Source: a virus
Length of the DNA: 64,000 nucleotides
Virus record (IMG/VR): IMGVR_UViG_3300025424_000009
Strand: one strand, 5' to 3'
Part shown: positions 1 to 64,000 of the stretch, in pieces
Numbering within the stretch: position 1 is the first letter of the stretch
Layout of the letters: every line of letters starts with the position of its first letter
Position numbers and translations under genes: made by a program
Notes under the pieces: model-generated
Databases searched by the model: none
What the model saw: the letters and a program-made list of their open reading frames with translations, nothing else
Told to the model about the DNA's origin: nothing

Positions 1-63
1 GTATATACTGTACCTAATGCTAATAGACTAAGTATTTTAGATGACAACAATGAAGAGTTAGGT

Positions 64-1125
64 TTGTATAAACATGAAGTCAAATTAGTGACAGATACCA
101 AAGAAAGACAACCTAAAGTAGGAGATAAGGCTAGGGTAATAACTACATTAGGGCATCATTTTAAACTAGATGAAGAGGTCGCAGTAGTTAAAATGGCTGA
201 CGAAGCTGGACTGTATAAATTAAAGTCAGCAGATAAAGATTTAATTCAATATCTATTTAGAGAACAATTTGAATTATTATGATATACCAACTGAAGAATA
301 TTCAATTCATCTCTGTAACTAAATCTAAGTTAGGTGAGTCTGAAAAGAGACTGTACTTAGAGGTATATACAGGAGACTACACCACCCCTAAAGTAATACC
401 TCTTAAATCAGAAGCTTGGACTACAACATCTGCAACATTTCATACAGAAGATGATATGTACATTATCGAATTTGATAACATCAAAAATACCAAGTCATTG
501 ATTACAATGCCCAGGTTCAACCTCACACTCCAAGACATCGAAGAAACATTCGGAATAACAAAAAATAATATAGTATGAACGAGTTGTCACCATCCATAGA
601 ATGTAAAAGGTTCTTATTAGATACCGAAGATGAAGTATTATATGTAATCAGATATAGACTAGGGAAAGTAGTTTACTTCTATGATAATGCATATGAAACA
701 GAACCTTGGGAATCTGGATTACAAGTATCATCAGTAAAAGAATTTGAAGAAAAGTTTAAAATAAAATTATGAGCACAACAGTAACACTCCCAATAGGAGA
801 ATACCAAAGACTAGTCGAGGTAGACAAGAAAGTAAAGAACGGACCTACTCTAAACCTGGTAGTAACTAGAGATGTTAGGTTTACCGAAGACTTCACTAAT
901 ACTGTAACAAACAAAGAGGTTATAACAGTAACCGGAGAATGGGTAGAAGGTTTGATGAGTAAACTTAAAGATGCTATTGATACTTCTAATGAAAAGAAAA
1001 AAGAGGTGTATTCACTTATCGAAGAAGGAATAAGACTTAACCAAAAAGCAAAAGAGTCTATGAAAGAAATACTGAATTACACCTTCCTACAAAGACTTAA
1101 GTTTCTGTTCACTAAAAAGATGTAA
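64..1125 (+). other. Four small hypothetical CDSs (64-282, 279-578, 575-772, 769-1125) upstream of polA
   Basis: Tightly coupled ORFs with overlapping stop/start junctions on the dominant strand; no recognisable motifs. Confidence 0.7.
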
Positions 1126-1128
1126 TAC

Positions 1129-2529
1129 ATGAACTTAGACAACGTCTACATTTTCGACATAGAAGCAGACGGACTATTAGACACCGTCACAAAGATACAT
1201 GTACTAAGTGTAGGCAAGGTGAATAGGAAGGGGGAGTTAAAGATAAAATCTATTACTGACTATGAGGAAATGAAAATATTCTTCATGGATAAAGACATTA
1301 CTAAGGTAGGGCATAATATAATACGATATGATTACCTAGTAGTAGAGAAAATTCTAGGTATAACTCCTGCCACTAAAAACACAATAGATACTCTTCCTAT
1401 TAGTTGGTATGCATTTCCAGATCTTTTGAAACATGGTTTAGAAGAGTGGGGAGAGATGCTTGGTGTTGAAAAACCCCATATTGAAGATTGGCAAAATCAA
1501 ACAATTGAAGATTACACCCATAGGTGCCAGGAGGACGTGAAGATAAACCATCTATTGTGGTTAGAGGAGTTATCATACCTACGAGAGTTGTACGATAATG
1601 ACAATGAAGTACTCCACTGTATCAAGTATCTTATATTTAAAACTATCTGTGTACGTGATCAGGAAAAGGTGGGAGTGAGGTTTGATAGAGAGCTTTGTGA
1701 GATTACTTTAGCTGATATTGAAAGAGAGAAAGAAGAAAAGATAGAACAGCTTAGGGCTGCTATGCCAAAAGTAGAAGTTGTATCTAAAAAGAAGAGACCT
1801 AAAGTATACCACACTAAGAAAGGACAATTATCTGCTAATGGTAAAAAGTGGGAAGAATTCTGTAAGGATTATGGGGTGCCTATAGATATGGAAGAAGTAA
1901 GTTATATTTCAGGGTACGCAGAACCTAATCCTCAATCAACAGCCCAACTCAAAGCTTGGTTAGAGTCTCATAATTGGATTCCAGATACTTATACTTATAC
2001 ACGTAACAAAGAAACAAATGAGTTTAAGAAAATTCCTCAGATATTTAACAAGGATACAGGAGAAGTAACTGACTCAGTTAAACTATTAATGGAAGTAGAA
2101 CCTGCTTTAAAAGCCTTAGATAACCTAGGTAAGCTAAAGCATAGGGCAGGTATATTATCAGGCTTTTTAAGAGATGCTATACAACAAGAAGATGGTACTT
2201 GGAGGATATACCCAAGTATGTCAGGGTATACAAGTACACTTAGATTACAACATAAGATTGTAGTTAATCTTCCAAAGGTAGGTGTATATTTAGGTGAGTC
2301 TATAAGAGGTTGTCTTATCGCAGATGAGGGTCATATATTGTGTGGTGCTGATTTAAGTAATATAGAGAATAAAACTAGGGATGCATATATCTATAATTTT
2401 GACAGTGCTTATGTTGAAACTATGAACACACCAGGGTACGACTCCCACTTAGAGCTTGCTCAAATTTCAGGCTATATAACAGAAGATGAAGTTTTATTTT
2501 ACAAGTGGTATAATTCTCAAAAACATTAG
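1129..2529 (+). CDS. polA: Family A DNA polymerase, N-terminal part (3'-5' exonuclease plus polymerase up to motif A)
   Basis: ExoI FDIEADG, ExoII GHNIIRYD, ExoIII YTHRCQED; polymerase motif A GADLSNIE; ends in TAG before motif B. Confidence 0.92.
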   Translation: MNLDNVYIFDIEADGLLDTVTKIHVLSVGKVNRKGELKIKSITDYEEMKIFFMDKDITKVGHNIIRYDYLVVEKILGITPATKNTIDTLPISWYAFPDLLKHGLEEWGEMLGVEKPHIEDWQNQTIEDYTHRCQEDVKINHLLWLEELSYLRELYDNDNEVLHCIKYLIFKTICVRDQEKVGVRFDRELCEITLADIEREKEEKIEQLRAAMPKVEVVSKKKRPKVYHTKKGQLSANGKKWEEFCKDYGVPIDMEEVSYISGYAEPNPQSTAQLKAWLESHNWIPDTYTYTRNKETNEFKKIPQIFNKDTGEVTDSVKLLMEVEPALKALDNLGKLKHRAGILSGFLRDAIQQEDGTWRIYPSMSGYTSTLRLQHKIVVNLPKVGVYLGESIRGCLIADEGHILCGADLSNIENKTRDAYIYNFDSAYVETMNTPGYDSHLELAQISGYITEDEVLFYKWYNSQKH

Positions 2530-2530
2530 T

Positions 2531-3091
2531 ATGACATTTGAAGAAATGAAAAGTCTTCCACCAGAAGAACAGAAAAGCATAATAAGTCGTATACGTAAGA
2601 GTAGAAATTTAGGCAAGACGTGCAACTTTGCGAGCGTCTACGGAGTGACCTTTAAAACATTATCAAGAAATACCGGTATATCTTTAAAAGAGGCTACTAA
2701 ACTTATAGATTCATATTGGAAAAGAAACTGGGCAGTTAAGGCTTTTGAGGAGACTCTGGAGGTAAAAGATTTATCAGGATATAAATATATAAAGAATCCC
2801 ATTAGTGGCTTATACGTAATTCTCAGAACGGATAAAGACAAGTTTTCAGCAGTTAATCAGTCAACGGCAGTTTTTGTTTTTGACTTATGGTTAAAGGAGG
2901 TAAGAAAGTTAGGTATAACAGTATGTTACCAATGTCATGATGAAATGTTATTTAACGTACCAAAAGGAGAAGAAGATAAATATAAAGACCTACTTCAAAA
3001 GGCTATGGATAATGTGAATAATATATTAAAACTGCCAGTTACTGTGAGAATGGAAGCCCAATTTGGGGATAGATATTCAGATTGTCACTAA
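2531..3091 (+). CDS. polA: Family A DNA polymerase, C-terminal part (motifs B and C)
   Basis: Motif B RNLGKTCNFASVYG, motif C CHDEM, typical end GDRYSDCH. The ORF track starts at 2486, but an in-frame ATG lies at 2531, 1 nt after the upstream TAG. Confidence 0.88.
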   Translation: MTFEEMKSLPPEEQKSIISRIRKSRNLGKTCNFASVYGVTFKTLSRNTGISLKEATKLIDSYWKRNWAVKAFEETLEVKDLSGYKYIKNPISGLYVILRTDKDKFSAVNQSTAVFVFDLWLKEVRKLGITVCYQCHDEMLFNVPKGEEDKYKDLLQKAMDNVNNILKLPVTVRMEAQFGDRYSDCH

Positions 3092-3095
3092 ATAA

Positions 3096-3143
3096 TTTGT
3101 AGTACATATTGTTGATATTTATTAATATATCAAATACTACAAA
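3096..3143 (+). promoter_or_regulatory. Nested inverted repeat (hairpin) directly upstream of the RHH ORF
   Basis: TTTGTAGTA (3096-3104) / TACTACAAA (3135-3143) and TTGATAT (3112-3118) / ATATCAA (3127-3133). Confidence 0.6.
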
Positions 3144-3145
3144 TC

Positions 3146-3280
3146 ATGATTAAAGAAAAAGACATACTCATTAGAGTTGAAGAAAAATTAAAAAAAGAAT
3201 TGCAAGAAGCTGCTGCAAAAGTAGGTTTAAGTTTATCGGCTTTTATACGTACCACACTTATAGAAAAAATAAGGAGGTAA
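3146..3280 (+). CDS. 44-aa ribbon-helix-helix (Arc/CopG-like) DNA-binding protein, below the ORF-track cutoff
   Basis: Manual translation MIKEKDILIRVEEKLKKELQEAAAKVGLSLSAFIRTTLIEKIRR: alternating beta strand, helix, G-turn, S-x-F-I-R helix. Confidence 0.75.
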   Translation: MIKEKDILIRVEEKLKKELQEAAAKVGLSLSAFIRTTLIEKIRR

Positions 3281-3281
3281 T

Positions 3282-4427
3282 ATGAATACAGAAGACTTTA
3301 TAAAGAAAGTTATAGAACGTAGGGGGGATGAATTATTTGACTATAGTAAAGTGGTTTATACAAAGACAGAAGAACCTGTTATTATAACCTGTAAGTTACA
3401 TGGAGATTTTACCACCACTCCACACCAATTTATGGCAGGTAAAAATTGCCCTGTTTGTTTAAAAACTATACTAAGTCAAAAATTTAGGTCAACTACAGAA
3501 ATATTCATAGAAAAAGCTAAAAAAGTCCATGGTGATAAATATAATTACTCCGAAGTTGAATATAAGACTAATCATGACAAAATAAAAATATACTGTAATA
3601 CACACAATAGTACATTTCAACAAACTCCAAATTCTCATTTGGCAGGAAAGGAATGCCCAAAATGTGGTAAAGCTAAACGTCATAAAAATAAAACATACAC
3701 TCAAGAAGAGTATATTAAATTAGTTACAGAAAAACATGGTAATAAGTATGACTACAGTCAAGTCAAATATACGGGGTGTTTTGATAGGATTAAGATACAT
3801 TGTCAAATTCACGGATTTTTCTTACAAAAAGCTTCGGAGCATTTGTTTGGTAAAGGTTGTAGACAGTGTGGAAATATACCTAAGCAAGATTATAAAGATA
3901 AATATGCAAAACAGTTTATAGAAAAAGTAAAAGTAGTACATAATAATTTCTTTGACTATAGTAAAACTGTATATACAGGGGCTCATATTAAAATTATAAT
4001 AACTTGTCCATTTCATGGAGACCTGGTAATGAAGGCTAATACACATCTTAACGGTACGGGTTGTAAACATTGTTCAAAAGAAAAAAGCGGATTTGGTAGA
4101 AGTAATTTTGTACACTCCTGCAAAAAAGATGATGGTATATTCTATTTAATAGAATGTTTTAATGAGGAGGAGAGATTTTACAAGATAGGTATAACAGGAA
4201 GATCAATCGAAATTAGGTATGCCAGAAGTAGGGATATACCGTATCAGTTTACTCTTATAAAAGAAGTAAAAGGTTCCCCAGAAGATATTTGGAATTTAGA
4301 AAAGTTAAATCTTAAAAATTTGAAAAATTATAAGTATGAACCAAAATTAAAATTTAATGGCCACACCGAATGCCTTTCCCTCTCTGCCCTACCTAAAATA
4401 AAGTTTGAATTAAATTTTGGTGATTAG
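3282..4427 (+). CDS. Putative free-standing homing endonuclease with four Zn-binding repeats (DUF723-like) and a C-terminal GIY-YIG-like domain
   Basis: Four repeats of Y(D/N)YSxVxY..(I)xCxxH..F..P/A..H..GxxCxxC; C-terminal GIFYLI...FYKIGIT..R; located next to polA. Confidence 0.75.
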   Translation: MNTEDFIKKVIERRGDELFDYSKVVYTKTEEPVIITCKLHGDFTTTPHQFMAGKNCPVCLKTILSQKFRSTTEIFIEKAKKVHGDKYNYSEVEYKTNHDKIKIYCNTHNSTFQQTPNSHLAGKECPKCGKAKRHKNKTYTQEEYIKLVTEKHGNKYDYSQVKYTGCFDRIKIHCQIHGFFLQKASEHLFGKGCRQCGNIPKQDYKDKYAKQFIEKVKVVHNNFFDYSKTVYTGAHIKIIITCPFHGDLVMKANTHLNGTGCKHCSKEKSGFGRSNFVHSCKKDDGIFYLIECFNEEERFYKIGITGRSIEIRYARSRDIPYQFTLIKEVKGSPEDIWNLEKLNLKNLKNYKYEPKLKFNGHTECLSLSALPKIKFELNFGD

Positions 4428-4446
4428 ATAAATGTTTATATATTTG
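4416..4446 (+). promoter_or_regulatory. Bacteroidota sigma-A type promoter upstream of groES
   Basis: TTTG (4416-4419), 19 nt, TATATTTG (4439-4446); matches the TTTG-N19-21-TAnnTTTG consensus. Confidence 0.7.
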
Positions 4447-4470
4447 CATCACAATATTAAATAAAAAATT

Positions 4471-4770
4471 ATGGAGTACAAAGCGAAACACGACAGGATT
4501 ATTTTAAAGGAAACTTCTGTAGAACAGAAATCTATAGGACGTATAGTAATTCCCGATTTAGAAGGAAATATCTCAGAGACGTATCTAGTAGTAGCAGTAG
4601 GACCTGGTACGGTCAATCCTCTTACCAAAGATTTTTATCCTACTCAGCACGAAGTGGGAGATGTTGTATACTGTAAGAAGGCAGTAATGCATGAACTGCC
4701 AGAGATAGAAGGAGAGAAGTATTACTCTACTAGAGACAATGAACCATTAGCATATATCTTAAACGATTAA
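4471..4770 (+). CDS. groES: Co-chaperonin GroES
   Basis: HDRIIL, GRIVIPD, VVAVGPG, VGDVVY motifs; 99 aa; near groEL. Confidence 0.85.
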   Translation: MEYKAKHDRIILKETSVEQKSIGRIVIPDLEGNISETYLVVAVGPGTVNPLTKDFYPTQHEVGDVVYCKKAVMHELPEIEGEKYYSTRDNEPLAYILND

Positions 4771-4780
4771 ATTATATTAT

Positions 4781-5286
4781 ATGAAAGTAATAGTAAATGG
4801 TGGATTAGAAGATTACAAAATTAAACCTGGAGTATTATTGGTAAGTAAAGCAGAAACCATTATAGTTCTTGTAACAGACTACCCTGAAGATTGTAACTAT
4901 TTCAGTGGAGTTATCTTATACCGTTATAATAAAGAGTATATTGGACGCTACGAAGAAGACTTTGATAAAAATGCGTACCCAAATATATTCACTGGTTCTC
5001 TAACCCTCTCAAACGACTAGACATGACAGAAGTAAAAAAGCACTTTGCATTTATATACAACTTACCTGAACCTACTCAAGTGGTTTTATGGCCGGCTTAC
5101 TACGAAGATACACAAGAGTTACTAGAGAACTACGATGAGATAAAAGAATACAACATATCTAATCTAGGATTCTCAGCTTGGTTATCAGCTAATCAGCCGT
5201 ATAAAGTACTAGTTAAGAAATTTCAGCCAGTAGAAGAATCACCTACAACAGAAGATGATAAACCTAAAAAAGTTAAAAAGAAATAG
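4781..5286 (+). other. Two small hypothetical CDSs (4781-5020, 5023-5286)
   Basis: Co-oriented ORFs between groES and groEL. Confidence 0.65.
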
Positions 5287-5296
5287 CCAATCAAGG

Positions 5297-5417
5297 CTCT
5301 ACCGGGAAAACAACGGGATGTCAAGCTTGTGGAGAACTTAGTTCCTACTTATTAAGTAGCAGGAGTTCTGAGAAGCAAGAATTAAATTCATTAATAACAA
5401 TTTAAAATTTAAAGATT
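5297..5417 (+). ncRNA. Orphan TnpB omegaRNA-like structured element, copy 1 (groEL leader)
   Basis: Near-identical to 7666-7785; hairpin CTACTT-ATT-AAGTAG; AGAACT/AGTTCT and GCTT/AAGC pairings; one frame reads like a TnpB C-terminal tail (TGKTTGCQACGELSS...SEKQE). Confidence 0.65.
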
Positions 5418-7076
5418 TTGTCAGTCACAATCACATCCGGACAGGAATTAAAAGAGAAGCTGTTAAAGGGAATAAACCTTTCAGCCAACACAGTAACAGC
5501 AACAATGGGTAGCTCTGGAAGACCAGTAGCTATCAGAGATGATCAAGGAGTTATCCGTATTACTAAAGATGGATACAGTGTAGCTAATGCCATCACATCA
5601 TTTGAAGATCCTATTGAGGATATGGCTTTACAGCTACTTAAAGCTTCTGCTAAGAAGACAGTAGATGAAGCTGGAGATGGTACCACTACCACTACCTTGT
5701 TAGTACAGTCTATAGTAAATGAATGTTTAGATATTACTTCCAAGGATGTCAATATAGTAGAAGTACAAAAAGGTATTAATACCTCAGTTGATAACATCAT
5801 AGCTAACCTAAAAGAGCAAGCTATGGAGATTACTACCGAAGAACAAATCTATAGTGTAGCTAAACTATCAGCTAACGGTGATGATGTGATTGCTAAATTG
5901 ATTGCAACATCAATAGATAAAGCTGGGAGAGACGGAAGTATTTCTATTGAAGAATCTAAGTTTGCAGAAGATTCATTAGAAGAGGTAGAAGGTATGGTGA
6001 TAGATAAAGGTCTTTCACATCATCACTTCATTACCGATGAAGCTAAAAACCATTCATTCCTTACAGAGCCTCTTATCCTTCTAGTAGACGAAGTAATGAG
6101 TACCTTAGAATCAGTTACCCCTTTCATGGTGTATGCATCTGAGAAAGAAAAGCCTCTATTAATCATAGCAGAAGGAGTAGAATCAGCAGCTATCTCTGTT
6201 CTAATTGTGAATCACCTTAGAGGTAACTGTAGAGCAGCAGTAGTAAAATCACCTGACTTTGGCCCTAGACGTAAAGCTATCTTGGAAGATATTGCTATTA
6301 TGACTGGAGCTACTGTATTAAGCAGAGAGAAAGGACACGACTTAAAGAAGTTAAAAGATGTAGGGCAGTATCTAGGCTCTTGCCGTTCAGCCACTATTAC
6401 TAAAGATAGCACTACTATCATAGATGGTCGAGGTGATAAGGACCGTATCGAAGAGAGGTTACTAGCTATCAAGGCTCAAATAGATAATGCTTCTTCAGCC
6501 TTTGAGAAAGAGAATCTTCAAGAGAGGTTAGGAAAGATGATTGGAGGAGTAGTTATCATCAATGTAGGTGGTAGGTCTGAGGTAGAAATGAAAGAACGTA
6601 AGGATAGGGTAGAAGATGCTTTATTTGCCACTAAAGCTGCCATTTCAGAGGGTGTAGTGCCAGGTGGGGGATTAGCCTTAATCAATGCAGAACCTGCCCT
6701 AGATAAGCCTCTATTGAATAAAGACCAAGAGATTGGTAGAGAAATAATGAGGAAGGTAATCTTTGCTCCATTTAAAAAGATATTACTGAATGCAGGTATA
6801 GAAAATAGTTATAAAATATATGCTGGAATAAGAGATAACCAAATGGAATTGATACGGTTAGATAAGTCAGAAAAGATGTTATGGCAAGGCTACAACGTTA
6901 AGACAGATACCTACGGAGATGTAAGGGATATGGGTATTCTAGATCCAGTCAAGGTTACCAGAGTAGCTCTTCAGAATGCAGCGAGTACAGCAGGTATCTT
7001 AATGACAGTAGCTGCTGGAGTTAACGAAAACAAATCAGAAAAACATGGTAATAACACTCAAGAGCAGCAATATTAA
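5418..7076 (+). CDS. groEL: Chaperonin GroEL (TTG start)
   Basis: ITKDG, AGDGTTT, KSPDFGPRRKAILEDIAIMTG, RVEDALFAT, GVVPGGG, GILDPVKVTRVALQNAAS; 552 aa. Confidence 0.97.
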   Translation: MSVTITSGQELKEKLLKGINLSANTVTATMGSSGRPVAIRDDQGVIRITKDGYSVANAITSFEDPIEDMALQLLKASAKKTVDEAGDGTTTTTLLVQSIVNECLDITSKDVNIVEVQKGINTSVDNIIANLKEQAMEITTEEQIYSVAKLSANGDDVIAKLIATSIDKAGRDGSISIEESKFAEDSLEEVEGMVIDKGLSHHHFITDEAKNHSFLTEPLILLVDEVMSTLESVTPFMVYASEKEKPLLIIAEGVESAAISVLIVNHLRGNCRAAVVKSPDFGPRRKAILEDIAIMTGATVLSREKGHDLKKLKDVGQYLGSCRSATITKDSTTIIDGRGDKDRIEERLLAIKAQIDNASSAFEKENLQERLGKMIGGVVIINVGGRSEVEMKERKDRVEDALFATKAAISEGVVPGGGLALINAEPALDKPLLNKDQEIGREIMRKVIFAPFKKILLNAGIENSYKIYAGIRDNQMELIRLDKSEKMLWQGYNVKTDTYGDVRDMGILDPVKVTRVALQNAASTAGILMTVAAGVNENKSEKHGNNTQEQQY

Positions 7077-7170
7077 ACCTAGACAGATAGGTTCTGCATG
7101 GTTTGTAGCAAGTACTATCTTAGAGAGTTATTATAACAATTTATTTAAATCAGAAATAAAAACAAATAAT

Positions 7171-7437
7171 ATGAACATAGAAGATTTAGCTAAAGAGTTA
7201 CAAAGAGTATCTAGAGAGATACATGAAAAAACTTGTAATGGAGAAGCTAATATTGGGTTTATGTCACCTCATGTATATAAGGTTCTATACCCAACAGAGT
7301 ATAAAAATAGATCCTTGGCTTTTAGATTAAAACACAGAAGAAAAAATATTAATTGGTACCCAGTGACTGACCCTATCAAAAGAAAAATATATGATAGCTT
7401 AAACACAGTTGAGTTTTTAACTGTAACACCTTTATAA
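7171..7437 (+). CDS. Hypothetical protein (probable start at ATG 7171 rather than 7045)
   Basis: A-rich initiation region before ATG 7171; a start at 7045 would overlap groEL. Confidence 0.55.
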   Translation: MNIEDLAKELQRVSREIHEKTCNGEANIGFMSPHVYKVLYPTEYKNRSLAFRLKHRRKNINWYPVTDPIKRKIYDSLNTVEFLTVTPL

Positions 7438-7448
7438 AAATAAACAGT

Positions 7449-7661
7449 ATGAAATATAGAATCGTAGAGACAGAAGGAAAGTTCTTCCCTCAATTCGCAA
7501 ATAGCGAAACAAACAATTGGCTACCTCTTACAGCCAAGGGACTTAACACCAAGGAAGAGGCACAAGTAGTTGCAGATAAACATGCAAACAGTTTTAAAAG
7601 TGTCAACGAAGTAGTACACGATTATATACCTAATTCACAAAAACAAATTTTATTAGGTTAA
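7449..7661 (+). CDS. Hypothetical protein
   Basis: 70-aa ORF with an A-rich start context. Confidence 0.65.
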   Translation: MKYRIVETEGKFFPQFANSETNNWLPLTAKGLNTKEEAQVVADKHANSFKSVNEVVHDYIPNSQKQILLG

Positions 7662-7665
7662 TAAA

Positions 7666-7785
7666 CTCTACCCTAAAATCTAGGGGATGTGAAGCTTGTG
7701 GAGAACTTAGTTCCTTACCGAAGGTAAGCAGGAGTTCAGTGAAGCAAGAATTAAACAATTAAATAACAATTTAAAATTTAAAGAT
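7666..7785 (+). ncRNA. Orphan TnpB omegaRNA-like structured element, copy 2
   Basis: Hairpins CCCTA-AAATC-TAGGG and CTTACC-GAA-GGTAAG (covarying with copy 1); one frame reads TLKSRGCEACGELSS...SVKQE. Confidence 0.65.
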
Positions 7786-8091
7786 TTGGAACAGCAACAA
7801 TTAAAAATTGATTTAAGTAAAACAGCAGGGTGTATATGCCCTGCTTGTAGTAACAATACCTTTAAAGAGGTACTACTTATAAGAAAGGTAAGTAAGTTCT
7901 TGATAGGGTCTAATACGGATATGCACATGCCTATTCCGGTATTCTCCTGTACTAAGTGTGATACTATTCATACAGGATCTCTCACACCTCAAGTAAGAGA
8001 TTTATTAAATGTAAGTGATGATACAGTAGATGTAGAAGAGGAAGAAACCCAACAGAGTGCTAAAATAATTTCAATGTTTCCTAAAAAGTAG
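7786..8091 (+). CDS. Zn-ribbon hypothetical protein (TTG start)
   Basis: CPAC...CTKC pairs. Confidence 0.7.
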   Translation: MEQQQLKIDLSKTAGCICPACSNNTFKEVLLIRKVSKFLIGSNTDMHMPIPVFSCTKCDTIHTGSLTPQVRDLLNVSDDTVDVEEEETQQSAKIISMFPKK

Positions 8092-8096
8092 TAACT

Positions 8097-8279
8097 ATGA
8101 TACGTGTTTTAGAAATACTAAACGAACAATTAGAAGAGAAACGTTCTCAACTAGAAGAGTTAATGACTAGCGGTAAAGATATAGTTAATGATCCTGTATA
8201 CGAACTGGAATGTGAAGCTTTAACTTCGGAGATAGATTCAATATTGGAACAGATAACTAAAAATATAGCAGATGTCTAA
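8097..8279 (+). CDS. Small acidic coiled-coil hypothetical protein
   Basis: 60-aa ORF overlapping the next start. Confidence 0.6.
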   Translation: MIRVLEILNEQLEEKRSQLEELMTSGKDIVNDPVYELECEALTSEIDSILEQITKNIADV

Positions 8280-9225
8280 AAAGAAAAAGGCTCCACATCC
8301 TATTCTGGAGGAGATTAAAAGTAAGATAATACCTAAAGTACAGGGCACCAGGAATATTTCCTATAGCCAATTTGCCACATATTTAGAATGCCCACACCAG
8401 TTTTACCTTAAATACGGTTTATCTAATTATCCGTTTAGTAGTTCTATACACTCAGTGTTTGGTACAGCTTTACATGAAACAATTCAAGAGTATTTAAACC
8501 TACTATACAATTCTACAATAAAAGCTTCTGATGAATTTCAGTACGATGTATTCTTACAAGAAAGATTATTATCCATTTACCAATCAGAGGTAACTGCTAA
8601 TGAAGGAAAACATTTCTCCACTAGAAAAGAATTGGAAGAGTTCTACGAAGATGGCTGTAACATAATGTGGTATATCAGAAAAGAACGTAAGAAGCTTTTT
8701 GACACTAAGTACGAGATATTACTAGCAAATGAGTTACTACTCAATATACCTGTTATAGAGGGTAATGAGACTATAAGGTTTACAGGATTTCTAGATACAA
8801 TTATCTTTGATACCTTTAACAACAAAGTAAAGATCTTAGACTGGAAGACTTCTACATCAGGTTGGTCTAAGTGGCAAATATCTGATGATAAGAAGTTAGC
8901 ACAGCTTAGGTTGTATAAACATTACTTCTCTAAGCAATACGGTATTCCATTCGAGGATATTACCTGTGAATTTAAGGTCCTTAAAAGAAAGGTAAACACC
9001 TTCGAGTTCGAGGGGTATAACATGGAGACTCCTAGACTTTCTACAGTTAAACCTTCCCAGGCAGCCATCACCGTTAAGAAAACAGTTATGCTTCTAGAAG
9101 AGTTTGTACAAGATTGCTTTGAACCAGACGGCAAAGTGAAGGAAGGTTATTATACTCAAGCTAATACAGACCACGCATGTAGGTTCTGCCCTTTTAACTC
9201 AAACAGTGAATTATGCTCCAGATGA
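8272..9225 (+). CDS. PD-(D/E)xK nuclease (RecB/Cas4-like exonuclease)
   Basis: ISYSQF..YLECPHQF, FGTALHE, FTGFLD...ILDWKT, QLRLY, C-terminal CRFCP. Confidence 0.88.
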   Translation: MSKKKKAPHPILEEIKSKIIPKVQGTRNISYSQFATYLECPHQFYLKYGLSNYPFSSSIHSVFGTALHETIQEYLNLLYNSTIKASDEFQYDVFLQERLLSIYQSEVTANEGKHFSTRKELEEFYEDGCNIMWYIRKERKKLFDTKYEILLANELLLNIPVIEGNETIRFTGFLDTIIFDTFNNKVKILDWKTSTSGWSKWQISDDKKLAQLRLYKHYFSKQYGIPFEDITCEFKVLKRKVNTFEFEGYNMETPRLSTVKPSQAAITVKKTVMLLEEFVQDCFEPDGKVKEGYYTQANTDHACRFCPFNSNSELCSR

Positions 9226-9497
9226 TACTAGTCTTTATATTTTTAGCTTTAGTTTTTAGTGGGTTATGTTTTGCAGGAGTGATAGTGTTCAAACCTAATG
9301 ACTGGTATCCTGTATGGGTTGATAATGGTTTCTATTATTGTAATAGTTTACGTAGGTCAACTTTTTGTGCTTATGAAATAAGATATTCTAAAAGTAGAGG
9401 AAAGTATAAATTAATAGTTAAAGGAAAAGATGCAATATCAAAACCTGCATATAAAGTAGCAGTGGCTGAACTAAATAAATTAATAAACAATGGCTAG
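9213..9497 (+). CDS. Small membrane-anchored hypothetical protein
   Basis: N-terminal hydrophobic stretch ILVFIFLALVFSGLCFAGVIVF. Confidence 0.6.
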   Translation: MLQMILVFIFLALVFSGLCFAGVIVFKPNDWYPVWVDNGFYYCNSLRRSTFCAYEIRYSKSRGKYKLIVKGKDAISKPAYKVAVAELNKLINNG

Positions 9498-9717
9498 ACA
9501 TAAGACATCATTTAAGTCAAACGAAGTAGACTTAAGACTTACAAGTGTAGAGGTTATACCTGAACTGCACGATGAATTCAAGAAGGAATGTATAAGTAAT
9601 CCTATCCTAAGCTCTAAAAAATTATTCAATAGAGCTATGTACCTGTACATGAATGATACCACCTTCAAAGATTATATACTCAGTTGTACAGATTTAGTTA
9701 CAAAAGGTAACCTATAA
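9490..9717 (+). CDS. Small protein, possibly RHH-like DNA-binding
   Basis: LTSVEV strand followed by two helices (LHDEFKKEC / KKLFNRAMYLY). Confidence 0.5.
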   Translation: MARHKTSFKSNEVDLRLTSVEVIPELHDEFKKECISNPILSSKKLFNRAMYLYMNDTTFKDYILSCTDLVTKGNL

Positions 9718-9722
9718 TTAGT

Positions 9723-9754
9723 TTTGGAAGTTTCACACTAAACATTTACCTTCG
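9723..9754 (+). promoter_or_regulatory. Bacteroidota-type promoter
   Basis: TTTG-N20-TACCTTCG (one mismatch to TAnnTTTG). Confidence 0.55.
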
Positions 9755-9770
9755 CTTAAAATATTATTTA

Positions 9771-11228
9771 ATGTATAAATACATCCCCAAAGAACAACGT
9801 AAAAAGCTTTTGTTTATTTCAGATACCATCACAGGTGTATCTGGAGTAGCAAATGTATCCAAAGACCTTATTGCCTATACAGCACACCACTTTAATTACA
9901 TCAGTATAGGTGTATCCCTCAATAAAGATTCAAAAGGAAAAACTTTTGATTTATCGCAAGCCATCAATAGTGAGATTGGCATTACTGACTCACAGGTAAC
10001 AAGTGTAGAGTGGGATAGATATGCAGACCCAGAATTCATTCGTCAAGTACTTATGGCAGAAAAGCCAGATGCACTTGTATTCATTACGGACCCTAGACAA
10101 TACATAGACTTATTCGCTATGGAGTATGACATCCGTACTGGAGCTATTAATGGAAAACCTTGTCCAATGATTTATATCCAGGTGTGGGATAACCTTCCTC
10201 AACCTAACTATAACTCAAATTTCTATAAGTCTGTAGATATGTCTTTGTGCATTAATAAGCAGACTGTACTGATTAATGAAATGATTTTAAAAGAAGATAA
10301 GTTAAAACCTATTATAAAGTACTTTCCCCATGGAGTAAATGTAGATAAGTTTAAACCTATCTCAAAAGATGATGAAAGTATCCTAGCTTTAAAGGAACGT
10401 TTATTAGGTACATCAGATACTAATCTAGTTGTATTCTTTAACTCACGTAACATCAGACGTAAGTGTGTAAGTGATTTAATCATGGCCTTTAAAGGGTTGT
10501 TAAGAGTACTATCTGAGAATCAAGCTAAAAAGGTATTCTTAGTACTACACACCCATCCTACTGATGAGAATGGTACTGATTTACCAAAAGTAGTTAAAGC
10601 TTTATTAGGGAGTCAATCTAATCAAGTAGTATTTGATACTGAGATATGCTCTCCTGAACACATGAACCTAAGATATAACATGGCAGATATTACGTGTTTA
10701 ATATCCAATGCAGAAGGGTTCGGGTTGAGTGGCTTAGAGTCATTAGCAGCAGGTACACCTGTCATTGTGAATGTAACAGGAGGTATGCAAGACTATTGTA
10801 GATTTGAAGATGAGAATGGTTATTGGTTCACACCTAATGAGCAAGTATGGTCTAACCACAATAAGACCTACACTAAACATGGAGAATGGGCTTTTCCCGT
10901 CTACCCTAGCGTCAATACTATCATAGGCTCTATTGCTACCCCATACATCTTTGAAGATGTAGCTTCATTTAGGGACATCACAGATAGACTAATTGAGGTG
11001 TACGAAATGAATAAGCATGACTTGCAAGATAGGGGATTAAAAGGACGTGAGTGGATTATGAGTGAAGAGGCTAAAATGAGTTTAGATTTCATGACTGAGA
11101 GCTTTATAAGTTCAGTAGATAATTTACTAGAGATATTTGAACCTCGTAAAGCTTACTCAATAGATAAAGTAAACACCCCTAAGAAGAACATCGAAATAGA
11201 ATTTCCTGACTATATATTTCAAGAATGA
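9771..11228 (+). CDS. GT-B glycosyltransferase (GT4-like)
   Basis: FISD..TGVSGVA, PHGVN...F, FNSRNIRRK, NAEGFGLSGLESLAAGTPVI. Confidence 0.9.
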   Translation: MYKYIPKEQRKKLLFISDTITGVSGVANVSKDLIAYTAHHFNYISIGVSLNKDSKGKTFDLSQAINSEIGITDSQVTSVEWDRYADPEFIRQVLMAEKPDALVFITDPRQYIDLFAMEYDIRTGAINGKPCPMIYIQVWDNLPQPNYNSNFYKSVDMSLCINKQTVLINEMILKEDKLKPIIKYFPHGVNVDKFKPISKDDESILALKERLLGTSDTNLVVFFNSRNIRRKCVSDLIMAFKGLLRVLSENQAKKVFLVLHTHPTDENGTDLPKVVKALLGSQSNQVVFDTEICSPEHMNLRYNMADITCLISNAEGFGLSGLESLAAGTPVIVNVTGGMQDYCRFEDENGYWFTPNEQVWSNHNKTYTKHGEWAFPVYPSVNTIIGSIATPYIFEDVASFRDITDRLIEVYEMNKHDLQDRGLKGREWIMSEEAKMSLDFMTESFISSVDNLLEIFEPRKAYSIDKVNTPKKNIEIEFPDYIFQE

Positions 11229-12031
11229 TATTCAATAATACAAACAATTCGCAGATACCGCAAAAGGTAAAAGATAGAATACCTCCCAAGCTTTGGTATA
11301 AATACTTTTATGAAAAGCCAGTTGAACTCAGGTGGGAAGGTATACAGTTACCAAAAATAAATAAGTTTTTTCCTAATATAACAGCAGATCAAATAATAAA
11401 AGAACATGACATTTCAATTAAGTGAATCAGAAGTTAAGAAATTCCAAGAGAAAAATGCACAGTAATATGACAGATGATAACTTAATACGTAAATGGAGAG
11501 CTACAGGGTTATTAGAAATACCTAAAGTTATAGCATTAGAGTTAGCAAGAGTCTTTGAATTACTTTCAAAAAAGTACCTGATAAGTAGACAGAATACAAG
11601 TAATGAAGAATTTAGAAATCAATATCTAATATTCCCACTATATGCAAAGATGTACTATGAAGGTAAGAAAGTAAATAATATAGACAAGTTTATAAGAGCA
11701 GTTGATAATTCTAGCATAGATGAAGATAACCCTGAATCAGTAGATAAATTTATTAAAGAATATAAAGAGTAATGATATGAAACAAAAATTTAAACTAGTA
11801 GGCTTATCAAAAGAAAAGTCACTAACGTGTAAAACACTAACTACAGAAGATTTCTTCTGGCCTACCAACAACCTAACTCAAGCTGAGTTTGATTCTCTAT
11901 ACGAGTACTTCTCATCAAGTAAAGATAGCTGGGAGAAAGAAAGATTTGTATGGGTGACGTGTGATGGTTTATATGAAGATGGAACACCTATACATCCGGT
12001 AGCAGAATCATTAACAGACATTGAATTATAA
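11225..12031 (+). other. Three small hypothetical CDSs (11225-11425, 11422-11772, 11777-12031)
   Basis: Coupled ORFs; 11422-11772 contains KWRATGLLE (see findings). Confidence 0.65.
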
Positions 12032-12052
12032 AAGGTTAAATTAGATATTAGA

Positions 12053-12721
12053 ATGGTAGAATTAGTAGATTATTTCGGTAGTGATTTAATGGTGGTTAAC
12101 GCAGCTCGTTGTAGTTACAATAAGGTAAAAGAAGTGCTAGATGAAAAAGATTCTAAGCTTATAGTGTTTTTAAAAGAGCATAAACACATAGCACCGTTTA
12201 GACATCCTCAATTGCAATTTAGAGTCACTTGTCCTATATATGTAGAGAGGCAATTAAGAAAGCATGAGATAGGTACAGAGCTGGGATTGCCTCCTGAACC
12301 TAATTCATCTATTAATAGTATTAGCGGTAGGTATGTGGACTTCAGTGATAGTTATACTACCATAAAAGAATGGAGAAAACAATCTAAGTCAAGTAAACAA
12401 GGTAGTGAAGGGTTAATAGATAATCCAGAACAAGCAAGTTTTATAGAGAATAATATAATAGGGTTGTGTAAAACTGCTTACCAAGAGCTAATTAAGCTGG
12501 GTGTATCAAAAGAACAAGCAAGAACAATACTACCTTTAAATCTTAATACAACTTTTATTTGGACAGGAAGTTTACTTTCTTTTTTACATTTATTTGAATT
12601 AAGATTAAAGCCTGATGCTCAAGCTGAAACTAGAGAAGTTGTTGCTGAGATGTTGAACTGTATTCTAAACATAGAAGGAAATCCTTTTGAGCATACTTTA
12701 AAAGCATTTAATCTTAACTAA
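12053..12721 (+). CDS. thyX: FAD-dependent thymidylate synthase
   Basis: VVNAARCSY, HIAPFRH, PIYVERQL, SISGRY, EQARTILP, RLKPDAQAE. Confidence 0.93.
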   Translation: MVELVDYFGSDLMVVNAARCSYNKVKEVLDEKDSKLIVFLKEHKHIAPFRHPQLQFRVTCPIYVERQLRKHEIGTELGLPPEPNSSINSISGRYVDFSDSYTTIKEWRKQSKSSKQGSEGLIDNPEQASFIENNIIGLCKTAYQELIKLGVSKEQARTILPLNLNTTFIWTGSLLSFLHLFELRLKPDAQAETREVVAEMLNCILNIEGNPFEHTLKAFNLN

Positions 12722-12723
12722 TT

Positions 12724-15085
12724 ATGAATAAACAAGCAACCTACCTTAACCGGTATCGAAACAAGATAGTATTTACCCAAGAAGGTGATACTGTAGTTAT
12801 GACAGGATATAACCCAGAGTGGCTGGGATGTTCATATGAGAATGATTATGATACACCTTATCAAGCTTTAGAGTTTGATATGTTTCAACGTCTTAAAAAC
12901 GATGATGGGTTAGACACTATATCAGAATTTATTTTTAAAGGGTTATTTAAATTTTCAGGTTTAAATGAAAAAGATATTCCTCAATACAAAATAGCACCTA
13001 AAGAAGAATTCATCAAGTACCTCTTCGAGTACGACTCTGAATTAAAAGAATATAAGTGTCCTCAAAAGTACAGAGACCTTTGTAAGAGTACAGATATCAT
13101 TCATAGTGTAGATCCTTCAGGAGGACCTTACATCGCTGTAGGATTTGACTTAAATGAATTCTTCAATGATGGAATTGAACGTGAAATAAAAAGTATACAA
13201 ATACAACCTAATCAAATAACATTTAAATTATGAGTTTAAAAGCATACGATGGTATGATGACCAAAGAAGGTTTTCCATACCTACAAGAAAAGATTAAAGA
13301 AAATATATCTAAATTTAAAGAAGCATCTTTAAGAAAATTAGGTAAAACTTATGCAGGAATTATACAAAAACATGTTGATAAAGAATTGTCAATATTAACA
13401 TATTCTAGAGTTTTTAGTTTAACAAAAAGTGAGGATGAAGAAATAAAGAATATTGAAATTAATGATGATACTTTATTAATTTCATATTTATTCCAAGTAG
13501 GAAAAATTGCAGCAAAGTCAGAATACTTAAATTATTTCACAACTCATTTAACTATGACTATTGAACAAAAAGATGATATACTTTTATGTTATCCTGGTAT
13601 AAATGTACCTGAACATAAAGATATTCTCTTAACATTTTTAACTGATTGGTACGCACAAAATCAAACAGACCCTGATAAAAATGTCCCAGAAGATGAGTGG
13701 GAGAAACGTTGTAAAGATTGGGATGATTTTAACGAAACAAGAGGATTGCAAATTGTTGTTAAATTATTTGACCCTAGTCATTATTGGAATAATTTAATTG
13801 ATTTTGTTAGAGGTGAGGAATTATATGATTTAATCCTGCCTAACATAGAAAGTGATGATAAGAGGAGAAAAAACATTTGGTATTTAAATTTTATGGAAAT
13901 ACTAATGGAAAGAAATGTTAAAGAAGAGGGGTTTGCAAAATATTTAAGGTCAAGAGAATACTTGAATACAGAAGAAGGAAAATTGGAATATGAAAAATAT
14001 AAGCAGGATAATCCAATTGAATTAACACCAATTACTACTGAGTTATTAAAAACACTAAAAGTTAAATAATATGAATAACTATTATCTATCATTAATACCT
14101 ATCCTGCCCTATTCACTAGGAGGTATTGCAGATGCAATAATGGATACATGTTCAGATCACTTCAGTGTAAGTATATTCAAGAATCTTAATCCTAACTATT
14201 GGAATAAGAACATAAGCTGGACTAATAAGTATATAGACAACGATGTTAAGAAAGGTTTAAAGAAATGGTGGATATTTAATAAACCAGTAGCACTTACAGA
14301 TGCCTGGCATTTATTTAAAAGTATTAAAGAGATACTAAATACTCTCGCTATCACTAGTGCAATACTTATACCCTTTACATTTGAGTTCTGGTATATACCT
14401 CTATACTTCATCTTAGTAGGTTTATCAAGAGACTTAGTATTTGATATATTTTATAATTACCTTTTAAAAAGTAAATAACATGAAAGGAACAATAGTTAAA
14501 TCCTCTACAGGATTATCAGTAGCGTATATCGGCAAAACGTTAGGTACCACAGCCGGAATTGCAACCATTAGTATTAATCCTGCTCAACAGGATGAGTACA
14601 GAAACAGAGTAGGAGAATCAGTTAATTTTGAAGGTATAGAATTTATTGAGCCTGATATTCAAAAAACTACTATCTTCGCAAAAATTAAATAATGAAAGAG
14701 AAGTTAGATAATCAAGATGTGTATAAAGTTGCTGAAAAATTATATAAGCACATTAACCCTACAAGTAGAATGGAAACACCTAATAGTGTTTATATGACTG
14801 TAGGTAAATGGTATGCAGAATATTCTAATAAAGATGTAAATATATCATTTTACGATTGGTGTATTATAAATAAACAGCCTAAGTAGTATGAAACAGTTAT
14901 TAACAACGCTATCTGTAAGGTGGTTATCAAATCAACTCAGAAAAGATGAAGGTCTCTACTTATCTTGGAAATCAGCTATAGCTATGTCGTTTCAAGATAA
15001 TTATCATCAAGCTAAAGATAAAAAAGACATATATAAAATAGCAAATGAAAGTGCTGATTATTTTCTTCAATTATTAATTCAATAA
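12724..15085 (+). other. Cluster of hypothetical CDSs (12724-13233, 13230-14069, 14071-14478 membrane protein, 14480-14692, 14692-14886, 14888-15085)
   Basis: Contiguous coupled ORFs; 14071-14478 has hydrophobic segments. Confidence 0.7.
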
Positions 15086-15091
15086 GCATAT

Positions 15092-15706
15092 ATGAGTAAA
15101 GCAAGGGTAGTATCTGCATTTCCAGGTACGGGTAAAAGTTTTTTATTTGACAATAATTTGAATCTACGTATATTAGATTCTGATAGTAGTCAATTTAGTT
15201 GGGTTGTGAAGGAAGATGGTACTAAGGAACGTAATCCTGAATTCCCTACAAATTATATAAATAGGCTTCTTGATTGTATTAAAGATTATGATTTAATATT
15301 AGTCAGTAGCCACAAAGAGGTGAGAGATGCTCTCATAGATAACCTAATACCTTTTGATTTAGTATACCCATCTAAAAATCTAAAAGAAGAGTACTTAGAG
15401 AGGTATAGGCAAAGGAGAAGTGGAGAGAAGTTTATACAGTTAATATCAGATAACTGGGATGCATGGATTGATGAACTATCTGGTATTGAAAGTAAGCTAG
15501 TGTCACACATACAGTTTACTGATGAAGATTGTTTTATTTCTGATTTAGTTTATACAAAAGAATCTATTAGCTTTACTATACATCTTACACCTAATAGAGT
15601 AATAAATTATAAAGATATAATCCAAGCTAAGGCAGACTTTAAATCTAGACTAGAAGGGTATAATACACCTGCATTAGATTTCATAAAAGAATTATCAATT
15701 AAATAA
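15092..15706 (+). CDS. P-loop NTPase, nucleotide-kinase-like
   Basis: VSAFPGTGKS Walker A, LDSDSS. Confidence 0.75.
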   Translation: MSKARVVSAFPGTGKSFLFDNNLNLRILDSDSSQFSWVVKEDGTKERNPEFPTNYINRLLDCIKDYDLILVSSHKEVRDALIDNLIPFDLVYPSKNLKEEYLERYRQRRSGEKFIQLISDNWDAWIDELSGIESKLVSHIQFTDEDCFISDLVYTKESISFTIHLTPNRVINYKDIIQAKADFKSRLEGYNTPALDFIKELSIK

Positions 15707-15712
15707 ACATAA

Positions 15713-17029
15713 ATGAACAAAGTAAAAATCATATGTTGGCTACCCTATGCCAGCCTAAGTGGGTATGGATTACGATCATACGACTTGTTAAGGTCAATAA
15801 TACAGTTAAAAGAAGATGAATGGGATATAAAGATAGTATCACTATCATTTGGCAGATCCCCTCAAAGAGAATTAGATTTATCAGACCCTATTAACAAGAA
15901 GATAATTGATTGGACTATTCCTAGAGAACAAGCGGCACAACAATCTAATAATGACATAGCTATATTTTGTACTGTTCCTTCGGAGCTAAAAGGAGTTAGA
16001 ATAGGAAAATTTCAGATGCTTTTTACAGCCTCGATAGAAAGCACTCTATGCTCATCTGATTTTATCGAAGGTTGTAACAATATAGACCTAACTATATGTA
16101 GTTCCAACCATGGTATGAAGGTTATTAAAAGTACTGTATATGATCGAAGAGATCCACAAGGTAATGTAATAGGTCAACTTAAATTAGATAAGCCGATTGA
16201 GGTTTTATTTGAAGCTGTTAACACTGCTGTCTATGATAGAAAGAATACACAATCATTTGATTTAGATATACCTGAAAAGAATGCATTCCTCATTAACGGT
16301 ATGTGGTTACCAGGTTCATTTACTAATCCATACGGACATGACCGTAAGCATATAGCAACTACCATCAAATGTTTTCTAGAAACATTCAAGAACACAAAGG
16401 ATAAGCCGGCTTTGATACTTAAGGTTAATTCAGGCACCTACTCACACACAGACCGAGATTACTGCTTAAGTAGGATAGATGAAATACGTAGTACAGTATC
16501 TGGAGATTTACCTAACATATATTTAATACACGGTAATTTAACTGAAAGTGAACTAGTAGGTCTATACCAACACCCTAAAGTAAAAGCTCTCATCGCCATT
16601 GGAAACGAAGGCTGGGGTAGAAGTCTACCTGAATACCTCTGTGCTACAAGCAAACCTGTCATAACAACTATGTATGGAGGTCCTGCTGATTACATCAAAC
16701 CTGAATTTACGTTGACAGTAGGAGGTTCTTTACAGTCTGTACATAAGTCAACTGCTGACCAATTTCTTTTAGAGACTGCTCAGATATACTATCCTGATAT
16801 AAAGCAACTATCATCCTCAATGGTGGCAGTGTTAAATGATTACAAAAATATAGAGGAGAAGGCCAAAAGACAGGCTCATTATATAAGGAGTGAGTTCACT
16901 CAAGAGAAGATGACTGAGAAGCTAGATGAGATACTAAAGAAGTATGTACCTGAATTTCCTAAAGTAGTTCAGATTAAGCTTCCGAGTTTATCAGAAATTA
17001 AATTACCTAAAATACAAAAAGTAGATTAA
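15713..17029 (+). CDS. GT-B glycosyltransferase (GT4-like)
   Basis: SLSGYG...DL, DRK, NEGWGRSLPEY, GGPADYI. Confidence 0.85.
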   Translation: MNKVKIICWLPYASLSGYGLRSYDLLRSIIQLKEDEWDIKIVSLSFGRSPQRELDLSDPINKKIIDWTIPREQAAQQSNNDIAIFCTVPSELKGVRIGKFQMLFTASIESTLCSSDFIEGCNNIDLTICSSNHGMKVIKSTVYDRRDPQGNVIGQLKLDKPIEVLFEAVNTAVYDRKNTQSFDLDIPEKNAFLINGMWLPGSFTNPYGHDRKHIATTIKCFLETFKNTKDKPALILKVNSGTYSHTDRDYCLSRIDEIRSTVSGDLPNIYLIHGNLTESELVGLYQHPKVKALIAIGNEGWGRSLPEYLCATSKPVITTMYGGPADYIKPEFTLTVGGSLQSVHKSTADQFLLETAQIYYPDIKQLSSSMVAVLNDYKNIEEKAKRQAHYIRSEFTQEKMTEKLDEILKKYVPEFPKVVQIKLPSLSEIKLPKIQKVD

Positions 17030-17030
17030 T

Positions 17031-17810
17031 ATGTTGACAATAGATGAGATACGAGAGCAGTATCCTGGAATAGCTATTTGGTCTGATAGGTGTATTGAAA
17101 CTGTGTATGAAAATATACTTGAAGGTTGCTTAGAACCTATTACTGAATATTTATCTACTATAAATGCAGACAAAACTGTTAACACACTTGATAATGATAA
17201 AGTTCCAAGTGTAAATAGAATCAGCCTAAATAAAAATAAGGATACTATTCTCATCTCATTTTCTCATTTAGTACAATCAGACTTAGATAGAATTAATCAT
17301 AAGATGGAAAGCTTTGGATGGCTTCCTTCAGGTGTAGCTTGCAGTAAAAAGAAAGGTAAATATTCTAGTGTTATACAGTCTATATTATATGATAAGACAA
17401 TAACTGGGAATATTGTAATATCCTATGAAGCAAAATATGACAGAGAGGTTGTAATAGATAGGGGGAGTTTATATCATATATGCCCTGATATAGTATATGA
17501 AAAAATTAAGCTAGTAGGCCTTACACCTAAAAGTCAAGGTAAGTTAGTAGATCATCCAAGCAGAGTTTATCTTATAAAGAAAACTTTACCTGTAGATGAA
17601 AACACTTTTAATAGTATGGCAATAGCTTTGTATTTAAATTATGCAAATAAAGATAGAGTTAAACAAATGTACGTACTTAAGATAGATGTAGATAAGGTAA
17701 AGGATTTTAAATTCTTTGAAGACCCTAACTACAAAGAAGGCAGTGGTGTGTATACCTATCAAAACATACCTCCATATGCAATTTCTTTGAAATATAAAAT
17801 TGATGTTTAA
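17031..17810 (+). CDS. Hypothetical protein with a possible C-terminal ADP-ribosyltransferase/Tpt1-like domain
   Basis: LYHIC....KI...GLTPKS...RVYL and a later YTYQNIPP segment resemble ART-fold motifs; by-eye call. Confidence 0.4.
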   Translation: MLTIDEIREQYPGIAIWSDRCIETVYENILEGCLEPITEYLSTINADKTVNTLDNDKVPSVNRISLNKNKDTILISFSHLVQSDLDRINHKMESFGWLPSGVACSKKKGKYSSVIQSILYDKTITGNIVISYEAKYDREVVIDRGSLYHICPDIVYEKIKLVGLTPKSQGKLVDHPSRVYLIKKTLPVDENTFNSMAIALYLNYANKDRVKQMYVLKIDVDKVKDFKFFEDPNYKEGSGVYTYQNIPPYAISLKYKIDV

Positions 17811-17842
17811 TTTGTTATTTTCAATAAATACAATTACTTTTA
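17811..17842 (+). promoter_or_regulatory. Bacteroidota-type promoter
   Basis: TTTG-N20-TACTTTTA. Confidence 0.45.
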
Positions 17843-17858
17843 CAAAAAATAGATTAAC

Positions 17859-18338
17859 ATGAATGATAATTTAATCCAGTGTAAGCACTGTGGCTCTTCA
17901 TTAGCATATGAAGAAATAAAAGATGGAGTATCCTACGAGGTACAATGTGTTAGTTGTGGGTTCTTTACCAACAACAGTTTACTAGAGGGTACCGAGGAGT
18001 TAAAAGTATACCTAGAAAGTATCCCTACAATCTATGCAGAGTTGAAATTCATAGATGAAGATGGATTATGTTGGATACCTATGTACAAAGATATATACGG
18101 TAAAGGTGTGATTGCCATTAACGGAATATCCAAAGATAGATACATGTGGTCATTCATACCTTATGTACCTCTTTTAGACACAGATGCTGATAAGGATATG
18201 TGGATAAATTCAGATGGTACATACCCAGAGTGGAAGCTTGACTTCACTAAGCAAGAGCACTTTAGTAAGCATGATTTCTTATTAGCCTTGCACAAGCTGG
18301 GATTCTTCAATGAACTTCAAACTATTACAAATGATTAG
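17859..18338 (+). CDS. Zn-ribbon hypothetical protein
   Basis: CKHC...CVSCG. Confidence 0.7.
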   Translation: MNDNLIQCKHCGSSLAYEEIKDGVSYEVQCVSCGFFTNNSLLEGTEELKVYLESIPTIYAELKFIDEDGLCWIPMYKDIYGKGVIAINGISKDRYMWSFIPYVPLLDTDADKDMWINSDGTYPEWKLDFTKQEHFSKHDFLLALHKLGFFNELQTITND

Positions 18339-18966
18339 TATATCATATATCATAGGGGCCCACAACGAGGGTCAATCTATCAAGACTTTGGTAGATACCA
18401 TTCTAAAAGAAAAAGATCCTAATGATGAGCTTATAATCGTAGATAATAACAGTGATGACATAAAGACTCTAGCTATATTGTCAGAGTATGACCAATATGT
18501 ACACACATATACAGAACCTATCAAGGATTTCTCTCACTACAAGAATTTTAAGAAGGCATTAGCTAAGGGTAACTTTATATTTGACCTAGACGGAGATGAG
18601 TTTCCTAACCCTATTCTCCTAAAGACCTTGAAAGAGATTATCCTCAACAATCATACAGTAGATGTATATGTAGTTCCGAGAGTCAATATAGTAGAAGGTA
18701 TTACTGATGAGTATGTAAAGCAGATGGGATGGAATAAGGATCAGGATGGGTTTATTAACTTTCCAGATGGGCAAGCACGTATTTACCGTAATACTCCTGA
18801 TATAAAATGGGTTAACAAAGTGCACGAAACTTTAACTGGCTATAAGGTAATTACCAGGCTTCCTTACCAGAATGAGACAGGCAAGAAGGTTACTGATTAC
18901 AGTATCCTACACCTAAAGACCTTCGAGAAGCAGAAACAACAAAATGAATTATATTCTAAAATTTAA
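18328..18966 (+). CDS. GT-A glycosyltransferase (GT2-like)
   Basis: ISYIIGAHNE, IIVDNNSDD, DFSHYKN, FDLDGDE, PDGQARI, VHE; start probably the ATG near 18328-18331 (ORF track gives 18310). Confidence 0.85.
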   Translation, partial: QMISISYIIGAHNEGQSIKTLVDTILKEKDPNDELIIVDNNSDDIKTLAILSEYDQYVHTYTEPIKDFSHYKNFKKALAKGNFIFDLDGDEFPNPILLKTLKEIILNNHTVDVYVVPRVNIVEGITDEYVKQMGWNKDQDGFINFPDGQARIYRNTPDIKWVNKVHETLTGYKVITRLPYQNETGKKVTDYSILHLKTFEKQKQQNELYSKI

Positions 18967-18969
18967 ATT

Positions 18970-19362
18970 ATGACATTAACAACGATATTTTCAATAATTA
19001 TAATCCACTTTTTGGGTGATTTCGTATTACAAACTGATAAACAAGCAAAGGGTAAAAGTAAAAATTGGTTAGATTTATTAGAACATACAGGTACGTATGT
19101 ATCAGTATTCGTTCTACCTATTTGTCTTTTACTAGGTAAAACCAATCCTTATGGAACCTGTGAATGGTACGTATTAAATACCCTTGCATTTGCAATTATT
19201 ACGTTTATGTTTCATACTGTAACAGATTATTTTACAAGTAGATTAAATAGTAAACTATGGCAAGAAGGTAAGACACATGAATTCTTTGTTAGTATAGGAT
19301 TTGATCAAATATTACATTATGTTCAATTATTCACAACATATTATTTACTTACTAAAATATAA
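18970..19362 (+). CDS. DUF3307-like membrane protein
   Basis: HFLGDFVLQT...K.K, LLEH, HTVTD, GFDQILH. Confidence 0.85.
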   Translation: MTLTTIFSIIIIHFLGDFVLQTDKQAKGKSKNWLDLLEHTGTYVSVFVLPICLLLGKTNPYGTCEWYVLNTLAFAIITFMFHTVTDYFTSRLNSKLWQEGKTHEFFVSIGFDQILHYVQLFTTYYLLTKI

Positions 19363-19365
19363 GGT

Positions 19366-20298
19366 GTGAATATACTTTTCAGAGAGAATCAGTTTAATGA
19401 GAGAGGTACTTCGGTATCTCTCTTCGATTATGCTCACTACGCTGAGACTATACTAGGACACACCTCGTATGTCTGTGCTCCTGTACTATCAGACCTTTCA
19501 TCCTACGAGAAGTTCATCAATAGGTTCGGTGACAGATGTTGCCTATATAAAGATAACTTACAAGGTATTGTTGATGACTGTAACATAGATGTAGTTTACC
19601 ACCAAGTGTCAGGTCAAGTATGTGACCTACGTGTACCTAACATAAAGAATGTATACCATGGCGTATTCAACTTTAAGAATCTTGAAGTTACTGCCTACAT
19701 CAGTGACTGGCTTGCCAAAGAGAACAATAGCATATCTGTACCGTACATAGTAACACTTCCAGATATAAAACATAATTACAGAGAATCTCTAGGGATACCT
19801 TCTCATGCACCAGTAATAGTACGTACAGGAGGCTTTGGAAACTTTGATATACTAGATGCTCAACGTGCTGTATATGAAACAGCTCTAAGACAACCTAGCA
19901 CATACTTCCTTATGCTCAATACAGACGAATTCTGCCCCCCTATTCCCAACATCATACATATACAAGCAACCACATCTAGAGAGGAAATAACAGCACTTCT
20001 GAACACCGCAGATGCATTCCTGTATGCAAGGTCAAGAGGTGAGACTTTCGTACTATCTATAGCTGAGGCTTTACACCAAGATGTACCTGTCATATACTAC
20101 AATGGTGGGTATGATAAAAATCATTTAGAGATGATGCAGGATAGAGGGTTTGAATGGAATGCATACGCAGAGTTATTCTCCCTACTAGATTCATATAAAT
20201 ATACTAGGGGTTATGAGAAAAGTACTTACAGTTCACTTATAAGTGAATTCACTCCTGAGAAGGTAATGGAAAAGTTTTCAAAAGTTTTTTTATATTGA
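19366..20298 (+). CDS. GT-B glycosyltransferase-like protein
   Basis: RGTSVSLFDYA, ARSRGETFVLSIAEAL, FTPEKVM. Confidence 0.75.
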   Translation: MNILFRENQFNERGTSVSLFDYAHYAETILGHTSYVCAPVLSDLSSYEKFINRFGDRCCLYKDNLQGIVDDCNIDVVYHQVSGQVCDLRVPNIKNVYHGVFNFKNLEVTAYISDWLAKENNSISVPYIVTLPDIKHNYRESLGIPSHAPVIVRTGGFGNFDILDAQRAVYETALRQPSTYFLMLNTDEFCPPIPNIIHIQATTSREEITALLNTADAFLYARSRGETFVLSIAEALHQDVPVIYYNGGYDKNHLEMMQDRGFEWNAYAELFSLLDSYKYTRGYEKSTYSSLISEFTPEKVMEKFSKVFLY

Positions 20299-20312
20299 GT
20301 TATACAAACTCA

Positions 20313-20320
20313 TATCTTTG
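20313..20320 (+). promoter_or_regulatory. Bacteroidota -7 promoter element
   Basis: TATCTTTG in the intergenic gap 16 nt before an ATG; no well-spaced -33 box. Confidence 0.45.
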
Positions 20321-20336
20321 CTAAAAATATTATTTT

Positions 20337-21071
20337 ATGGTAATACTCCCTATCTCAATAGTCATCCTATCATGGAAGGCTCCTAAGACGTTACACAACA
20401 CCTTATCTACCTATAAGGAGAAAGGGTTATTAGACATCACAGATGATGTAACAGTATTCTTCCAAGAGATGCAAGAAGAAGATTCTTTCATATGCCAAGA
20501 GTTTGGTGTAAAAGGGATAGGCTCTAGTACTAATATAGGTATTGGAAAAGCATTTGAAGTATTATTCAATCATGCTAAGTATGATGTAGTGCTTGCACTA
20601 GAGAACGACTGGGTAATAGATATACCTAGTGGTGGTGAAGTACATGATATACTTCAAGCATCTAGAGAAGATTTGAAAGGTTACCATGTAGATTTTGTAA
20701 GACTTAGACACAATAAAGTGCCTGGAGTCCCTTTATACACAGCTCAATTCCATGGACGTGAGATGGATTCCCCTGAGCACCTAATAGAGCAAGTTCATTT
20801 TTTAGGTAAAGATTTGTCTACCAAATTCCCTGACATATTCACATATACTGTTCAAGGGGATGCAGGATTTGTTATAGGAGACAGTCAATACTCTAATTAC
20901 AGTAACAACCCTTTTATGTGCAGGAAAGACTTCTACTTAACTGAAGTAGCACCTTATTCTGGTACAGCAGGAGAGAATGAAACATTAATACGTGATAGCT
21001 GGATGAAAGGACACTACAAAGTAGCTTTCAATATACCAGGAGTATTCACACATAAAAGACTAGATAGATAA
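20337..21071 (+). CDS. GT-A glycosyltransferase-like protein
   Basis: SIVILSW, NIGIG, VLALENDW (DxD-like), YSNNP. Confidence 0.7.
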   Translation: MVILPISIVILSWKAPKTLHNTLSTYKEKGLLDITDDVTVFFQEMQEEDSFICQEFGVKGIGSSTNIGIGKAFEVLFNHAKYDVVLALENDWVIDIPSGGEVHDILQASREDLKGYHVDFVRLRHNKVPGVPLYTAQFHGREMDSPEHLIEQVHFLGKDLSTKFPDIFTYTVQGDAGFVIGDSQYSNYSNNPFMCRKDFYLTEVAPYSGTAGENETLIRDSWMKGHYKVAFNIPGVFTHKRLDR

Positions 21072-21958
21072 TGAGAATACTATATATTACAAATTACATT
21101 AAGATACAGCAAGCCGGTGGATACATTAATGACTATATGAATGACCTTCTGTTCTATGGCTTGTATGAATTACAACAAGAGGGTATTATAACTGAGTTAG
21201 TGGACTCAACCTCTATTGCACACTTGTACAAATATAATGATTTGTTTATATCTAAACAGGCACTGTGGGGTAAAGGGTTCTCACAGACCTTCCTTATAGA
21301 AGGTGATGGCCAAGATGTAAATAGACAAAATATAGTAAGTAAAATAGTTAACCAATACTTTGATGTAATCATATACGGAGCTTGGAACAGATGCCAAGAT
21401 TACAGAGATGTAGTTGAAGAATCTTTCAACGGTAAAGTAATAGTGGTAGATGGTGCTGATGATACCTTGATAAGACCTAAACCCTCTAGGTGGATAGGAT
21501 TCAAAAGAGAACTAATGCCAGGTGTAGAAGGACAACTACCTATCTCGTTTGCAATCCCAGAGTTTAAGTTTAGTCAACCTAATTACAAGAAGACTAAAGA
21601 TTATGGGACTGTTATCCCAGGAGATAACTCTACATATATCTTCACAGATGAAGCCTCTTATTACAAAGACTATAATGATTCTTTCTATGGTGTAACTACT
21701 AAGAAAGGTGGCTACGATTGTATTAGACATTACGAAATACCAGCATCATACTGTATGCCTTATATTCCTGATATAGATTCATTCCCAGACACAGTCCTGA
21801 CTAACTATCCCAAAAAGCTAATAAAGATAGCAATGTCTTTACCTGACAAGGACTTTGATAATAATATGTACTATCAACTCATGGATGAGGTATACCAGTA
21901 TGCAAAGGAAAACCTTACCACTAAAGCATTAGCAAAATACGTTCTAAGTAAAATTTAA
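21071..21958 (+). CDS. Glycosyltransferase-like protein (GT-B C-terminal type)
   Basis: VVDGAD, FKRE, KKGGYDCIRHYEI, ENLTTKALAKY. Confidence 0.6.
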   Translation: MRILYITNYIKIQQAGGYINDYMNDLLFYGLYELQQEGIITELVDSTSIAHLYKYNDLFISKQALWGKGFSQTFLIEGDGQDVNRQNIVSKIVNQYFDVIIYGAWNRCQDYRDVVEESFNGKVIVVDGADDTLIRPKPSRWIGFKRELMPGVEGQLPISFAIPEFKFSQPNYKKTKDYGTVIPGDNSTYIFTDEASYYKDYNDSFYGVTTKKGGYDCIRHYEIPASYCMPYIPDIDSFPDTVLTNYPKKLIKIAMSLPDKDFDNNMYYQLMDEVYQYAKENLTTKALAKYVLSKI

Positions 21959-21962
21959 GTCT

Positions 21963-22703
21963 ATGATAATAAATAAAACATACTTTGATGATTACAATAA
22001 TATATTACCCACCCTTCCTGACAAGTCATTTGATGCTATTATAGCAGACTTACCTTACGCACAAACAAAAGCAAAATGGGATATACTAGTAGATCTCCCT
22101 TCCCTATGGCTTCAGTACAAGAGGTTAATAAAAGATAATGGAGTAATACTACTATTTTCAAAGACTCCCTTTGATAAGATTCTTGGTTGCTCTAATCTTC
22201 CTATGCTTAAGTATGAATGGATTTGGGAGAAGACTCAAGCTACAGGGTTTTTCAATGCAAAGAAGATGCCTATGCAATCTCATGAGAATATACTAGTATT
22301 CTACAACAAACCTCCTAAGTATTACCCTCAAAAGACACAAGGACACTCACCTGTTAATTCGTATACAAAAAAGAAAGATATAGCAGACAAGACATTAGTA
22401 TATGGGGAGAATACAAAAGATATACAAGGAGGAGGTAATACAGATAGGTATCCAAGAACTATTCTCAAATTCAGTTCTGACAAGCAAAAGAATAAGCTGG
22501 ATGGTACTATACACCCTACACAAAAGCCCTTGGCTTTACTAGAATACTTAGTCAATACTTATACAGACGTAGGAGATTTAATACTAGATAATGTGGCAGG
22601 GTCAGGCCAGACAGGATTGGCAGCAAGGAACTTAAATAGAAATTACATCATGTGTGAGAATGACCCCTTCTCCATCGAAATACTTAAAAAAAGAAATTTA
22701 TGA
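21963..22703 (+). CDS. DNA amino-methyltransferase (N6A/N4C, beta class)
   Basis: Motif IV DLPY, YEWIWEK, HENILVF, HPTQKP, motif I LDNVAGSGQT. Confidence 0.92.
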   Translation: MIINKTYFDDYNNILPTLPDKSFDAIIADLPYAQTKAKWDILVDLPSLWLQYKRLIKDNGVILLFSKTPFDKILGCSNLPMLKYEWIWEKTQATGFFNAKKMPMQSHENILVFYNKPPKYYPQKTQGHSPVNSYTKKKDIADKTLVYGENTKDIQGGGNTDRYPRTILKFSSDKQKNKLDGTIHPTQKPLALLEYLVNTYTDVGDLILDNVAGSGQTGLAARNLNRNYIMCENDPFSIEILKKRNL

Positions 22704-23515
22704 TAATAAAAGATTTAGTAAAAGACAATTCGGCATACGGATCCATAGCCTGTATAAAGGGAGAAGAATCAGTAGTAAGTATAAGAGGATACTTAGCATA
22801 TAACTTTGATTTTATCAAGGAGTTTGACACTATTATCCTAGCAGTGAACTGGTTAGATGGAGTTACTGATGAGACAGTAGATAGATACTTAGAACAATGG
22901 TATATGGCATTTCCTAACTCCTATATATACACTACACGTATATCTAAAAATCTTGGCCATACACTATCAACTATGGAGTTAGATAATCAACTATTCAGTA
23001 AGTGTAAGCAACTGCATATTAAGTGGTTATTCAAATCCACAGAAGATGTTATCATCAACAGTGCATTTCTAGATAGAAAAATATCTAAATCAGACTTTTA
23101 TTACTTTAATGGAATTGGAAAAGGAGGTATGGAAAAGTACAACTTTGATTATAATTATATTATAGATGCAGACTTCTATCCTAACACCAACTTTTATATC
23201 ATCAATACTTGGGCAGCAGATTGGTTATATGATGAAGAGCAGATATACGAGGTAGATAATTACATTAAAGGTATAGAAAATTATAATGGACGTATCTGGG
23301 AATGGGTACCAGGATTCTCTAGTGAAGGTAAGTTGGCCGAGTTGATTGAGAATAGAAATATAGAGAGTGCACATTTATTAAATACCAGAGAGTATATACT
23401 CTTACTTACATTCGTAGACAGGTATAATATTCATGATAACAGTTTTAAAAACATCATGTGTGGTGATGTATGTCACTTTCATTTTCCTAACCAACCTGTA
23501 ACAATAATTGAATAG
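22700..23515 (+). CDS. Hypothetical protein, possibly a divergent GT-A glycosyltransferase
   Basis: Inside the GT cluster; NLGH, KSTEDV segment; weak. Confidence 0.4.
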   Translation: MIIKDLVKDNSAYGSIACIKGEESVVSIRGYLAYNFDFIKEFDTIILAVNWLDGVTDETVDRYLEQWYMAFPNSYIYTTRISKNLGHTLSTMELDNQLFSKCKQLHIKWLFKSTEDVIINSAFLDRKISKSDFYYFNGIGKGGMEKYNFDYNYIIDADFYPNTNFYIINTWAADWLYDEEQIYEVDNYIKGIENYNGRIWEWVPGFSSEGKLAELIENRNIESAHLLNTREYILLLTFVDRYNIHDNSFKNIMCGDVCHFHFPNQPVTIIE

Positions 23516-24224
23516 CATGACAGTCATATATCGTATCTCAGACTCTGGATATCTTAAGCAAAAGCCAGAGTATATAAATAACGTTAATTGTTTATTAAAT
23601 GCATCTAAGGTATTTCAACACTGCAACTGGCATGTTATAGTAGATAATGTAAAAGAACAAAAAACATTAGACACTATCAGTTATGTATCCGCAATAGTAA
23701 ATGAATTTAGTAGTGAAGTGGTATCAGTAGGTCACGGTGCAGGTACCTTTAATCTGGCATTAGACTATGCTTTGCAACTACCTATTAACGAGACCGTTTA
23801 CTTCCTTGAAAATGATTATTTACATCTACCAGGTTCAATTGAAGCGTTAGAAGATATGTTTTCATTAGGAGCTGACTACACTTGTCTTTATAGGCATCCT
23901 GACAAGCACATACCCCCATCTCAAGGAGGTAACCCTCAAGTAGATGAAGATGGTGGGTACCTTACTAAGCTGTATCAAGGTGAGAAGGGTTTATACTTTT
24001 TAGTTAACTCTACTACTATGACATTTGCAGCTAAGGTGAAAACTTTAAGAGAAGATGAGCAGATACTAAGAGATTATACTAAAGGTACCTATCCACAAGA
24101 TTACCTGATGTTTCTTGCACTCAGAGATAAAGGAAGAAGTCTCTTATGCCCTACAGAAACTAAAGCTACCCATGGTGAAGTGGCGTGGCTTAGTAAAGGT
24201 GTCGAATGGGATAAAATTTGCTAA
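23508..24224 (+). CDS. GT-A glycosyltransferase-like protein
   Basis: VIVDN, YFLENDYLH, STTMTFAA, THGE. Confidence 0.75.
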   Translation: MNSMTVIYRISDSGYLKQKPEYINNVNCLLNASKVFQHCNWHVIVDNVKEQKTLDTISYVSAIVNEFSSEVVSVGHGAGTFNLALDYALQLPINETVYFLENDYLHLPGSIEALEDMFSLGADYTCLYRHPDKHIPPSQGGNPQVDEDGGYLTKLYQGEKGLYFLVNSTTMTFAAKVKTLREDEQILRDYTKGTYPQDYLMFLALRDKGRSLLCPTETKATHGEVAWLSKGVEWDKIC

Positions 24225-24228
24225 ATTA

Positions 24229-24260
24229 TTTGGTATGTTGATATTTATTTAGTACCTTTG
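24229..24260 (+). promoter_or_regulatory. Bacteroidota-type promoter upstream of the NUMOD3 endonuclease
   Basis: TTTG-N20-TACCTTTG, perfect consensus. Confidence 0.7.
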
Positions 24261-24284
24261 TACTAACCAAAATTAACAAAATCA

Positions 24285-25202
24285 ATGGCATACGTTTACA
24301 AACACACCACTAAAAATAAAGAAGTTAATGAAGTATTTTATATAGGAATAGGAAGTGATGAAGGAGGGAAGTATAAGAGAGCTTACAATATTAGACATAG
24401 AAGTGAGTATTGGAAAAGTACTTATAAAAAATACGATCGTGAAATTGAAATACTATTTGATAATTTAACATGGGAAGAAGCTCAACAAAAAGAAATAGAA
24501 CTTATAAAGTTTTATGGCAGAAGAAATTTAGGGTTAGGTACATTATGCAATCTGACAGATGGGGGAGAAGGTTCACTAGGTTATGTACCTACTGAAGAGA
24601 CTTTAATAAAATTATCTGAATCTCATAAAGGTAAAAGTAAAGCCCCTCTTACAGAGGTACATAAAATGAAGTTAATAGAGGGTTTAAAAAATATAGTAAG
24701 AAAACCTGTAAGTGAGGAAACTAAAAAGAAGATGTCTGAATCAGCTAAAAATAGACCTCCTGAAAGTGAAGAGACCAGGCAAAAAAGGAGTGCTTCTCAA
24801 AAATTAAGGGAGGTAAGTGAAGAGACTAAGCAAAGATTAAGAGAAATGAGTTCAGGCAAAGGTCCTACAAAAGAAGCTGCTTTAAAAATATCTAAAGCTA
24901 ATAAAGGTAAAAAGAAGCCTCCAAGGACTGATGAGCATAAATTAAATTTAAGTAAAGCTTGGAAAACTAGACCGCCTATTAAAGATAGTACTAGAGAAAA
25001 ATGGTCTAAAAGTAGTAAAGGTAATAGTTATCGTGCTATACCTGTATTGCAATTAAGTACAGGCAGAATATTTAAATCAATAGAAGAAGTAGCAATTTTT
25101 CTAAATATAACTAGAAACTATCTGTATAAAAAATTCAGTAAATTTACAGATTTTAAAAAATTAGATTCAAAAGAAAATTTAAATAATATTAATAATGAGT
25201 AA
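24285..25202 (+). CDS. Free-standing GIY-YIG-like homing endonuclease with NUMOD3 repeats
   Basis: YVYKH...FYIGIG...RA, E..LI..YGRR..G.G.L.NLTDGGEG, repeated SEETKKKMSES-type motifs. Confidence 0.85.
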   Translation: MAYVYKHTTKNKEVNEVFYIGIGSDEGGKYKRAYNIRHRSEYWKSTYKKYDREIEILFDNLTWEEAQQKEIELIKFYGRRNLGLGTLCNLTDGGEGSLGYVPTEETLIKLSESHKGKSKAPLTEVHKMKLIEGLKNIVRKPVSEETKKKMSESAKNRPPESEETRQKRSASQKLREVSEETKQRLREMSSGKGPTKEAALKISKANKGKKKPPRTDEHKLNLSKAWKTRPPIKDSTREKWSKSSKGNSYRAIPVLQLSTGRIFKSIEEVAIFLNITRNYLYKKFSKFTDFKKLDSKENLNNINNE

Positions 25203-25980
25203 ATCTATTTCAGTTATTGTACCTACTTTTCGTGAACCTTCACATTTATCTTTATGTCTAGAATCATTAATAAAAGGACAAGATAATGATAATGAGATTA
25301 TTGTAGTGTGTGATGGCTATAGAATTGAAAATCAACATGTACTTGATAAATGGAAAGATAATATTAAAGTATTAGACTTAGAAACTAATCAAGGTCTTGC
25401 ACGAGCAACTAATTATGGTTGTTATGTAGCCAGTTGTGAATTAATCTTAATAATTAATGATGATAATGTTATGCCAAATCAATGGGATAGTAGGTTACTT
25501 CAAGATTATGAAGATAACTCAGTAATCTCTATAAATCAGATAGAACCAGTACCTTCTATGTTTAGACAATTTTATATAAAAAATTTTGGACGTACTGTAT
25601 CTGAATTCAATCTTTCTAAATTCACAGAAGAAGAATTGAATATATCAAATACGTATGGTAAAGAATGTGGGTATATAGATAATACAGGGAGTACACTACC
25701 ATTCTTAATATCAAAAAGAAATTTTCTTATGTTAGGTGGATGGGATATAGAGTATAATAAACTTGGGGTTTGTGTTGACTGGGATTTTTTTTTAAAAGTA
25801 AGCCTTTCCCATTTAAAAATTAAACGTACATACAGAGTACATGTATATCATTTTGTATCAGTCAGTACAGGTACTAATAGGCAAGAAATAGAACGTATTG
25901 GTCATGACTTTGCTAAATATAAGTGGGGCTATTATATTCAACATGACCCATACACTAATAAAAAATATTTGGCTAGATAG
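25195..25980 (+). CDS. GT-A glycosyltransferase (GT2-like)
   Basis: ISVIVPTF, IIVVCDG, NQGLARATN, LIINDDN, GGWD, DWDF. Confidence 0.9.
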   Translation: MSKSISVIVPTFREPSHLSLCLESLIKGQDNDNEIIVVCDGYRIENQHVLDKWKDNIKVLDLETNQGLARATNYGCYVASCELILIINDDNVMPNQWDSRLLQDYEDNSVISINQIEPVPSMFRQFYIKNFGRTVSEFNLSKFTEEELNISNTYGKECGYIDNTGSTLPFLISKRNFLMLGGWDIEYNKLGVCVDWDFFLKVSLSHLKIKRTYRVHVYHFVSVSTGTNRQEIERIGHDFAKYKWGYYIQHDPYTNKKYLAR

Positions 25981-25999
25981 AATAATACTATTATCTTTA
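25968..25999 (+). promoter_or_regulatory. Bacteroidota-type promoter
   Basis: TTTG-N20-TATCTTTA. Confidence 0.5.
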
Positions 26000-26015
26000 C
26001 AAAAAAATAATAATT

Positions 26016-26654
26016 ATGGAATTTATAGACATTAGGAAGTTAGTAGGAAAAACTCTCACAAGTATTAAAGGTGGGGTAGGTAGTGACGAACTTATATTAA
26101 CTACTACAGAAGGTGTAGTTTACAAAATGTTTCACGATCAACATTGCTGTGAATATGTATATGTTCAAGACATCATAGGAGACTTAAATGACTTGGTAGG
26201 TACCACTATCATACAAGCAGAAGAAGTTACAAGTGATAAACATCCTGAAGGATATAAGCCTGATGGATATATAGACTCATTCACATGGACATTCTATAAG
26301 TTTGCAACTATAAAAGGTTATGTAACTATAAGGTGGTTAGGTGAGTCTAATGGATATTATTCTGAATCAGTGGAAATTATTAAATGGTAAAACAAATATA
26401 TGACAAGTAAAACAAGTGTGTATGCTGCTAAGATAGCAGAGCAATTAGCAGGAATCTTTGATCCCTCTTCTCCCAATTACATTGATTTAGAAAGTCTATC
26501 AGATAATGATAACTTTGAAGAATTTATGTTTGCACTAGCAGTAGTGGTTCCACATACAGTGTATACAAAAGGTACAGATTCAGAAGTAGATGTACTAGAG
26601 TTTAATCACCTCATGAACAGATTGATATTTAAAAGAAGTTTATCTGATGTATAG
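26016..26654 (+). other. Two hypothetical CDSs (26016-26390, a common phage protein with HDQHCCE...IIGDL; 26400-26654)
   Basis: ORFs with good start context. Confidence 0.7.
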
Positions 26655-26662
26655 GCGTAGGT

Positions 26663-27592
26663 TTGATATTTATAAATATGATGTATCAATTCATAGACGA
26701 GGCTTTTTTACTAGAGGCAGGTGCAATAACTCAAGATAGGATATCTGATGCTGTCAAGAATAAAAGAGTTGTTACTATAGCTTACAAAGGAGAAGAAGAG
26801 GATGAGCCTGGTGTACGTACCATAGAGCCTTCATGCTTCGGTGAAGATAAGAAAGGCCGAATGGTAATAAGGGCATGGCAAAGGGCAGGTAAATCTGTTA
26901 CAGGTATAAACCCACCCCCTGTTACTAAAGGGTGGAAGTGGTTTTTAGTTAGTAGAATAAGTTCATGGAATGAAAGTTCTAATCTAAACTTCACTACCAA
27001 ACGTCCTAAGTACAATACAAAGGGAGATAAGCATATGTCAAAAATATTTGCTATATCTGACTTTGATGGTAAGATTAAGATAAGCCCTTTACCTAAAACT
27101 CCTAAGAAACCTACCCCTGTTAAAAAACCTGGTATAGTAGGTAAGAAAAGTTCTAAAAATCCTAAAGGTACTATTAGTACAACTGTAGTGCCTACAGGCA
27201 AGGAGTACAAGTCTAATGAGAAGATGAGAGACCCTCAAGGAATGGTTAAAACATTCTTTCCTACCAATACTAAAAAAGTGAAGGTGGCTTTATCTCCAGA
27301 GGAGTATAGGGAGATACAAGATCCAGGTAAGTTAAAAGATGCAGTTAAGCTTATAGCAGACAAGGTAAAGAGTCCAAATAAAGAGGTGTTTATAGATATC
27401 TCAGGAATGGATAGTGATAAAATTATAGCCTTCTCGAAGTCAAAGATAAATGTAATGGAATCCTTGTTAGAGCAAGTAGAATGGTTTTCTTATAATTATG
27501 AATTTCCAGTAATATCAAAAAGGTTCATGACTTTAACTGAAATATTAAACTCTGACTTATATGAAGACAACCACGAAGAGCAAGAAGATTAA
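26663..27592 (+). CDS. WYL-domain protein with a Lys/Pro-rich linker
   Basis: VVTIAY......RTIEP..FG......IRAWQ......WKWFLVSRI; real start may be the ATG near 26678. Confidence 0.75.
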   Translation: MIFINMMYQFIDEAFLLEAGAITQDRISDAVKNKRVVTIAYKGEEEDEPGVRTIEPSCFGEDKKGRMVIRAWQRAGKSVTGINPPPVTKGWKWFLVSRISSWNESSNLNFTTKRPKYNTKGDKHMSKIFAISDFDGKIKISPLPKTPKKPTPVKKPGIVGKKSSKNPKGTISTTVVPTGKEYKSNEKMRDPQGMVKTFFPTNTKKVKVALSPEEYREIQDPGKLKDAVKLIADKVKSPNKEVFIDISGMDSDKIIAFSKSKINVMESLLEQVEWFSYNYEFPVISKRFMTLTEILNSDLYEDNHEEQED

Positions 27593-28347
27593 AAGACAAA
27601 TACCCTTCCTTGTATTCAACGCTTACAACGAAGAACACTTTGAAACTATTGAAAATGAGTTTACAGTTCAGGACAAGATATACACAGATACCGTAGAGTC
27701 TATCAGCCATGCAATAGCAGAGGGATGTAAGACTGCGGAGCTGTTTAAGCTACAAGATTACTATTCGGTAATTACCCTGTCAAGAAATGACTTTAAATCG
27801 GTTTTAGAAAATGCAATGGCATTCTATGCGAAGCATGACAACTTTGATAAAGCTATAGAGTGTCAAGGTTTAATTCAGTTAATTTAAAAAATTTATAATT
27901 ATGATGTTTGATGATGAGGATTTAGATGAATTAGAAGATGACTTTATTGAACCTGAATTTACCCCTCCAACTGCTGAAAGGGTAAAGACAAGTATCGATA
28001 AAATAATAGGAAGGAAGACTACTGTACGTAAATCTAAAAAGACTCCGGAAGACAAGAAGCGTGAGAAATTTGTACAACTTATGTTTGATTATGAAAGAGC
28101 CTATACACGAGGTGTTCTTACCTCAGAGTTTTTAGATATGGAAGACTGGGATGATACTTGGATGGATATCATAGATACACTCCTAGAGTTGATATATACA
28201 CCAGCACAGTTAAATATAATACATTTTTATATATTTGATAGGATAGATGATCAAGGTCAAGTAATACCCTATGATTTAGGTTCGGAGAAGTATGTATTCT
28301 TAGATACACCCGAAAACCTATATGAGTTATTGAAACAAATAAAATAA
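27561..28347 (+). other. Two hypothetical CDSs (27561-27887, 27901-28347)
   Basis: Long ORFs on the dominant strand. Confidence 0.7.
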
Positions 28348-28350
28348 ATT

Positions 28351-29040
28351 ATGGCAGTATCAAAATTAGTTAGAGCGAGAGGTATACATAAAATAAATAG
28401 GTCTGATATAGAACGTGGGATGTTACATTGTAATTCCATGGTTCAACTTGCTGAATACCTTGATATAAAAAGACAATCTCTTAGAGTACATATGGATTCA
28501 CACCTAGACGAAAATGGTGTATCTCTATATCAGAATTTTTGTAAAAAGATAAAGGAGCAAGGTAGAGGTCGTAAGAGTAATTTAGATAGAGATTTTATAA
28601 CTCACCTACTTGAAATAGGATTACTCGGAAATAAAATGCCTCCGTCCATGGTTAAAGATAAGCTCCTGGACGAGGGTTATTTTGAAAAGAAATGCATGTG
28701 TTGTGGGTTTAGTGATTACAGGAAAGAAGATGCCAAGTATCCACTCTTAATCAATTTTAAGGATGGTAAAAGATCTTCATGGAAGAGAGAGAACTTAGAG
28801 ATACTCTGTTATAACTGCTACTACATTAAGGTCGGGGATTTAATGTTTAAAGACCAACTAGAAGCTTTGGAATTCTATGGTCAACGTAAAAGAAGAGAAG
28901 TTTTTGGTAATGTAAATAGTGAAGCTGTTCTAGACCAAGCTAAGGCTTACAAGTCTGAGATAGATGCTTTACAACAAGATTATGAGCAAACAGATCAATG
29001 GGCTAATGATATTATAGCTTTCAATAAGCTTAAAAAGTAA
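28351..29040 (+). CDS. HNH-fold Zn-binding protein with a degenerate active site
   Basis: CMCCG...LLINFKDG....W..ENLEILCYNC; lacks the usual DH. Confidence 0.55.
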   Translation: MAVSKLVRARGIHKINRSDIERGMLHCNSMVQLAEYLDIKRQSLRVHMDSHLDENGVSLYQNFCKKIKEQGRGRKSNLDRDFITHLLEIGLLGNKMPPSMVKDKLLDEGYFEKKCMCCGFSDYRKEDAKYPLLINFKDGKRSSWKRENLEILCYNCYYIKVGDLMFKDQLEALEFYGQRKRREVFGNVNSEAVLDQAKAYKSEIDALQQDYEQTDQWANDIIAFNKLKK

Positions 29041-29166
29041 TTTAAGAAGTGGAGGTTCTGAATGTACATCTTCCTCTAAATTAGGTATCGTTGAAGGTTT
29101 TCTAGCCGTAACAACATAGCCTAGCCGGTAACAAGAAACATTGACTTTCGAGGAGAGACTCGGCCA

Positions 29167-29239
29167 GAATTCTTAGTTTAACTGAATAGAACGTCCATCT
29201 ACGGAGTGGTTAGTGAAGGTTTGAATCCTTCAGAGTTCA
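29167..29239 (+). tRNA. tRNA-Arg (ACG)
   Basis: Acceptor GAATTCT/AGAGTTC, D-arm GTTT..GAAC, anticodon loop CTACGGA, T-arm GAAGG-TTTGAAT-CCTTC; CCA not encoded. Confidence 0.8.
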
Positions 29240-29260
29240 CGAAAAATAAAATAATCAATT

Positions 29261-29557
29261 ATGAGGTTACCTTTCAACATTGAAGAGTTACTAGACGAAG
29301 TAGAGGAAAAGTTAGATGGCAGTCGTTTGCCATGGAGATTAACTTCTGCTGTTGAAGATTATGTATCTGAATTAGAGTCAACCATTGAACAACTGGAAGA
29401 TGAAATAGAGAATTTAGAATCTCCACACAAACTGCTTGTAGATGAATTAAAAGAAGAATGGTGGCATGAGGTTAAACAAAAGTTTACATTACCTCAACTA
29501 GAATCTATTTTTGGAACAAGATTTAATTTGAAAAGTTATGATCAAATCATTAATTAA
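29261..29557 (+). CDS. Acidic coiled-coil hypothetical protein
   Basis: 98-aa ORF. Confidence 0.65.
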   Translation: MRLPFNIEELLDEVEEKLDGSRLPWRLTSAVEDYVSELESTIEQLEDEIENLESPHKLLVDELKEEWWHEVKQKFTLPQLESIFGTRFNLKSYDQIIN

Positions 29558-29572
29558 CTAATAATTACAAAC

Positions 29573-30910
29573 TTGAAATTACAAGACTTAGTAGAAAAGT
29601 TTATCAAGAACCCTTCCGAAATGAGAAGGGGTGCAGGATTTATGTCAAAGCGTTATAAGATGTCTACAGATGATATAAAAAAAGCAAGAGAGCTAGCTAA
29701 GAGTAGTCTAGAGAGTGCAGACTTCTATCAGACGGTTGATATACCTACCACAGAGAATACTCTAACTACTTCAGGTACTACAGAAGATGTTGCAATAACA
29801 GAGCTTGGTAAACCTAAACTAGTAAAAGAAAAGGTATCTGAAAACGGAGATAGAGATTTGGAAATTCTATCAGATAAACCTCTTAGTAGAGAGGAGATTG
29901 AAAAAGAATTTCATATAGACAATATCTCCACTACCTTATCTAACTACTGGAATAAAGCTACACCTAGTGGTAGGTACCTAGTAAGTGCCTTTATAAAGTG
30001 TCATCATAATAACTTCCATTCAGAAGAACAATTAAGAGAGAAGTTAAAGTCAATGTTGATTGACACTGAGCCTACCTTAGTAAAGAAAGCTGTCAGCCCT
30101 TCTGAAAAGATATGTATCGTTTACTTATCTGACGAGCATGTAGGGGCTTTAAATCATGTAGATGATGTACATGGTAACTTCTATTCCTCGGATATATACA
30201 TAGGAAGATTAGAGCAAGTGGTGCAAGAGGTATTAGATTTGGAATCCACCTATGAGAAGTTATACATTATTAATCTAGGAGATGAGGCTGATAGCCAGCT
30301 TGATAAGATGACTACTAGGAAAGGTCATGTATTACCTTCAGAGAGTGGTAAAGTTCAGTTTGACATATACATAAAAGGACGTAGGATGCTATTTGAATCT
30401 ATCTTCTCTTCTGGAGTATCTGCTGAGTACGAAGTTATAAATTGTAATAACAGTAATCATAGTGGTAATGATCTTAGTTACATATGGAATAGAGCAGTAG
30501 AGATATGGCTTGAAGCAAGGTTTCCTGAAGTGATAGTAAAGAACGTTACTAAGTATATTGATTGTTTTGAATATGGCAAGCATGTAGTAGCTTTTGCACA
30601 TGGCAAGGATGATAAGGATATGGGTAAGAATTGGCCTTTACAAATTAATACTAATGTTGATGGGTGGATTATGCAATGGTTTGATAGAAAAGGTTACAGC
30701 TCTTCTAGAAATTGGCTACATGTAAGGAAGGGAGATTTACACAGTCTCAATGTAAGTATGGGGAAATTTGGAGATTATATTTCTATGCCTTCAGTTTATG
30801 GAAGCTCTTCATGGATTGGCCTGAACTTTGGGCTAGGTAGGCCTGGAGCTTATATAGAAGTGTTATCAAAGAAATCTCCATCTGTTACTAATAAATTTAT
30901 TTGGTTTTAA
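29573..30910 (+). CDS. Calcineurin-like metallophosphoesterase with an N-terminal extension
   Basis: LSDEHVG, NLGDEAD, SNH, FAHG, GDLH metal-binding motifs. Confidence 0.85.
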   Translation: MKLQDLVEKFIKNPSEMRRGAGFMSKRYKMSTDDIKKARELAKSSLESADFYQTVDIPTTENTLTTSGTTEDVAITELGKPKLVKEKVSENGDRDLEILSDKPLSREEIEKEFHIDNISTTLSNYWNKATPSGRYLVSAFIKCHHNNFHSEEQLREKLKSMLIDTEPTLVKKAVSPSEKICIVYLSDEHVGALNHVDDVHGNFYSSDIYIGRLEQVVQEVLDLESTYEKLYIINLGDEADSQLDKMTTRKGHVLPSESGKVQFDIYIKGRRMLFESIFSSGVSAEYEVINCNNSNHSGNDLSYIWNRAVEIWLEARFPEVIVKNVTKYIDCFEYGKHVVAFAHGKDDKDMGKNWPLQINTNVDGWIMQWFDRKGYSSSRNWLHVRKGDLHSLNVSMGKFGDYISMPSVYGSSSWIGLNFGLGRPGAYIEVLSKKSPSVTNKFIWF

Positions 30911-30972
30911 ATAGTAGTGAAATAAAAAAATCCCATCAACCCTTTTACCTCTAAACAAAATCTCTCTCATAA

Positions 30973-33900
30973 TTATATATTTTCTATTTCTTTTTTAACT
31001 TTTAAGTAATCTTCAATCTCGTACCATATGTTATCATTGTCATCAATATTATTAAATTCATCCTCATACAACCCTTCTAAAATTAAATCTACCTCTTCTA
31101 AAGACTTTTCCTTTGCTTCCCTTGTACGCTCTTTAATAGAGTTAGGGTGAGTATAGTTTAAGTAATGCTTAGTAAATATTTTTGAAGCTTCAAATTTATG
31201 ATTCATTATTTTCTAATTTATAAGTCGTTCTAACTCCACCTGGTTCCCAGCTACAAGGTGGTAGTGTTTCTATAACCTTGTTCAAATTATCTAATGCTTC
31301 TTGGAGTTCTTTAGGTAATTCACCATCACCGTCCTCCGGCATTCTATCACTCCAATATTCCGGTTCAACCTTATCATAATGTAAGGGATCACAGAAGAGT
31401 AAATCTAATTTAGTTAATTCATTCTCATCCATGTACTCAATGATATCTTCCTCATCGAAGAAATACCGGTCACCGAAAGCCTCTATCACAGGAGATCCAT
31501 CATACTCCTTGAAAGGCATCCTCAAGTAATTAGCTTGGGCAGTTTTATTTCTACAATCCTTACAGGTGAGATAAAATTTGTTGTCGGTGAGGTTACCACA
31601 ATTTTTACACTTAATATGAGTGCAGCTATCATATCTTGCCATGTGTTCTGCACTATCACCTCTACTATAAAATTTGCCGTTAGTACTTAGCCACCCTTTT
31701 GCATTTGTGATGTAAGTAGCCGCTTCAGGGCTATCATACAGTATTACTTTTTCATTTTTCATAATCTTCTATTTTAGCATTTAATAAATAAAACATTTCC
31801 CCATTAAACATAATATCTTCGACCTCTGCCGAAAAGCAAGCATCATCCAATTCTACACAATAAGATTCACCCTCATCTGTATAATGAAGAACTTCTGTTT
31901 CGCCTGTTTTGTCACTAATGAAATGTCCTTGATCCATACTTTCACATTCACTATCTGAGAAGTTATACCTTTGGACTCTTGAAAATGAATATGCCTTGTC
32001 AAGCTGACTAAATATAGCCCAAGCTTTCTCCATAAATTCATTCTTGGTTATAGTAGGCTGATCTTCTGTACTGAAGTCAGTACCAAACAGTTCATCAAAA
32101 TTCATATACTAATTTTTTACTTTCTAAGTTTTATACCTTTACCTGGAATTAAGTTATCCTCTTTTAATTCAATCAATTTAACACAATCTTCGTAGGAACC
32201 TTTAATATCAATTTTTAATAGTTGAGGTACACTGTTATAATTATCACGGTTAATTGTTATGATATTATTCATATTAATTGCTGAGATAATTTGAAATAAA
32301 TTTTTCTCAACATCCGGAAGACTTCTATTCAAAAAATTAACCAAAGCCCCGGTAGTATCAATATAAATCATGCCCCTTATATCATTACTGCCTGCACTAG
32401 CCATTAATCTTTTAAAGATTGCATCACTTCCTGATGTATAAACTGAATATGTTATAAGGATATTATCTGGGTTGAATATAATCTCAGCTAGTTCATCCCT
32501 ATCCATTAGATTAAATTGATAGTGAATAACCATATTATTTATTTGTTCATCACTCAGATGTAGACTATTTTCTAGAAAGAAAATTCCATAGTCAATACAA
32601 TCTTTACTAGCAGGACATTCATAATCTTTTTCTAAAAATACAAGTTGTTTGTTTTTAAATAAATATTTCATAATTACATTTCTTTTAAGTGTTTCAAAAT
32701 TTGTTTAAATGTATTATATTTATTATATAGGGGGATTTCATTACGTTTAATCATCCATTCAATCTCGCCTATTATTGCCTCTACTTCTGTTATGGCGCAT
32801 TGGATAGCAAATACATGAAACCCTCTTATCTGTTTATACTTCTCCACTATCTCATTTGCTGCTTTTATTATTTCTTCGTTTGTCATTTTTTACGATTTAT
32901 GTATTTTAAATATTCTTGTTCTGTGGCAGGGAGTGTATCTTTAAGGTAAGATATAAAGCCTGTATATACATCAGCAAATGATATTTGCATTAATTCATTA
33001 AATCCCCAGTATTTAACTTTAAGAATATAAATACGACCATTATGGGTATAATGTATATAATTAGGCATATCCTCCACTTTTCTTTTTTCCCACCAAAATA
33101 AAGGTTTAAATATTGCAGGGTATTTTTCAAATGGCTTTAACCCTAATTCTACTATTTCCCCTATATTCCAAGTGCTGCCTGGATAATCTGCAATAACCTC
33201 ATATCGAGGTTTTAAAAGTTCTTCGTTTGTCATAATGTGTTATTTTAAATAAGGATTAATATTTATCAATATCTGATTCTTTGTAATTATTTAATAAATT
33301 AAAACGTTTACCATTTAATAATCTCTTATTTATTTCACCTTTTTTATTTACCTTGCAGCAAATATAAGTTGGCATCCAACAACCACTTCTCAAAGTGTAA
33401 CCATAATAAGAATGTATTTTCATTTTTGTTTTATTTACAATAACTAAATCGCCAATATTGTATTTATAAGTAGGGTATTCCTTTGGCAAATTGTCAAAAC
33501 AATTATTCCCCTGTGTTTTATTTGATACTACTTCCATCATCTTAAAAATTATAAGGATTAAATTCCCCCAACCCTCTAGGGTCAATGCTTTTTATCTCAT
33601 CAGGGAATAAATTTATTCTACGTGAGAAACAATAAAGGAATAGGGATAATTGATTTTCAACATCGTAATATACTTCTGTACCATAATGATATATTAAAAA
33701 TGAATTACATTCGTAATAAAATTCAAACCTTAAAAAATGCAACCTATCACTTATTAATTCAGTGTCACTATGTTCATCTATTAACCCCTCTATCTTTGCC
33801 AATTCTACTAAAGGTATTTCTTCTTTACCTTCATGTATTATTGTTTCTGTTAAGGCTGATAGTGGGTAGAGTAATGGTTTATCTACAGATTGAATTGTAT

Positions 33901-36568
33901 TTATATTAGAACTGTTTAAATCTTTTATATTACCACTTATTGGTAATTGTACCTTAACCCCACTATGTAAATAATGTATTAATTTATTGCTCATTTTTAT
34001 TTTTTCAGTTACAATATTATGTAAGTTTTAATTATTTCCATATTTTTTACAATGATTATTATTTCTTCTACTAATTCTTGCCTTATAAATTCTATTCATT
34101 TTATGTGAATGGTCATTATTACTAACATTAATATTCAAATATAACTCAATACTTTTCTCAGATTCAGTTTTTAGTTTTTTAGAAAGTTTCCAACTATCTA
34201 TTAAAGACAAAGGTTTTTCTTTAACAGTGTCGTTGAATAATGTTATTAAATCTGTTTCAATTCTTCTAAAAATATTAATTATTTCAAAATCATCATTAAG
34301 ATGTACTTCACAATATGGAAACCCATCATCTAATTGGTCAATCATAACTAACTTATCTCCTACAATATAATCTTTACTTATTACCAGTTGTTCATGATAA
34401 CTTTTTAAATTATTACAAATAGATAATATTGTTGTTAATTGTTTTTTATTCATTTTTTTCTATTTTTTATTTATTTTATATTATCTAATGGATAAGCTGT
34501 TAGTATAGAATCTTTATCTATTTCATAAGTAGTGAATCCTACAGGGTCATCAGATTCCCAATCATTATTTCCCCAACCCTCATCTATTTTAGCTTTTTTA
34601 CTGGCTTGTTTTAAAGCTTCTTTTACATGATATTTAGCAAATTCTATGAGTATTATTTCTGGATAATATGAAAATAATAAGCTATTTTTACCTATAAATT
34701 CTTTTACTGTCATTTTATTAGTTTAATATTTTTAAATAAATGTTATCAGGATAATCTCCTCCAAACACAAACTTTGTAACTGGACATAGCCATATCTGAA
34801 ACCCATCAGATACTCTATGATAATAACCTCCTATCTCGATAGGATGATTGTAATCCATCAGTTCATCAGGATCCATACCTAACTCGTCCATTTTAAAGTG
34901 GTGTTCATAACCTTCAAAAGGTTCATCTGAAAATTCAAGCAGTACTTCAATTCCGTCATCAGATAATTCATCTAACATTAAGTCTGCACCGGCAACCATC
35001 TGTAGGTTTGCTTTAGTACCCAATCCTAATTCAAGAAAGACAGGGAGGTCAATAAACCATCCCTGCTCATCTTTATAAAATCTATGTATCATAAGTTATT
35101 ACTATTTTGCAGTGATTTCAAACTTAGTACCTGACTCTAACTTAACCCCTTCTATATCTACTGTATCTACATTATTACAAGTTTTAGGTGATTCTAAACA
35201 AACTACTATTTTATCATACACCCTCATTAAGTGTTTACCTTGAAGTACCCCATTTGTTACTTTCATTATCTCACCAATTTTTAAATCTTTGGCTTGGAAT
35301 TTAACTATGGGTTCTTTAAAGAATTGAAGTAATAATTCTGTTTGTTCTGAATTTGCTTCTGCAAATGCTTGTCTTAAAATAATTTCATCTACTTCAATCA
35401 TACTTGAAAATGGATTCTTAGATAACTCAATGTCTATTCTACCTTTCCATGCAAGACACACTTCTTTATAAATTTTTCCTAAGTTTTCTCTTGAGATTGT
35501 TTGTGTTGCCATTTTACTTTTATTTTTATTTATTAAATCTTTGAAATTTAGAATAGTATATTTTAAATTTATATAAGACTGTTCAGTACCATATGTACCA
35601 TTCTTTACATCATAACATATAGCTTTGCCTATGTAAGGTTTGTATTTCCTATAACTTGTATCATCACACCATGTGTAACCTAAGTCATCTAGTATATTTG
35701 TGAATTGATTTACTTCATCCTCATTTTCACATTTAATCGCGGTCTTATCTCTTTCAAATATTTCTCTCCAATTCACTTCATCTTCTTTAATTAACTGGTC
35801 GATGGTGTATACATTTCTAATACCTTTTATTAGTAAACTTTGCATATTACGACATCCTCCATAATATCCTGGATTATCTAAACTACGTGTGTAATAATAT
35901 ACAAATAAACCATCTGATATCGCATTTTGTTCATTACACTCTTGGAAGAAATCGTTTATTTCTTTTGATTTACTATCTTGCCATATAATAGCTACCTTCT
36001 TATCTAAGAAGTCTTGTTTTGTGAACCCTTCTTTCATTGTTTAATATTTAATATTTAATACGTTTTCTTTAAATTCCTGCAAATCTAATCTATCTGTCAA
36101 TACAAATTTACCTAATCTAAAAGCTCCTGTTTCATTTAGCAATTCCCTTATATTCTTTTCACTCTTCCTATTGATGGAGTGTGTATGTTTCATATCGTGG
36201 ATATAAATTCCGTAGGAGTTAAGTAGATTATTTAAAGCTATTGACATATTCATATCAACTTCCTTTACCTGAAACATCCTCTCTACACTATTGGTATTAA
36301 AAGACCACCTACCTTTATAAGGCCATGAGTAGCTGTATTTAGACCAAATCATATTCACCTTAACTTTACAACTGTAGGTTCTATGACCTCCACTGTATAT
36401 GTCATGGACCTTGCACCTACCGTAATACCCATTATCATCTAGAAGACTCTGTAACTGCATGACAGACCTTGGATTGTGCTTAGTGACTAGATCTGAGATA
36501 GATATACTAAACTGGTCATTGTATATAATTTCTTCAGGCTCATTATGTATTATACCTAGATAACTCAT
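30973..36568 (-). other. Array of small and medium hypothetical CDSs (30973-31206, 31196-31762, 31752-32105, 32117-32671, 32674-32886, 32883-33233, 33256-33585, 33542-33994, 34028-34453, 34471-34713, 34718-35092, 35102-36037, 36041-36568)
   Basis: Contiguous head-to-tail ORFs on the - strand; no confident functions. Confidence 0.75.
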
Positions 36569-36945
36569 AGTAAATGTGATTTAGAGATTAATAATTGTTT
36601 ACAGTTCTTCATCACTCGACAATAGTACTTTACTCTATTAATCTCTTCACTAGATATCTTATAGCCTCTACTCACCACTACCTTTAAAACCTTTTGTACA
36701 GACTGTACTGATAAGTCTACATACTCATCTAAGCTCTTGTATCCTTTCCTATAATTACATAGGACACAGGAGAATACCCACATGTCTGGCTTACAGAAGG
36801 AACCACCTTTTGATTTAGGTATAATATGATCCCTAGTAATATTCTCAAAGGGTACCTTACTCTTACAGTACTCACAACATTCACCTCTCTTTTTATACTC
36901 ACTCTCTAACCCAGGGTTAGGTTTTCTTTTTATTGATGCTATCAA
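36565..36945 (-). CDS. HNH endonuclease
   Basis: CEYC...ITRDHIIPKSKGG....W..SCVLCN..KG. Confidence 0.9.
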   Translation of the reverse strand: MIASIKRKPNPGLESEYKKRGECCEYCKSKVPFENITRDHIIPKSKGGSFCKPDMWVFSCVLCNYRKGYKSLDEYVDLSVQSVQKVLKVVVSRGYKISSEEINRVKYYCRVMKNCKQLLISKSHLL

Positions 36946-37043
36946 TTTTTGTTACTTTAAATTCCTGCATAACTTTTTTGCTTTATTAGGTGAATACATC
37001 ATCTTTTAAATACCGACCATTTTTACCTACAACTTAACCTTTT

Positions 37044-37063
37044 CACGAAAGACAAGGGTGTTA
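37044..37063 (-). promoter_or_regulatory. Conserved intergenic motif TAACACnCTTGTCTTTCG, copy 1
   Basis: Recurs at 47151, 56051 (degenerate), 59140, 63860. Confidence 0.6.
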
Positions 37064-40000
37064 CAAGAATATCCAATTAAACTCACTCCTATCTACTCCT
37101 GCTAGGTCAAGGCAGTCGAGGTAGCCCTTCATCACTGCCACGTTGTAAAGATAACTACTATCAGTAGCTATATTCTTATTGACCCTTTCTATACGCTCTC
37201 TGAGATTAAGTAAATATCTCTCTTGATGTCTAGTCATCTCTAGTATCTTTTCTGATAAATCTATCATAACTTATATTTATTTTTTATTAAAGAATTGATT
37301 TTGTGAGTCACTATATGCACCACTAAGCAGCAACTTAGACATAGTGGTATGTGTGTTATTATCTCTTCCATAACTTAATTTTAAAGAGTTCTTAAATTAT
37401 AGGGTATAGCATCCAGACCCCAATCAAATGTGTATCCCACAGACTCTACTGCTATCTGCATAGCTTTTAGTTCCTCGTATCCTATGTCTTCCCCGTAAGC
37501 GGTATCATAGTACTCAAGTATTTGTCTAAGGTTATCAGGTAATAATTCCTGGTGTTCAAATAAATCAACTATTGAAATATCCATAATCTTCTTTTGTTAT
37601 TTCTTTTGAATTAAATGGTGGTGTTTGATATACACTCTGCTTCACATAGATAGTGTACGACTGATCGTTGGAAGGGTTAACCGTCACCTCGTAGTAATTA
37701 AATTCTTGTTTCATATCTTTAATTATTTCTTTCTTCAGTTAAATACTCACCATTATTAAGATAGACAACATGGTTGTTCTTATATTTCGGTAAAGCATAA
37801 CCCAACAACTTGATATTCAATATCTGTGTTATACCCTCTGCTAGGGCTATAGATAGAACATCTTCTTCACTCTCTGCTATGATAAGGGCGAAGGGTTCTG
37901 ATACCTCAAATGAGGCTTTACACTCTACTGCATATATACCTAATAAAGGCATTGATGTTTCCCTGTAGTCAGGGTAAGGGTCAACCTCAAATGAGGTGCC
38001 GGTGAAAGGTCGTGTGTTGTTCATCTTATATTTTTTAAATTTACTACATCAGGTTTATTCCCGAAGTACGTTCCGTAATAACTACCTGCAAAGGTATTGC
38101 ATTTTATTTTAAATTCTTCTAATTCATCATCCCAATCGTCACTTAGATATGATAGTTTAGTTTCTATCCTCCTAGACCAAGTATGGTAAGGGTCACAGTT
38201 ATGTAACACATCTAACATCTCTTCTTCTGATTCACACTCGTTTAATTCCTCTAAATCACATAGTGGAATTTCTTCCCATATCCTCAACTCTGCTTCACGC
38301 CCATCTTTATTATTTCTCCAGTAGTCATTCTCGTATTGGTAGGGAGGAAAGCTCATTACATCAAAATCATCATATTCTTTCTGAGCCTCCTCTAGGGTAG
38401 TGAATAACTCTACAATCTTAGAGTCAGCATAGTTATCTCCTGTGTATACAGAATACTTAGGTTGTTTATTCAAGAAGTCAACCACCTCTTTTTTAATCTC
38501 CATAACTCATAATTTAAAAATGTTTAATTCTATACTTCTAATTTCAAACTTTCGCTTGTCAGGATTGCGTTCTAAGGCCTTGAACTCCTTCGGTGATATA
38601 ACACTAAGGCAGAAGGTATTGAAGTCAAATTTAGCCACCTTAATGCCATTCTTAAAGGCAAAGACATAATCGGTTGTAAACTTACAAGTATAGGTCATAG
38701 TAAAGATAGTTAAATTAATACTGATAGTATCTACCATTTATTTTCTTAACTCCCTCTCCTTCGGACTCCGACTCACTTACCTCTTCAATTCCGTGGTATT
38801 TCAAATCATCACAACTTTCCACCATCTCTGATAATAAGCCAAAGGCTTCAAATATTTCAACATTATTATAACCTGCCTCTTCTAACATATCACAGATGTT
38901 TACAGGCTCCTCTTCGATGATTAGTAATAATTCCTTAGTATTACAATCTTCAATGTACTTGCAATAAGTAGTATTATAATCACCATCTATATCAATAGTA
39001 CCTGTCCCATCATTGTTGTAATCCAATCCAGTATAACCACCATTAGGCTTATAGTAACCATACTCTCCTAAATCAGATACAGTCAAACCTAACCTTTTAA
39101 AGATAGGATAACAATCCATGGTTGCCTGATCAATTTCTTCATCATTATGTACTTCAAAGAAATTATCCAATGCCCGTAAGATATTAGGATAACCTTTATA
39201 CTTGTGTCCATATTCTGTTTCAAACGCATGATAAAGAAAGAAGTCATCTACATAGTCATTAATATCTTTAGTGTAATTGTCAAAAGACAAATGACCTGGA
39301 TTCCAAAATCTACCACCTCTTCCTATATGGAAGCATACTATTGTACCCATAACTTATATTTTTGTTATATTAAAACTTAAAAACTCCTGATTGTTCTTAC
39401 CTTCTCTGATAGTAGAGTAGAAGAATAAGTACCCATTATCTTCCAACTCTTCTCTGAACTCCGTTATCTTAATTGGCATCCTAGATATTGGGTGAAAGAG
39501 AAGGGAGGCCAGAGGACCTTCCTTCACTATCTTGATACATTCTTTCTTAGTTATCTCCTGGATCTTATCACAGATGATATTGATATTGTTGGTGGAGGGT
39601 AGTTTCATTATCTATTTTGTTTATAGTATTCAAAACTCTCCATAGTAGCTTTCACCCTATCTACAAATAGTTGCTGCCACTGATCATCATTCATCATACC
39701 AATACCCTTCTCATTCTGATAGTCAGCTAAATCCGATTGAATCTGATCTAAGAATCTTAAGTACTCATCTTCCCTAGATAGGGAGTGAGGATTATCAAAC
39801 CACTTAATATTCTTTATTAACTCTTTGTCATTCTGACACTCAAATAAATCCTCGAAGCCAGCTTCTGTGATAGTCATATCATTTTCATAAGGACCGTACA
39901 AATCACTTATATCTGATGAATATATAGGGTCAACTACAACCTCTACATATTGTATCTCAGTATCACTATCAACCCTAAGTATACTATTGCCTTTAGCTAC

Positions 40001-43000
40001 CGTAATCAAAACTTTATTCATTTCTTTACTTATTTAAAAATTCAATAATTAATTCTCTTGTAGTCTTGGTACCCACGTCTACTGTGGACCAGAACTTATG
40101 TTTTATTACTGACTCTACTAAGTCTTCAAGCTTATCTAAAGATAATGAATAATCAGTATCAATATTAAAGCCTAGATTAAGATATGTATTAGTATCGTTA
40201 AAGTTAGATGGTATTAGTTCTCCCTTCTCATTTAGGTTATGGACTATACAATCTTCATCTACTACATAGCCTCTCTCCCTTGCTAAGGGTATTGCTTGGT
40301 AATCTGATTCTAGTATATCCAGATCATCTATCTTCTGTACTTCCCAAGTGGGAGTTGACCTCATACACCAAGATACTAACCACCCTTCATCTTCGTAGGT
40401 GTGACCTACATTCATTAACTTACTCATAACTATTATTTTTTATTATAACTCTTCAAATAGATCTTCAAGGTTACTTGTTGCATTCTCTAAATCATTTACA
40501 ATGTCCTCTAGTACATTTAAATCATCATCCCACTCAGAACCCTTATCAGACTCTTGCCAAGCCTCTGACCTGCTGTCATAAGTTTCTTGACGCTTCTCTT
40601 GTAACTCTCTGAAGTATTCAGATGCTTCTGCTATTACTTCAATAAACTTTTCTACTTTTGCACTTCTTTTGATACTCAAAATCTTTAAATTTTAATTGTT
40701 TATTAAATTCAATTCTATTAAATCTTTCATAGAATCATCCACGAAGGTTACATCAAATCTATCGCCATTCAGACATACTGTAACTGGTAATGTTTTATCT
40801 TCTACCTTCATCAACTCGTCTATTAAGTATTGGACTGTTATACCATCTAACCCTGATAGCCTACATAGAACTTGGCAAGGATCCTCGTGATATTCATGAA
40901 CCTGAGCCATTAGTACATCCATGAATACTTGTTCATTGACATTAGGACACTCCTCTTTTGGCTTGTCCCAGAGAATACCTCCCTCTGGTGTTCCGTCATA
41001 TACTAAGTCCTCACAATGATAGTCGTAACCCGTACTGTGTAACATTGTTAAATACTGTATAGCCTCTACTTTAGATTTAATCGAGGCTGGTAAATTAATT
41101 GTAAGCGGCATATTTTATTGTTTTATTATTTGATTAATTCTCCGTATTCATCCACTTCATACTCATCAAGAGACATGGAAGATAGTTCGGCCGTAGCTGT
41201 ACCTGCATCTTTTAGATGAGATAATACATCCCATCCATAACCGTCTAGAAGCCATACTTCAGGACCACCTCTTGTGATGCGAGACCAACCGTCTCCACCG
41301 TCTATGTCGTATAAATCCTTACTATGTATTTCCTCTAGTATGTGGCAATGTAAATCAAAATAATCCATTGCTTGTTCTTCTTCTGTTATTGTCAACAGAA
41401 GATTGCCATCTTCTAAAAGTTCAATGTTCATAACTTTTATTTTTAATTTAACTAAAGAATTGTTCCTGTATACAGATCAGGTATAACATAACTAATATAT
41501 ACACCCTCGGATATCAATGTCTCTGCAATCTCTTCTGCCTTACTGATAGGTGCAAAACACCTCCACTGCTCCTCTTTAACATAGCAAGTGTCATCTTTAA
41601 ACTCCATCTCCCCAAAGATGATAAGGACTTGCTGTTCAGGTAGTAACTCTTCCACACTGACAACTTCAATACAAACATCATTTGTTACTATATCACCCCA
41701 ATCATAACCTTCTGCAATCTCTTCTGCAAGCCTTCTTGCATCAACTTCATTCTCCGAATTTACTGTAAATGAGTTTGACTGATAGCAATTTCTTGAAACG
41801 ATTACTTCATATTTTTTATTCATAATTTATTTATTATCAGGGTTAAGTATTATTTTACCATCCACCTCAATCCAATTAATTTCGGAATCATCTTCCACAT
41901 CCCATTCTGTGTAGTAGGACCAGTCACCTACAAACCAGCTATCTGGAACCGAACATTCATGTTTCCATTCTTCAGGTGTGAAGTGTTTATGAAGGCAGTG
42001 GTCAGAGCAATAGTAATCTTCACCCTGTGCTACCACAAATCCGGCATTCATGCCTGAGCCACACTCACTACATTTACGAGCCCATTTGATTACTTGTGTT
42101 GTCATAACTTAAATTTATTTACCGTTTAACCATTCTTCTACCATGTCAGTGAATTCATCTATACCTATCTCATCAGGCATTTGTATGTCATGTACCTCAC
42201 CTAGATAAGAACTGTTAGCATTATTCCAATACGTTTCATTCAAGTAAACATCTACTCCTGTTAAGTCTTGTTCAGGAATGAAAAAAGGTACGCATCTATA
42301 TTCAATACCTCCGATTGTAATTATAACATCTTGCATGATTATTTAATTTAAAATTTCTTCAATAAGTTCTTCATCTAAGGCTTTTCTAAACAACCCCTCT
42401 GCCGAGAGTATGAAATGATAGTCCTCAACGTAGTACGTTATAGCTTGGTCCACAGGTCCATCTATATCATCCCCCTTTCTCAAATCTAAATAGAGTGATA
42501 CCGGTGCCACTACTATGTTGTAACTCAATTCCTTCACTTTGAATTCACGGAGGGGGTATGATTTCCCTTTGTAATTTATACTATCCATTCTATACTGTTT
42601 TAATGTTATGAAAATTTGTTCCGGACTCCAGCACTGCATCTAGGTCATCCTCCCTAAAGTACTTTCTATTTACATCAGTATTACCCTCGACTAGGTAAGC
42701 CATTAAATCACCTAGACTTTCAAATAAAATGTATTCACCGTCTTTAAGATAAGCCCACACCAGTTCAGAGCCATGTTCACCACAACGATAAACCTCTACT
42801 GATTTATCACTTCTCCATGGATATTCGGTTAAGATACACTCCCACATGTTATATAAATTTTTTAAGTGTTAAATAATCTTGTTCAGTTATCTCTTGGTAA
42901 GACCTAACTCTAACCGCAATCTCTCCTGCGTTAAAGAAGTACCAACTATTGTCCTCCTCAGATGTGTTCCCGTAAAATGTACTAGCATAAGCATCAGCTA

Positions 43001-46000
43001 CCATTTTCATTTCATACCTTTCAGGTACTATATTAATGGATTTGCATTCAAATTCATACTCACCACATCTTATTTGTATTATCAAAAACATATACTTCTC
43101 TTTCATAACTTATTATTTTAATTTTTTATAAAAATGTATATATTTACCTAGCTCACTACTACAATTATAATAGCTATAACTATTCAGTATTTTTTCAAAC
43201 TGATATGATTCATTAATTACCTTCTCTTTATGTAGTTTTAATTTAGCTTCATCGTCATTAATTAAATTCTTCCTCCAATCTTCAATTGAATTGTTTGATT
43301 TGTTAACCTCCTCACTGTAGAATTCAATACAGAAGTTGTTATATCTGACATCTTCCTGAAGTTGTTCCTTATCCAGTTTGATAGGGCATATAACATACCA
43401 AGGTCCAAATGGGTATATATTAGAAGGGCTAAGATAAACTTCTTCACCACTACAGAATAGTTTCCTTGCTGCTGTTTTACTAATTTGTCTAATGGTAATG
43501 TGTTCACCGTACAATGTACCACTTGCTTTGATGTTTTTCAAATCTTTAAATTTTAAAGTAATTATTATACTCATCCTCTGTTATACTTTCTACATAGTCA
43601 ACATAAGCCTCATCACCTTCTTCCGAGAATAACCCTTTAGAGACTGCTAATTCTATTATAGCGTCTTCATCATTACTTAAATCTTCTTTAGACTCTATGC
43701 CTATTGAGTAACCAGAACCCCTTTTAAAGAAACAATGTAATTCGTAATAGTACATAACTTAATTTTTAATATTTAAAAATGAGTAATAAGGGCACTCAAC
43801 CTCTTGTATATAACTATACCATTGATCCATATGATCATTACCCCAAGGTGCATTGAAGATGTTCAATCTGTTGTAGAACAACCATTGCAGAGCTGCACTG
43901 ATAGCCCTCTCATCTCCCTCTGCTATACTATCTAGTATACCTTCTACTGTGTTAGGAATAAAAGATATAAAGCCTGATACAGAAGTGAAGTTATCTTTAA
44001 GATACTTACTAAACTCAGCTCCTTCTTCTTCAGATAGGGTGCATAAATCCTCTAGAAGATTTTCCTCAAATTCGTCTTCCACTACCAATGAGAATATCAA
44101 TCTGTCCGTGTCAAAGTTATACTCTCTTGGAGACCATATCTTATCTACTTCAATATCAAGTATTCCTAGATTCAATTGTTTTATCTCTGGAAGAACATCA
44201 TTTTCTATGAACAGTTTAGCATGTTTAAGTATCCACTCGTTATATTTGTTATGATCAAACTTGAACCAGTAGTCTTCCACATCTTCCAACCCCACCTCTT
44301 TGAAGTATCCTTCTTCATATTTCTGTTGAAGCATCCAATCATCAATGAGGTTGTCGGGACTACATATACCATGGTACATACCTACGTCCACTAATTGAAG
44401 CATGCCGGTGTTTGTTTTAATTGTCCTCATTTTCTTTTATTTTTAAATCTTCTGAATCAATATTTAACTCATCTAAAAAGAACCTAGTAAACTCAGTGAA
44501 TTCATCTACATCAGTCCCCTTTAAGATACCTATCAACCAGTCTCTGAACTTATCATCATAATCAAAACTGGTACATAGGTAATTACCATACACATCACAA
44601 TGACCTTCACAATCATTAAAAATATCTTTATCTGTAATATCTTCTATATCAGTCCTAGCTTCTTGATGTACTGCATAATAGACTGCATAAACAGGATCTA
44701 AATCCCCTACTGGAGCACTTATACTTTCAGCCAATTCAGTAACACACTCTACAGCCCAGTCTACATCTTCACCTACTTCTAAAGCTACTTCAATAGCTCT
44801 CTTGATATCTAGGCTGCCATAAGGGCAGAAGTTAACTCTGTAGTCCTCTACCAACCGTAACATTTTATCTTTCATAACTTATTTATTTTAATATTCAAAA
44901 ATACAATCTCTTAACACTTCTCCACTAGGGAGTGTGACATACTCGTCATCTAAATAACCTAGACCATTAACATCTACAGATTCTATATTATAGACTACAT
45001 TAGTCTTAGTGTTATAAAAACACTCTGTACTAATTTCAATACCACCATCCCATACTGATGTGTATGTTGCTTTAATACTCATAACTTATTTATTTTATTG
45101 TTGATAAAACTTCTTCCACTAAGATATAATCCAACCACAGACATTCTACTATCTGTTCTGCCAGACGATATCTATCATCCCCATAATACTTTTCAATATG
45201 ATGAATCTCAATTAACTCTTGGTCTTCTAGTCCCCTACCTAGAATCATCTCTAATTTGATGATATCGATATACCACTCTGCTGTATTGTCTGTCATATCT
45301 TTTCAATTTTGAATGCATCATATGTTTTACCGCTTGCAACTGTACTGAATTTATATCCCACCTTCTCGAAGATACGAGGATAACATCCCACACCTACCCC
45401 ACCTTCTAGGCAAGGGAGTATACCATACCCACATCCATATCCTAGTAAGTCCCGAAGACTATCTTTTATATTATTCTCACGTGCAATGTAAAATGGTTTA
45501 AGTACCGAGGGTATTTTATTTAAAACATCAGCTACAGCAGTACTTAGCTTGTCATAACCACAGCCAGAGATACTACCTGAACTGACTGCACCACCATAAC
45601 TATAATCACTATACCACTCAGCCTCGGCTCTAGGGTTCATACCCCACATCTTTGATTTGTGCCATTCTACCGAGATGGTACAAGAGTGTAAATCAGAGCC
45701 ATACCAAATACTCTTAACACTATCTAACTCTTTCTTCAACTCTCTATCCTTTATCTTAGTATACCTATCTTTGTAGTAAGCTCTCAGTTCAGGTAAAGAC
45801 AATTTCTTTACATCTTTGCCTCTAGGTAGTAAATGACTATACGCATAGCTACTTCTGATGACATCTTCTTCTTGACTATCAATCTGAATGTTGAATTCTT
45901 CTTTTCTTTTATTGTACTCTAACTCTAGAGCTTGTTGTATGTTTATCATAACTTAAATTTTATTTTTAATAATTTAATTTGTACATTGTTATGTCATCTG

Positions 46001-47100
46001 TTACCATCCACTGGCAGTTAGACAAATTATAATCTAACCCATTCTCAGCCTGAATATAATCTTCCACATCATAACCACCCCATTCATCTTTAAAATCTTC
46101 TGAGATGTTACCTAGATACAATACATCCACCCTTGATGTTTCAAAGTTTAAAACTACTGCATACTTATCTTTCATAACTTTATTTATTATTTTCTTTATC
46201 TTTTATCCAAACCGTTACATAACCTCCCATACCACCTATTGACATAGTGTTATAGTCGAATATCACTATCTTATCTTTTAGCTCATCATACCTTTCTGTC
46301 AACTTCTTAAAGAAGTATTTAGGGTCAGAGTAAGTACTATATCCATGACCTACCTGCACACCATCCATACCATCTAGTATCTCGAAGCCGGCATCCTCTA
46401 ACTCACTCTTACCGAAGAATGAGCCAGGAATAGTCTCAGTTCTTAGTACTTCATCTAGGTCAACACCACTTTCAAACATCTGCTCCTCATAGCACTTAGT
46501 ACAAATCTGTTCACACTCGTTGATGATTCTATATTGCGTGTGCCAACCATTTCTAGGATTCTGTTCACAAATAGTTCTACTACAACACTCACAGTAAAAG
46601 TACCTAAAGTCCTTGCTATATACACTACCCTCCATACAATCAAATGCATGTCTACAACTGAATTTATAGTCATTTGGAATGTTGTCGAAGGGAGTATCAT
46701 ACATATCAGGTTCAATCATATTTTCACTGAAACATATAATCTCAAACTCACTACACTTATTAGTATCCATACTATCAGGTAACATAGGAAGTTCAATCTC
46801 TTTCTCTCTGATAAATAACTCTAGTTGCTTTCCTATTTCCTTAGCTTCCTTTTCTGTATAGGCATCTATCAGCTTCAGAGTAAAAGTGGTTCCTTTATCA
46901 TAATCCCAACTCTTTTTGTTCCACTTTTCTGTAAGTAGCTCTAATGCTTCTTCATCTGTTTCGTATTCCCAATCATCGATTAATTCATTTTCTAGATTCT
47001 CTACGAAAGGTAACAACATAACCTCTTCATCATAGTGGCGAGGTGTTAGCGTAAACTGCAAAACTTTTTTAGACATATACTTTCTGTTTATTTTTATTAA

Positions 47101-47124
47101 AAAAGCCGAACTTAAAGCCGGCTA
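47101..47124 (-). terminator. Intrinsic terminator
   Basis: Minus strand AGCCG-GCTTTAAGTT-CGGCT followed by a T tract. Confidence 0.7.
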
Positions 47125-47150
47125 TATTTTTACAGGTCGAAGCCTTTTTC

Positions 47151-47170
47151 CACGAAAGACAAGAGTGTTA
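47151..47170 (-). promoter_or_regulatory. Conserved intergenic motif, copy 2
   Basis: Plus strand CACGAAAGACAAGAGTGTTA. Confidence 0.6.
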
Positions 47171-47899
47171 TTCAATAGCCCAGTTGCTGTAGTCATCTAC
47201 GTCTAAATACCAATCACTAGGTTCGAGTACCAGGTCTTCAAACTCTTTTACAGCTAACTCCTCGGAGTCAGCTAGTAAGGTTAACTTCGCATACGTCTTG
47301 TGTATAAATGTGTAAGTTGACATGCTATTTGTTTTTGCTGTTTAAAAATTCTTCTAATGTATCGTGGTAATAAAATACTTCATTCCACCTAACACCTTCA
47401 TACTCCTTCTGAAACTCATCTGTAAGTTCCTCAGCTAGTTCATACAGTCCCCCTCTACCATATTCATATTCTCGCTTGTAAGGCAAAGAGTCTTCATGAT
47501 TTAGTTGCTCATTTATCCAGCTAACTACCTCGAAGTGTGTTTCAATCCAGTCGGTATCTTTTGTCATAACTTATTATTATTTAATTTTTACTGAACCATT
47601 TACCTTCCTCGTTCTGATATATGTAACCTGCAATCTCTAATGCTTCCACAGCTAATGAACCTGCCTCATCATAATTAAGAGGATCATCCTGCCAAGCTCT
47701 CTGAGCTAAGTCTTTGTCATTTAGTAGATAAAAGATGTATTTATTCCATTCGGTGCGTACATCTTCATTTTCTACCCACACATCAACCCAGGCCTCTATA
47801 TCTCCATCTTTGATTAGTACGGCATCTTTTTCATATTTTAAAACTTTCATGTTTATTTATTTTATTTACTAAATTCGAAAACTATTTTTAAATCAGTGT

Positions 47900-49220
47900 A
47901 ACATTTGTTTATATTTATTAATATAGGGGTAGTCCTAAGTACGTGCAGGTACTAGCTACATTAAAACCTTAAAGACATTAAATGCAATCCAAGTAAGCTC
48001 TACACAGCCGAAAGGGTTGCTTTATTATTTTAAATGCTAAAAGCCTACAAATATAGAATGTATCCCAACAAGACTCAAGAGATTCTTTTAAATAAGACTT
48101 TTGGGTGTTGTAGGTATTTCTGGAATAATTGTGTAGCTACTTTCAATAGTTATGATAAAGAAACTAATCCTCAACCTACTTTCAAAACTGTTAAGCAGTT
48201 ACGTGATGAGACAGGTTGGATGAAAGAAGTTTCTCATGATTCTGTAGCATCTAAAAGACTAGACTTTGAAGAATTTAAAAAACAATTCTTTAAACCTAAT
48301 CCTAAAAACAAACTAGGTAGACCTAAATTCAAAAAGAAAGGTGAAGGTCAATCTTTCAGATTAGATAAGCAGTATGTAAAGATAAAAGGTAACCTTACTC
48401 ATATTAGTAAGATAGGATGGGTTAAGTTTGTAGAACACAATCCTTTACCACCTAATTCACAAATAAGAAATGCTACCTATAGTAAAGACTCATTAGGTCA
48501 TTATTACATATCCATTCTAGTAGAAACAGAAGTAAAACATTTTGAAAAAACTAATAAATCCGTTGGGATAGATGTAGGACTAAAAGAATTCGCTACACTA
48601 TCTGATGGTACAGTTATACATAACCCAAAGTACTTTAGAGAGAACCAATCTAAATTAAAGAGGGCTCAACAACATTTAAGTAGAAAGAAGAAAGGTAGTA
48701 AAAGATATAAGAAGCAAAAGTTAAAAGTAGCTAAAGTTAACAAGGAGATCCAAAGACAACGTGAGTTATTCTTACACACTACCTCACTTAACATTGTAAA
48801 GAACTATGATGTAATATCTATAGAAACTTTGAATGTAAGTGGTATGGTGAAGAATAAGAAGCTATCTAAATCTATTAGTGATGTCTCCTGGTCTAGCTTC
48901 TTCTCCATGCTAAAATACAAAGCTGAATGGTACGGTAAAGAAGTAGTTCAAATCAATAGATGGGAACCTACTTCTAAGACCTGTAGTAGTTGTGGCTACT
49001 ACAATAAAAACCTCACTCTCAGCATTAGAGAGTGGGATTGTCCTGAATGTAACACTCATCACAACCGTGATTTAAATGCATCACTAAATATTCAAGCACT
49101 AGGAGTTTCTAGTGCTCAACGTACACTGAGAGAATGTAAGACTCCACTTGTGGAGCAAGCCTCGTTGAAGTGTATAAAGCATCAGTAGAGTAATCTACTA
49201 CAGCTTATAATTACGTTACG
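47900..49220 (+). mobile_element. tnpB-only IS200/IS605-type element inserted against the local gene orientation (ends approximate)
   Basis: Structured 5' region (AGTAC-GTGCAG-GTACT, GCAATCC..GGGTTGC), tnpB, omegaRNA scaffold; no tnpA in the window. Confidence 0.75.
48034..49188 (+). CDS. tnpB: RNA-guided endonuclease TnpB (IS200/IS605 OrfB)
   Basis: N-terminal KAYKYRMYP..Q...FGCCRYFWN; RuvC-I GIDVG, RuvC-II IETL, Zn finger CSSC/CPEC, RuvC-III HNRDLNAS; catalytic D-E-D intact. Confidence 0.95.
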   Translation: MLKAYKYRMYPNKTQEILLNKTFGCCRYFWNNCVATFNSYDKETNPQPTFKTVKQLRDETGWMKEVSHDSVASKRLDFEEFKKQFFKPNPKNKLGRPKFKKKGEGQSFRLDKQYVKIKGNLTHISKIGWVKFVEHNPLPPNSQIRNATYSKDSLGHYYISILVETEVKHFEKTNKSVGIDVGLKEFATLSDGTVIHNPKYFRENQSKLKRAQQHLSRKKKGSKRYKKQKLKVAKVNKEIQRQRELFLHTTSLNIVKNYDVISIETLNVSGMVKNKKLSKSISDVSWSSFFSMLKYKAEWYGKEVVQINRWEPTSKTCSSCGYYNKNLTLSIREWDCPECNTHHNRDLNASLNIQALGVSSAQRTLRECKTPLVEQASLKCIKHQ

Positions 49221-49240
49221 GGAATTTTCCAAATTCTTTT
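49095..49240 (+). ncRNA. omegaRNA (reRNA) overlapping the tnpB 3' end, with a putative guide from the flank
   Basis: Hairpins AGCACTAG-GAGTTT-CTAGTGCT and CTCCAC-TT-GTGGAG; TACAC/GTGTA and GAG/CTC pairings; subterminal AGTAG-AGTAAT-CTACT. Confidence 0.7.
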
Positions 49241-49246
49241 AGACAT
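49211..49246 (-). pseudogene. Gene start truncated by the tnpB element (MSKRIWKIPVT*)
   Basis: Begins with the genome's standard TAAGTTATG junction and runs into the element's right end after 11 codons. Confidence 0.55.
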
Positions 49247-49249
49247 AAC

Positions 49250-49971
49250 TTAATTATTTAAAACGTTATAAATGCAATTCTCCACAACCAAATTCCATGT
49301 GGCTGTAGGATCATTCTCCTGCTCATCTGGATACATATCTATCACCTCTCTTATATTATCATAACTAAGGAATAGATTGAGGTTATCGGCTACTTTTAAA
49401 ACATCTTCTACTGAAATCATAACTTATATTTTTATTTAAAACAATTAGCATTATCTTCGTATAACTTTTTAATGTCTCTTTTAAAGAAATAATCATTCTT
49501 ACAATATTCTTCTATAGAATTGGACCGAGAAGGGTATATAGTGTCGTCACTATATTTAGGAGTAAAGTTTAGTATCTCACTGCTATAGACACCAAGACCC
49601 CCTTCGGTCCTGTCGTAACAAGGTTTAACTTTTATAGTATGAGGTCTATTTGTAACACCGAACCTATGTGTTATGTGCAGTTCATACCAAAACTTATCAG
49701 CGATTGTTTCCCTAGTCCACTCTACCTCCAGATTCAAATCCCAAAGGTCTGTGGCAAGTCTGTCTCTCATATCTTGTACCTTATGCTGTAAAACAGCATT
49801 TATTTGTTTATTACGCATATCAGCATAAGTAATACGTTCTTGTTTTTTCTGATACTCATTTATGATAGCACTTGTATCTACAAGACTACTTTGATTACTT
49901 ACAGGCTTGTTAAGCGTTTCAAACTGATCTTTGATTGAGTCAATTATTGACTGTTGTTCTTCTGTTAACAT
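49250..49971 (-). other. Two hypothetical CDSs (49250-49420, 56 aa, not in the ORF track; 49432-49971)
   Basis: Manual translation and ORF track. Confidence 0.65.
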
Positions 49972-50254
49972 AACTTATTAATTTAAATGTAAATTTGAAA
50001 TATCCAATGTACTATTAGTACAGCTATCAGTATGAATAAAATTATATACCACATTGTGTAAAATGATTCTGAACTGGAATCTAGTTTATTCTTCTTCCTC
50101 ATCTGAGTAACTTTTTACATCTTCTTGGAATTGTATAAGACTATAATCTTCATTTATTATCTCAAGGAGGAGACTCACTAAATAGGTAGAGTTCATATTA
50201 TCACTGCCTATCCACTGCTCTAAGGTACTTCTTTTAATATACATAATATTTAAT

Positions 50255-50608
50255 TTAAAATGTTTTAATTATATTTCCAGGTAAGTCGGGTATGATACCC
50301 TCCATATCTTCAAGTGTGAATCCTGCTATACCTGTCCCAATAGGGGTGAGGTAGAAGGTAAGATGTGGATTATTCTTTGCGTACATCACCAAGAAGTGTA
50401 GCTCATTATTAATGTAAAACAAGGGTAATTTCTTCATCATTCTATCTAAAGTAGGTAGAGCATAGCTCTGACCAAAGTGACCTACACCCTCTCCCCACAC
50501 TGCTCCAAACTTATTAAAAGCTAATTTGGCAGCACCACCGTAGTGGTGTCCGTTTAAATTACTACCAAACACAAATATTTCATTTTCCTTCAATTCTGTT
50601 ATCAACAT
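50255..50608 (-). CDS. Conserved phage protein, A1S_2505-like (macrodomain-like fold suspected)
   Basis: IFVFGSNL.G.H.GGAA..A...FGA.WG.G.G..GQSYALPT...FYLTPIGTGIAG. Confidence 0.75.
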   Translation of the reverse strand: MLITELKENEIFVFGSNLNGHHYGGAAKLAFNKFGAVWGEGVGHFGQSYALPTLDRMMKKLPLFYINNELHFLVMYAKNNPHLTFYLTPIGTGIAGFTLEDMEGIIPDLPGNIIKTF

Positions 50609-50609
50609 G

Positions 50610-51710
50610 TTAGGTATGTTTTATTCCAGTAATGTCTTCAAATATTTCGGCATCGAAGTTAGGTAGAGTTAAGAATACATTCTTATTTTCTTCTGAAAGA
50701 TTATTCCACATATTACTCCAAGCTTCTTTTAATGAAATTATTTTCAAAAATCCTTCTGTAGTTTCATATTTAGGATGAGCAACTTTCTCTTCATTTGTCA
50801 TAATACTCATTGGCACCCAAATAGTAGTATCTAAGAATTTACTCATAATACTAACAGCAGGATGTCGTTCCCATTCAACCACTGAGATACTAGTAGGTTT
50901 ATTAAAGAGGTATAGGATAGGTGATTTATCGTTAGAAAAGGCACCTGAATTCCTATAACCTGAATTACTATCACCTGAATTCCTATCACCTGAATTCCAA
51001 TCACCTGAATTCCTATTACCTGAATTCCTATAACCTGAATTACTATCACCTGAATTCCTATCACCTGAATTCCAATCACCTGAATTCCTATTACCTGAAT
51101 TACTATCACCTGAATTCCAATCACCTGAATTCCTATCACCTGAATTCCAATCACCTGAATTCCTATTACCTGAATTACTATCACCTGAATTCCAATCACC
51201 TGAATTACTATCACCTGAATTCCAATCACCTGAATTCCTATTACCTGAATTACTATTACCTGAATTACTATCACCTGAATTCCAATCACCTGAATTACTA
51301 TCACCTGAATTCCAATCACCTGAATTCCTATTACCTGAATTCCTATTACCTGAATTCCTATTACCTGAATTCGAATGTCCAGTATTATTCATACCTTCAT
51401 TAGCTACAAGTAATACTTCTTGCCAATCTAAAATTCTTATTATTCTCAGAATGTTTGTACAAGCTTTACTATCATCACCCTTGAACCGTACATCACCTAA
51501 AGCTTCAACCTCACACACTATATTCTCAGGAGTGAAGTAATAGTAATTAAAGCAATCAGAAGCTTTAAGACAGAAGTGAAAACCTGATGAACATATTTTT
51601 AATTCACCTTTATGTTCAAATGTTTCATTAACTTTGAACTGATAACCATTACATGTAAAGTCAGGATTAAATACTTTGTAACCCTTTACTACTTTTGTTT
51701 CTTCTTTCAT
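50610..51710 (-). CDS. Phage protein with 29 NSGxx pentapeptide repeats
   Basis: N-terminal GYKVF..DFTC.GYQF...CSSGFHFC domain, central (NSG[D/N/Y][W/R/S])n, C-terminal LPNFDAEIF..ITGI. Confidence 0.85.
   Translation of the reverse strand: MKEETKVVKGYKVFNPDFTCNGYQFKVNETFEHKGELKICSSGFHFCLKASDCFNYYYFTPENIVCEVEALGDVRFKGDDSKACTNILRIIRILDWQEVLLVANEGMNNTGHSNSGNRNSGNRNSGNRNSGDWNSGDSNSGDWNSGDSNSGNSNSGNRNSGDWNSGDSNSGDWNSGDSNSGNRNSGDWNSGDRNSGDWNSGDSNSGNRNSGDWNSGDRNSGDSNSGYRNSGNRNSGDWNSGDRNSGDSNSGYRNSGAFSNDKSPILYLFNKPTSISVVEWERHPAVSIMSKFLDTTIWVPMSIMTNEEKVAHPKYETTEGFLKIISLKEAWSNMWNNLSEENKNVFLTLPNFDAEIFEDITGIKHT
50942..51372. repeat. Coding tandem repeat, about 29 x 15 bp
   Basis: Invariant core ACCTGAATT on the + strand with variable 6-nt linkers. 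Confidence 0.95.
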
Positions 51711-54700
51711 TTGTTTATTATATTTTAATTTCCAAAAAATGCATTACTTTTTTCTTCATCTTCAAGGAAGGAAATAGGTACGGCCCATACCCCTCCCTCT
51801 GCAAACATTATCTGAAACTCAACTCCATACTTATCTTTGAGAGTTAAGTCCATCATATCATCTACAGCTTCATGGTGCCACTCGTGGTCTGGACCAGCTT
51901 CTATTGCTTGTATATCATATTCAGACAACTGAGCTTGTATTTGTTCCTTTACGTAATCCATTAGGTATCCATAAGCATACTGCCCCATATAGATACCGTG
52001 ATGGTCATCTACGAGTAGTTCAGGTTCGGTGAATGAATGTTTCATAACTTTACTATTTAATATTTGAGATAGGGTAAGCTGTCAGTATAGAATCTTTATC
52101 TATTTTAGCAATTAAACAAGGAACATCATACTCATCATATTGTGTTTCTTCATTTACTATTACCTTATTACTAGCAGCCTCTAAGGCATTTTCCACATGC
52201 ATCTTAGCAAATTCAATTGCAAACTCTTTTGCCCATTTAGGTAGTACCCCATCTTGAGTATTCAATCTCTCAAATAATTCTTCTGCTGTTATCATCTTAT
52301 TTAATTTTAAGTTTATCTAAAAATTCTATTACATCTTCAAAGGTTTTAGGTTCATTGTAAGTAGCAAACCCTCTCAAAGCAACTACTTTAGGTGTAGCTT
52401 CAAAGTAAGTAGTACATATATCTACACCACATACCTTGTCATCTCTATTAAGTTCTATAGTTAGAGTCCACATAGAAGCATCTGGCCATCCAAAGGTATT
52501 GATACCTCCATCTTGGTAAAGCTTAGAAAAGGACTTCAGACCTTTGTGGTAACCTAGTCTATTAGCTATTTCTGTTAATTGTTTGATCATGACTTATTAT
52601 ATTTATTGTTATGTAGATATCCACCTGTCATACTTAGACCATTATCTAATGTGACTAAAGCTTTTGAATGTACGTTTTTCCAATCAATGGATTTAACTAA
52701 CCTTTTACCTTTTCTACTTATACCTATTATTCTTATTTCAGTAACAGTATTTTTAAAAGGGTACTCTGTCATATTAACTCCTATCTTGTTTTCACGCCAC
52801 CAAACTAAGTCACCTACTTTTAATCTTCTCATAACTTTAAATTTTATTTTGTACCCACCCATACCGTTGTTCCAACTTAGCCTTGGCCACATTGTATCCA
52901 AGTGTACCTATAGTCTGCCAGAGTCTGTTAGCCAGTTCCCTATCTATCACTTCAAAGGAGATGTAGCAGTATCCTCCCCAGTAATGGACGTTTAGATAGG
53001 CAACACCAGGTTCATATTTTATACCCTTGAATCTTACCTTGGCTGTGTATACTGTAAGACTTCCTATTGTAATTTCAGAGAAGCCATATGTTTGAGTTTG
53101 TTTGATATAATTCATCATCTGTACATTTATTTGTGATGTTCACGAAACGTGAACGTTAATATTTTATGAACGTTAATCTATAAAAAATGTTCCACAGCTA
53201 GGGCACTTACTTCCACAAGGAAATTCATTTATATAAACCATATTCCTATGGCGAGAGTAATTCATGTCACCAAATGTACAACTTTTTTCTTCTATGAACA
53301 CCTTATCCAATCTTTCCTCTCTTTCCATATGAGCATTCATACTAGATACAGGTAATTCAGCTACAGGTTCACTGACTTCAAACTCATACACAGTAGTGCT
53401 ACACCATCCATCACACATTCCAGCTATGTCATAAGACCAGGAATATGAAACACACTTGTCTATAAATACATTCTCCTTGTTAAAAGGGAGATTGAAATCC
53501 ATTTTGAAATCTGTAATATCTCCACTACCATTACTGGAATTAATAACACCTATATGAACATTACCTCTAAATCTTATATGAGTAATATTCTTTTCGTCTA
53601 GGTCTAGAAAATCATCTATGTCACCCTCGAAGTAAATATGAAGTGAACCTCCATAAGATGCTTGATAAAGCATATTGTCAATCAGCTTGTCATAGTCACT
53701 ATTTGTTATAGATAATAATTTCTTTATCTTGATACGTTCCAGTCTATAACCTGCTTCAGATGTACCCCATGCTGAATCTACATAATGACCTGTATCATAG
53801 AACATAACAGGATTTGATGTATTAAGTATAAGGTCTTTCATTATAGTACTATCGTCTCTCTCCCAGAGCACATCCTGAATCCTATCTTCATACTCTTCCA
53901 TGATATAGTCAGCATCTTCTATATCCCATTTAGACTCTATGTCAGACTTTAATTCTTTCTTGTACTCATCATTGGCATAGTAGTCATCTATAAACCATCC
54001 ATCTACTATTTCATATAGTAAGTCAACACACCCTTTGTGTATACATTTTTGAACAGTTTTTAAGTTGCTGTCTAGACTATCTCTATAATCTACATAGTGC
54101 AGAGTTACTCTTTTAGGTATCAACTCTTTTACTTCTTCCCAACTAGGCATCTTTAACTCTAGGGTTACTGCCGGTATTTCTTTTGTGATAATTTCCATAA
54201 CCTGTATGTTTATTTTATTAATGATTAAAATCTTTTCTTAACTGACATAATTAAATTTCTTATATCAACACTATGTTTATAAGCCCATACCCTATCTCTC
54301 CATAAAGGTCTCAACCTTTTGTAAGGTATTAAACTCATTTGTTTCCATTCAGATTCTCTAAGAGAAGGTAATAAATTCCATTCAATCAAGTCACAATAGT
54401 GTATCAATTTATCTTCTTTATGTGTAGCCCATACACCATTCAAATGATAATAAATCTTCCTTTTGCCTTTACCAGATACAATCCAATATGTACCATTTCT
54501 AATAGCACATATAGGTATATCTTCAGGCCTTTCACAAGGAGTTAAAAAACTATACTCTATTGGCCATTTACCAGTAGGTTCTAGTTCACCCCAGTCTACC
54601 ATACTTTGTAAGTGCCCTGCATCAGGTGTAAATTTTATATTTGACATAACTAATGTATTAATTAATACTGATCAAATTCTTTCTTAGCCTTCTCATATTC

Positions 54701-55998
54701 TGTGATAGGTGTATCTTGCATGTACAACCAATCCCATAACAAATTAGCTACCCTACCCTTAGTACAAGTAACTTTAGCAAAGTCATACCAATCCATAAAG
54801 ATGTATTCAATACGGTAAGGACTTCTTTCGTCAGGTACAAAGTAGAATCTCCATTCATCAGAAGGACCTCCCCAAGATATCAACCACTGTAAGTATCCTT
54901 TACTCCTGCCATCATCTGGAAGAACATAACTGATATCTAACCCATACTCAAATAGAATACTCATAGCGGTATTAGAACACTTTTCTTTTGTATCAGGTAC
55001 ATCATATCCATGATAATCAAAGAAGCTTTCTTTCTGTTCTTGTGTAGCTTCGTTGTTCATTACTGCAAAAAGCCATGTAAGCTTCTCACATTCTTTTCTA
55101 TACTCACCTTTAATACGTTCCTTGCAAGTTAGCTCTCGCTTAGGAGTAATTGATATGGAAGGTGTAAACACCTCTTGTACTTGTTCTTTCGTAACTGTTT
55201 TTACTTCTATCATAACTTATAATCTTTTAAGTGTTAAACTTTTTGTTATTTTTAAAGACTGTAACCAATACCCATCTGCACTCTCTATCTGATAGTCACA
55301 GAATTTAATGAAATCTGCTTTCTGTTGTTTAGACATACTATCTATTAACTCTTTCACTTGAGAGTTGTTACCATTCACATTAGACTCCACTACATATACA
55401 AAGTAGTCCTCAATAGTCTGAAAGTCTAAACCTTTTATTATTTTTTGTGACACCATGATTATAATTCTATTAGTTCAAATTTGTTAATGTTATCTTCCTT
55501 TAGGTACTTTTCAATAATATCTATAGTACTATCTGTGTTAAGTCCTGTAATGATTGTATATACTACTGGTGTGTTATTTTTTATTTCATATACAGTTATA
55601 CTTTTTTCACCGTTAAGACATTCAAATATATCATCATCTTCTATAAACTTCTCTACTACATAGTATAATTTAATAGTATCACTATACACATTACTGACAT
55701 GTTGTAGTGCTTCATTGTAGACATCTTCATTATCTATATGAAAAACTAAACTACCATCTGAAGAACTTGAAAAACTAAAACAAAAGTCATCAGGACTAGA
55801 AGCTTCATTCCAATCTTTATCAAACCATAAGCAATTAATATTATATAATGCCTCTTCATTAAATGGTGTAAAATCATATAGGTATACCCAACCTATTTTC
55901 TCAGCATCTTTTTTAAACTTTTTGTAAGTTTCAAAGCTACTAGATTTAACTGCAAAACCAATTTCTTTTTCCATTTTAAAACTTTTTAACTGTTAAAC

Positions 55999-56025
55999 AA
56001 AAAAGCCTACCTGAATGGTAAGCTT
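55999..56025 (-). terminator. Intrinsic terminator
   Basis: Minus strand AAGCTTACC-ATTCA-GGTAGGCTT then TTTT. Confidence 0.7.
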
Positions 56026-59000
56026 GTATAAATCTATTAAATCAACTTTCTACTAAAGACAAGAGAGGCTATTACAAATTTGATTTTATTGTTTCGATAG
56101 CCTTATTTATATCTTCCAAGCTGACGTTATCCCAACAACCTATTTTAAAAGTAGCTTGAGTTAATTTTACACTCCAGAGTTTTGTACCTACTTGTAGTAA
56201 TGAAAAGTCTCTTATTTGTTCTAATTCCTCTAAAGATATTTCACCATCTGCCACTAGTAATTTATCATCCATTATTATAGCTTCACGGCTTCGTGAATCT
56301 ATTATCTTTATTTCTTTTTGTTTGTAGATAGGTTCAAACCAAAGGTCTAACACACCAGCTTTTTCTAATAATTCTAAAGTATGTGATTTTGGATAAAATT
56401 GTAGTATTAACTTTTCCATTTTAGTTACATCATCAACTCTAGCTATCTCACAAGCAGCTTTTGAATATTGAGTCTTAACTAATTTATAACCGATAATCTC
56501 TTTTGAAGCTTCTGTATTAAAAGGAAGTAAAGACTCTTCTTTAAACCCTAGTTGAACTATATGGTTATTTTTATCTAAATATCTAACAATATAAAATTCT
56601 TCATACTTACTCGAAATAGTACCCTTGTTTTCTTTAAAAATAAGATCTCCATGAAAAATTAAGCTCTTTGGTATTTTATGAGGTTCACTAAAAAACTTAA
56701 CGTTAAATAAGTTTTTATCCTCAGTATTAAACTTTACCTCATCCCCTATTTTAAATTTGTTTGTCATTGTTATTTTATTTTAAATTATTAATTAATCTTC
56801 AGCATATGAAGTATCAAATCCATTTTCTTTTAGAAGCTCAATAGCCTCATCTGGAAGCCTAAACACACCATCATAGTTATTTACCTTCTTGTTATTATCT
56901 ACCCAGATACCTATCCATACACATTCATTTAAATCTGGAACATCCCATTCAATACCATACTCACCTGGTCTTTCTAAATCATATAAGTCCATTACACATT
57001 TATACTCACCTAGGTGCTCTAATGTAGGTGTAATACTTCTTTCAAGTACTATCTCAGTACTGAATACTTTTGACGCTATTAGTTTCATACTACTTTATTT
57101 TTTATTTCCCCTCAGCTTTGTTTAAGGCGGCATAAACCTGACGCTCTAGATCAATAGGAGAGTTATACTGCTCTTGTAGAGCTTGTAGACATGCCTTCAA
57201 AGCTTTATACATTTCTGGAGCAGCCATGATTAGATTAGAGGTAGTATAATCTTCACTACCTGATTCTTCTAGGTAGGTTAAGGCTACATCTACACCTGTC
57301 TTTTCATCATGTATTAAGTACTGGTTGTAAGGATTACCTATCTTACTCTTAGCCCAAGTGGTGGGTTTATCTTCTTTCACTTCAGTGGGAGTGTAGGGTT
57401 CTAGGTAACGATAATATATACACATATTACTATTATCACCCTCCCTATCGCATTTACAAGCATCTTCTCCGATAAGATTATCAACTATTTTAACTACATC
57501 TCCCTTACAATACCCTGAGTAATTAGGATTATTAACTAACACTTTTGCAAGTGATCCTACTTTAAGTTCTTTCATGATTTACATTATTTAAATGTTTGAT
57601 AATAGTGTTTTAAGTTTATTCATGTCATACCCATCTTGTTTATAACTATCAATTAGATAATCAATATACATCAATGCCTTTTCTTGATACCAATCAATGG
57701 TATCTAACCACTCTAAGAATTTATCTGTTTGAGGGTATCCTCTACATTCAAATATAATTTCACTAGGTAAGTTATCTTTATCCAACAGCCCTTCAGGTAT
57801 ACCTATGATAGGAAATCCATCCTTCATATCATATACATTCCAAGGGTCTTTTACTATAACTCCTTGTGCAATACCATATACATGACCTTTATACTTAAAG
57901 GTAAAGTTATCAAATACTCCCATAATTACACTTGTTTTAAAAATTTATAATGCTTTTTATCTGCAACCTTTTGACTTGATGCAACACAAGTAAAGCCATC
58001 ATCAAATGTATATCGTTGGCATCCTTTAGGAATTACAGTAAATATTTCCCCTGATACATTATCAGCATTGACAGGACTTTTAAAAGAAGTCATTTTACAG
58101 TCAGCTTCAAACATTGCACCCATAGTTAAAAATGCTGCTAATTGATTCATTCTACTCATTTCAATTTATTTAATTTGGTCAACCACTGATGAAATAGGTT
58201 TACATTCTTTGTCACATAGATTTGCAAAGATTAGAAAGAGCTTTGTTTGGTAGATTTTATTACTACTCTTTACAAGAGATTGACTCCAAGCTCTGTAGGC
58301 ACTAATTAACTCATTGGAGAGTTGTGTTGAATAAGTCATTTTTATTTATTTTAAATTGTTAAAAAGAAGCTGCTAAATTAATATATTTTTGTACTTCGTT
58401 GGTAGATAGGTAACCTTTTACATCACTACATGGTACAGTAAAAGTTTCAGAATCAAAATCATACCATTGACCTTTTTCATTCCAAATTGCAATTTCAGCA
58501 TCTGGAGATGTTTATATTTCAGAATCATATCTTTTATTATTATTCTTACAATAACAACCACCACCGAACATCACTGAAATAGTAATACCATTTTCAAATG
58601 TTAATTGAAACCCTCTGTTGTTTACTACTCTAAACATAATTTTTATTTTTTTTAATTAATAAATAAGTGATATTTTATGTATATCTCTTAGCCACTTCTG
58701 TAAGATGTGTTGGGTAGATGCAAGTACATAGTTATTGCTGTCATTATTTTCATAAGGTAAACCTGAACCTTCTTCTAATGTGTCATAGCCATACTGACAA
58801 GGTATATTAAAACCTTTTTCTTTAGCTAGTTTAGCTGTTTCAAAATCAACAATTTTTAATTCCATAACTAATTAATTTTTATTTTTAATTAAAAATTCTT
58901 TTATCTCTTCAATCACATAAAATGCAAGATTAAGAATAGCTAAGAGTAACCAACCTAGTGCCCATTTATCATTATGGATGTAGTAATACCAAGAAAGAGA

Positions 59001-59103
59001 ACCATACCCAATAAACGATAATAAATAAAGTATATTCATAAAATTTAATTTTAAAATTAATTGGTAAAAATTACCATTTAAAATAACAACATACTAAATA
59101 ACA

Positions 59104-59130
59104 AACTCAGTCAATAATATCAACTGAGTT
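59104..59130 (-). terminator. Hairpin, probable terminator
   Basis: AACTCAGT/ACTGAGTT perfect 8-bp stem with a T-rich tail on the - strand. Confidence 0.55.
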
Positions 59131-60455
59131 ATAAAACTCAACGAAACACAAGAGTGTTAAAAGTCAAGTGTGACAAGAACTAAATAATAACCTCACTTAA
59201 AGCCTCAAGCCTATCTACAATAGCTTTACTCTTAAAAGTAGGTTCAAGATAAAACTCATCTTCAACCTTTATAGCTCTGATGTACCCTTTATGTTGTAGG
59301 TCAATAATGGTATTCTCATTAAGTATTATACCTAGCTTCCTAAAAGGTAATATATCACCTACAGTACTAATAGTAAAAATGATGCGTAGTTCAAGTGTAT
59401 TCATAACTAATCAATTTAAACATGTTAAACAAACTTCATCTATACTCATGTGCGACTCTTGAGAGATAGTATCAAATAAGATAAGTAAAGGGTCTTTGAT
59501 AATAAAAACACAACCTAAAATTTCCATTTTATTTTTTTTTATTTTTTAAACTAATTCACTGGTAAAAATTACCAATACAAATAATAACAATATACTATCC
59601 CAGTAGATAAAAAAAATATCTATATTAAGTTTTATTAAATGTCAATATAAAAATCTTTATAAAAATACCTAAACCCATCACTATGCCAACCATTACCTTC
59701 TCATATTTTTACTCTCTCATACCTAAGCTTTAAACCTAATTCTTCTGTAACATCAAATAAACTCGGTAAGTTCTGTCATATTAATTGAACGTTTGTTTAA
59801 TTTTAAATAAGGTAGGGTGTATGATGACTGTATTAGAGATAACAATCATCGTAATATTACGATTAATAAATAGATCTAGGGCGTATAACAATATTCAAAC
59901 AACTGTTTTAAACACTTGTTTAAATAATAGGGGCTGGAAAAGGGAGTATCTTTTAATCACCCTCCTCTGTATTAAGGCTATCTATAAATTTCGAAACATT
60001 ACTATTCAATTCTATAAAGTCTTTCTTCGTTTTTGAATACCATCTTTGATAATACATAAGCCCCTCAACAAGTGCATCCCTTTCGGTTTTAGCTCTCATT
60101 GAAATATTCATACGTTCATTATAATCATACAACCAATAAAGACCACTGAATGTATCCTTGGTTAACTGAAAGGCATCACTCTTAAAAAATTAGTTCATGC
60201 TTTACCATAAGTTGAAATGTTTATTATTATAACCTAATATAAGAATTTAATTTAGAGAGCCCTTTAATTATCTTAGAAGGGTAGTTCGAACAAACGTTTT
60301 AAACAACTGTTTAATATTTAATATCTAAAAAGTTTTTTTATTTATCAGGAAAATTACCTAAAAAGAGGGGAGGTAGAGGAGGGTATCTGCTTTTTAGACA
60401 AATTTCCCCCACTTTTACCCACATTTCCCCACTTTATATAGTATTTTATTCTTTT

Positions 60456-60569
60456 TTACTCTAAAAACCAGGCAGTTTCACCACTTCCCCCTCCCATATT
60501 GTTATCGTTATCATCCTTAGTACCTTCTATCAGTATAAAAACAAATAGAATTGCTATTATTAGACTCAT
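60456..60569 (-). CDS. 37-aa membrane micropeptide, not in the ORF track
   Basis: MSLIIAILFVFILIEGTKDDNDNNMGGGSGETAWFLE; follows a duplicated leader. Confidence 0.45.
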   Translation of the reverse strand: MSLIIAILFVFILIEGTKDDNDNNMGGGSGETAWFLE

Positions 60570-60665
60570 TTTATTTAAATTTAATTACAGACTTATTAAG
60601 CCCCTGTTAACAATAGATTAATACAAACACCTTACTCACCCTATTACAGGTCAACCTTGAGCCTC

Positions 60666-60854
60666 TCAGTAGCCTTTTTCCCTAATTGAACGTACATTTT
60701 GCATCCAATTATTGAAGTCTACATGAGATATTTCTCTTTCAGAGACCTTAATTCTCTTAAATTTTAACCTATTTCTCTTAGGTTTTACACCAAAAAGACG
60801 TAATAAAACAGTATTTTTAGCCCTGTTTAAGGCTATTTTAAATCGTTTGTTCAT
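60666..60854 (-). CDS. Small basic hypothetical protein
   Basis: 62-aa Lys/Arg-rich ORF with an A-rich start context. Confidence 0.5.
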   Translation of the reverse strand: MNKRFKIALNRAKNTVLLRLFGVKPKRNRLKFKRIKVSEREISHVDFNNWMQNVRSIREKGY

Positions 60855-61175
60855 TTTGTTATATTTATTAATAATGTACCTTGCATATTAAGGGAGGTAG
60901 TATAAACTGAGTGCTCTTTGAGGTCCCTTGTGGTTAAAAATCCTCGCACCGACCCCACTCTAAGAATTTACCCTTAAGCTGTAACAAATGGTTTTAATAA
61001 CATACACTTACTTTTAACTCTCATTGGGGGATAAAGGGGGAGTCTATTTTAATTAGAAGGTCATCTTACTAAAGAGTGCATTCCTTGGTAAGGTGTTAAT
61101 CATATCAACATATTATAACTTGTAGTCTAAGTAGGTAATGCACTGCCGAACAGACTACATTTTATTTTATATCCT

Positions 61176-62447
61176 ATGTCACCATTAGACACCACTGTAG
61201 TAAACTACTACAAGAAATTCAGTAAACCGACTGTATTAGGTACAGTAACCTTAAGAGAATGGCTGAATGCTATTAACAAATGCCCTTACACCAACAAGAT
61301 ACTAGACGCTAGGTCAGGTAAGAAAGACTATGAATTAACTAAAGCTTCTCTGCCTGTAGTAACTTATAACTTCTTATACAGAGAATATAAGAAAGATAAA
61401 AACATAGAGTCACCTACAGGGCTACTATACTTTGATATTGATACACCTGAATTTAATATAGAGTCACTGGATAAGAGTAAGATATTTGTATTACACCATT
61501 CCTTTGGAGGTAGAGGTTATGTACTTCTTGTCAGGGTCGAGGGATTAACAGTTAGTAACTTTAAATCAGTATATAAAAATATTGCTATTGATTTAGGTAT
61601 TGACCACCTGTTTGATACTAATGCTGCAAAACATTCTCAATACAATACTCTTAGTCATGATACTAAGATTTTTATTAATGAAGATTGTATAATTTACGAG
61701 GTTGAAAAAGACCCCACGTCTGTCATATTATCTACTCAAAACAGCCTTGAAAAAGACCCCACGTCTGTCATATTATCCAGCGATAAAGAAAAAACCCCAC
61801 GTCGGTTGATACATGAAGAAGATACAAGATATATCACAGAGATGGGGTCAAAAATACCTTATGCACAATTAAGGTTCACTAACCTAACAGATTATGAATT
61901 TACTTGTGACTACATAGTTAACTGGTCTGGCTTTACTTTTATTCATTGTTACATACCTTTTAAAAACAAATGCTCCAATAAGTATAAAACTTTATTAAGC
62001 TATTGTACTAACCTTGTTTGGTTAAACCCTTCCATATCCTATAGCAGGACTTATAAAATAATGTCAAGAGTAAATGACATTTATTATGACATACCCTCAA
62101 AAGAAGTAAATGTAAAAAGAGTAGTTGATACAGTATTTAAGCAAACACAAGAGGGTACTTTGAAACCTATACAAGACAAACCTAGATATATAATATTTGA
62201 CCACACTAATAAAAGTAAATTATCCACCAGTGATAAACTAGAGATATGTAGAGATGAATTAATAAAGAAAAATATACTAGAGAGTAAACAAAAACTAGCA
62301 AAGCTAATAGATGAGTGGAACCTAGACCTTGAAGGGAAAATAACCATAAAAGGATTAGCAGCTAAGAAAGTACTAAGCAAAAATACAATTGATAAATACT
62401 ACTCTGTTTTTAGAGAGGCAGTTAAGATTAAGAATTCAAAGCTATAA
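61176..62447 (+). CDS. VirE N-terminal/BT4734-like (primase-polymerase-related) replication protein
   Basis: TL.EW...I, K.SLP.VT, TGLLYFDID, HSFGGRGY..LV motifs typical of this family. Confidence 0.7.
   Translation: MSPLDTTVVNYYKKFSKPTVLGTVTLREWLNAINKCPYTNKILDARSGKKDYELTKASLPVVTYNFLYREYKKDKNIESPTGLLYFDIDTPEFNIESLDKSKIFVLHHSFGGRGYVLLVRVEGLTVSNFKSVYKNIAIDLGIDHLFDTNAAKHSQYNTLSHDTKIFINEDCIIYEVEKDPTSVILSTQNSLEKDPTSVILSSDKEKTPRRLIHEEDTRYITEMGSKIPYAQLRFTNLTDYEFTCDYIVNWSGFTFIHCYIPFKNKCSNKYKTLLSYCTNLVWLNPSISYSRTYKIMSRVNDIYYDIPSKEVNVKRVVDTVFKQTQEGTLKPIQDKPRYIIFDHTNKSKLSTSDKLEICRDELIKKNILESKQKLAKLIDEWNLDLEGKITIKGLAAKKVLSKNTIDKYYSVFREAVKIKNSKL
61702..61803 (+). repeat. Direct repeats inside the replication gene: 2 x 31 bp plus a partial third copy
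   Basis: TTGAAAAAGACCCCACGTCTGTCATATTATC at 61702 and 61747; GAAAAAACCCCACGTC at 61788. Confidence 0.9.
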
Positions 62448-62500
62448 CCCTACCTACCCTACAACTCATCCATTATCTTCTTCAGCACATTTATTCTTAC

Positions 62501-63855
62501 TTATAGTAATTCTATTACTTCAGTCTTACTGTTAGCTAAAGTAGGTATTTGAGCTATGAATTGCTCATCACGGTGACCTTCCTTTTGAATAGTATAAGGT
62601 TTTAATACTTTAAAATACTCTCTCTCTACTTGTAAATAATCTATATTAAAGCGTTCTTTCAAGCATTTACAGATACCAAAATCCATATTTGCCTCGCTTA
62701 GATGTTCCTGTATTTTCCTTAAATCATATAGACCCTTTACCACCTCAGTATGTTCAACGTAATAAGCTAGTACTCTTTCAAATATCTCTTTCATAGTTAA
62801 TTATTTTTACGTTGAACATAAGGGATACATCCCCCTTGCTTCCTTGAATAAGCTAGTCGAGCATTGGAAATAGGATCTACACAAGAAGTGTGGATACTAA
62901 ACTTTTTACGACCACTTCGAGTAAGGTTAATAGGTTTGGGTGCGTCACCTTCTAAAGCTCTGTAAATGCAAGGCTTAAACGTTTCAGTTACGATTTCCTC
63001 TTTTACCTTCTGTAGTGGAATATGTCTAGGTACTAATTCTATATTCAGTCTCTTTGCAGCCCTTTGCATATACTTAGGTAAATCACTAGGATAGATAGTT
63101 TCTACCCTATCTACTTTCTTCTTAGTGGGATCATATTGTATATCCCCTTTACTACTTTTAGTACTACTCATTGACTTGTTTTGTAAGGCGTAGTCTAGCC
63201 TTGTCATTTGTTGATTCATAAAACTTTATTTAAAAGTTATTCAAAAATTGATTTAATAAGAAACCATATCATAGCAAAAGTAACACATAGGTTCTTGTAC
63301 TACCTTAAATTCAGGGGTTATTCTATTCACCCATTCCATACTATCTTCCCTGTTTACATTACCACAGGATGAACACTTACACTTAGGATGTCTATTATCT
63401 TTAAATCTTTCTATTATAGGTAATTCTATCTTACCTAGTATTACAGGTGTTTCCATCTTATTTAATTTTAGCCTATTTAAAGCTGTTAAAAAATAAATTA
63501 ATATTATCCCCTTATTACCTACCTATTACCTCAACCTTGAGGCTCTCAGGTATGATTTTAATACCTTTGTAGATAAAATATAAAAGGTTAGCTTTGCTAT
63601 ACTCCTCATTGAGAGGGTATAACTTTTTTGTAGGCTTAAGCATAAAGCCTTTTTTGCTGACCTTTATTTTCATCGTAGGTAAGCTTTACGAGCATCACCC
63701 CAACTAAACTTAGGGCAAGTACTTCTACTTGAAGCACAACTACATAACAGCCCTACTAGGGCAATTAATACAATGATTTTTTTCATAAACTTTATAATTA
63801 TTTTGGGGATATACCCCATTAACAAAAAACACCTAGAAATTGTATCTAAGTGCAC
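62501..63855 (-). other. Small hypothetical CDSs (62501-62794, 62797-63219, 63253-63456 Zn-ribbon, and about 63670-63786 lipoprotein-like)
   Basis: The last ORF probably starts at MKKIIVLIALVGLLCSC (lipobox-like). Confidence 0.6.
63824..63852 (-). terminator. Intrinsic terminator
   Basis: Minus strand CACTTAGA-TACAATT-TCTAGGTG then TTTTTT. Confidence 0.7.
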
Positions 63856-63938
63856 ACACGCCGAAAGACAAGCGTGTTAAAAACAAAGAGGCCAGGATAG
63901 ACATCCAGCCTCGTCTATGTCCAAAACAAAAAAACTAA

Positions 63939-64000
63939 GGGGAGTAGGGGGATTTGAACCCCCTATAAGCCTATACATTGCATTGCTGCTTTTGTAACAC
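63939..64000 (-). tRNA. 3' half of a tRNA or tRNA-like RNA, cut by the window edge; identity undetermined
   Basis: Minus strand GGGGG-TTCAAAT-CCCCC T-arm followed by TACTCCC-C acceptor strand. Confidence 0.55.

Follow-up and report, generated by a model that had tools for sequence, protein, structure and literature searches.

Stand-alone omegaRNAs that act in trans were reportedly described by Altae-Tran et al. in 2021. PATE-like derivatives of IS200/IS605 elements, which have no tnpB and carry an omegaRNA, were reported by Meers et al. (2023 preprint, 10.1101/2023.03.14.532601). According to Ren et al. (Cell Res 2024, PMC11061315), the RAGATH-18 motif (Rfam RF03064) forms the basis of the reRNA (omegaRNA) of IS607-type TnpB. 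Selfish elements that are wedged between or into essential genes, with the host gene still expressed, include IStrons (10.1101/2023.11.20.567912) and, in T4-type phages, free-standing homing endonuclease genes.

A 64-kb stretch of phage DNA (the window) contains two orphan scaffolds, copies A and B, that combine traits of these systems. They resemble the RAGATH-18 reRNA in layout (a hairpin in the 5′ flank, a kink-turn/loop-E core, and a 3′ flank leading to a putative guide), in the core words UGUGGAG and UGAAGCAnGAA, and in the position of the scaffold downstream of tnpB in their full-length relatives. Unlike RAGATH-18, they have a shorter inner stem, a 36-nt, AU-only 3′ flank with no stable stem-loops predicted, a score below the Rfam threshold and no adjacent tnpB. 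Like PATE-like derivatives and stand-alone omegaRNAs, they are protein-less, keep the scaffold and would need a TnpB from another locus; unlike these, they lack a left end, reside in a phage and have a right end that appears to double as an initiation region and as part of the next start codon. As with homing endonuclease genes and IStrons, the predicted target is the insertion-free allele, but an RNA-guided nuclease would be supplied from another locus, and a substitute initiation region with a TTG codon, instead of splicing, would keep the host gene expressed.

Two orphan scaffolds in a phage genome

The pair of near-identical elements described in the sequence-only reading consists of direct copies on the + strand at 5297-5418 and 7666-7787, which are 85% identical with 153 aligned columns and lie 2369 nt apart from start to start. 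Blocks of 24 nt and 26 nt are 100% identical between them; the 24-mer core occurs twice in 64 kb against an expectation of 0, and no other full copy of the element is present in the window. Both copies are intergenic and, as that reading had claimed, far from any tnpB, at 40 kb from the only one in the window. The features are as follows.

5283-5296, + strand: left edge of copy A, resembling a tnpB 3′ coding end (..ANQGST.. vs ..ANYSPT..)
5297-5417, + strand: copy A scaffold, from repeat, fold and the covariance model R1
5302-5316, + strand: copy A, 5′ hairpin
5326-5330/5375-5379, + strand: copy A, outer stem, then GGAG
5334-5339/5363-5368, + strand: copy A, inner stem
5345-5359, + strand: copy A, variable hairpin, then GAGAAGCAAGAA
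5382-5417, + strand: copy A, AU-rich 3′ tail
7662-7786, + strand: copy B, a clean insertion of 125 nt
7671-7685, + strand: copy B, 5′ hairpin
7695-7750, + strand: copy B, core
7751-7786, + strand: copy B, AU-rich tail
40680-40716, − strand: third copy, 5′-truncated, 37 nt, 3′ tail only (AGAATTGAATTTAATAAACAATTAAAATTTAAAGATT)
48034-49188, + strand: TnpB1, the sole tnpB (Pfam OrfB_IS605, Cas12f1-like_TNB, HTH_OrfB_IS605)
49095-49215, + strand: omegaRNA-like tail of TnpB1

Where the copies differ, pairing had been said to be kept, and it is: in a 22-pair structure 95.5% of the cells are paired, with five double changes and no stem pair altered on a single side. The inner hairpin holds four of the double changes (CUACUU/AAGUAG vs CUUACC/GGUAAG); the fifth is in the 5′ hairpin. 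When the partners were shifted by 1-3 columns, pairing fell to 36-55%, and the compensatory pattern was equalled by 22 of 500 shuffles. The compensatory changes indicate a constraint on pairing; because just two sequences are compared, they are suggestive of it and not a statistical proof. The conclusion that copies A and B diverged under such a constraint is supported. It had further been suggested that RNA structure was under selection rather than in decay. The pairing constraint is upheld; decay remains compatible with it, as the covariation may stem from a period when each copy still had its tnpB and so does not by itself exclude decay.

The copies also contain the frame that had been likened to a TnpB tail (..CQACGEL..SEKQELN in one, ..CEACGEL..SVKQELN in the other), and it matches the C-terminal read-through of the real TnpB ORFs of relatives (..SEACGES..SMKQELN, then stop). 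The AU-rich tails are predicted to be essentially unstructured (-0.3 to -0.8 kcal/mol, z about 0), compared with -15.1 kcal/mol (z -4.4) for a canonical family member and weak folds (-1.7 and -2.3 kcal/mol) for two tnpB-linked AU-rich relatives.

Homology to TnpB omegaRNA scaffolds

Copies A and B have their 5′ hairpin and CUUGUGGAG...GAAGCAAGAA core in common with tnpB-linked scaffolds. Searching IMG/VR with the core pattern CTTGTGGAG-N20-48-GAAGCAAGAA returned at least 119 contigs, with a TACCG..CGGGA 5′ hairpin like that of the window, and a TnpB homologue ends just upstream in 75 of the 117 testable instances. The family alignment covaries in the 5′ hairpin and inner stem. Membership was judged by the core (outer stem, GGAG, inner stem, (U/A)GAAGCAAGAA) together with the 5′ hairpin in this covarying structure, and both copies possess all of these parts.

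The sequence-only reading had proposed scoring against omegaRNA models. The model R1, built from 47 tnpB-adjacent phage scaffolds with the window copies excluded, matched copy B at 55.3 bits (E 3e-14) and copy A at 46.9 bits (E 1e-11) over its full length, although the family score is inflated by the window-derived pattern used for collection. RAGATH-18 (RF03064) matched copy B at 25.8 bits (E 0.0074), below its gathering score of 44.9, and gave no match to copy A at E≤10, even as an 81-nt slice; an Rfam scan of the window at gathering thresholds returned tRNA only. The RAGATH-18 model also misses the tnpB-linked phage members L309, L101 and L031, and it overlooks a large branch of TnpB scaffolds from phages and bacteria. 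Taken from sequence and structure comparison, the homology of copies A and B to TnpB omegaRNA scaffolds, here without an adjacent tnpB, is supported.

For the particular scaffold type in the window (AAGCUUGUGGAG...GAAGCAAGAAUUAAA), the exact 23-mer core has 0 matches in IMG/VR, and among 120 matches listed for the 15-mer GAAGCAAGAATTAAA, one has a nearby GTGGAG word and none is a relative. Comparison of the element with cultured phages by blastn gave low-complexity matches only. The core edges and a TTAAA tail occur together only in L101/L311, L309 and L310.

No cognate tnpB for this scaffold type lies within the 64-kb window. On the same strand immediately upstream of the copies tnpB is absent: three TnpB queries (tblastn) matched only 48034-49188 and a tail-like stretch of 18 aa, and the upstream ORFs (87 and 70 aa) belong to no Pfam family. 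TnpB1 itself has a D-E-D motif and a zinc finger (by eye), and its identity to the TnpBs found upstream of family scaffolds in IMG/VR is 35-41%. Its tail had been said to have the same element order in a different sequence, and the fold (-36.8 kcal/mol, z -3.3) agrees, with an outer stem GUACACU/AGUGUAU and an internal loop GAGAG../..CGUUGA. The tail has no match to R1 or Rfam. A CTTGTGGAG word within it was considered as a homologue of the core and rejected as coincidental; it sits in the apical hairpin, and the homologous outer stem is GUACACU/AGUGUAU.

Empty sites and start-codon junctions

The empty-site comparison covers copies A and B, as phages L120 and L121 do not reach the site of the third copy. 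L120, whose GroEL is 77% identical, is empty at both sites. At the site of copy B, a TAATG stop/start overlap in L120 corresponds to TAA-(125 nt)-TG in the gapped alignment, with a 1-nt T ambiguity at the insertion ends. At the site of copy A, L120 has a 1-nt spacer and ATG in place of the element (ATG AGC GTA ACA ATC ACA vs TTG TCA GTC ACA ATC ACA in the window). Judged by these alignments, both copies are shown to be insertions relative to a related phage. The genes that follow them are:

5418-7076, + strand: GroEL-like chaperonin gene (Pfam Cpn60_TCP1, E 6e-54), with a TTG start whose first T comes from the element
7786-8091, + strand: zinc-ribbon ORF of 101 aa (CxxC...CxxC, no Pfam family), with a TTG start that straddles the end of copy B; in L120 its ATG lies within the TAATG overlap

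Copies A and B and the third remnant all stop against the TG of what was once an ATG; judged by alignment, the resulting TTG codons would serve as starts for the genes after the copies. The third remnant leads into a TTG start (40679-40677), that of a 78-aa ORF, and the last codons of the upstream ORF lie in the 5′ part of the remnant. Homologous AU-rich tails (..AAAGUUU/UG and ..AAAAAAU/UG) abut TTG-start ORFs in the nearest tnpB-bearing relatives, L101/L311 and L309; the left flank of L311 retains ATGAGCAACC. The tail of copies A and B fits the initiation consensus of the phage (an A tract near -13..-10 and T at -1/-2), and a TTTAAA-type word lies upstream of 43% of phage starts against a background of 8.6%. 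The AU-rich 26-mer was also considered as an independent initiation module; this was rejected, since tnpB-bearing relatives have an aligning stretch at their right ends.

On the other side, the left edge of copy A begins at the TAG that terminates the 87-aa ORF upstream. The TnpB tail of L311 is 61% identical to 5283-5336 over 18 aa (tblastn, E 0.08; weak on its own), and the edge was also compared by eye with L101/L309. Only 4-14 nt separate the host stop codon from the scaffold, and the likeness is to a tnpB 3′ end, not to a left end. Neither copy has both transposon ends around a gene-less interior, as in PATE- or MITE-like elements, and transposase-mediated mobility is unlikely because no left end is retained.

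Probable origin of the copies as right-end remnants

Copies A and B are quite probably tnpB-less right-end remnants of a solo-tnpB mobile element, whose AU-rich tail would now act as a translation initiation region. It is proposed that a solo-tnpB element with an omegaRNA scaffold at its right end inserted twice, and that the nuclease gene and left end were subsequently lost while the scaffold and right end were kept. The tnpB would have been removed by deletion, possibly via TAAT, a microhomology that the host junction shares with the 3′ end of tnpB. In this sub-family the right end is set directly against the TG of a gene's ATG, such that the terminal T of the element converts the ATG to TTG, and the last ~36 nt, which are AU-rich, match the phage translation-initiation consensus. 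As the tail fits this consensus and the terminal T makes TTG, the GroEL-like and zinc-ribbon genes would be translated from an element-supplied leader, with the tail as their initiation region. This leader is probably part of a + strand operon transcript, the elements presumably being co-transcribed with the downstream genes.

Derivatives without tnpB are common. A 220-kb jumbo phage has eight scaffolds and only two full tnpB genes, and its complement includes left-end/scaffold fusions and a 23-aa tnpB stub; unlike copies A and B, its L317 and L318 do retain the left end.

Some features of the copies run against a remnant origin. The left junctions of A and B are near-equal relative to the scaffold, which would not be expected from two independent deletions. 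In both copies helices P1-P3 are without a flaw, beyond the needs of a leader, and the third copy shows that the tail alone is enough. A full-length parent of exactly this sequence type was not found in IMG/VR.

Alternative explanations

It is possible, though on balance doubtful, that copies A and B continue to function as guide-RNA genes, being excised from the operon transcript and taken up in trans by one of the phage's TnpB nucleases; this would be compatible with a remnant origin and does not exclude it. The scaffold is complete from 5′ hairpin to right end in both copies, and the five compensatory and zero one-sided stem changes agree with function. The window encodes an intact-looking TnpB, whose tail shares the architecture and the internal-loop words (G)GAGA and CG(A/U)UGAAG. 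Few tnpB genes and many solo scaffolds coexist in the jumbo phage too, tnpB-less elements often have omegaRNAs that would need TnpB in trans (Meers et al., 10.1101/2023.03.14.532601), and 36% of RAGATH-18 matches do not adjoin an IS607 tnpB (PMC11061315). Against trans loading, L311, the closest scaffold relative with a tnpB, encodes a TnpB that shares just 34% identity with TnpB1, and R1 does not match TnpB1's own tail. One of the copies is reduced by decay to the tail, the covariation may date from before tnpB was lost, and translation of an important gene would face competition from TnpB loading.

In such a system the 3′ flanks, which cover ~16-20 nt from the start of the GroEL and zinc-ribbon genes, would direct cleavage of insertion-free co-infecting relatives. 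The cassettes would then be protein-less RNA-guided homing elements: a solo omegaRNA would borrow a TnpB made elsewhere in the phage genome and cut the start-codon junction of the insertion-free allele, and the 125-nt cassette would be copied in by recombination during repair, its own initiation region and TTG keeping the invaded gene expressed. This fuller scheme is unlikely. Counting against trans loading as well, the putative guides have 5/20 and 3/20 mismatches (by eye) to the only known empty alleles, and the junctions at three empty or duplicated sites (..GATAA/TG, ..TAATA/TG and ..CCCCA/TG) yield no consistent TAM or serine-recombinase core dinucleotide. If the scaffolds do still load in trans, they would provide a minimal natural guide-RNA cassette and a simple test system for RNA-guided homing between phages.

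A structured element directly before both start codons could instead suggest a purpose-built cis-regulatory leader (e.g. a thermosensor or protein-binding operator) for translation of the chaperonin and the second gene. This reading is very improbable and largely refuted because the element is not conserved: none of 69 related-phage GroEL loci has an R1 match within 4 kb, on which ground a conserved leader of phage groEL was rejected, and the closest relative has no element at either site. Moreover, the structured part is homologous to tnpB-linked scaffolds, the stretch adjoining the start codon is unstructured by prediction, and a third gene is preceded by the tail alone. A mobile promoter/terminator cassette shuffled between intergenic sites, like the PeSL elements of T4-type phages, would account for a repeated intergenic cassette in a large phage but is scarcely credible, as no hairpin is followed by a U-run, no Bacteroidota-type -7 box (TAnnTTTG) is placed for a transcription start upstream of the start codon (by eye), and the homology points to tnpB-linked RNAs.

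If copies A and B are right-end remnants, they document, with empty-site controls, the decay of phage TnpB elements to solo guide-RNA scaffolds. A right end that lands on a start-codon TG and replaces the initiation region, for which no description was found in the literature searched, would be a new trait of this sub-family; the resulting change from ATG to TTG would explain odd TTG starts, that of the phage chaperonin among them.

Two TnpB-type scaffolds without a neighbouring tnpB

A repeat search and a reading of positions 5100–8000 confirmed that the two near-identical elements described by the sequence-only reading are direct copies, spaced 2369 nt apart. Over 153 alignment columns they share 85% identity, some blocks without a mismatch, and a 24-nt core has exactly two occurrences in the window (0 expected). 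The features concerned are:

5297–5418, + strand: copy A, before a GroEL-like gene
7666–7787, + strand: copy B, before a zinc-ribbon gene
40680–40716, − strand: third copy, 5′-truncated; only the last ~37 nt (tail), running into the TG of a TTG-start ORF
40443–40679, − strand: 78-aa TTG-start ORF behind the third copy
40692–41111, − strand: ORF upstream of the third copy, whose 5′ part encodes its last ~8 codons (..IELNLINN and stop)
48034–49188, + strand: TnpB1, the sole tnpB, with its own omegaRNA-like tail at 49095–49215

Each of copies A and B folds in the order 5′ hairpin, outer stem CUUGU/GCAAG, GGAG, inner stem GAACUU/GAGUUC and 6-bp apical hairpin, with GUGAAG/GAGAAG unpaired. The TnpB1 tail folds in the same order, as the earlier reading had noticed. 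On the structure shared by the two copies 95.5% of cells pair, and sliding the partners abolishes pairing. Pairing is indeed kept where the copies differ: five pairs are changed on both sides and none on one side only, a sign of compensatory change that, with two sequences and with 22 of 500 shuffles equalling it, is no more than suggestive. A frame resembling a TnpB tail is present in both copies. The TnpB ORFs of the tnpB-bearing relatives L309 and L311 run through the scaffold in the same way (..SEACGES..SMKQELN and stop, and ..SQACGDGSS..), which explains this frame.

Relation to TnpB guide RNAs

In the guide RNA (reRNA) of IS607-type TnpB nucleases, RAGATH-18 forms the central motif, with a 5′ hairpin region on one side and, on the other, a 3′ region followed by a ~20-nt guide; an IS607-type tnpB adjoins 64% of 16,029 RAGATH-18 hits (PMC11061315). 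An Rfam search at gathering thresholds gave no match at copy A or B. At relaxed thresholds, copy B matched RAGATH-18 (RF03064; 25.8 bits, E 0.0074), with UGUGGAG and UGAAGCA.GAA aligned, and copy A did not match it.

A family pattern built from the two words that do not vary between the copies, CTTGTGGAG-N20–48-GAAGCAAGAA, matches at least 119 IMG/VR contigs. Among the matches listed, nearly all have the 5′ hairpin TACCG-loop-CGGGA..ACG of copies A and B, and in most a GC-rich 3′ hairpin precedes GTTCAC or GTGTCAA. A full-length TnpB1 homologue (35–41% identical) ends just upstream of the motif in 75 of the 117 listed instances with enough upstream DNA, and two further matches have a 365–378-aa ORF in that position. 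About six matches resemble chance hits within coding DNA, considered in line with the ~20 expected for such a pattern. Bacterial genomes have this core too, in at least 120 contigs from groups that include cyanobacteria, Sphaerochaeta, Verrucomicrobiota and Chlamydiota.

Aligning 47 non-redundant examples that adjoin tnpB, with the window copies left out, revealed covariation in the 5′ hairpin and inner stem; this alignment was the source of a covariance model, R1. Over its full length R1 gives 55.3 bits for copy B and 46.9 bits for copy A. These values are inflated because the family was gathered using words taken from the window itself, a bias that touches neither the 5′ hairpin nor the tnpB association. 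Elsewhere in the window R1 found nothing above 11.4 bits. The resemblance to TnpB omegaRNA models was borne out by R1 but, at gathering thresholds, not by Rfam. The RAGATH-18 model also fails on the tnpB-linked phage scaffolds L309, L101 and L031, although core words are common to both, and copies A and B are therefore placed in a broad TnpB-scaffold class, of which the curated RAGATH-18 family takes in only a part.

The closest known systems are the RAGATH-18-based reRNAs, whose strict Rfam membership the copies fail on score, and PATE-like tnpB-less derivatives with omegaRNAs, whose membership they fail because the left end is missing. In lifestyle they resemble free-standing homing endonuclease genes and IStrons. 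New against these systems are the occurrence in a phage, with empty sites as controls, and a start-codon junction with ATG-to-TTG conversion that is common to tnpB-bearing relatives.

Insertion at start codons

The GroEL-like protein (Pfam Cpn60_TCP1) downstream of copy A has a 77% identical GroEL in two IMG/VR contigs, L120 and L121. In L120 the zinc-ribbon gene begins within an overlapping stop/start, ..TTATTAGGATAATGGACCAGCAA.., where the window reads ..TTATTAGGTTAA-(125 nt)-TGGAACAGCAA... Copy B has thus been inserted cleanly between TAA and TG, with 1-nt ambiguity, and the zinc-ribbon start as read is now TTG, its first T(s) derived from the element. The GroEL start reads ..AAGAAATAATATGAGCGTAACAATCACA in L120 and ..AAAGATTT joined to TGTCAGTCACAATCACA in the window, both encoding M-S-V-T-I-T. 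To the left of copy A, L120 holds an additional ORF between AAGAAATAAT repeats, so this junction is less simple. That 65-aa ORF (L120 3802–3999) sits between groEL and the orthologue of window ORF 5023–5286, is bracketed by AAGAAATAAT(C)ATG, has no equivalent in the window, and resembles a small gene cassette that recombination between the repeats has added or removed.

In a five-way alignment the AU-rich tail proved homologous to the right ends of two tnpB-bearing relatives, the closest ones: L101/L311 (73-kb viral contig, with a 390-aa TnpB) and L309. Their tails end ..UUU/UG or ..AAU/UG, at a TTG-start ORF in both, and the left flank of L311 retains CCCCATGAGCAACC, made up of the original ATG and a 9-nt direct repeat of right-flank sequence. 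Together with the window junctions, this makes start-codon seating a trait of the AU-rich sub-family (n=5 junctions).

The junction reads TGAG at 4 of 5 sites (window 5418 and 40679; L311; L309; L120 4001), as TTGAGT, TTGAGC or TTGAGA when occupied and ATGAGC in the empty GroEL allele. AG follows only ~13% of ATG starts in the window, which hints at a target preference.

Across all gene starts of the window there is no Shine–Dalgarno sequence; an A tract lies at −13 to −10 and T at −1/−2, and TTTAAA-type words precede 43% of starts, a pattern consistent with a Bacteroidota-type host. The element tail matches this pattern and is predicted to be essentially unstructured. Position supports the elements being transcribed leaders, whose tails would now serve as the initiation region and contribute to the start codon. 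A conserved GroEL regulator was ruled out, as R1 hit 0 of 69 related GroEL loci.

Loss of tnpB

Immediately left of copy A, 14 nt bear a weak likeness to the 3′ coding end of L309/L311-type tnpB. TAAT is found in both host junctions and at the tnpB 3′ end (GGCTAAT), which makes deletion through TAAT microhomology a reasonable, though unproven, route by which tnpB may have been lost. Loss of tnpB with the scaffold kept is common. The 220-kb phage IMGVR_UViG_3300037502_002993 (G003; loci L312–L319), which has terminal repeats, carries eight R1 hits: two with full tnpB, one with a partial gene, one in which the scaffold is joined to just a 23-aa N-terminal stub, and the remainder without tnpB, including one left end fused directly to the scaffold. 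The left end kept in these deletion derivatives is absent from the window elements.

The inner hairpin in G003, CCUUACCGAAGGUAAG, is the same as that of copy B. At L316 813–1187 (− strand), ~300 nt downstream of a tnpB-less scaffold, there is a complete group I intron (Rfam RF00028, 73.8 bits). Target direct repeats surround full elements in L056 (10–11 nt), L311 (9 nt) and L071 (a diverged duplication of ~50 nt). Neither IS200/605 nor IS607 transposition is expected to leave such repeats, and homing followed by imprecise repair may be their source.

Guiding in trans

A candidate function of copies A and B is that they still guide in trans. Both scaffolds are complete and their helices flawless, TnpB1 is by domain content a bona fide TnpB, and its tail shares internal-loop words with the copies as well as folding order. 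The literature accepts that there are tnpB-less elements whose omegaRNAs would depend on TnpB in trans (10.1101/2023.03.14.532601). However, the stems of the TnpB1 scaffold differ in sequence and R1 does not pick this scaffold up; in the nearest scaffold relative, TnpB shares just 34% identity with TnpB1, and no common TAM is readable across the junctions. Furthermore, one copy of the element has decayed and the compensatory changes may predate tnpB loss. The latter point also tempers the earlier claim of selection on RNA structure rather than decay, of which the compensatory changes themselves stand.

Elsewhere in the window, the ORF listing showed tandem 15-nt units (AGGAATTCAGGTAAT) at ~51320–51360 (− strand), directly upstream of an internal GTG ORF (50843–51319) within a 366-aa ORF (50610–51710).

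Follow-up and report, generated by a model that had tools for sequence, protein, structure and literature searches.

The window, by which we mean the whole 64-kb stretch of DNA that was analysed, is part of a large uncultured Bacteroidota phage. Between 31 and 64 kb it carries a 33-kb array of orphan small genes on the minus strand. Among 22 distinct array proteins scanned with Pfam and/or PHROGs, a single one (HNH) belongs to a family of known function, and families of unknown function were the sole match for five. The phage also carries a family A polymerase, and is thus not a classical T4 relative. A TnpB search of genome contigs returned relatives only from Bacillota and cyanobacteria.

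An 18-nt box, TAACACnCTTGTCTTTCG, is present in this 64-kb window in four copies plus a degenerate one, all on the minus strand and co-oriented with the genes. With at most one mismatch, the pattern TAACACNCTTGTCTTTCG has four matches (37063-37046, 47170-47153, 59159-59142 and 63879-63862), all on the minus strand, for a chance expectation of 0.11 estimated from shuffles; none of 100 shuffles gave four. In a weight-matrix scan of the window these four copies scored 28-32 bits and the degenerate copy (56070-56053) scored 22.4 bits, barely above the top scores of 20 shuffled sequences, which ranged from 10.1 to 20.0 bits. The next-best match reached only 12.9 bits, and no further box-like sequence was found on either strand of the 64 kb. 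The preliminary description of this DNA had reported five same-strand intergenic copies of a motif, and this is borne out, with four strong copies and a degenerate one of the 18-nt box.

Each of the five boxes (sites 37, 47, 56, 59 and 63) stands at the start of a non-coding spacer between co-oriented array genes, and these five spacers are the longest of their kind, the others being no longer than 78 nt. They were also said often to abut an upstream stop, which is true at three sites: the TAA of the box is itself the stop codon of the upstream gene at sites 37 and 47, and the stop immediately precedes the box at site 56, whereas at site 59 the two are 20 nt apart. The genes flanking the boxes are unrelated to each other. 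Recent duplication of these genes was rejected, since the window holds only one paralogue pair, which is unrelated to them. As neither the flanking genes nor the hairpin sequences described below are related between sites, it is the box itself that selection appears to keep.

At site 63, the box copy TAACACGCTTGTCTTTCG (63862-63879, minus strand as all features below), found by both the pattern and the weight-matrix scans, is preceded by a separate terminator-like hairpin recognised by folding (GAGGCTGG...CCTGGCCTC followed by TTTGTTTT; 63880-63912), which closes an upstream tRNA-like unit and whose T-run abuts the box. A second hairpin with T-run, seen in the terminator scan and by folding, follows the box at 63822-63853 and holds in its loop the A/T box TACAATTT (63844-63837). 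The first gene after this site begins at an ATG (63784-63786) in the context AAAGTTTATG, likely the true start. The copy at site 59, TAACACTCTTGTGTTTCG (59142-59159), was detected by both scans with one mismatch, and directly upstream of it the box core recurs as partial tandem repeats (CTTGTC ACA CTTGACTTT; 59160-59177); the box is followed by a 12-bp hairpin with a weak T-run (59094-59130; terminator scan and folding), the apical part of which contains the A/T box TATTATTG (59119-59112). The degenerate copy at site 56, AGCCTCTCTTGTCTTTAG (56053-56070), recovered by the weight matrix, retains only the 3' core CTCTTGTCTTTnG. After it, the segment 55996-56036 comprises the A/T box TAGATTTA (56036-56029), a hairpin (56025-56003) and a T-run. 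Site 47 is arranged in the same order: the box TAACACTCTTGTCTTTCG (47153-47170), whose TAA ends the gene at 47168-47323, is followed in the segment 47098-47132 by the A/T box TAAAAATA (47132-47125), a hairpin (47123-47104) and a T-run. Site 37 has the box TAACACCCTTGTCTTTCG (37046-37063), whose TAA ends the gene at 37061-37267, and the A/T box TAAAAATG (37018-37025), with no hairpin after it; the HNH endonuclease gene comes directly after this site.

A hairpin with a T-rich tail had been described after four of the boxes, and here the terminator scan and folding agree (47123-47104, 56025-56003, 59130-59104 and 63853-63829). These predicted terminators fold stably, begin 8-29 nt after the box and either overlap the A/T box or directly follow it, and their sequences are unrelated between sites. 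The array has five convincing intergenic terminators, namely these four and the one directly upstream of box 63, and terminator scans gave no other on its minus strand. At site 37, neither a hairpin in the spacer nor a terminator in the remaining 6 kb of the array was found. The box is pyrimidine-rich and unstructured in most copies, and folding revealed no RNA structure common to the five. Pairing of the flanks into a stem that encloses the box, proposed earlier for several copies, holds for site 63 only (7 bp); the stem at site 59 is a different one (AACAC/GUGUU), and no fold is common to sites 37, 47 and 56. The lack of a common RNA fold fits a box that is read as a linear sequence, as expected of a DNA-level signal, although it is also compatible with a linear RNA site. 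No trans-complementary partner of the box was found in the window on either strand with up to three mismatches, and a role as target of TnpB guides or of a trans-acting antisense RNA was rejected, as there is no second copy on either strand.

The spacing around the box is regular. The next ATG lies 93, 94, 96 and 93 nt from the start of the box at four sites and 120 nt from it at site 59, and a TA-anchored A/T box is found 16-22 nt after the box at all five. At sites 37 and 47, GTAAAAAT occurs at an identical offset from the box despite internal indels. The summed match of the A/T boxes to TAnnTTTG is 21 versus 13.6 +/- 3.8 in shuffles (p about 0.03, a post hoc statistic in AT-rich sequence); they are weak, with the best candidates matching three to five of the six specified positions.

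Could the cassettes be ordinary host promoters? The Bacteroidota sigma-A pattern (-33 TTTG / -7 TAnnTTTG), scanned as TTG-N17-21-TAnnTTT(G/A), is absent from all five spacers, and none contains a TAnnTTTG, in agreement with the misfit to this host box pointed out previously. A host sigma-A promoter was thus rejected, as no TAnnTTTG lies about 19-21 nt after a TTG/TTTG. The coding strand of the array is nearly devoid of host-type promoters, with one match (59689) wholly within non-coding sequence, whereas the plus-strand block of the window has canonical ones. The 3' end of the box (TTTCG) occupies the position expected for the host -33 element (TTTG); the TTG of the box was rejected in that role because the 23-29 nt that separate it from the A/T box are too long. 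A sigma-54 promoter (TGGCAC-N5-TTGC, with GG at -24 and GC at -12) was also discarded, since the box has AA for GG and GT for GC and, on direct reading, its two blocks lie 3 nt closer than the fixed spacing. ECF-type spacing was rejected on direct reading, and a geometry like that of the MotA box, which would put a -10 element 11-13 nt downstream, was rejected because site 47 lacks it. No candidate transcription factor or sigma factor, and no MotA or AsiA homologue, came to light.

Given terminators at these sites, either a restart or a read-through device is needed, as otherwise the downstream units would not be transcribed. Our preferred reading, held with about equal measures of confidence and doubt, is that each spacer is a compact terminator/promoter junction cassette between transcription units, a counterpart of the promoter-early stem-loop (PeSL) cassettes of T4-type phages, in which the box would be the upstream element of a promoter class departing from the host consensus. 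The order within the cassette would be the 18-nt box, the weak TA-anchored A/T box, the hairpin with its T-run and an A-rich leader. Transcripts arriving from upstream would hold the entire hairpin and stop at the T-run, while RNA polymerase recruited by the box would initiate some 7 nt beyond the A/T box, at a point within the hairpin or after it; its own RNA would then lack a complete terminator and run into the next unit. Every post-box hairpin indeed begins, at most 29 nt after the box, upstream of the predicted transcript start. At sites 47, 59 and 63 this start falls within the hairpin or beyond it, with a margin of a few nucleotides at site 47, and at site 56 it would leave a 6-bp stem and a U-run in the RNA. 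At site 63, a terminator T-run followed by the box is the natural order for a promoter. Conservation of the box goes far beyond that of a host element, and the A/T box matches TAnnTTTG poorly; the cassettes may therefore constitute a second class of promoter, dependent on a phage factor such as an activator or a sigma-like protein, with a role comparable to that of T4 middle promoters. As repeated linkers, they might double as gene-shuffling sites. More tentatively, and with the balance against it, the box may be the recognition site of a phage-encoded factor, either a sigma-appropriation or MotA-like activator, a new sigma factor or an antiterminator acting at each terminator, that defines a timed 'middle' class.

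The preliminary description had offered, among other options, a nut/boxA-like site. More broadly, the box could be a signal in RNA or in the non-template DNA strand for terminator read-through, of the nut/boxA type, like ops and NusG paralogues, or bound by a phage antiterminator, with the expression of successive units timed by antitermination. A terminator does lie downstream of the box at four of the five sites, the box is always on the transcribed strand, and the array has few promoters of its own. TGTCTTT in the box also bears a loose likeness to the E. coli boxA core, GCTCTTT. However, site 37 has no terminator ahead of it in the last 6 kb of the array, and the terminator directly upstream of box 63 would be left unprotected. 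Moreover, boxes and terminators are paired one to one and at varying distance, whereas a single site per operon suffices for processive antitermination of the lambda N/nut or rrn boxA kind; local systems of the RAT type overlap the terminator, while here 8-29 nt lie in between. Neither a conserved hairpin or fold nor a boxB-like hairpin is shared by the five copies, and this model gives no role to the constant ATG spacing or to the A/T box at its fixed offset. We therefore consider read-through control rather unlikely, and the nut/boxA-like option, despite the box lying ahead of a terminator at most sites, fits less well than a promoter.

That the box is instead a site for RNA processing or stability within the 3' UTR of the gene before it, where a phage or host RNase or an RNA-binding protein would act beside the hairpin, as RNase III does at its sites in the T7 early transcript, seems to us quite improbable. 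Its position directly after stops, on the sense strand only and next to a 3' hairpin, and its pyrimidine-rich, mostly unstructured sequence would suit such a site, but at site 63 the box follows a terminator and not a gene, and little RNA would carry it; no trans-complementary partner is present in the window, and transcription of the downstream units would be left unexplained. It is very improbable that the box is a DNA site for a strand-specific enzyme, be it an endonuclease of the nicking or homing kind or a recombinase mobilising gene cassettes, and is linked to regulation only secondarily. An asymmetric 18-bp sequence in few copies, all on one strand, the HNH endonuclease gene after site 37 and the partial tandem repeats at site 59, which suggest slippage or recombination, are in keeping with this idea; the tight coupling to stops, terminators and ATG distance is not expected from it, and an endonuclease gene is near only one of the five sites. 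The least probable alternative, and a highly doubtful one, is a family of 40-70-nt small RNAs formed by box and hairpin, with the constant sequence as 5' handle, a variable middle and the terminator, a layout that speaks in its favour. No promoter lies upstream of the handle, which is abutted by coding sequence at sites 37 and 47 and by a terminator T-run at site 63; site 37 lacks a terminator, the handle has no conserved fold and the variable parts are little beyond the hairpins themselves. These points count against the small-RNA family put forward at the outset. The suggestion of a phage-specific promoter fits the geometry and comes closest to the junction cassette that we prefer, though not as a maker of such RNAs.

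PeSL cassettes are known from the T4-type phages RB49/phi1, PST/T4 and nt-1/KVP40 (Arbiol et al. 2010, PMC2839356; Comeau et al. 2014, PMC4122927), and most of their stem-loops are placed in the interval from -35 to -10, on the -10 itself or shortly after it (PMC2839356). Like these, the elements described here are linkers of about 100 bp repeated in an array of orphan small genes and co-oriented with them, with a conserved block at the promoter position and a sequence-variable stem-loop, predicted to terminate at four of the five sites, within or just after the promoter region. However, a recognisable host-type early promoter is replaced here by weak TA-anchored boxes. The conserved block does not follow the host consensus (Bacteroidota TTG / TAnnTTTG) and spans no more than about -50 to -33, its downstream partner is weak, and five copies per 33 kb are sparse compared with the dense classical PeSL arrays. 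The context also differs, with a Bacteroidota host and a family A polymerase, and promoter activity and shuffling are in our case only proposed. T4 middle promoters consist of a MotA box and a -10 element, and phage nt-1 has them in combination with stem-loops (PmSL; PMC4122927). The present sites resemble them in having, instead of the host upstream element, a conserved box with a modest downstream element as its partner, and in being interspersed in early-gene regions, but the box is unrelated to the TGCTT Mot box and the spacing follows the Bacteroidota -33/-7 geometry.

Flavobacterium phage vB_FspM_immuto (MW353176.1) has 15 cassettes of the form TTG-N20-TAT(A/T)TTTAGGTAT, four of which carry a terminator hairpin with T-run inside the 20-nt spacer. 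This phage belongs to the same broad group (GroEL 44% identical) and likewise has a cassette of fixed length ahead of small genes whose starts read (A/G)GTTATG. In contrast to the sites described here, its cassettes are near-perfect host-type promoters (TTG-N20-TATATTTAGG) conserved in their downstream part, and the box is absent from it: box counts in immuto and in Bacteroides phage DAC16 did not exceed the control. With lambda nut and rrn boxA the box shares a short linear sequence placed after a stop and ahead of a terminator, but it differs in having no boxB-like hairpin, one box per terminator and one terminator-less site. A literature search on boxA in Bacteroides and on phage promoters with TAnnTTTG gave nothing usable.

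No close relative carrying the box was found in phage records, IMG/VR or JGI metagenomes. A near-identity DNA search of phage records gave no match to the window, and protein-based IMG/VR searches for the locus, using the polymerase and two proteins of the array, returned nothing. Exact box patterns in IMG/VR and JGI metagenomes had only single matches, on unrelated contigs mostly of much higher G+C, which is consistent with chance. One IMG/VR contig encodes four proteins weakly similar to those of the window, and it has no repeated cassette and one box-like match, not exceeding the reversed-pattern control.

To our knowledge, the timing of gene expression in Bacteroidota phages has been little mapped, and we know of no timed 'middle' class driven by a phage factor described for this phylum. 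If the preferred reading is true, a second control class off the host consensus, fused to terminators in a linker of fixed length, would provide a concrete handle on this question, as the 18-nt box lends itself to mutation, to reporter cloning and to fishing for the factor that recognises it. The PeSL linker design would then extend to Bacteroidota phages, with a promoter that is not of the host type; otherwise, the box would be a lineage-specific regulatory motif of local interest.

The window has about 33% G+C and falls into a plus-strand block (1-31 kb) encoding a split family A DNA polymerase, GroEL, glycosyltransferases and an exonuclease, and a minus-strand array of around 70 small, tightly packed genes (about 31-64 kb). 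Its GroEL shares 43-44% identity with the GroELs of Flavobacterium phage immuto and the Bacteroides DAC phages, and canonical Bacteroidota promoters (TTG-N19/20-TAnnTTTG) are present on the plus strand. We conclude that the source is a large uncultured phage infecting a Bacteroidota host; the family A polymerase sets it apart from the classical relatives of T4. The start context AAGTTATG is found at 19 minus-strand genes of the window versus one plus-strand gene, indicating that the array genes have a common start context that the plus-strand genes do not share. In Pfam and/or PHROGs, one of 22 distinct array proteins matched a known function (an HNH endonuclease), and for five the only matches were PHROG families without a known function. 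Such a profile is typical of a variable, probably early, accessory region. No near-identical phage record was found for the window DNA, and IMG/VR locus searches with two array proteins and the polymerase returned no relatives.

Within the array, the gene at 50610-51710 (-) contains about 30 tandem 15-nt repeats (GGAATTCAGGTGAT...), matches phrog_14105 and gives weak tblastn matches (~35% identity) to genes of Rheinheimera phages annotated as 'pentapeptide'. A 1.2-kb stretch at 59405-60665 (-) has no convincing ORF and carries G-rich and C-rich runs (gtggggaaatgtgggtaaaagtggggg / ccctcctctacctcccctc). Two seemingly intergenic spacers, 37264-37371 (-) and 49983-50054 (-), contain mini-ORFs for hydrophobic peptides, of 35 and 23 codons respectively, the first having a AAGTTATG start. 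The paralogue pair 34471-34713 (-) / 52053-52295 (-) shares 48% identity over 58 aa, and a homologue is present on IMG/VR contig IMGVR_UViG_3300020048_000104.

The conserved 18-nt box, TAACACnCTTGTCTTTCG, occurs four times at one mismatch or fewer in the 64-kb window, always on the minus strand, against a chance expectation of 0.11. A weight matrix recovered the same four boxes (sites 37, 47, 59 and 63, named after their position in kb) and a degenerate copy at 56070-56053 (site 56), and no further box in 64 kb. Thus, the box occurs nowhere outside the array and points the same way as the array genes. All five same-strand copies of the preliminary description are confirmed. The spacers bearing it are the five longest non-coding gaps between co-oriented array genes; two gaps of ~113 nt lacking the box contain mini-ORFs, and all other such spacers are of 78 nt or less. 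The stop codon of the preceding gene coincides with the first three bases of the box at sites 37 and 47, and at site 56 it comes directly before the box.

Counted from the first base of the box, the next ATG is 93, 94, 96 and 93 nt away at, respectively, sites 37, 47, 56 and 63. At site 59, which has an additional small hairpin inserted, the distance is 120 nt. For site 63 it was counted to the ATG at 63786 (AAAGTTTATG), the listed ORF starts 63855 and 63819 falling within the hairpin and T-run. A small hairpin, TGGTAATTTTTACCA, is present twice, at 59063-59077 (-) and ~59560-59575 (-), both times a short way 5' of an ATG and within an A/T-rich leader. The gene following site 37 encodes the HNH endonuclease (Pfam HNH_5; 36565-36970, -). 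The HNH frame is open only from TTG 36945 (-) onward. The well-placed ATG 36970 (AAAAGTTATG) starts an ORF of 17 codons, whose frame is one base upstream of the HNH frame, and the two overlap along A-runs (AATAAAAAGAAAACC). A frameshift, polymerase slippage or decay of the gene could explain this arrangement. The genes flanking the boxes are unrelated, the sole paralogue pair of the window being located elsewhere, and the hairpin sequences that follow are also mutually unrelated, which argues that the box is kept by selection and not by recent duplication.

As had been noticed previously, a hairpin with a T-run follows the box, here 8-29 nt past it, at four of the five sites; site 37 has none. 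A further hairpin with TTTGTTTT adjoins box 63 and closes a tRNA-like unit, and apart from these, terminator scans of the array gave no convincing intergenic minus-strand terminator. The stem proposed around several boxes holds at site 63 only. A different stem forms at site 59, and no fold is common to the remaining sites. Each of the five sites has a TA-anchored A/T box 16-22 nt past the box, and GTAAAAAT is at an identical offset at sites 37 and 47 despite indels in the intervening sequence. The summed match to TAnnTTTG is 21, versus 13.6 +/- 3.8 in shuffles (p ~0.03, post hoc). The A/T box is inside the apical part of the hairpin at sites 59 and 63, and at sites 47 and 56 the hairpin starts directly past it.

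Host-type promoters are nearly absent from the coding strand of the array, with one match, at 59689 and inside the ORF-poor stretch, wholly within non-coding sequence. As the array is also interrupted by four good terminators, each downstream unit needs a device for restart or read-through, and the box is the sole conserved element at these junctions. The first reading proposed, an RNA-level antitermination signal, fits the order of box and then terminator. It accounts poorly for site 37, which has no terminator, for the terminator directly 5' of box 63, which would be left unprotected, for the presence of one box for each terminator at a spacing that varies, and for the lack of a conserved hairpin, and we regard it as less likely than a promoter. 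The suggested small-RNA family of box plus hairpin is not supported, because nothing 5' of the box would be able to initiate this RNA. A site for RNA processing or stability, or for nicking, homing or recombination, is possible but less likely than a promoter.

For a promoter, the 3' end of the box is located where the host -33 element is expected. By analogy with the linker cassettes of other phages described below, transcripts from upstream would stop at the hairpin, and polymerase recruited by the box would start ~7 nt past the A/T box. At sites 59 and 63 this predicted start lies beyond the hairpin, and at site 47 inside the hairpin's 5' arm. A weak point of the model is site 56, where six pairs of the stem would be left. 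Since the box departs from the host consensus and is paired with a poor downstream element, we infer a factor-dependent promoter class, whose role may be comparable to that of T4 middle promoters.

The cassettes resemble the promoter-early stem-loop (PeSL) cassettes of T4-type phages in the order of upstream stop codon, conserved block, stem-loop and start codon, in ~100 bp in all, which is the published PeSL anatomy (PMC2839356; PMC4122927). Here, too, the stem-loop is within or just past the putative promoter region; in PeSLs it is mostly between -35 and -10 or over -10, and also just 3' of -10 (Arbiol et al., PMC2839356). Phage immuto (MW353176.1), the nearest cultured relative, shares the design principle. 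Between about 22 and 74 kb it has 15 near-identical host-type cassettes, TTG-N20-TAT(A/T)TTTAGGTAT(CAATAATTAAAACA), and in each case an ATG follows, 32-38 nt from the start of the cassette's own box; four of them hold a hairpin (-12.5 to -17.3 kcal/mol) with a T-run within the 20-nt spacer, the -33 TTG being in its 5' arm. The window's conserved block, in contrast, does not match the host consensus. Box matches in immuto and DAC16 were not above the control count, and those in IMG/VR and JGI metagenomes were single, consistent with chance in the former and apparently so in the latter. The element is best filed as a promoter/terminator linker of the PeSL kind in a Bacteroidota phage, with a conserved block off the host consensus. 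What is unusual in these cassettes is the nature of the box, and their interest would be modest unless a phage-encoded factor reads it.
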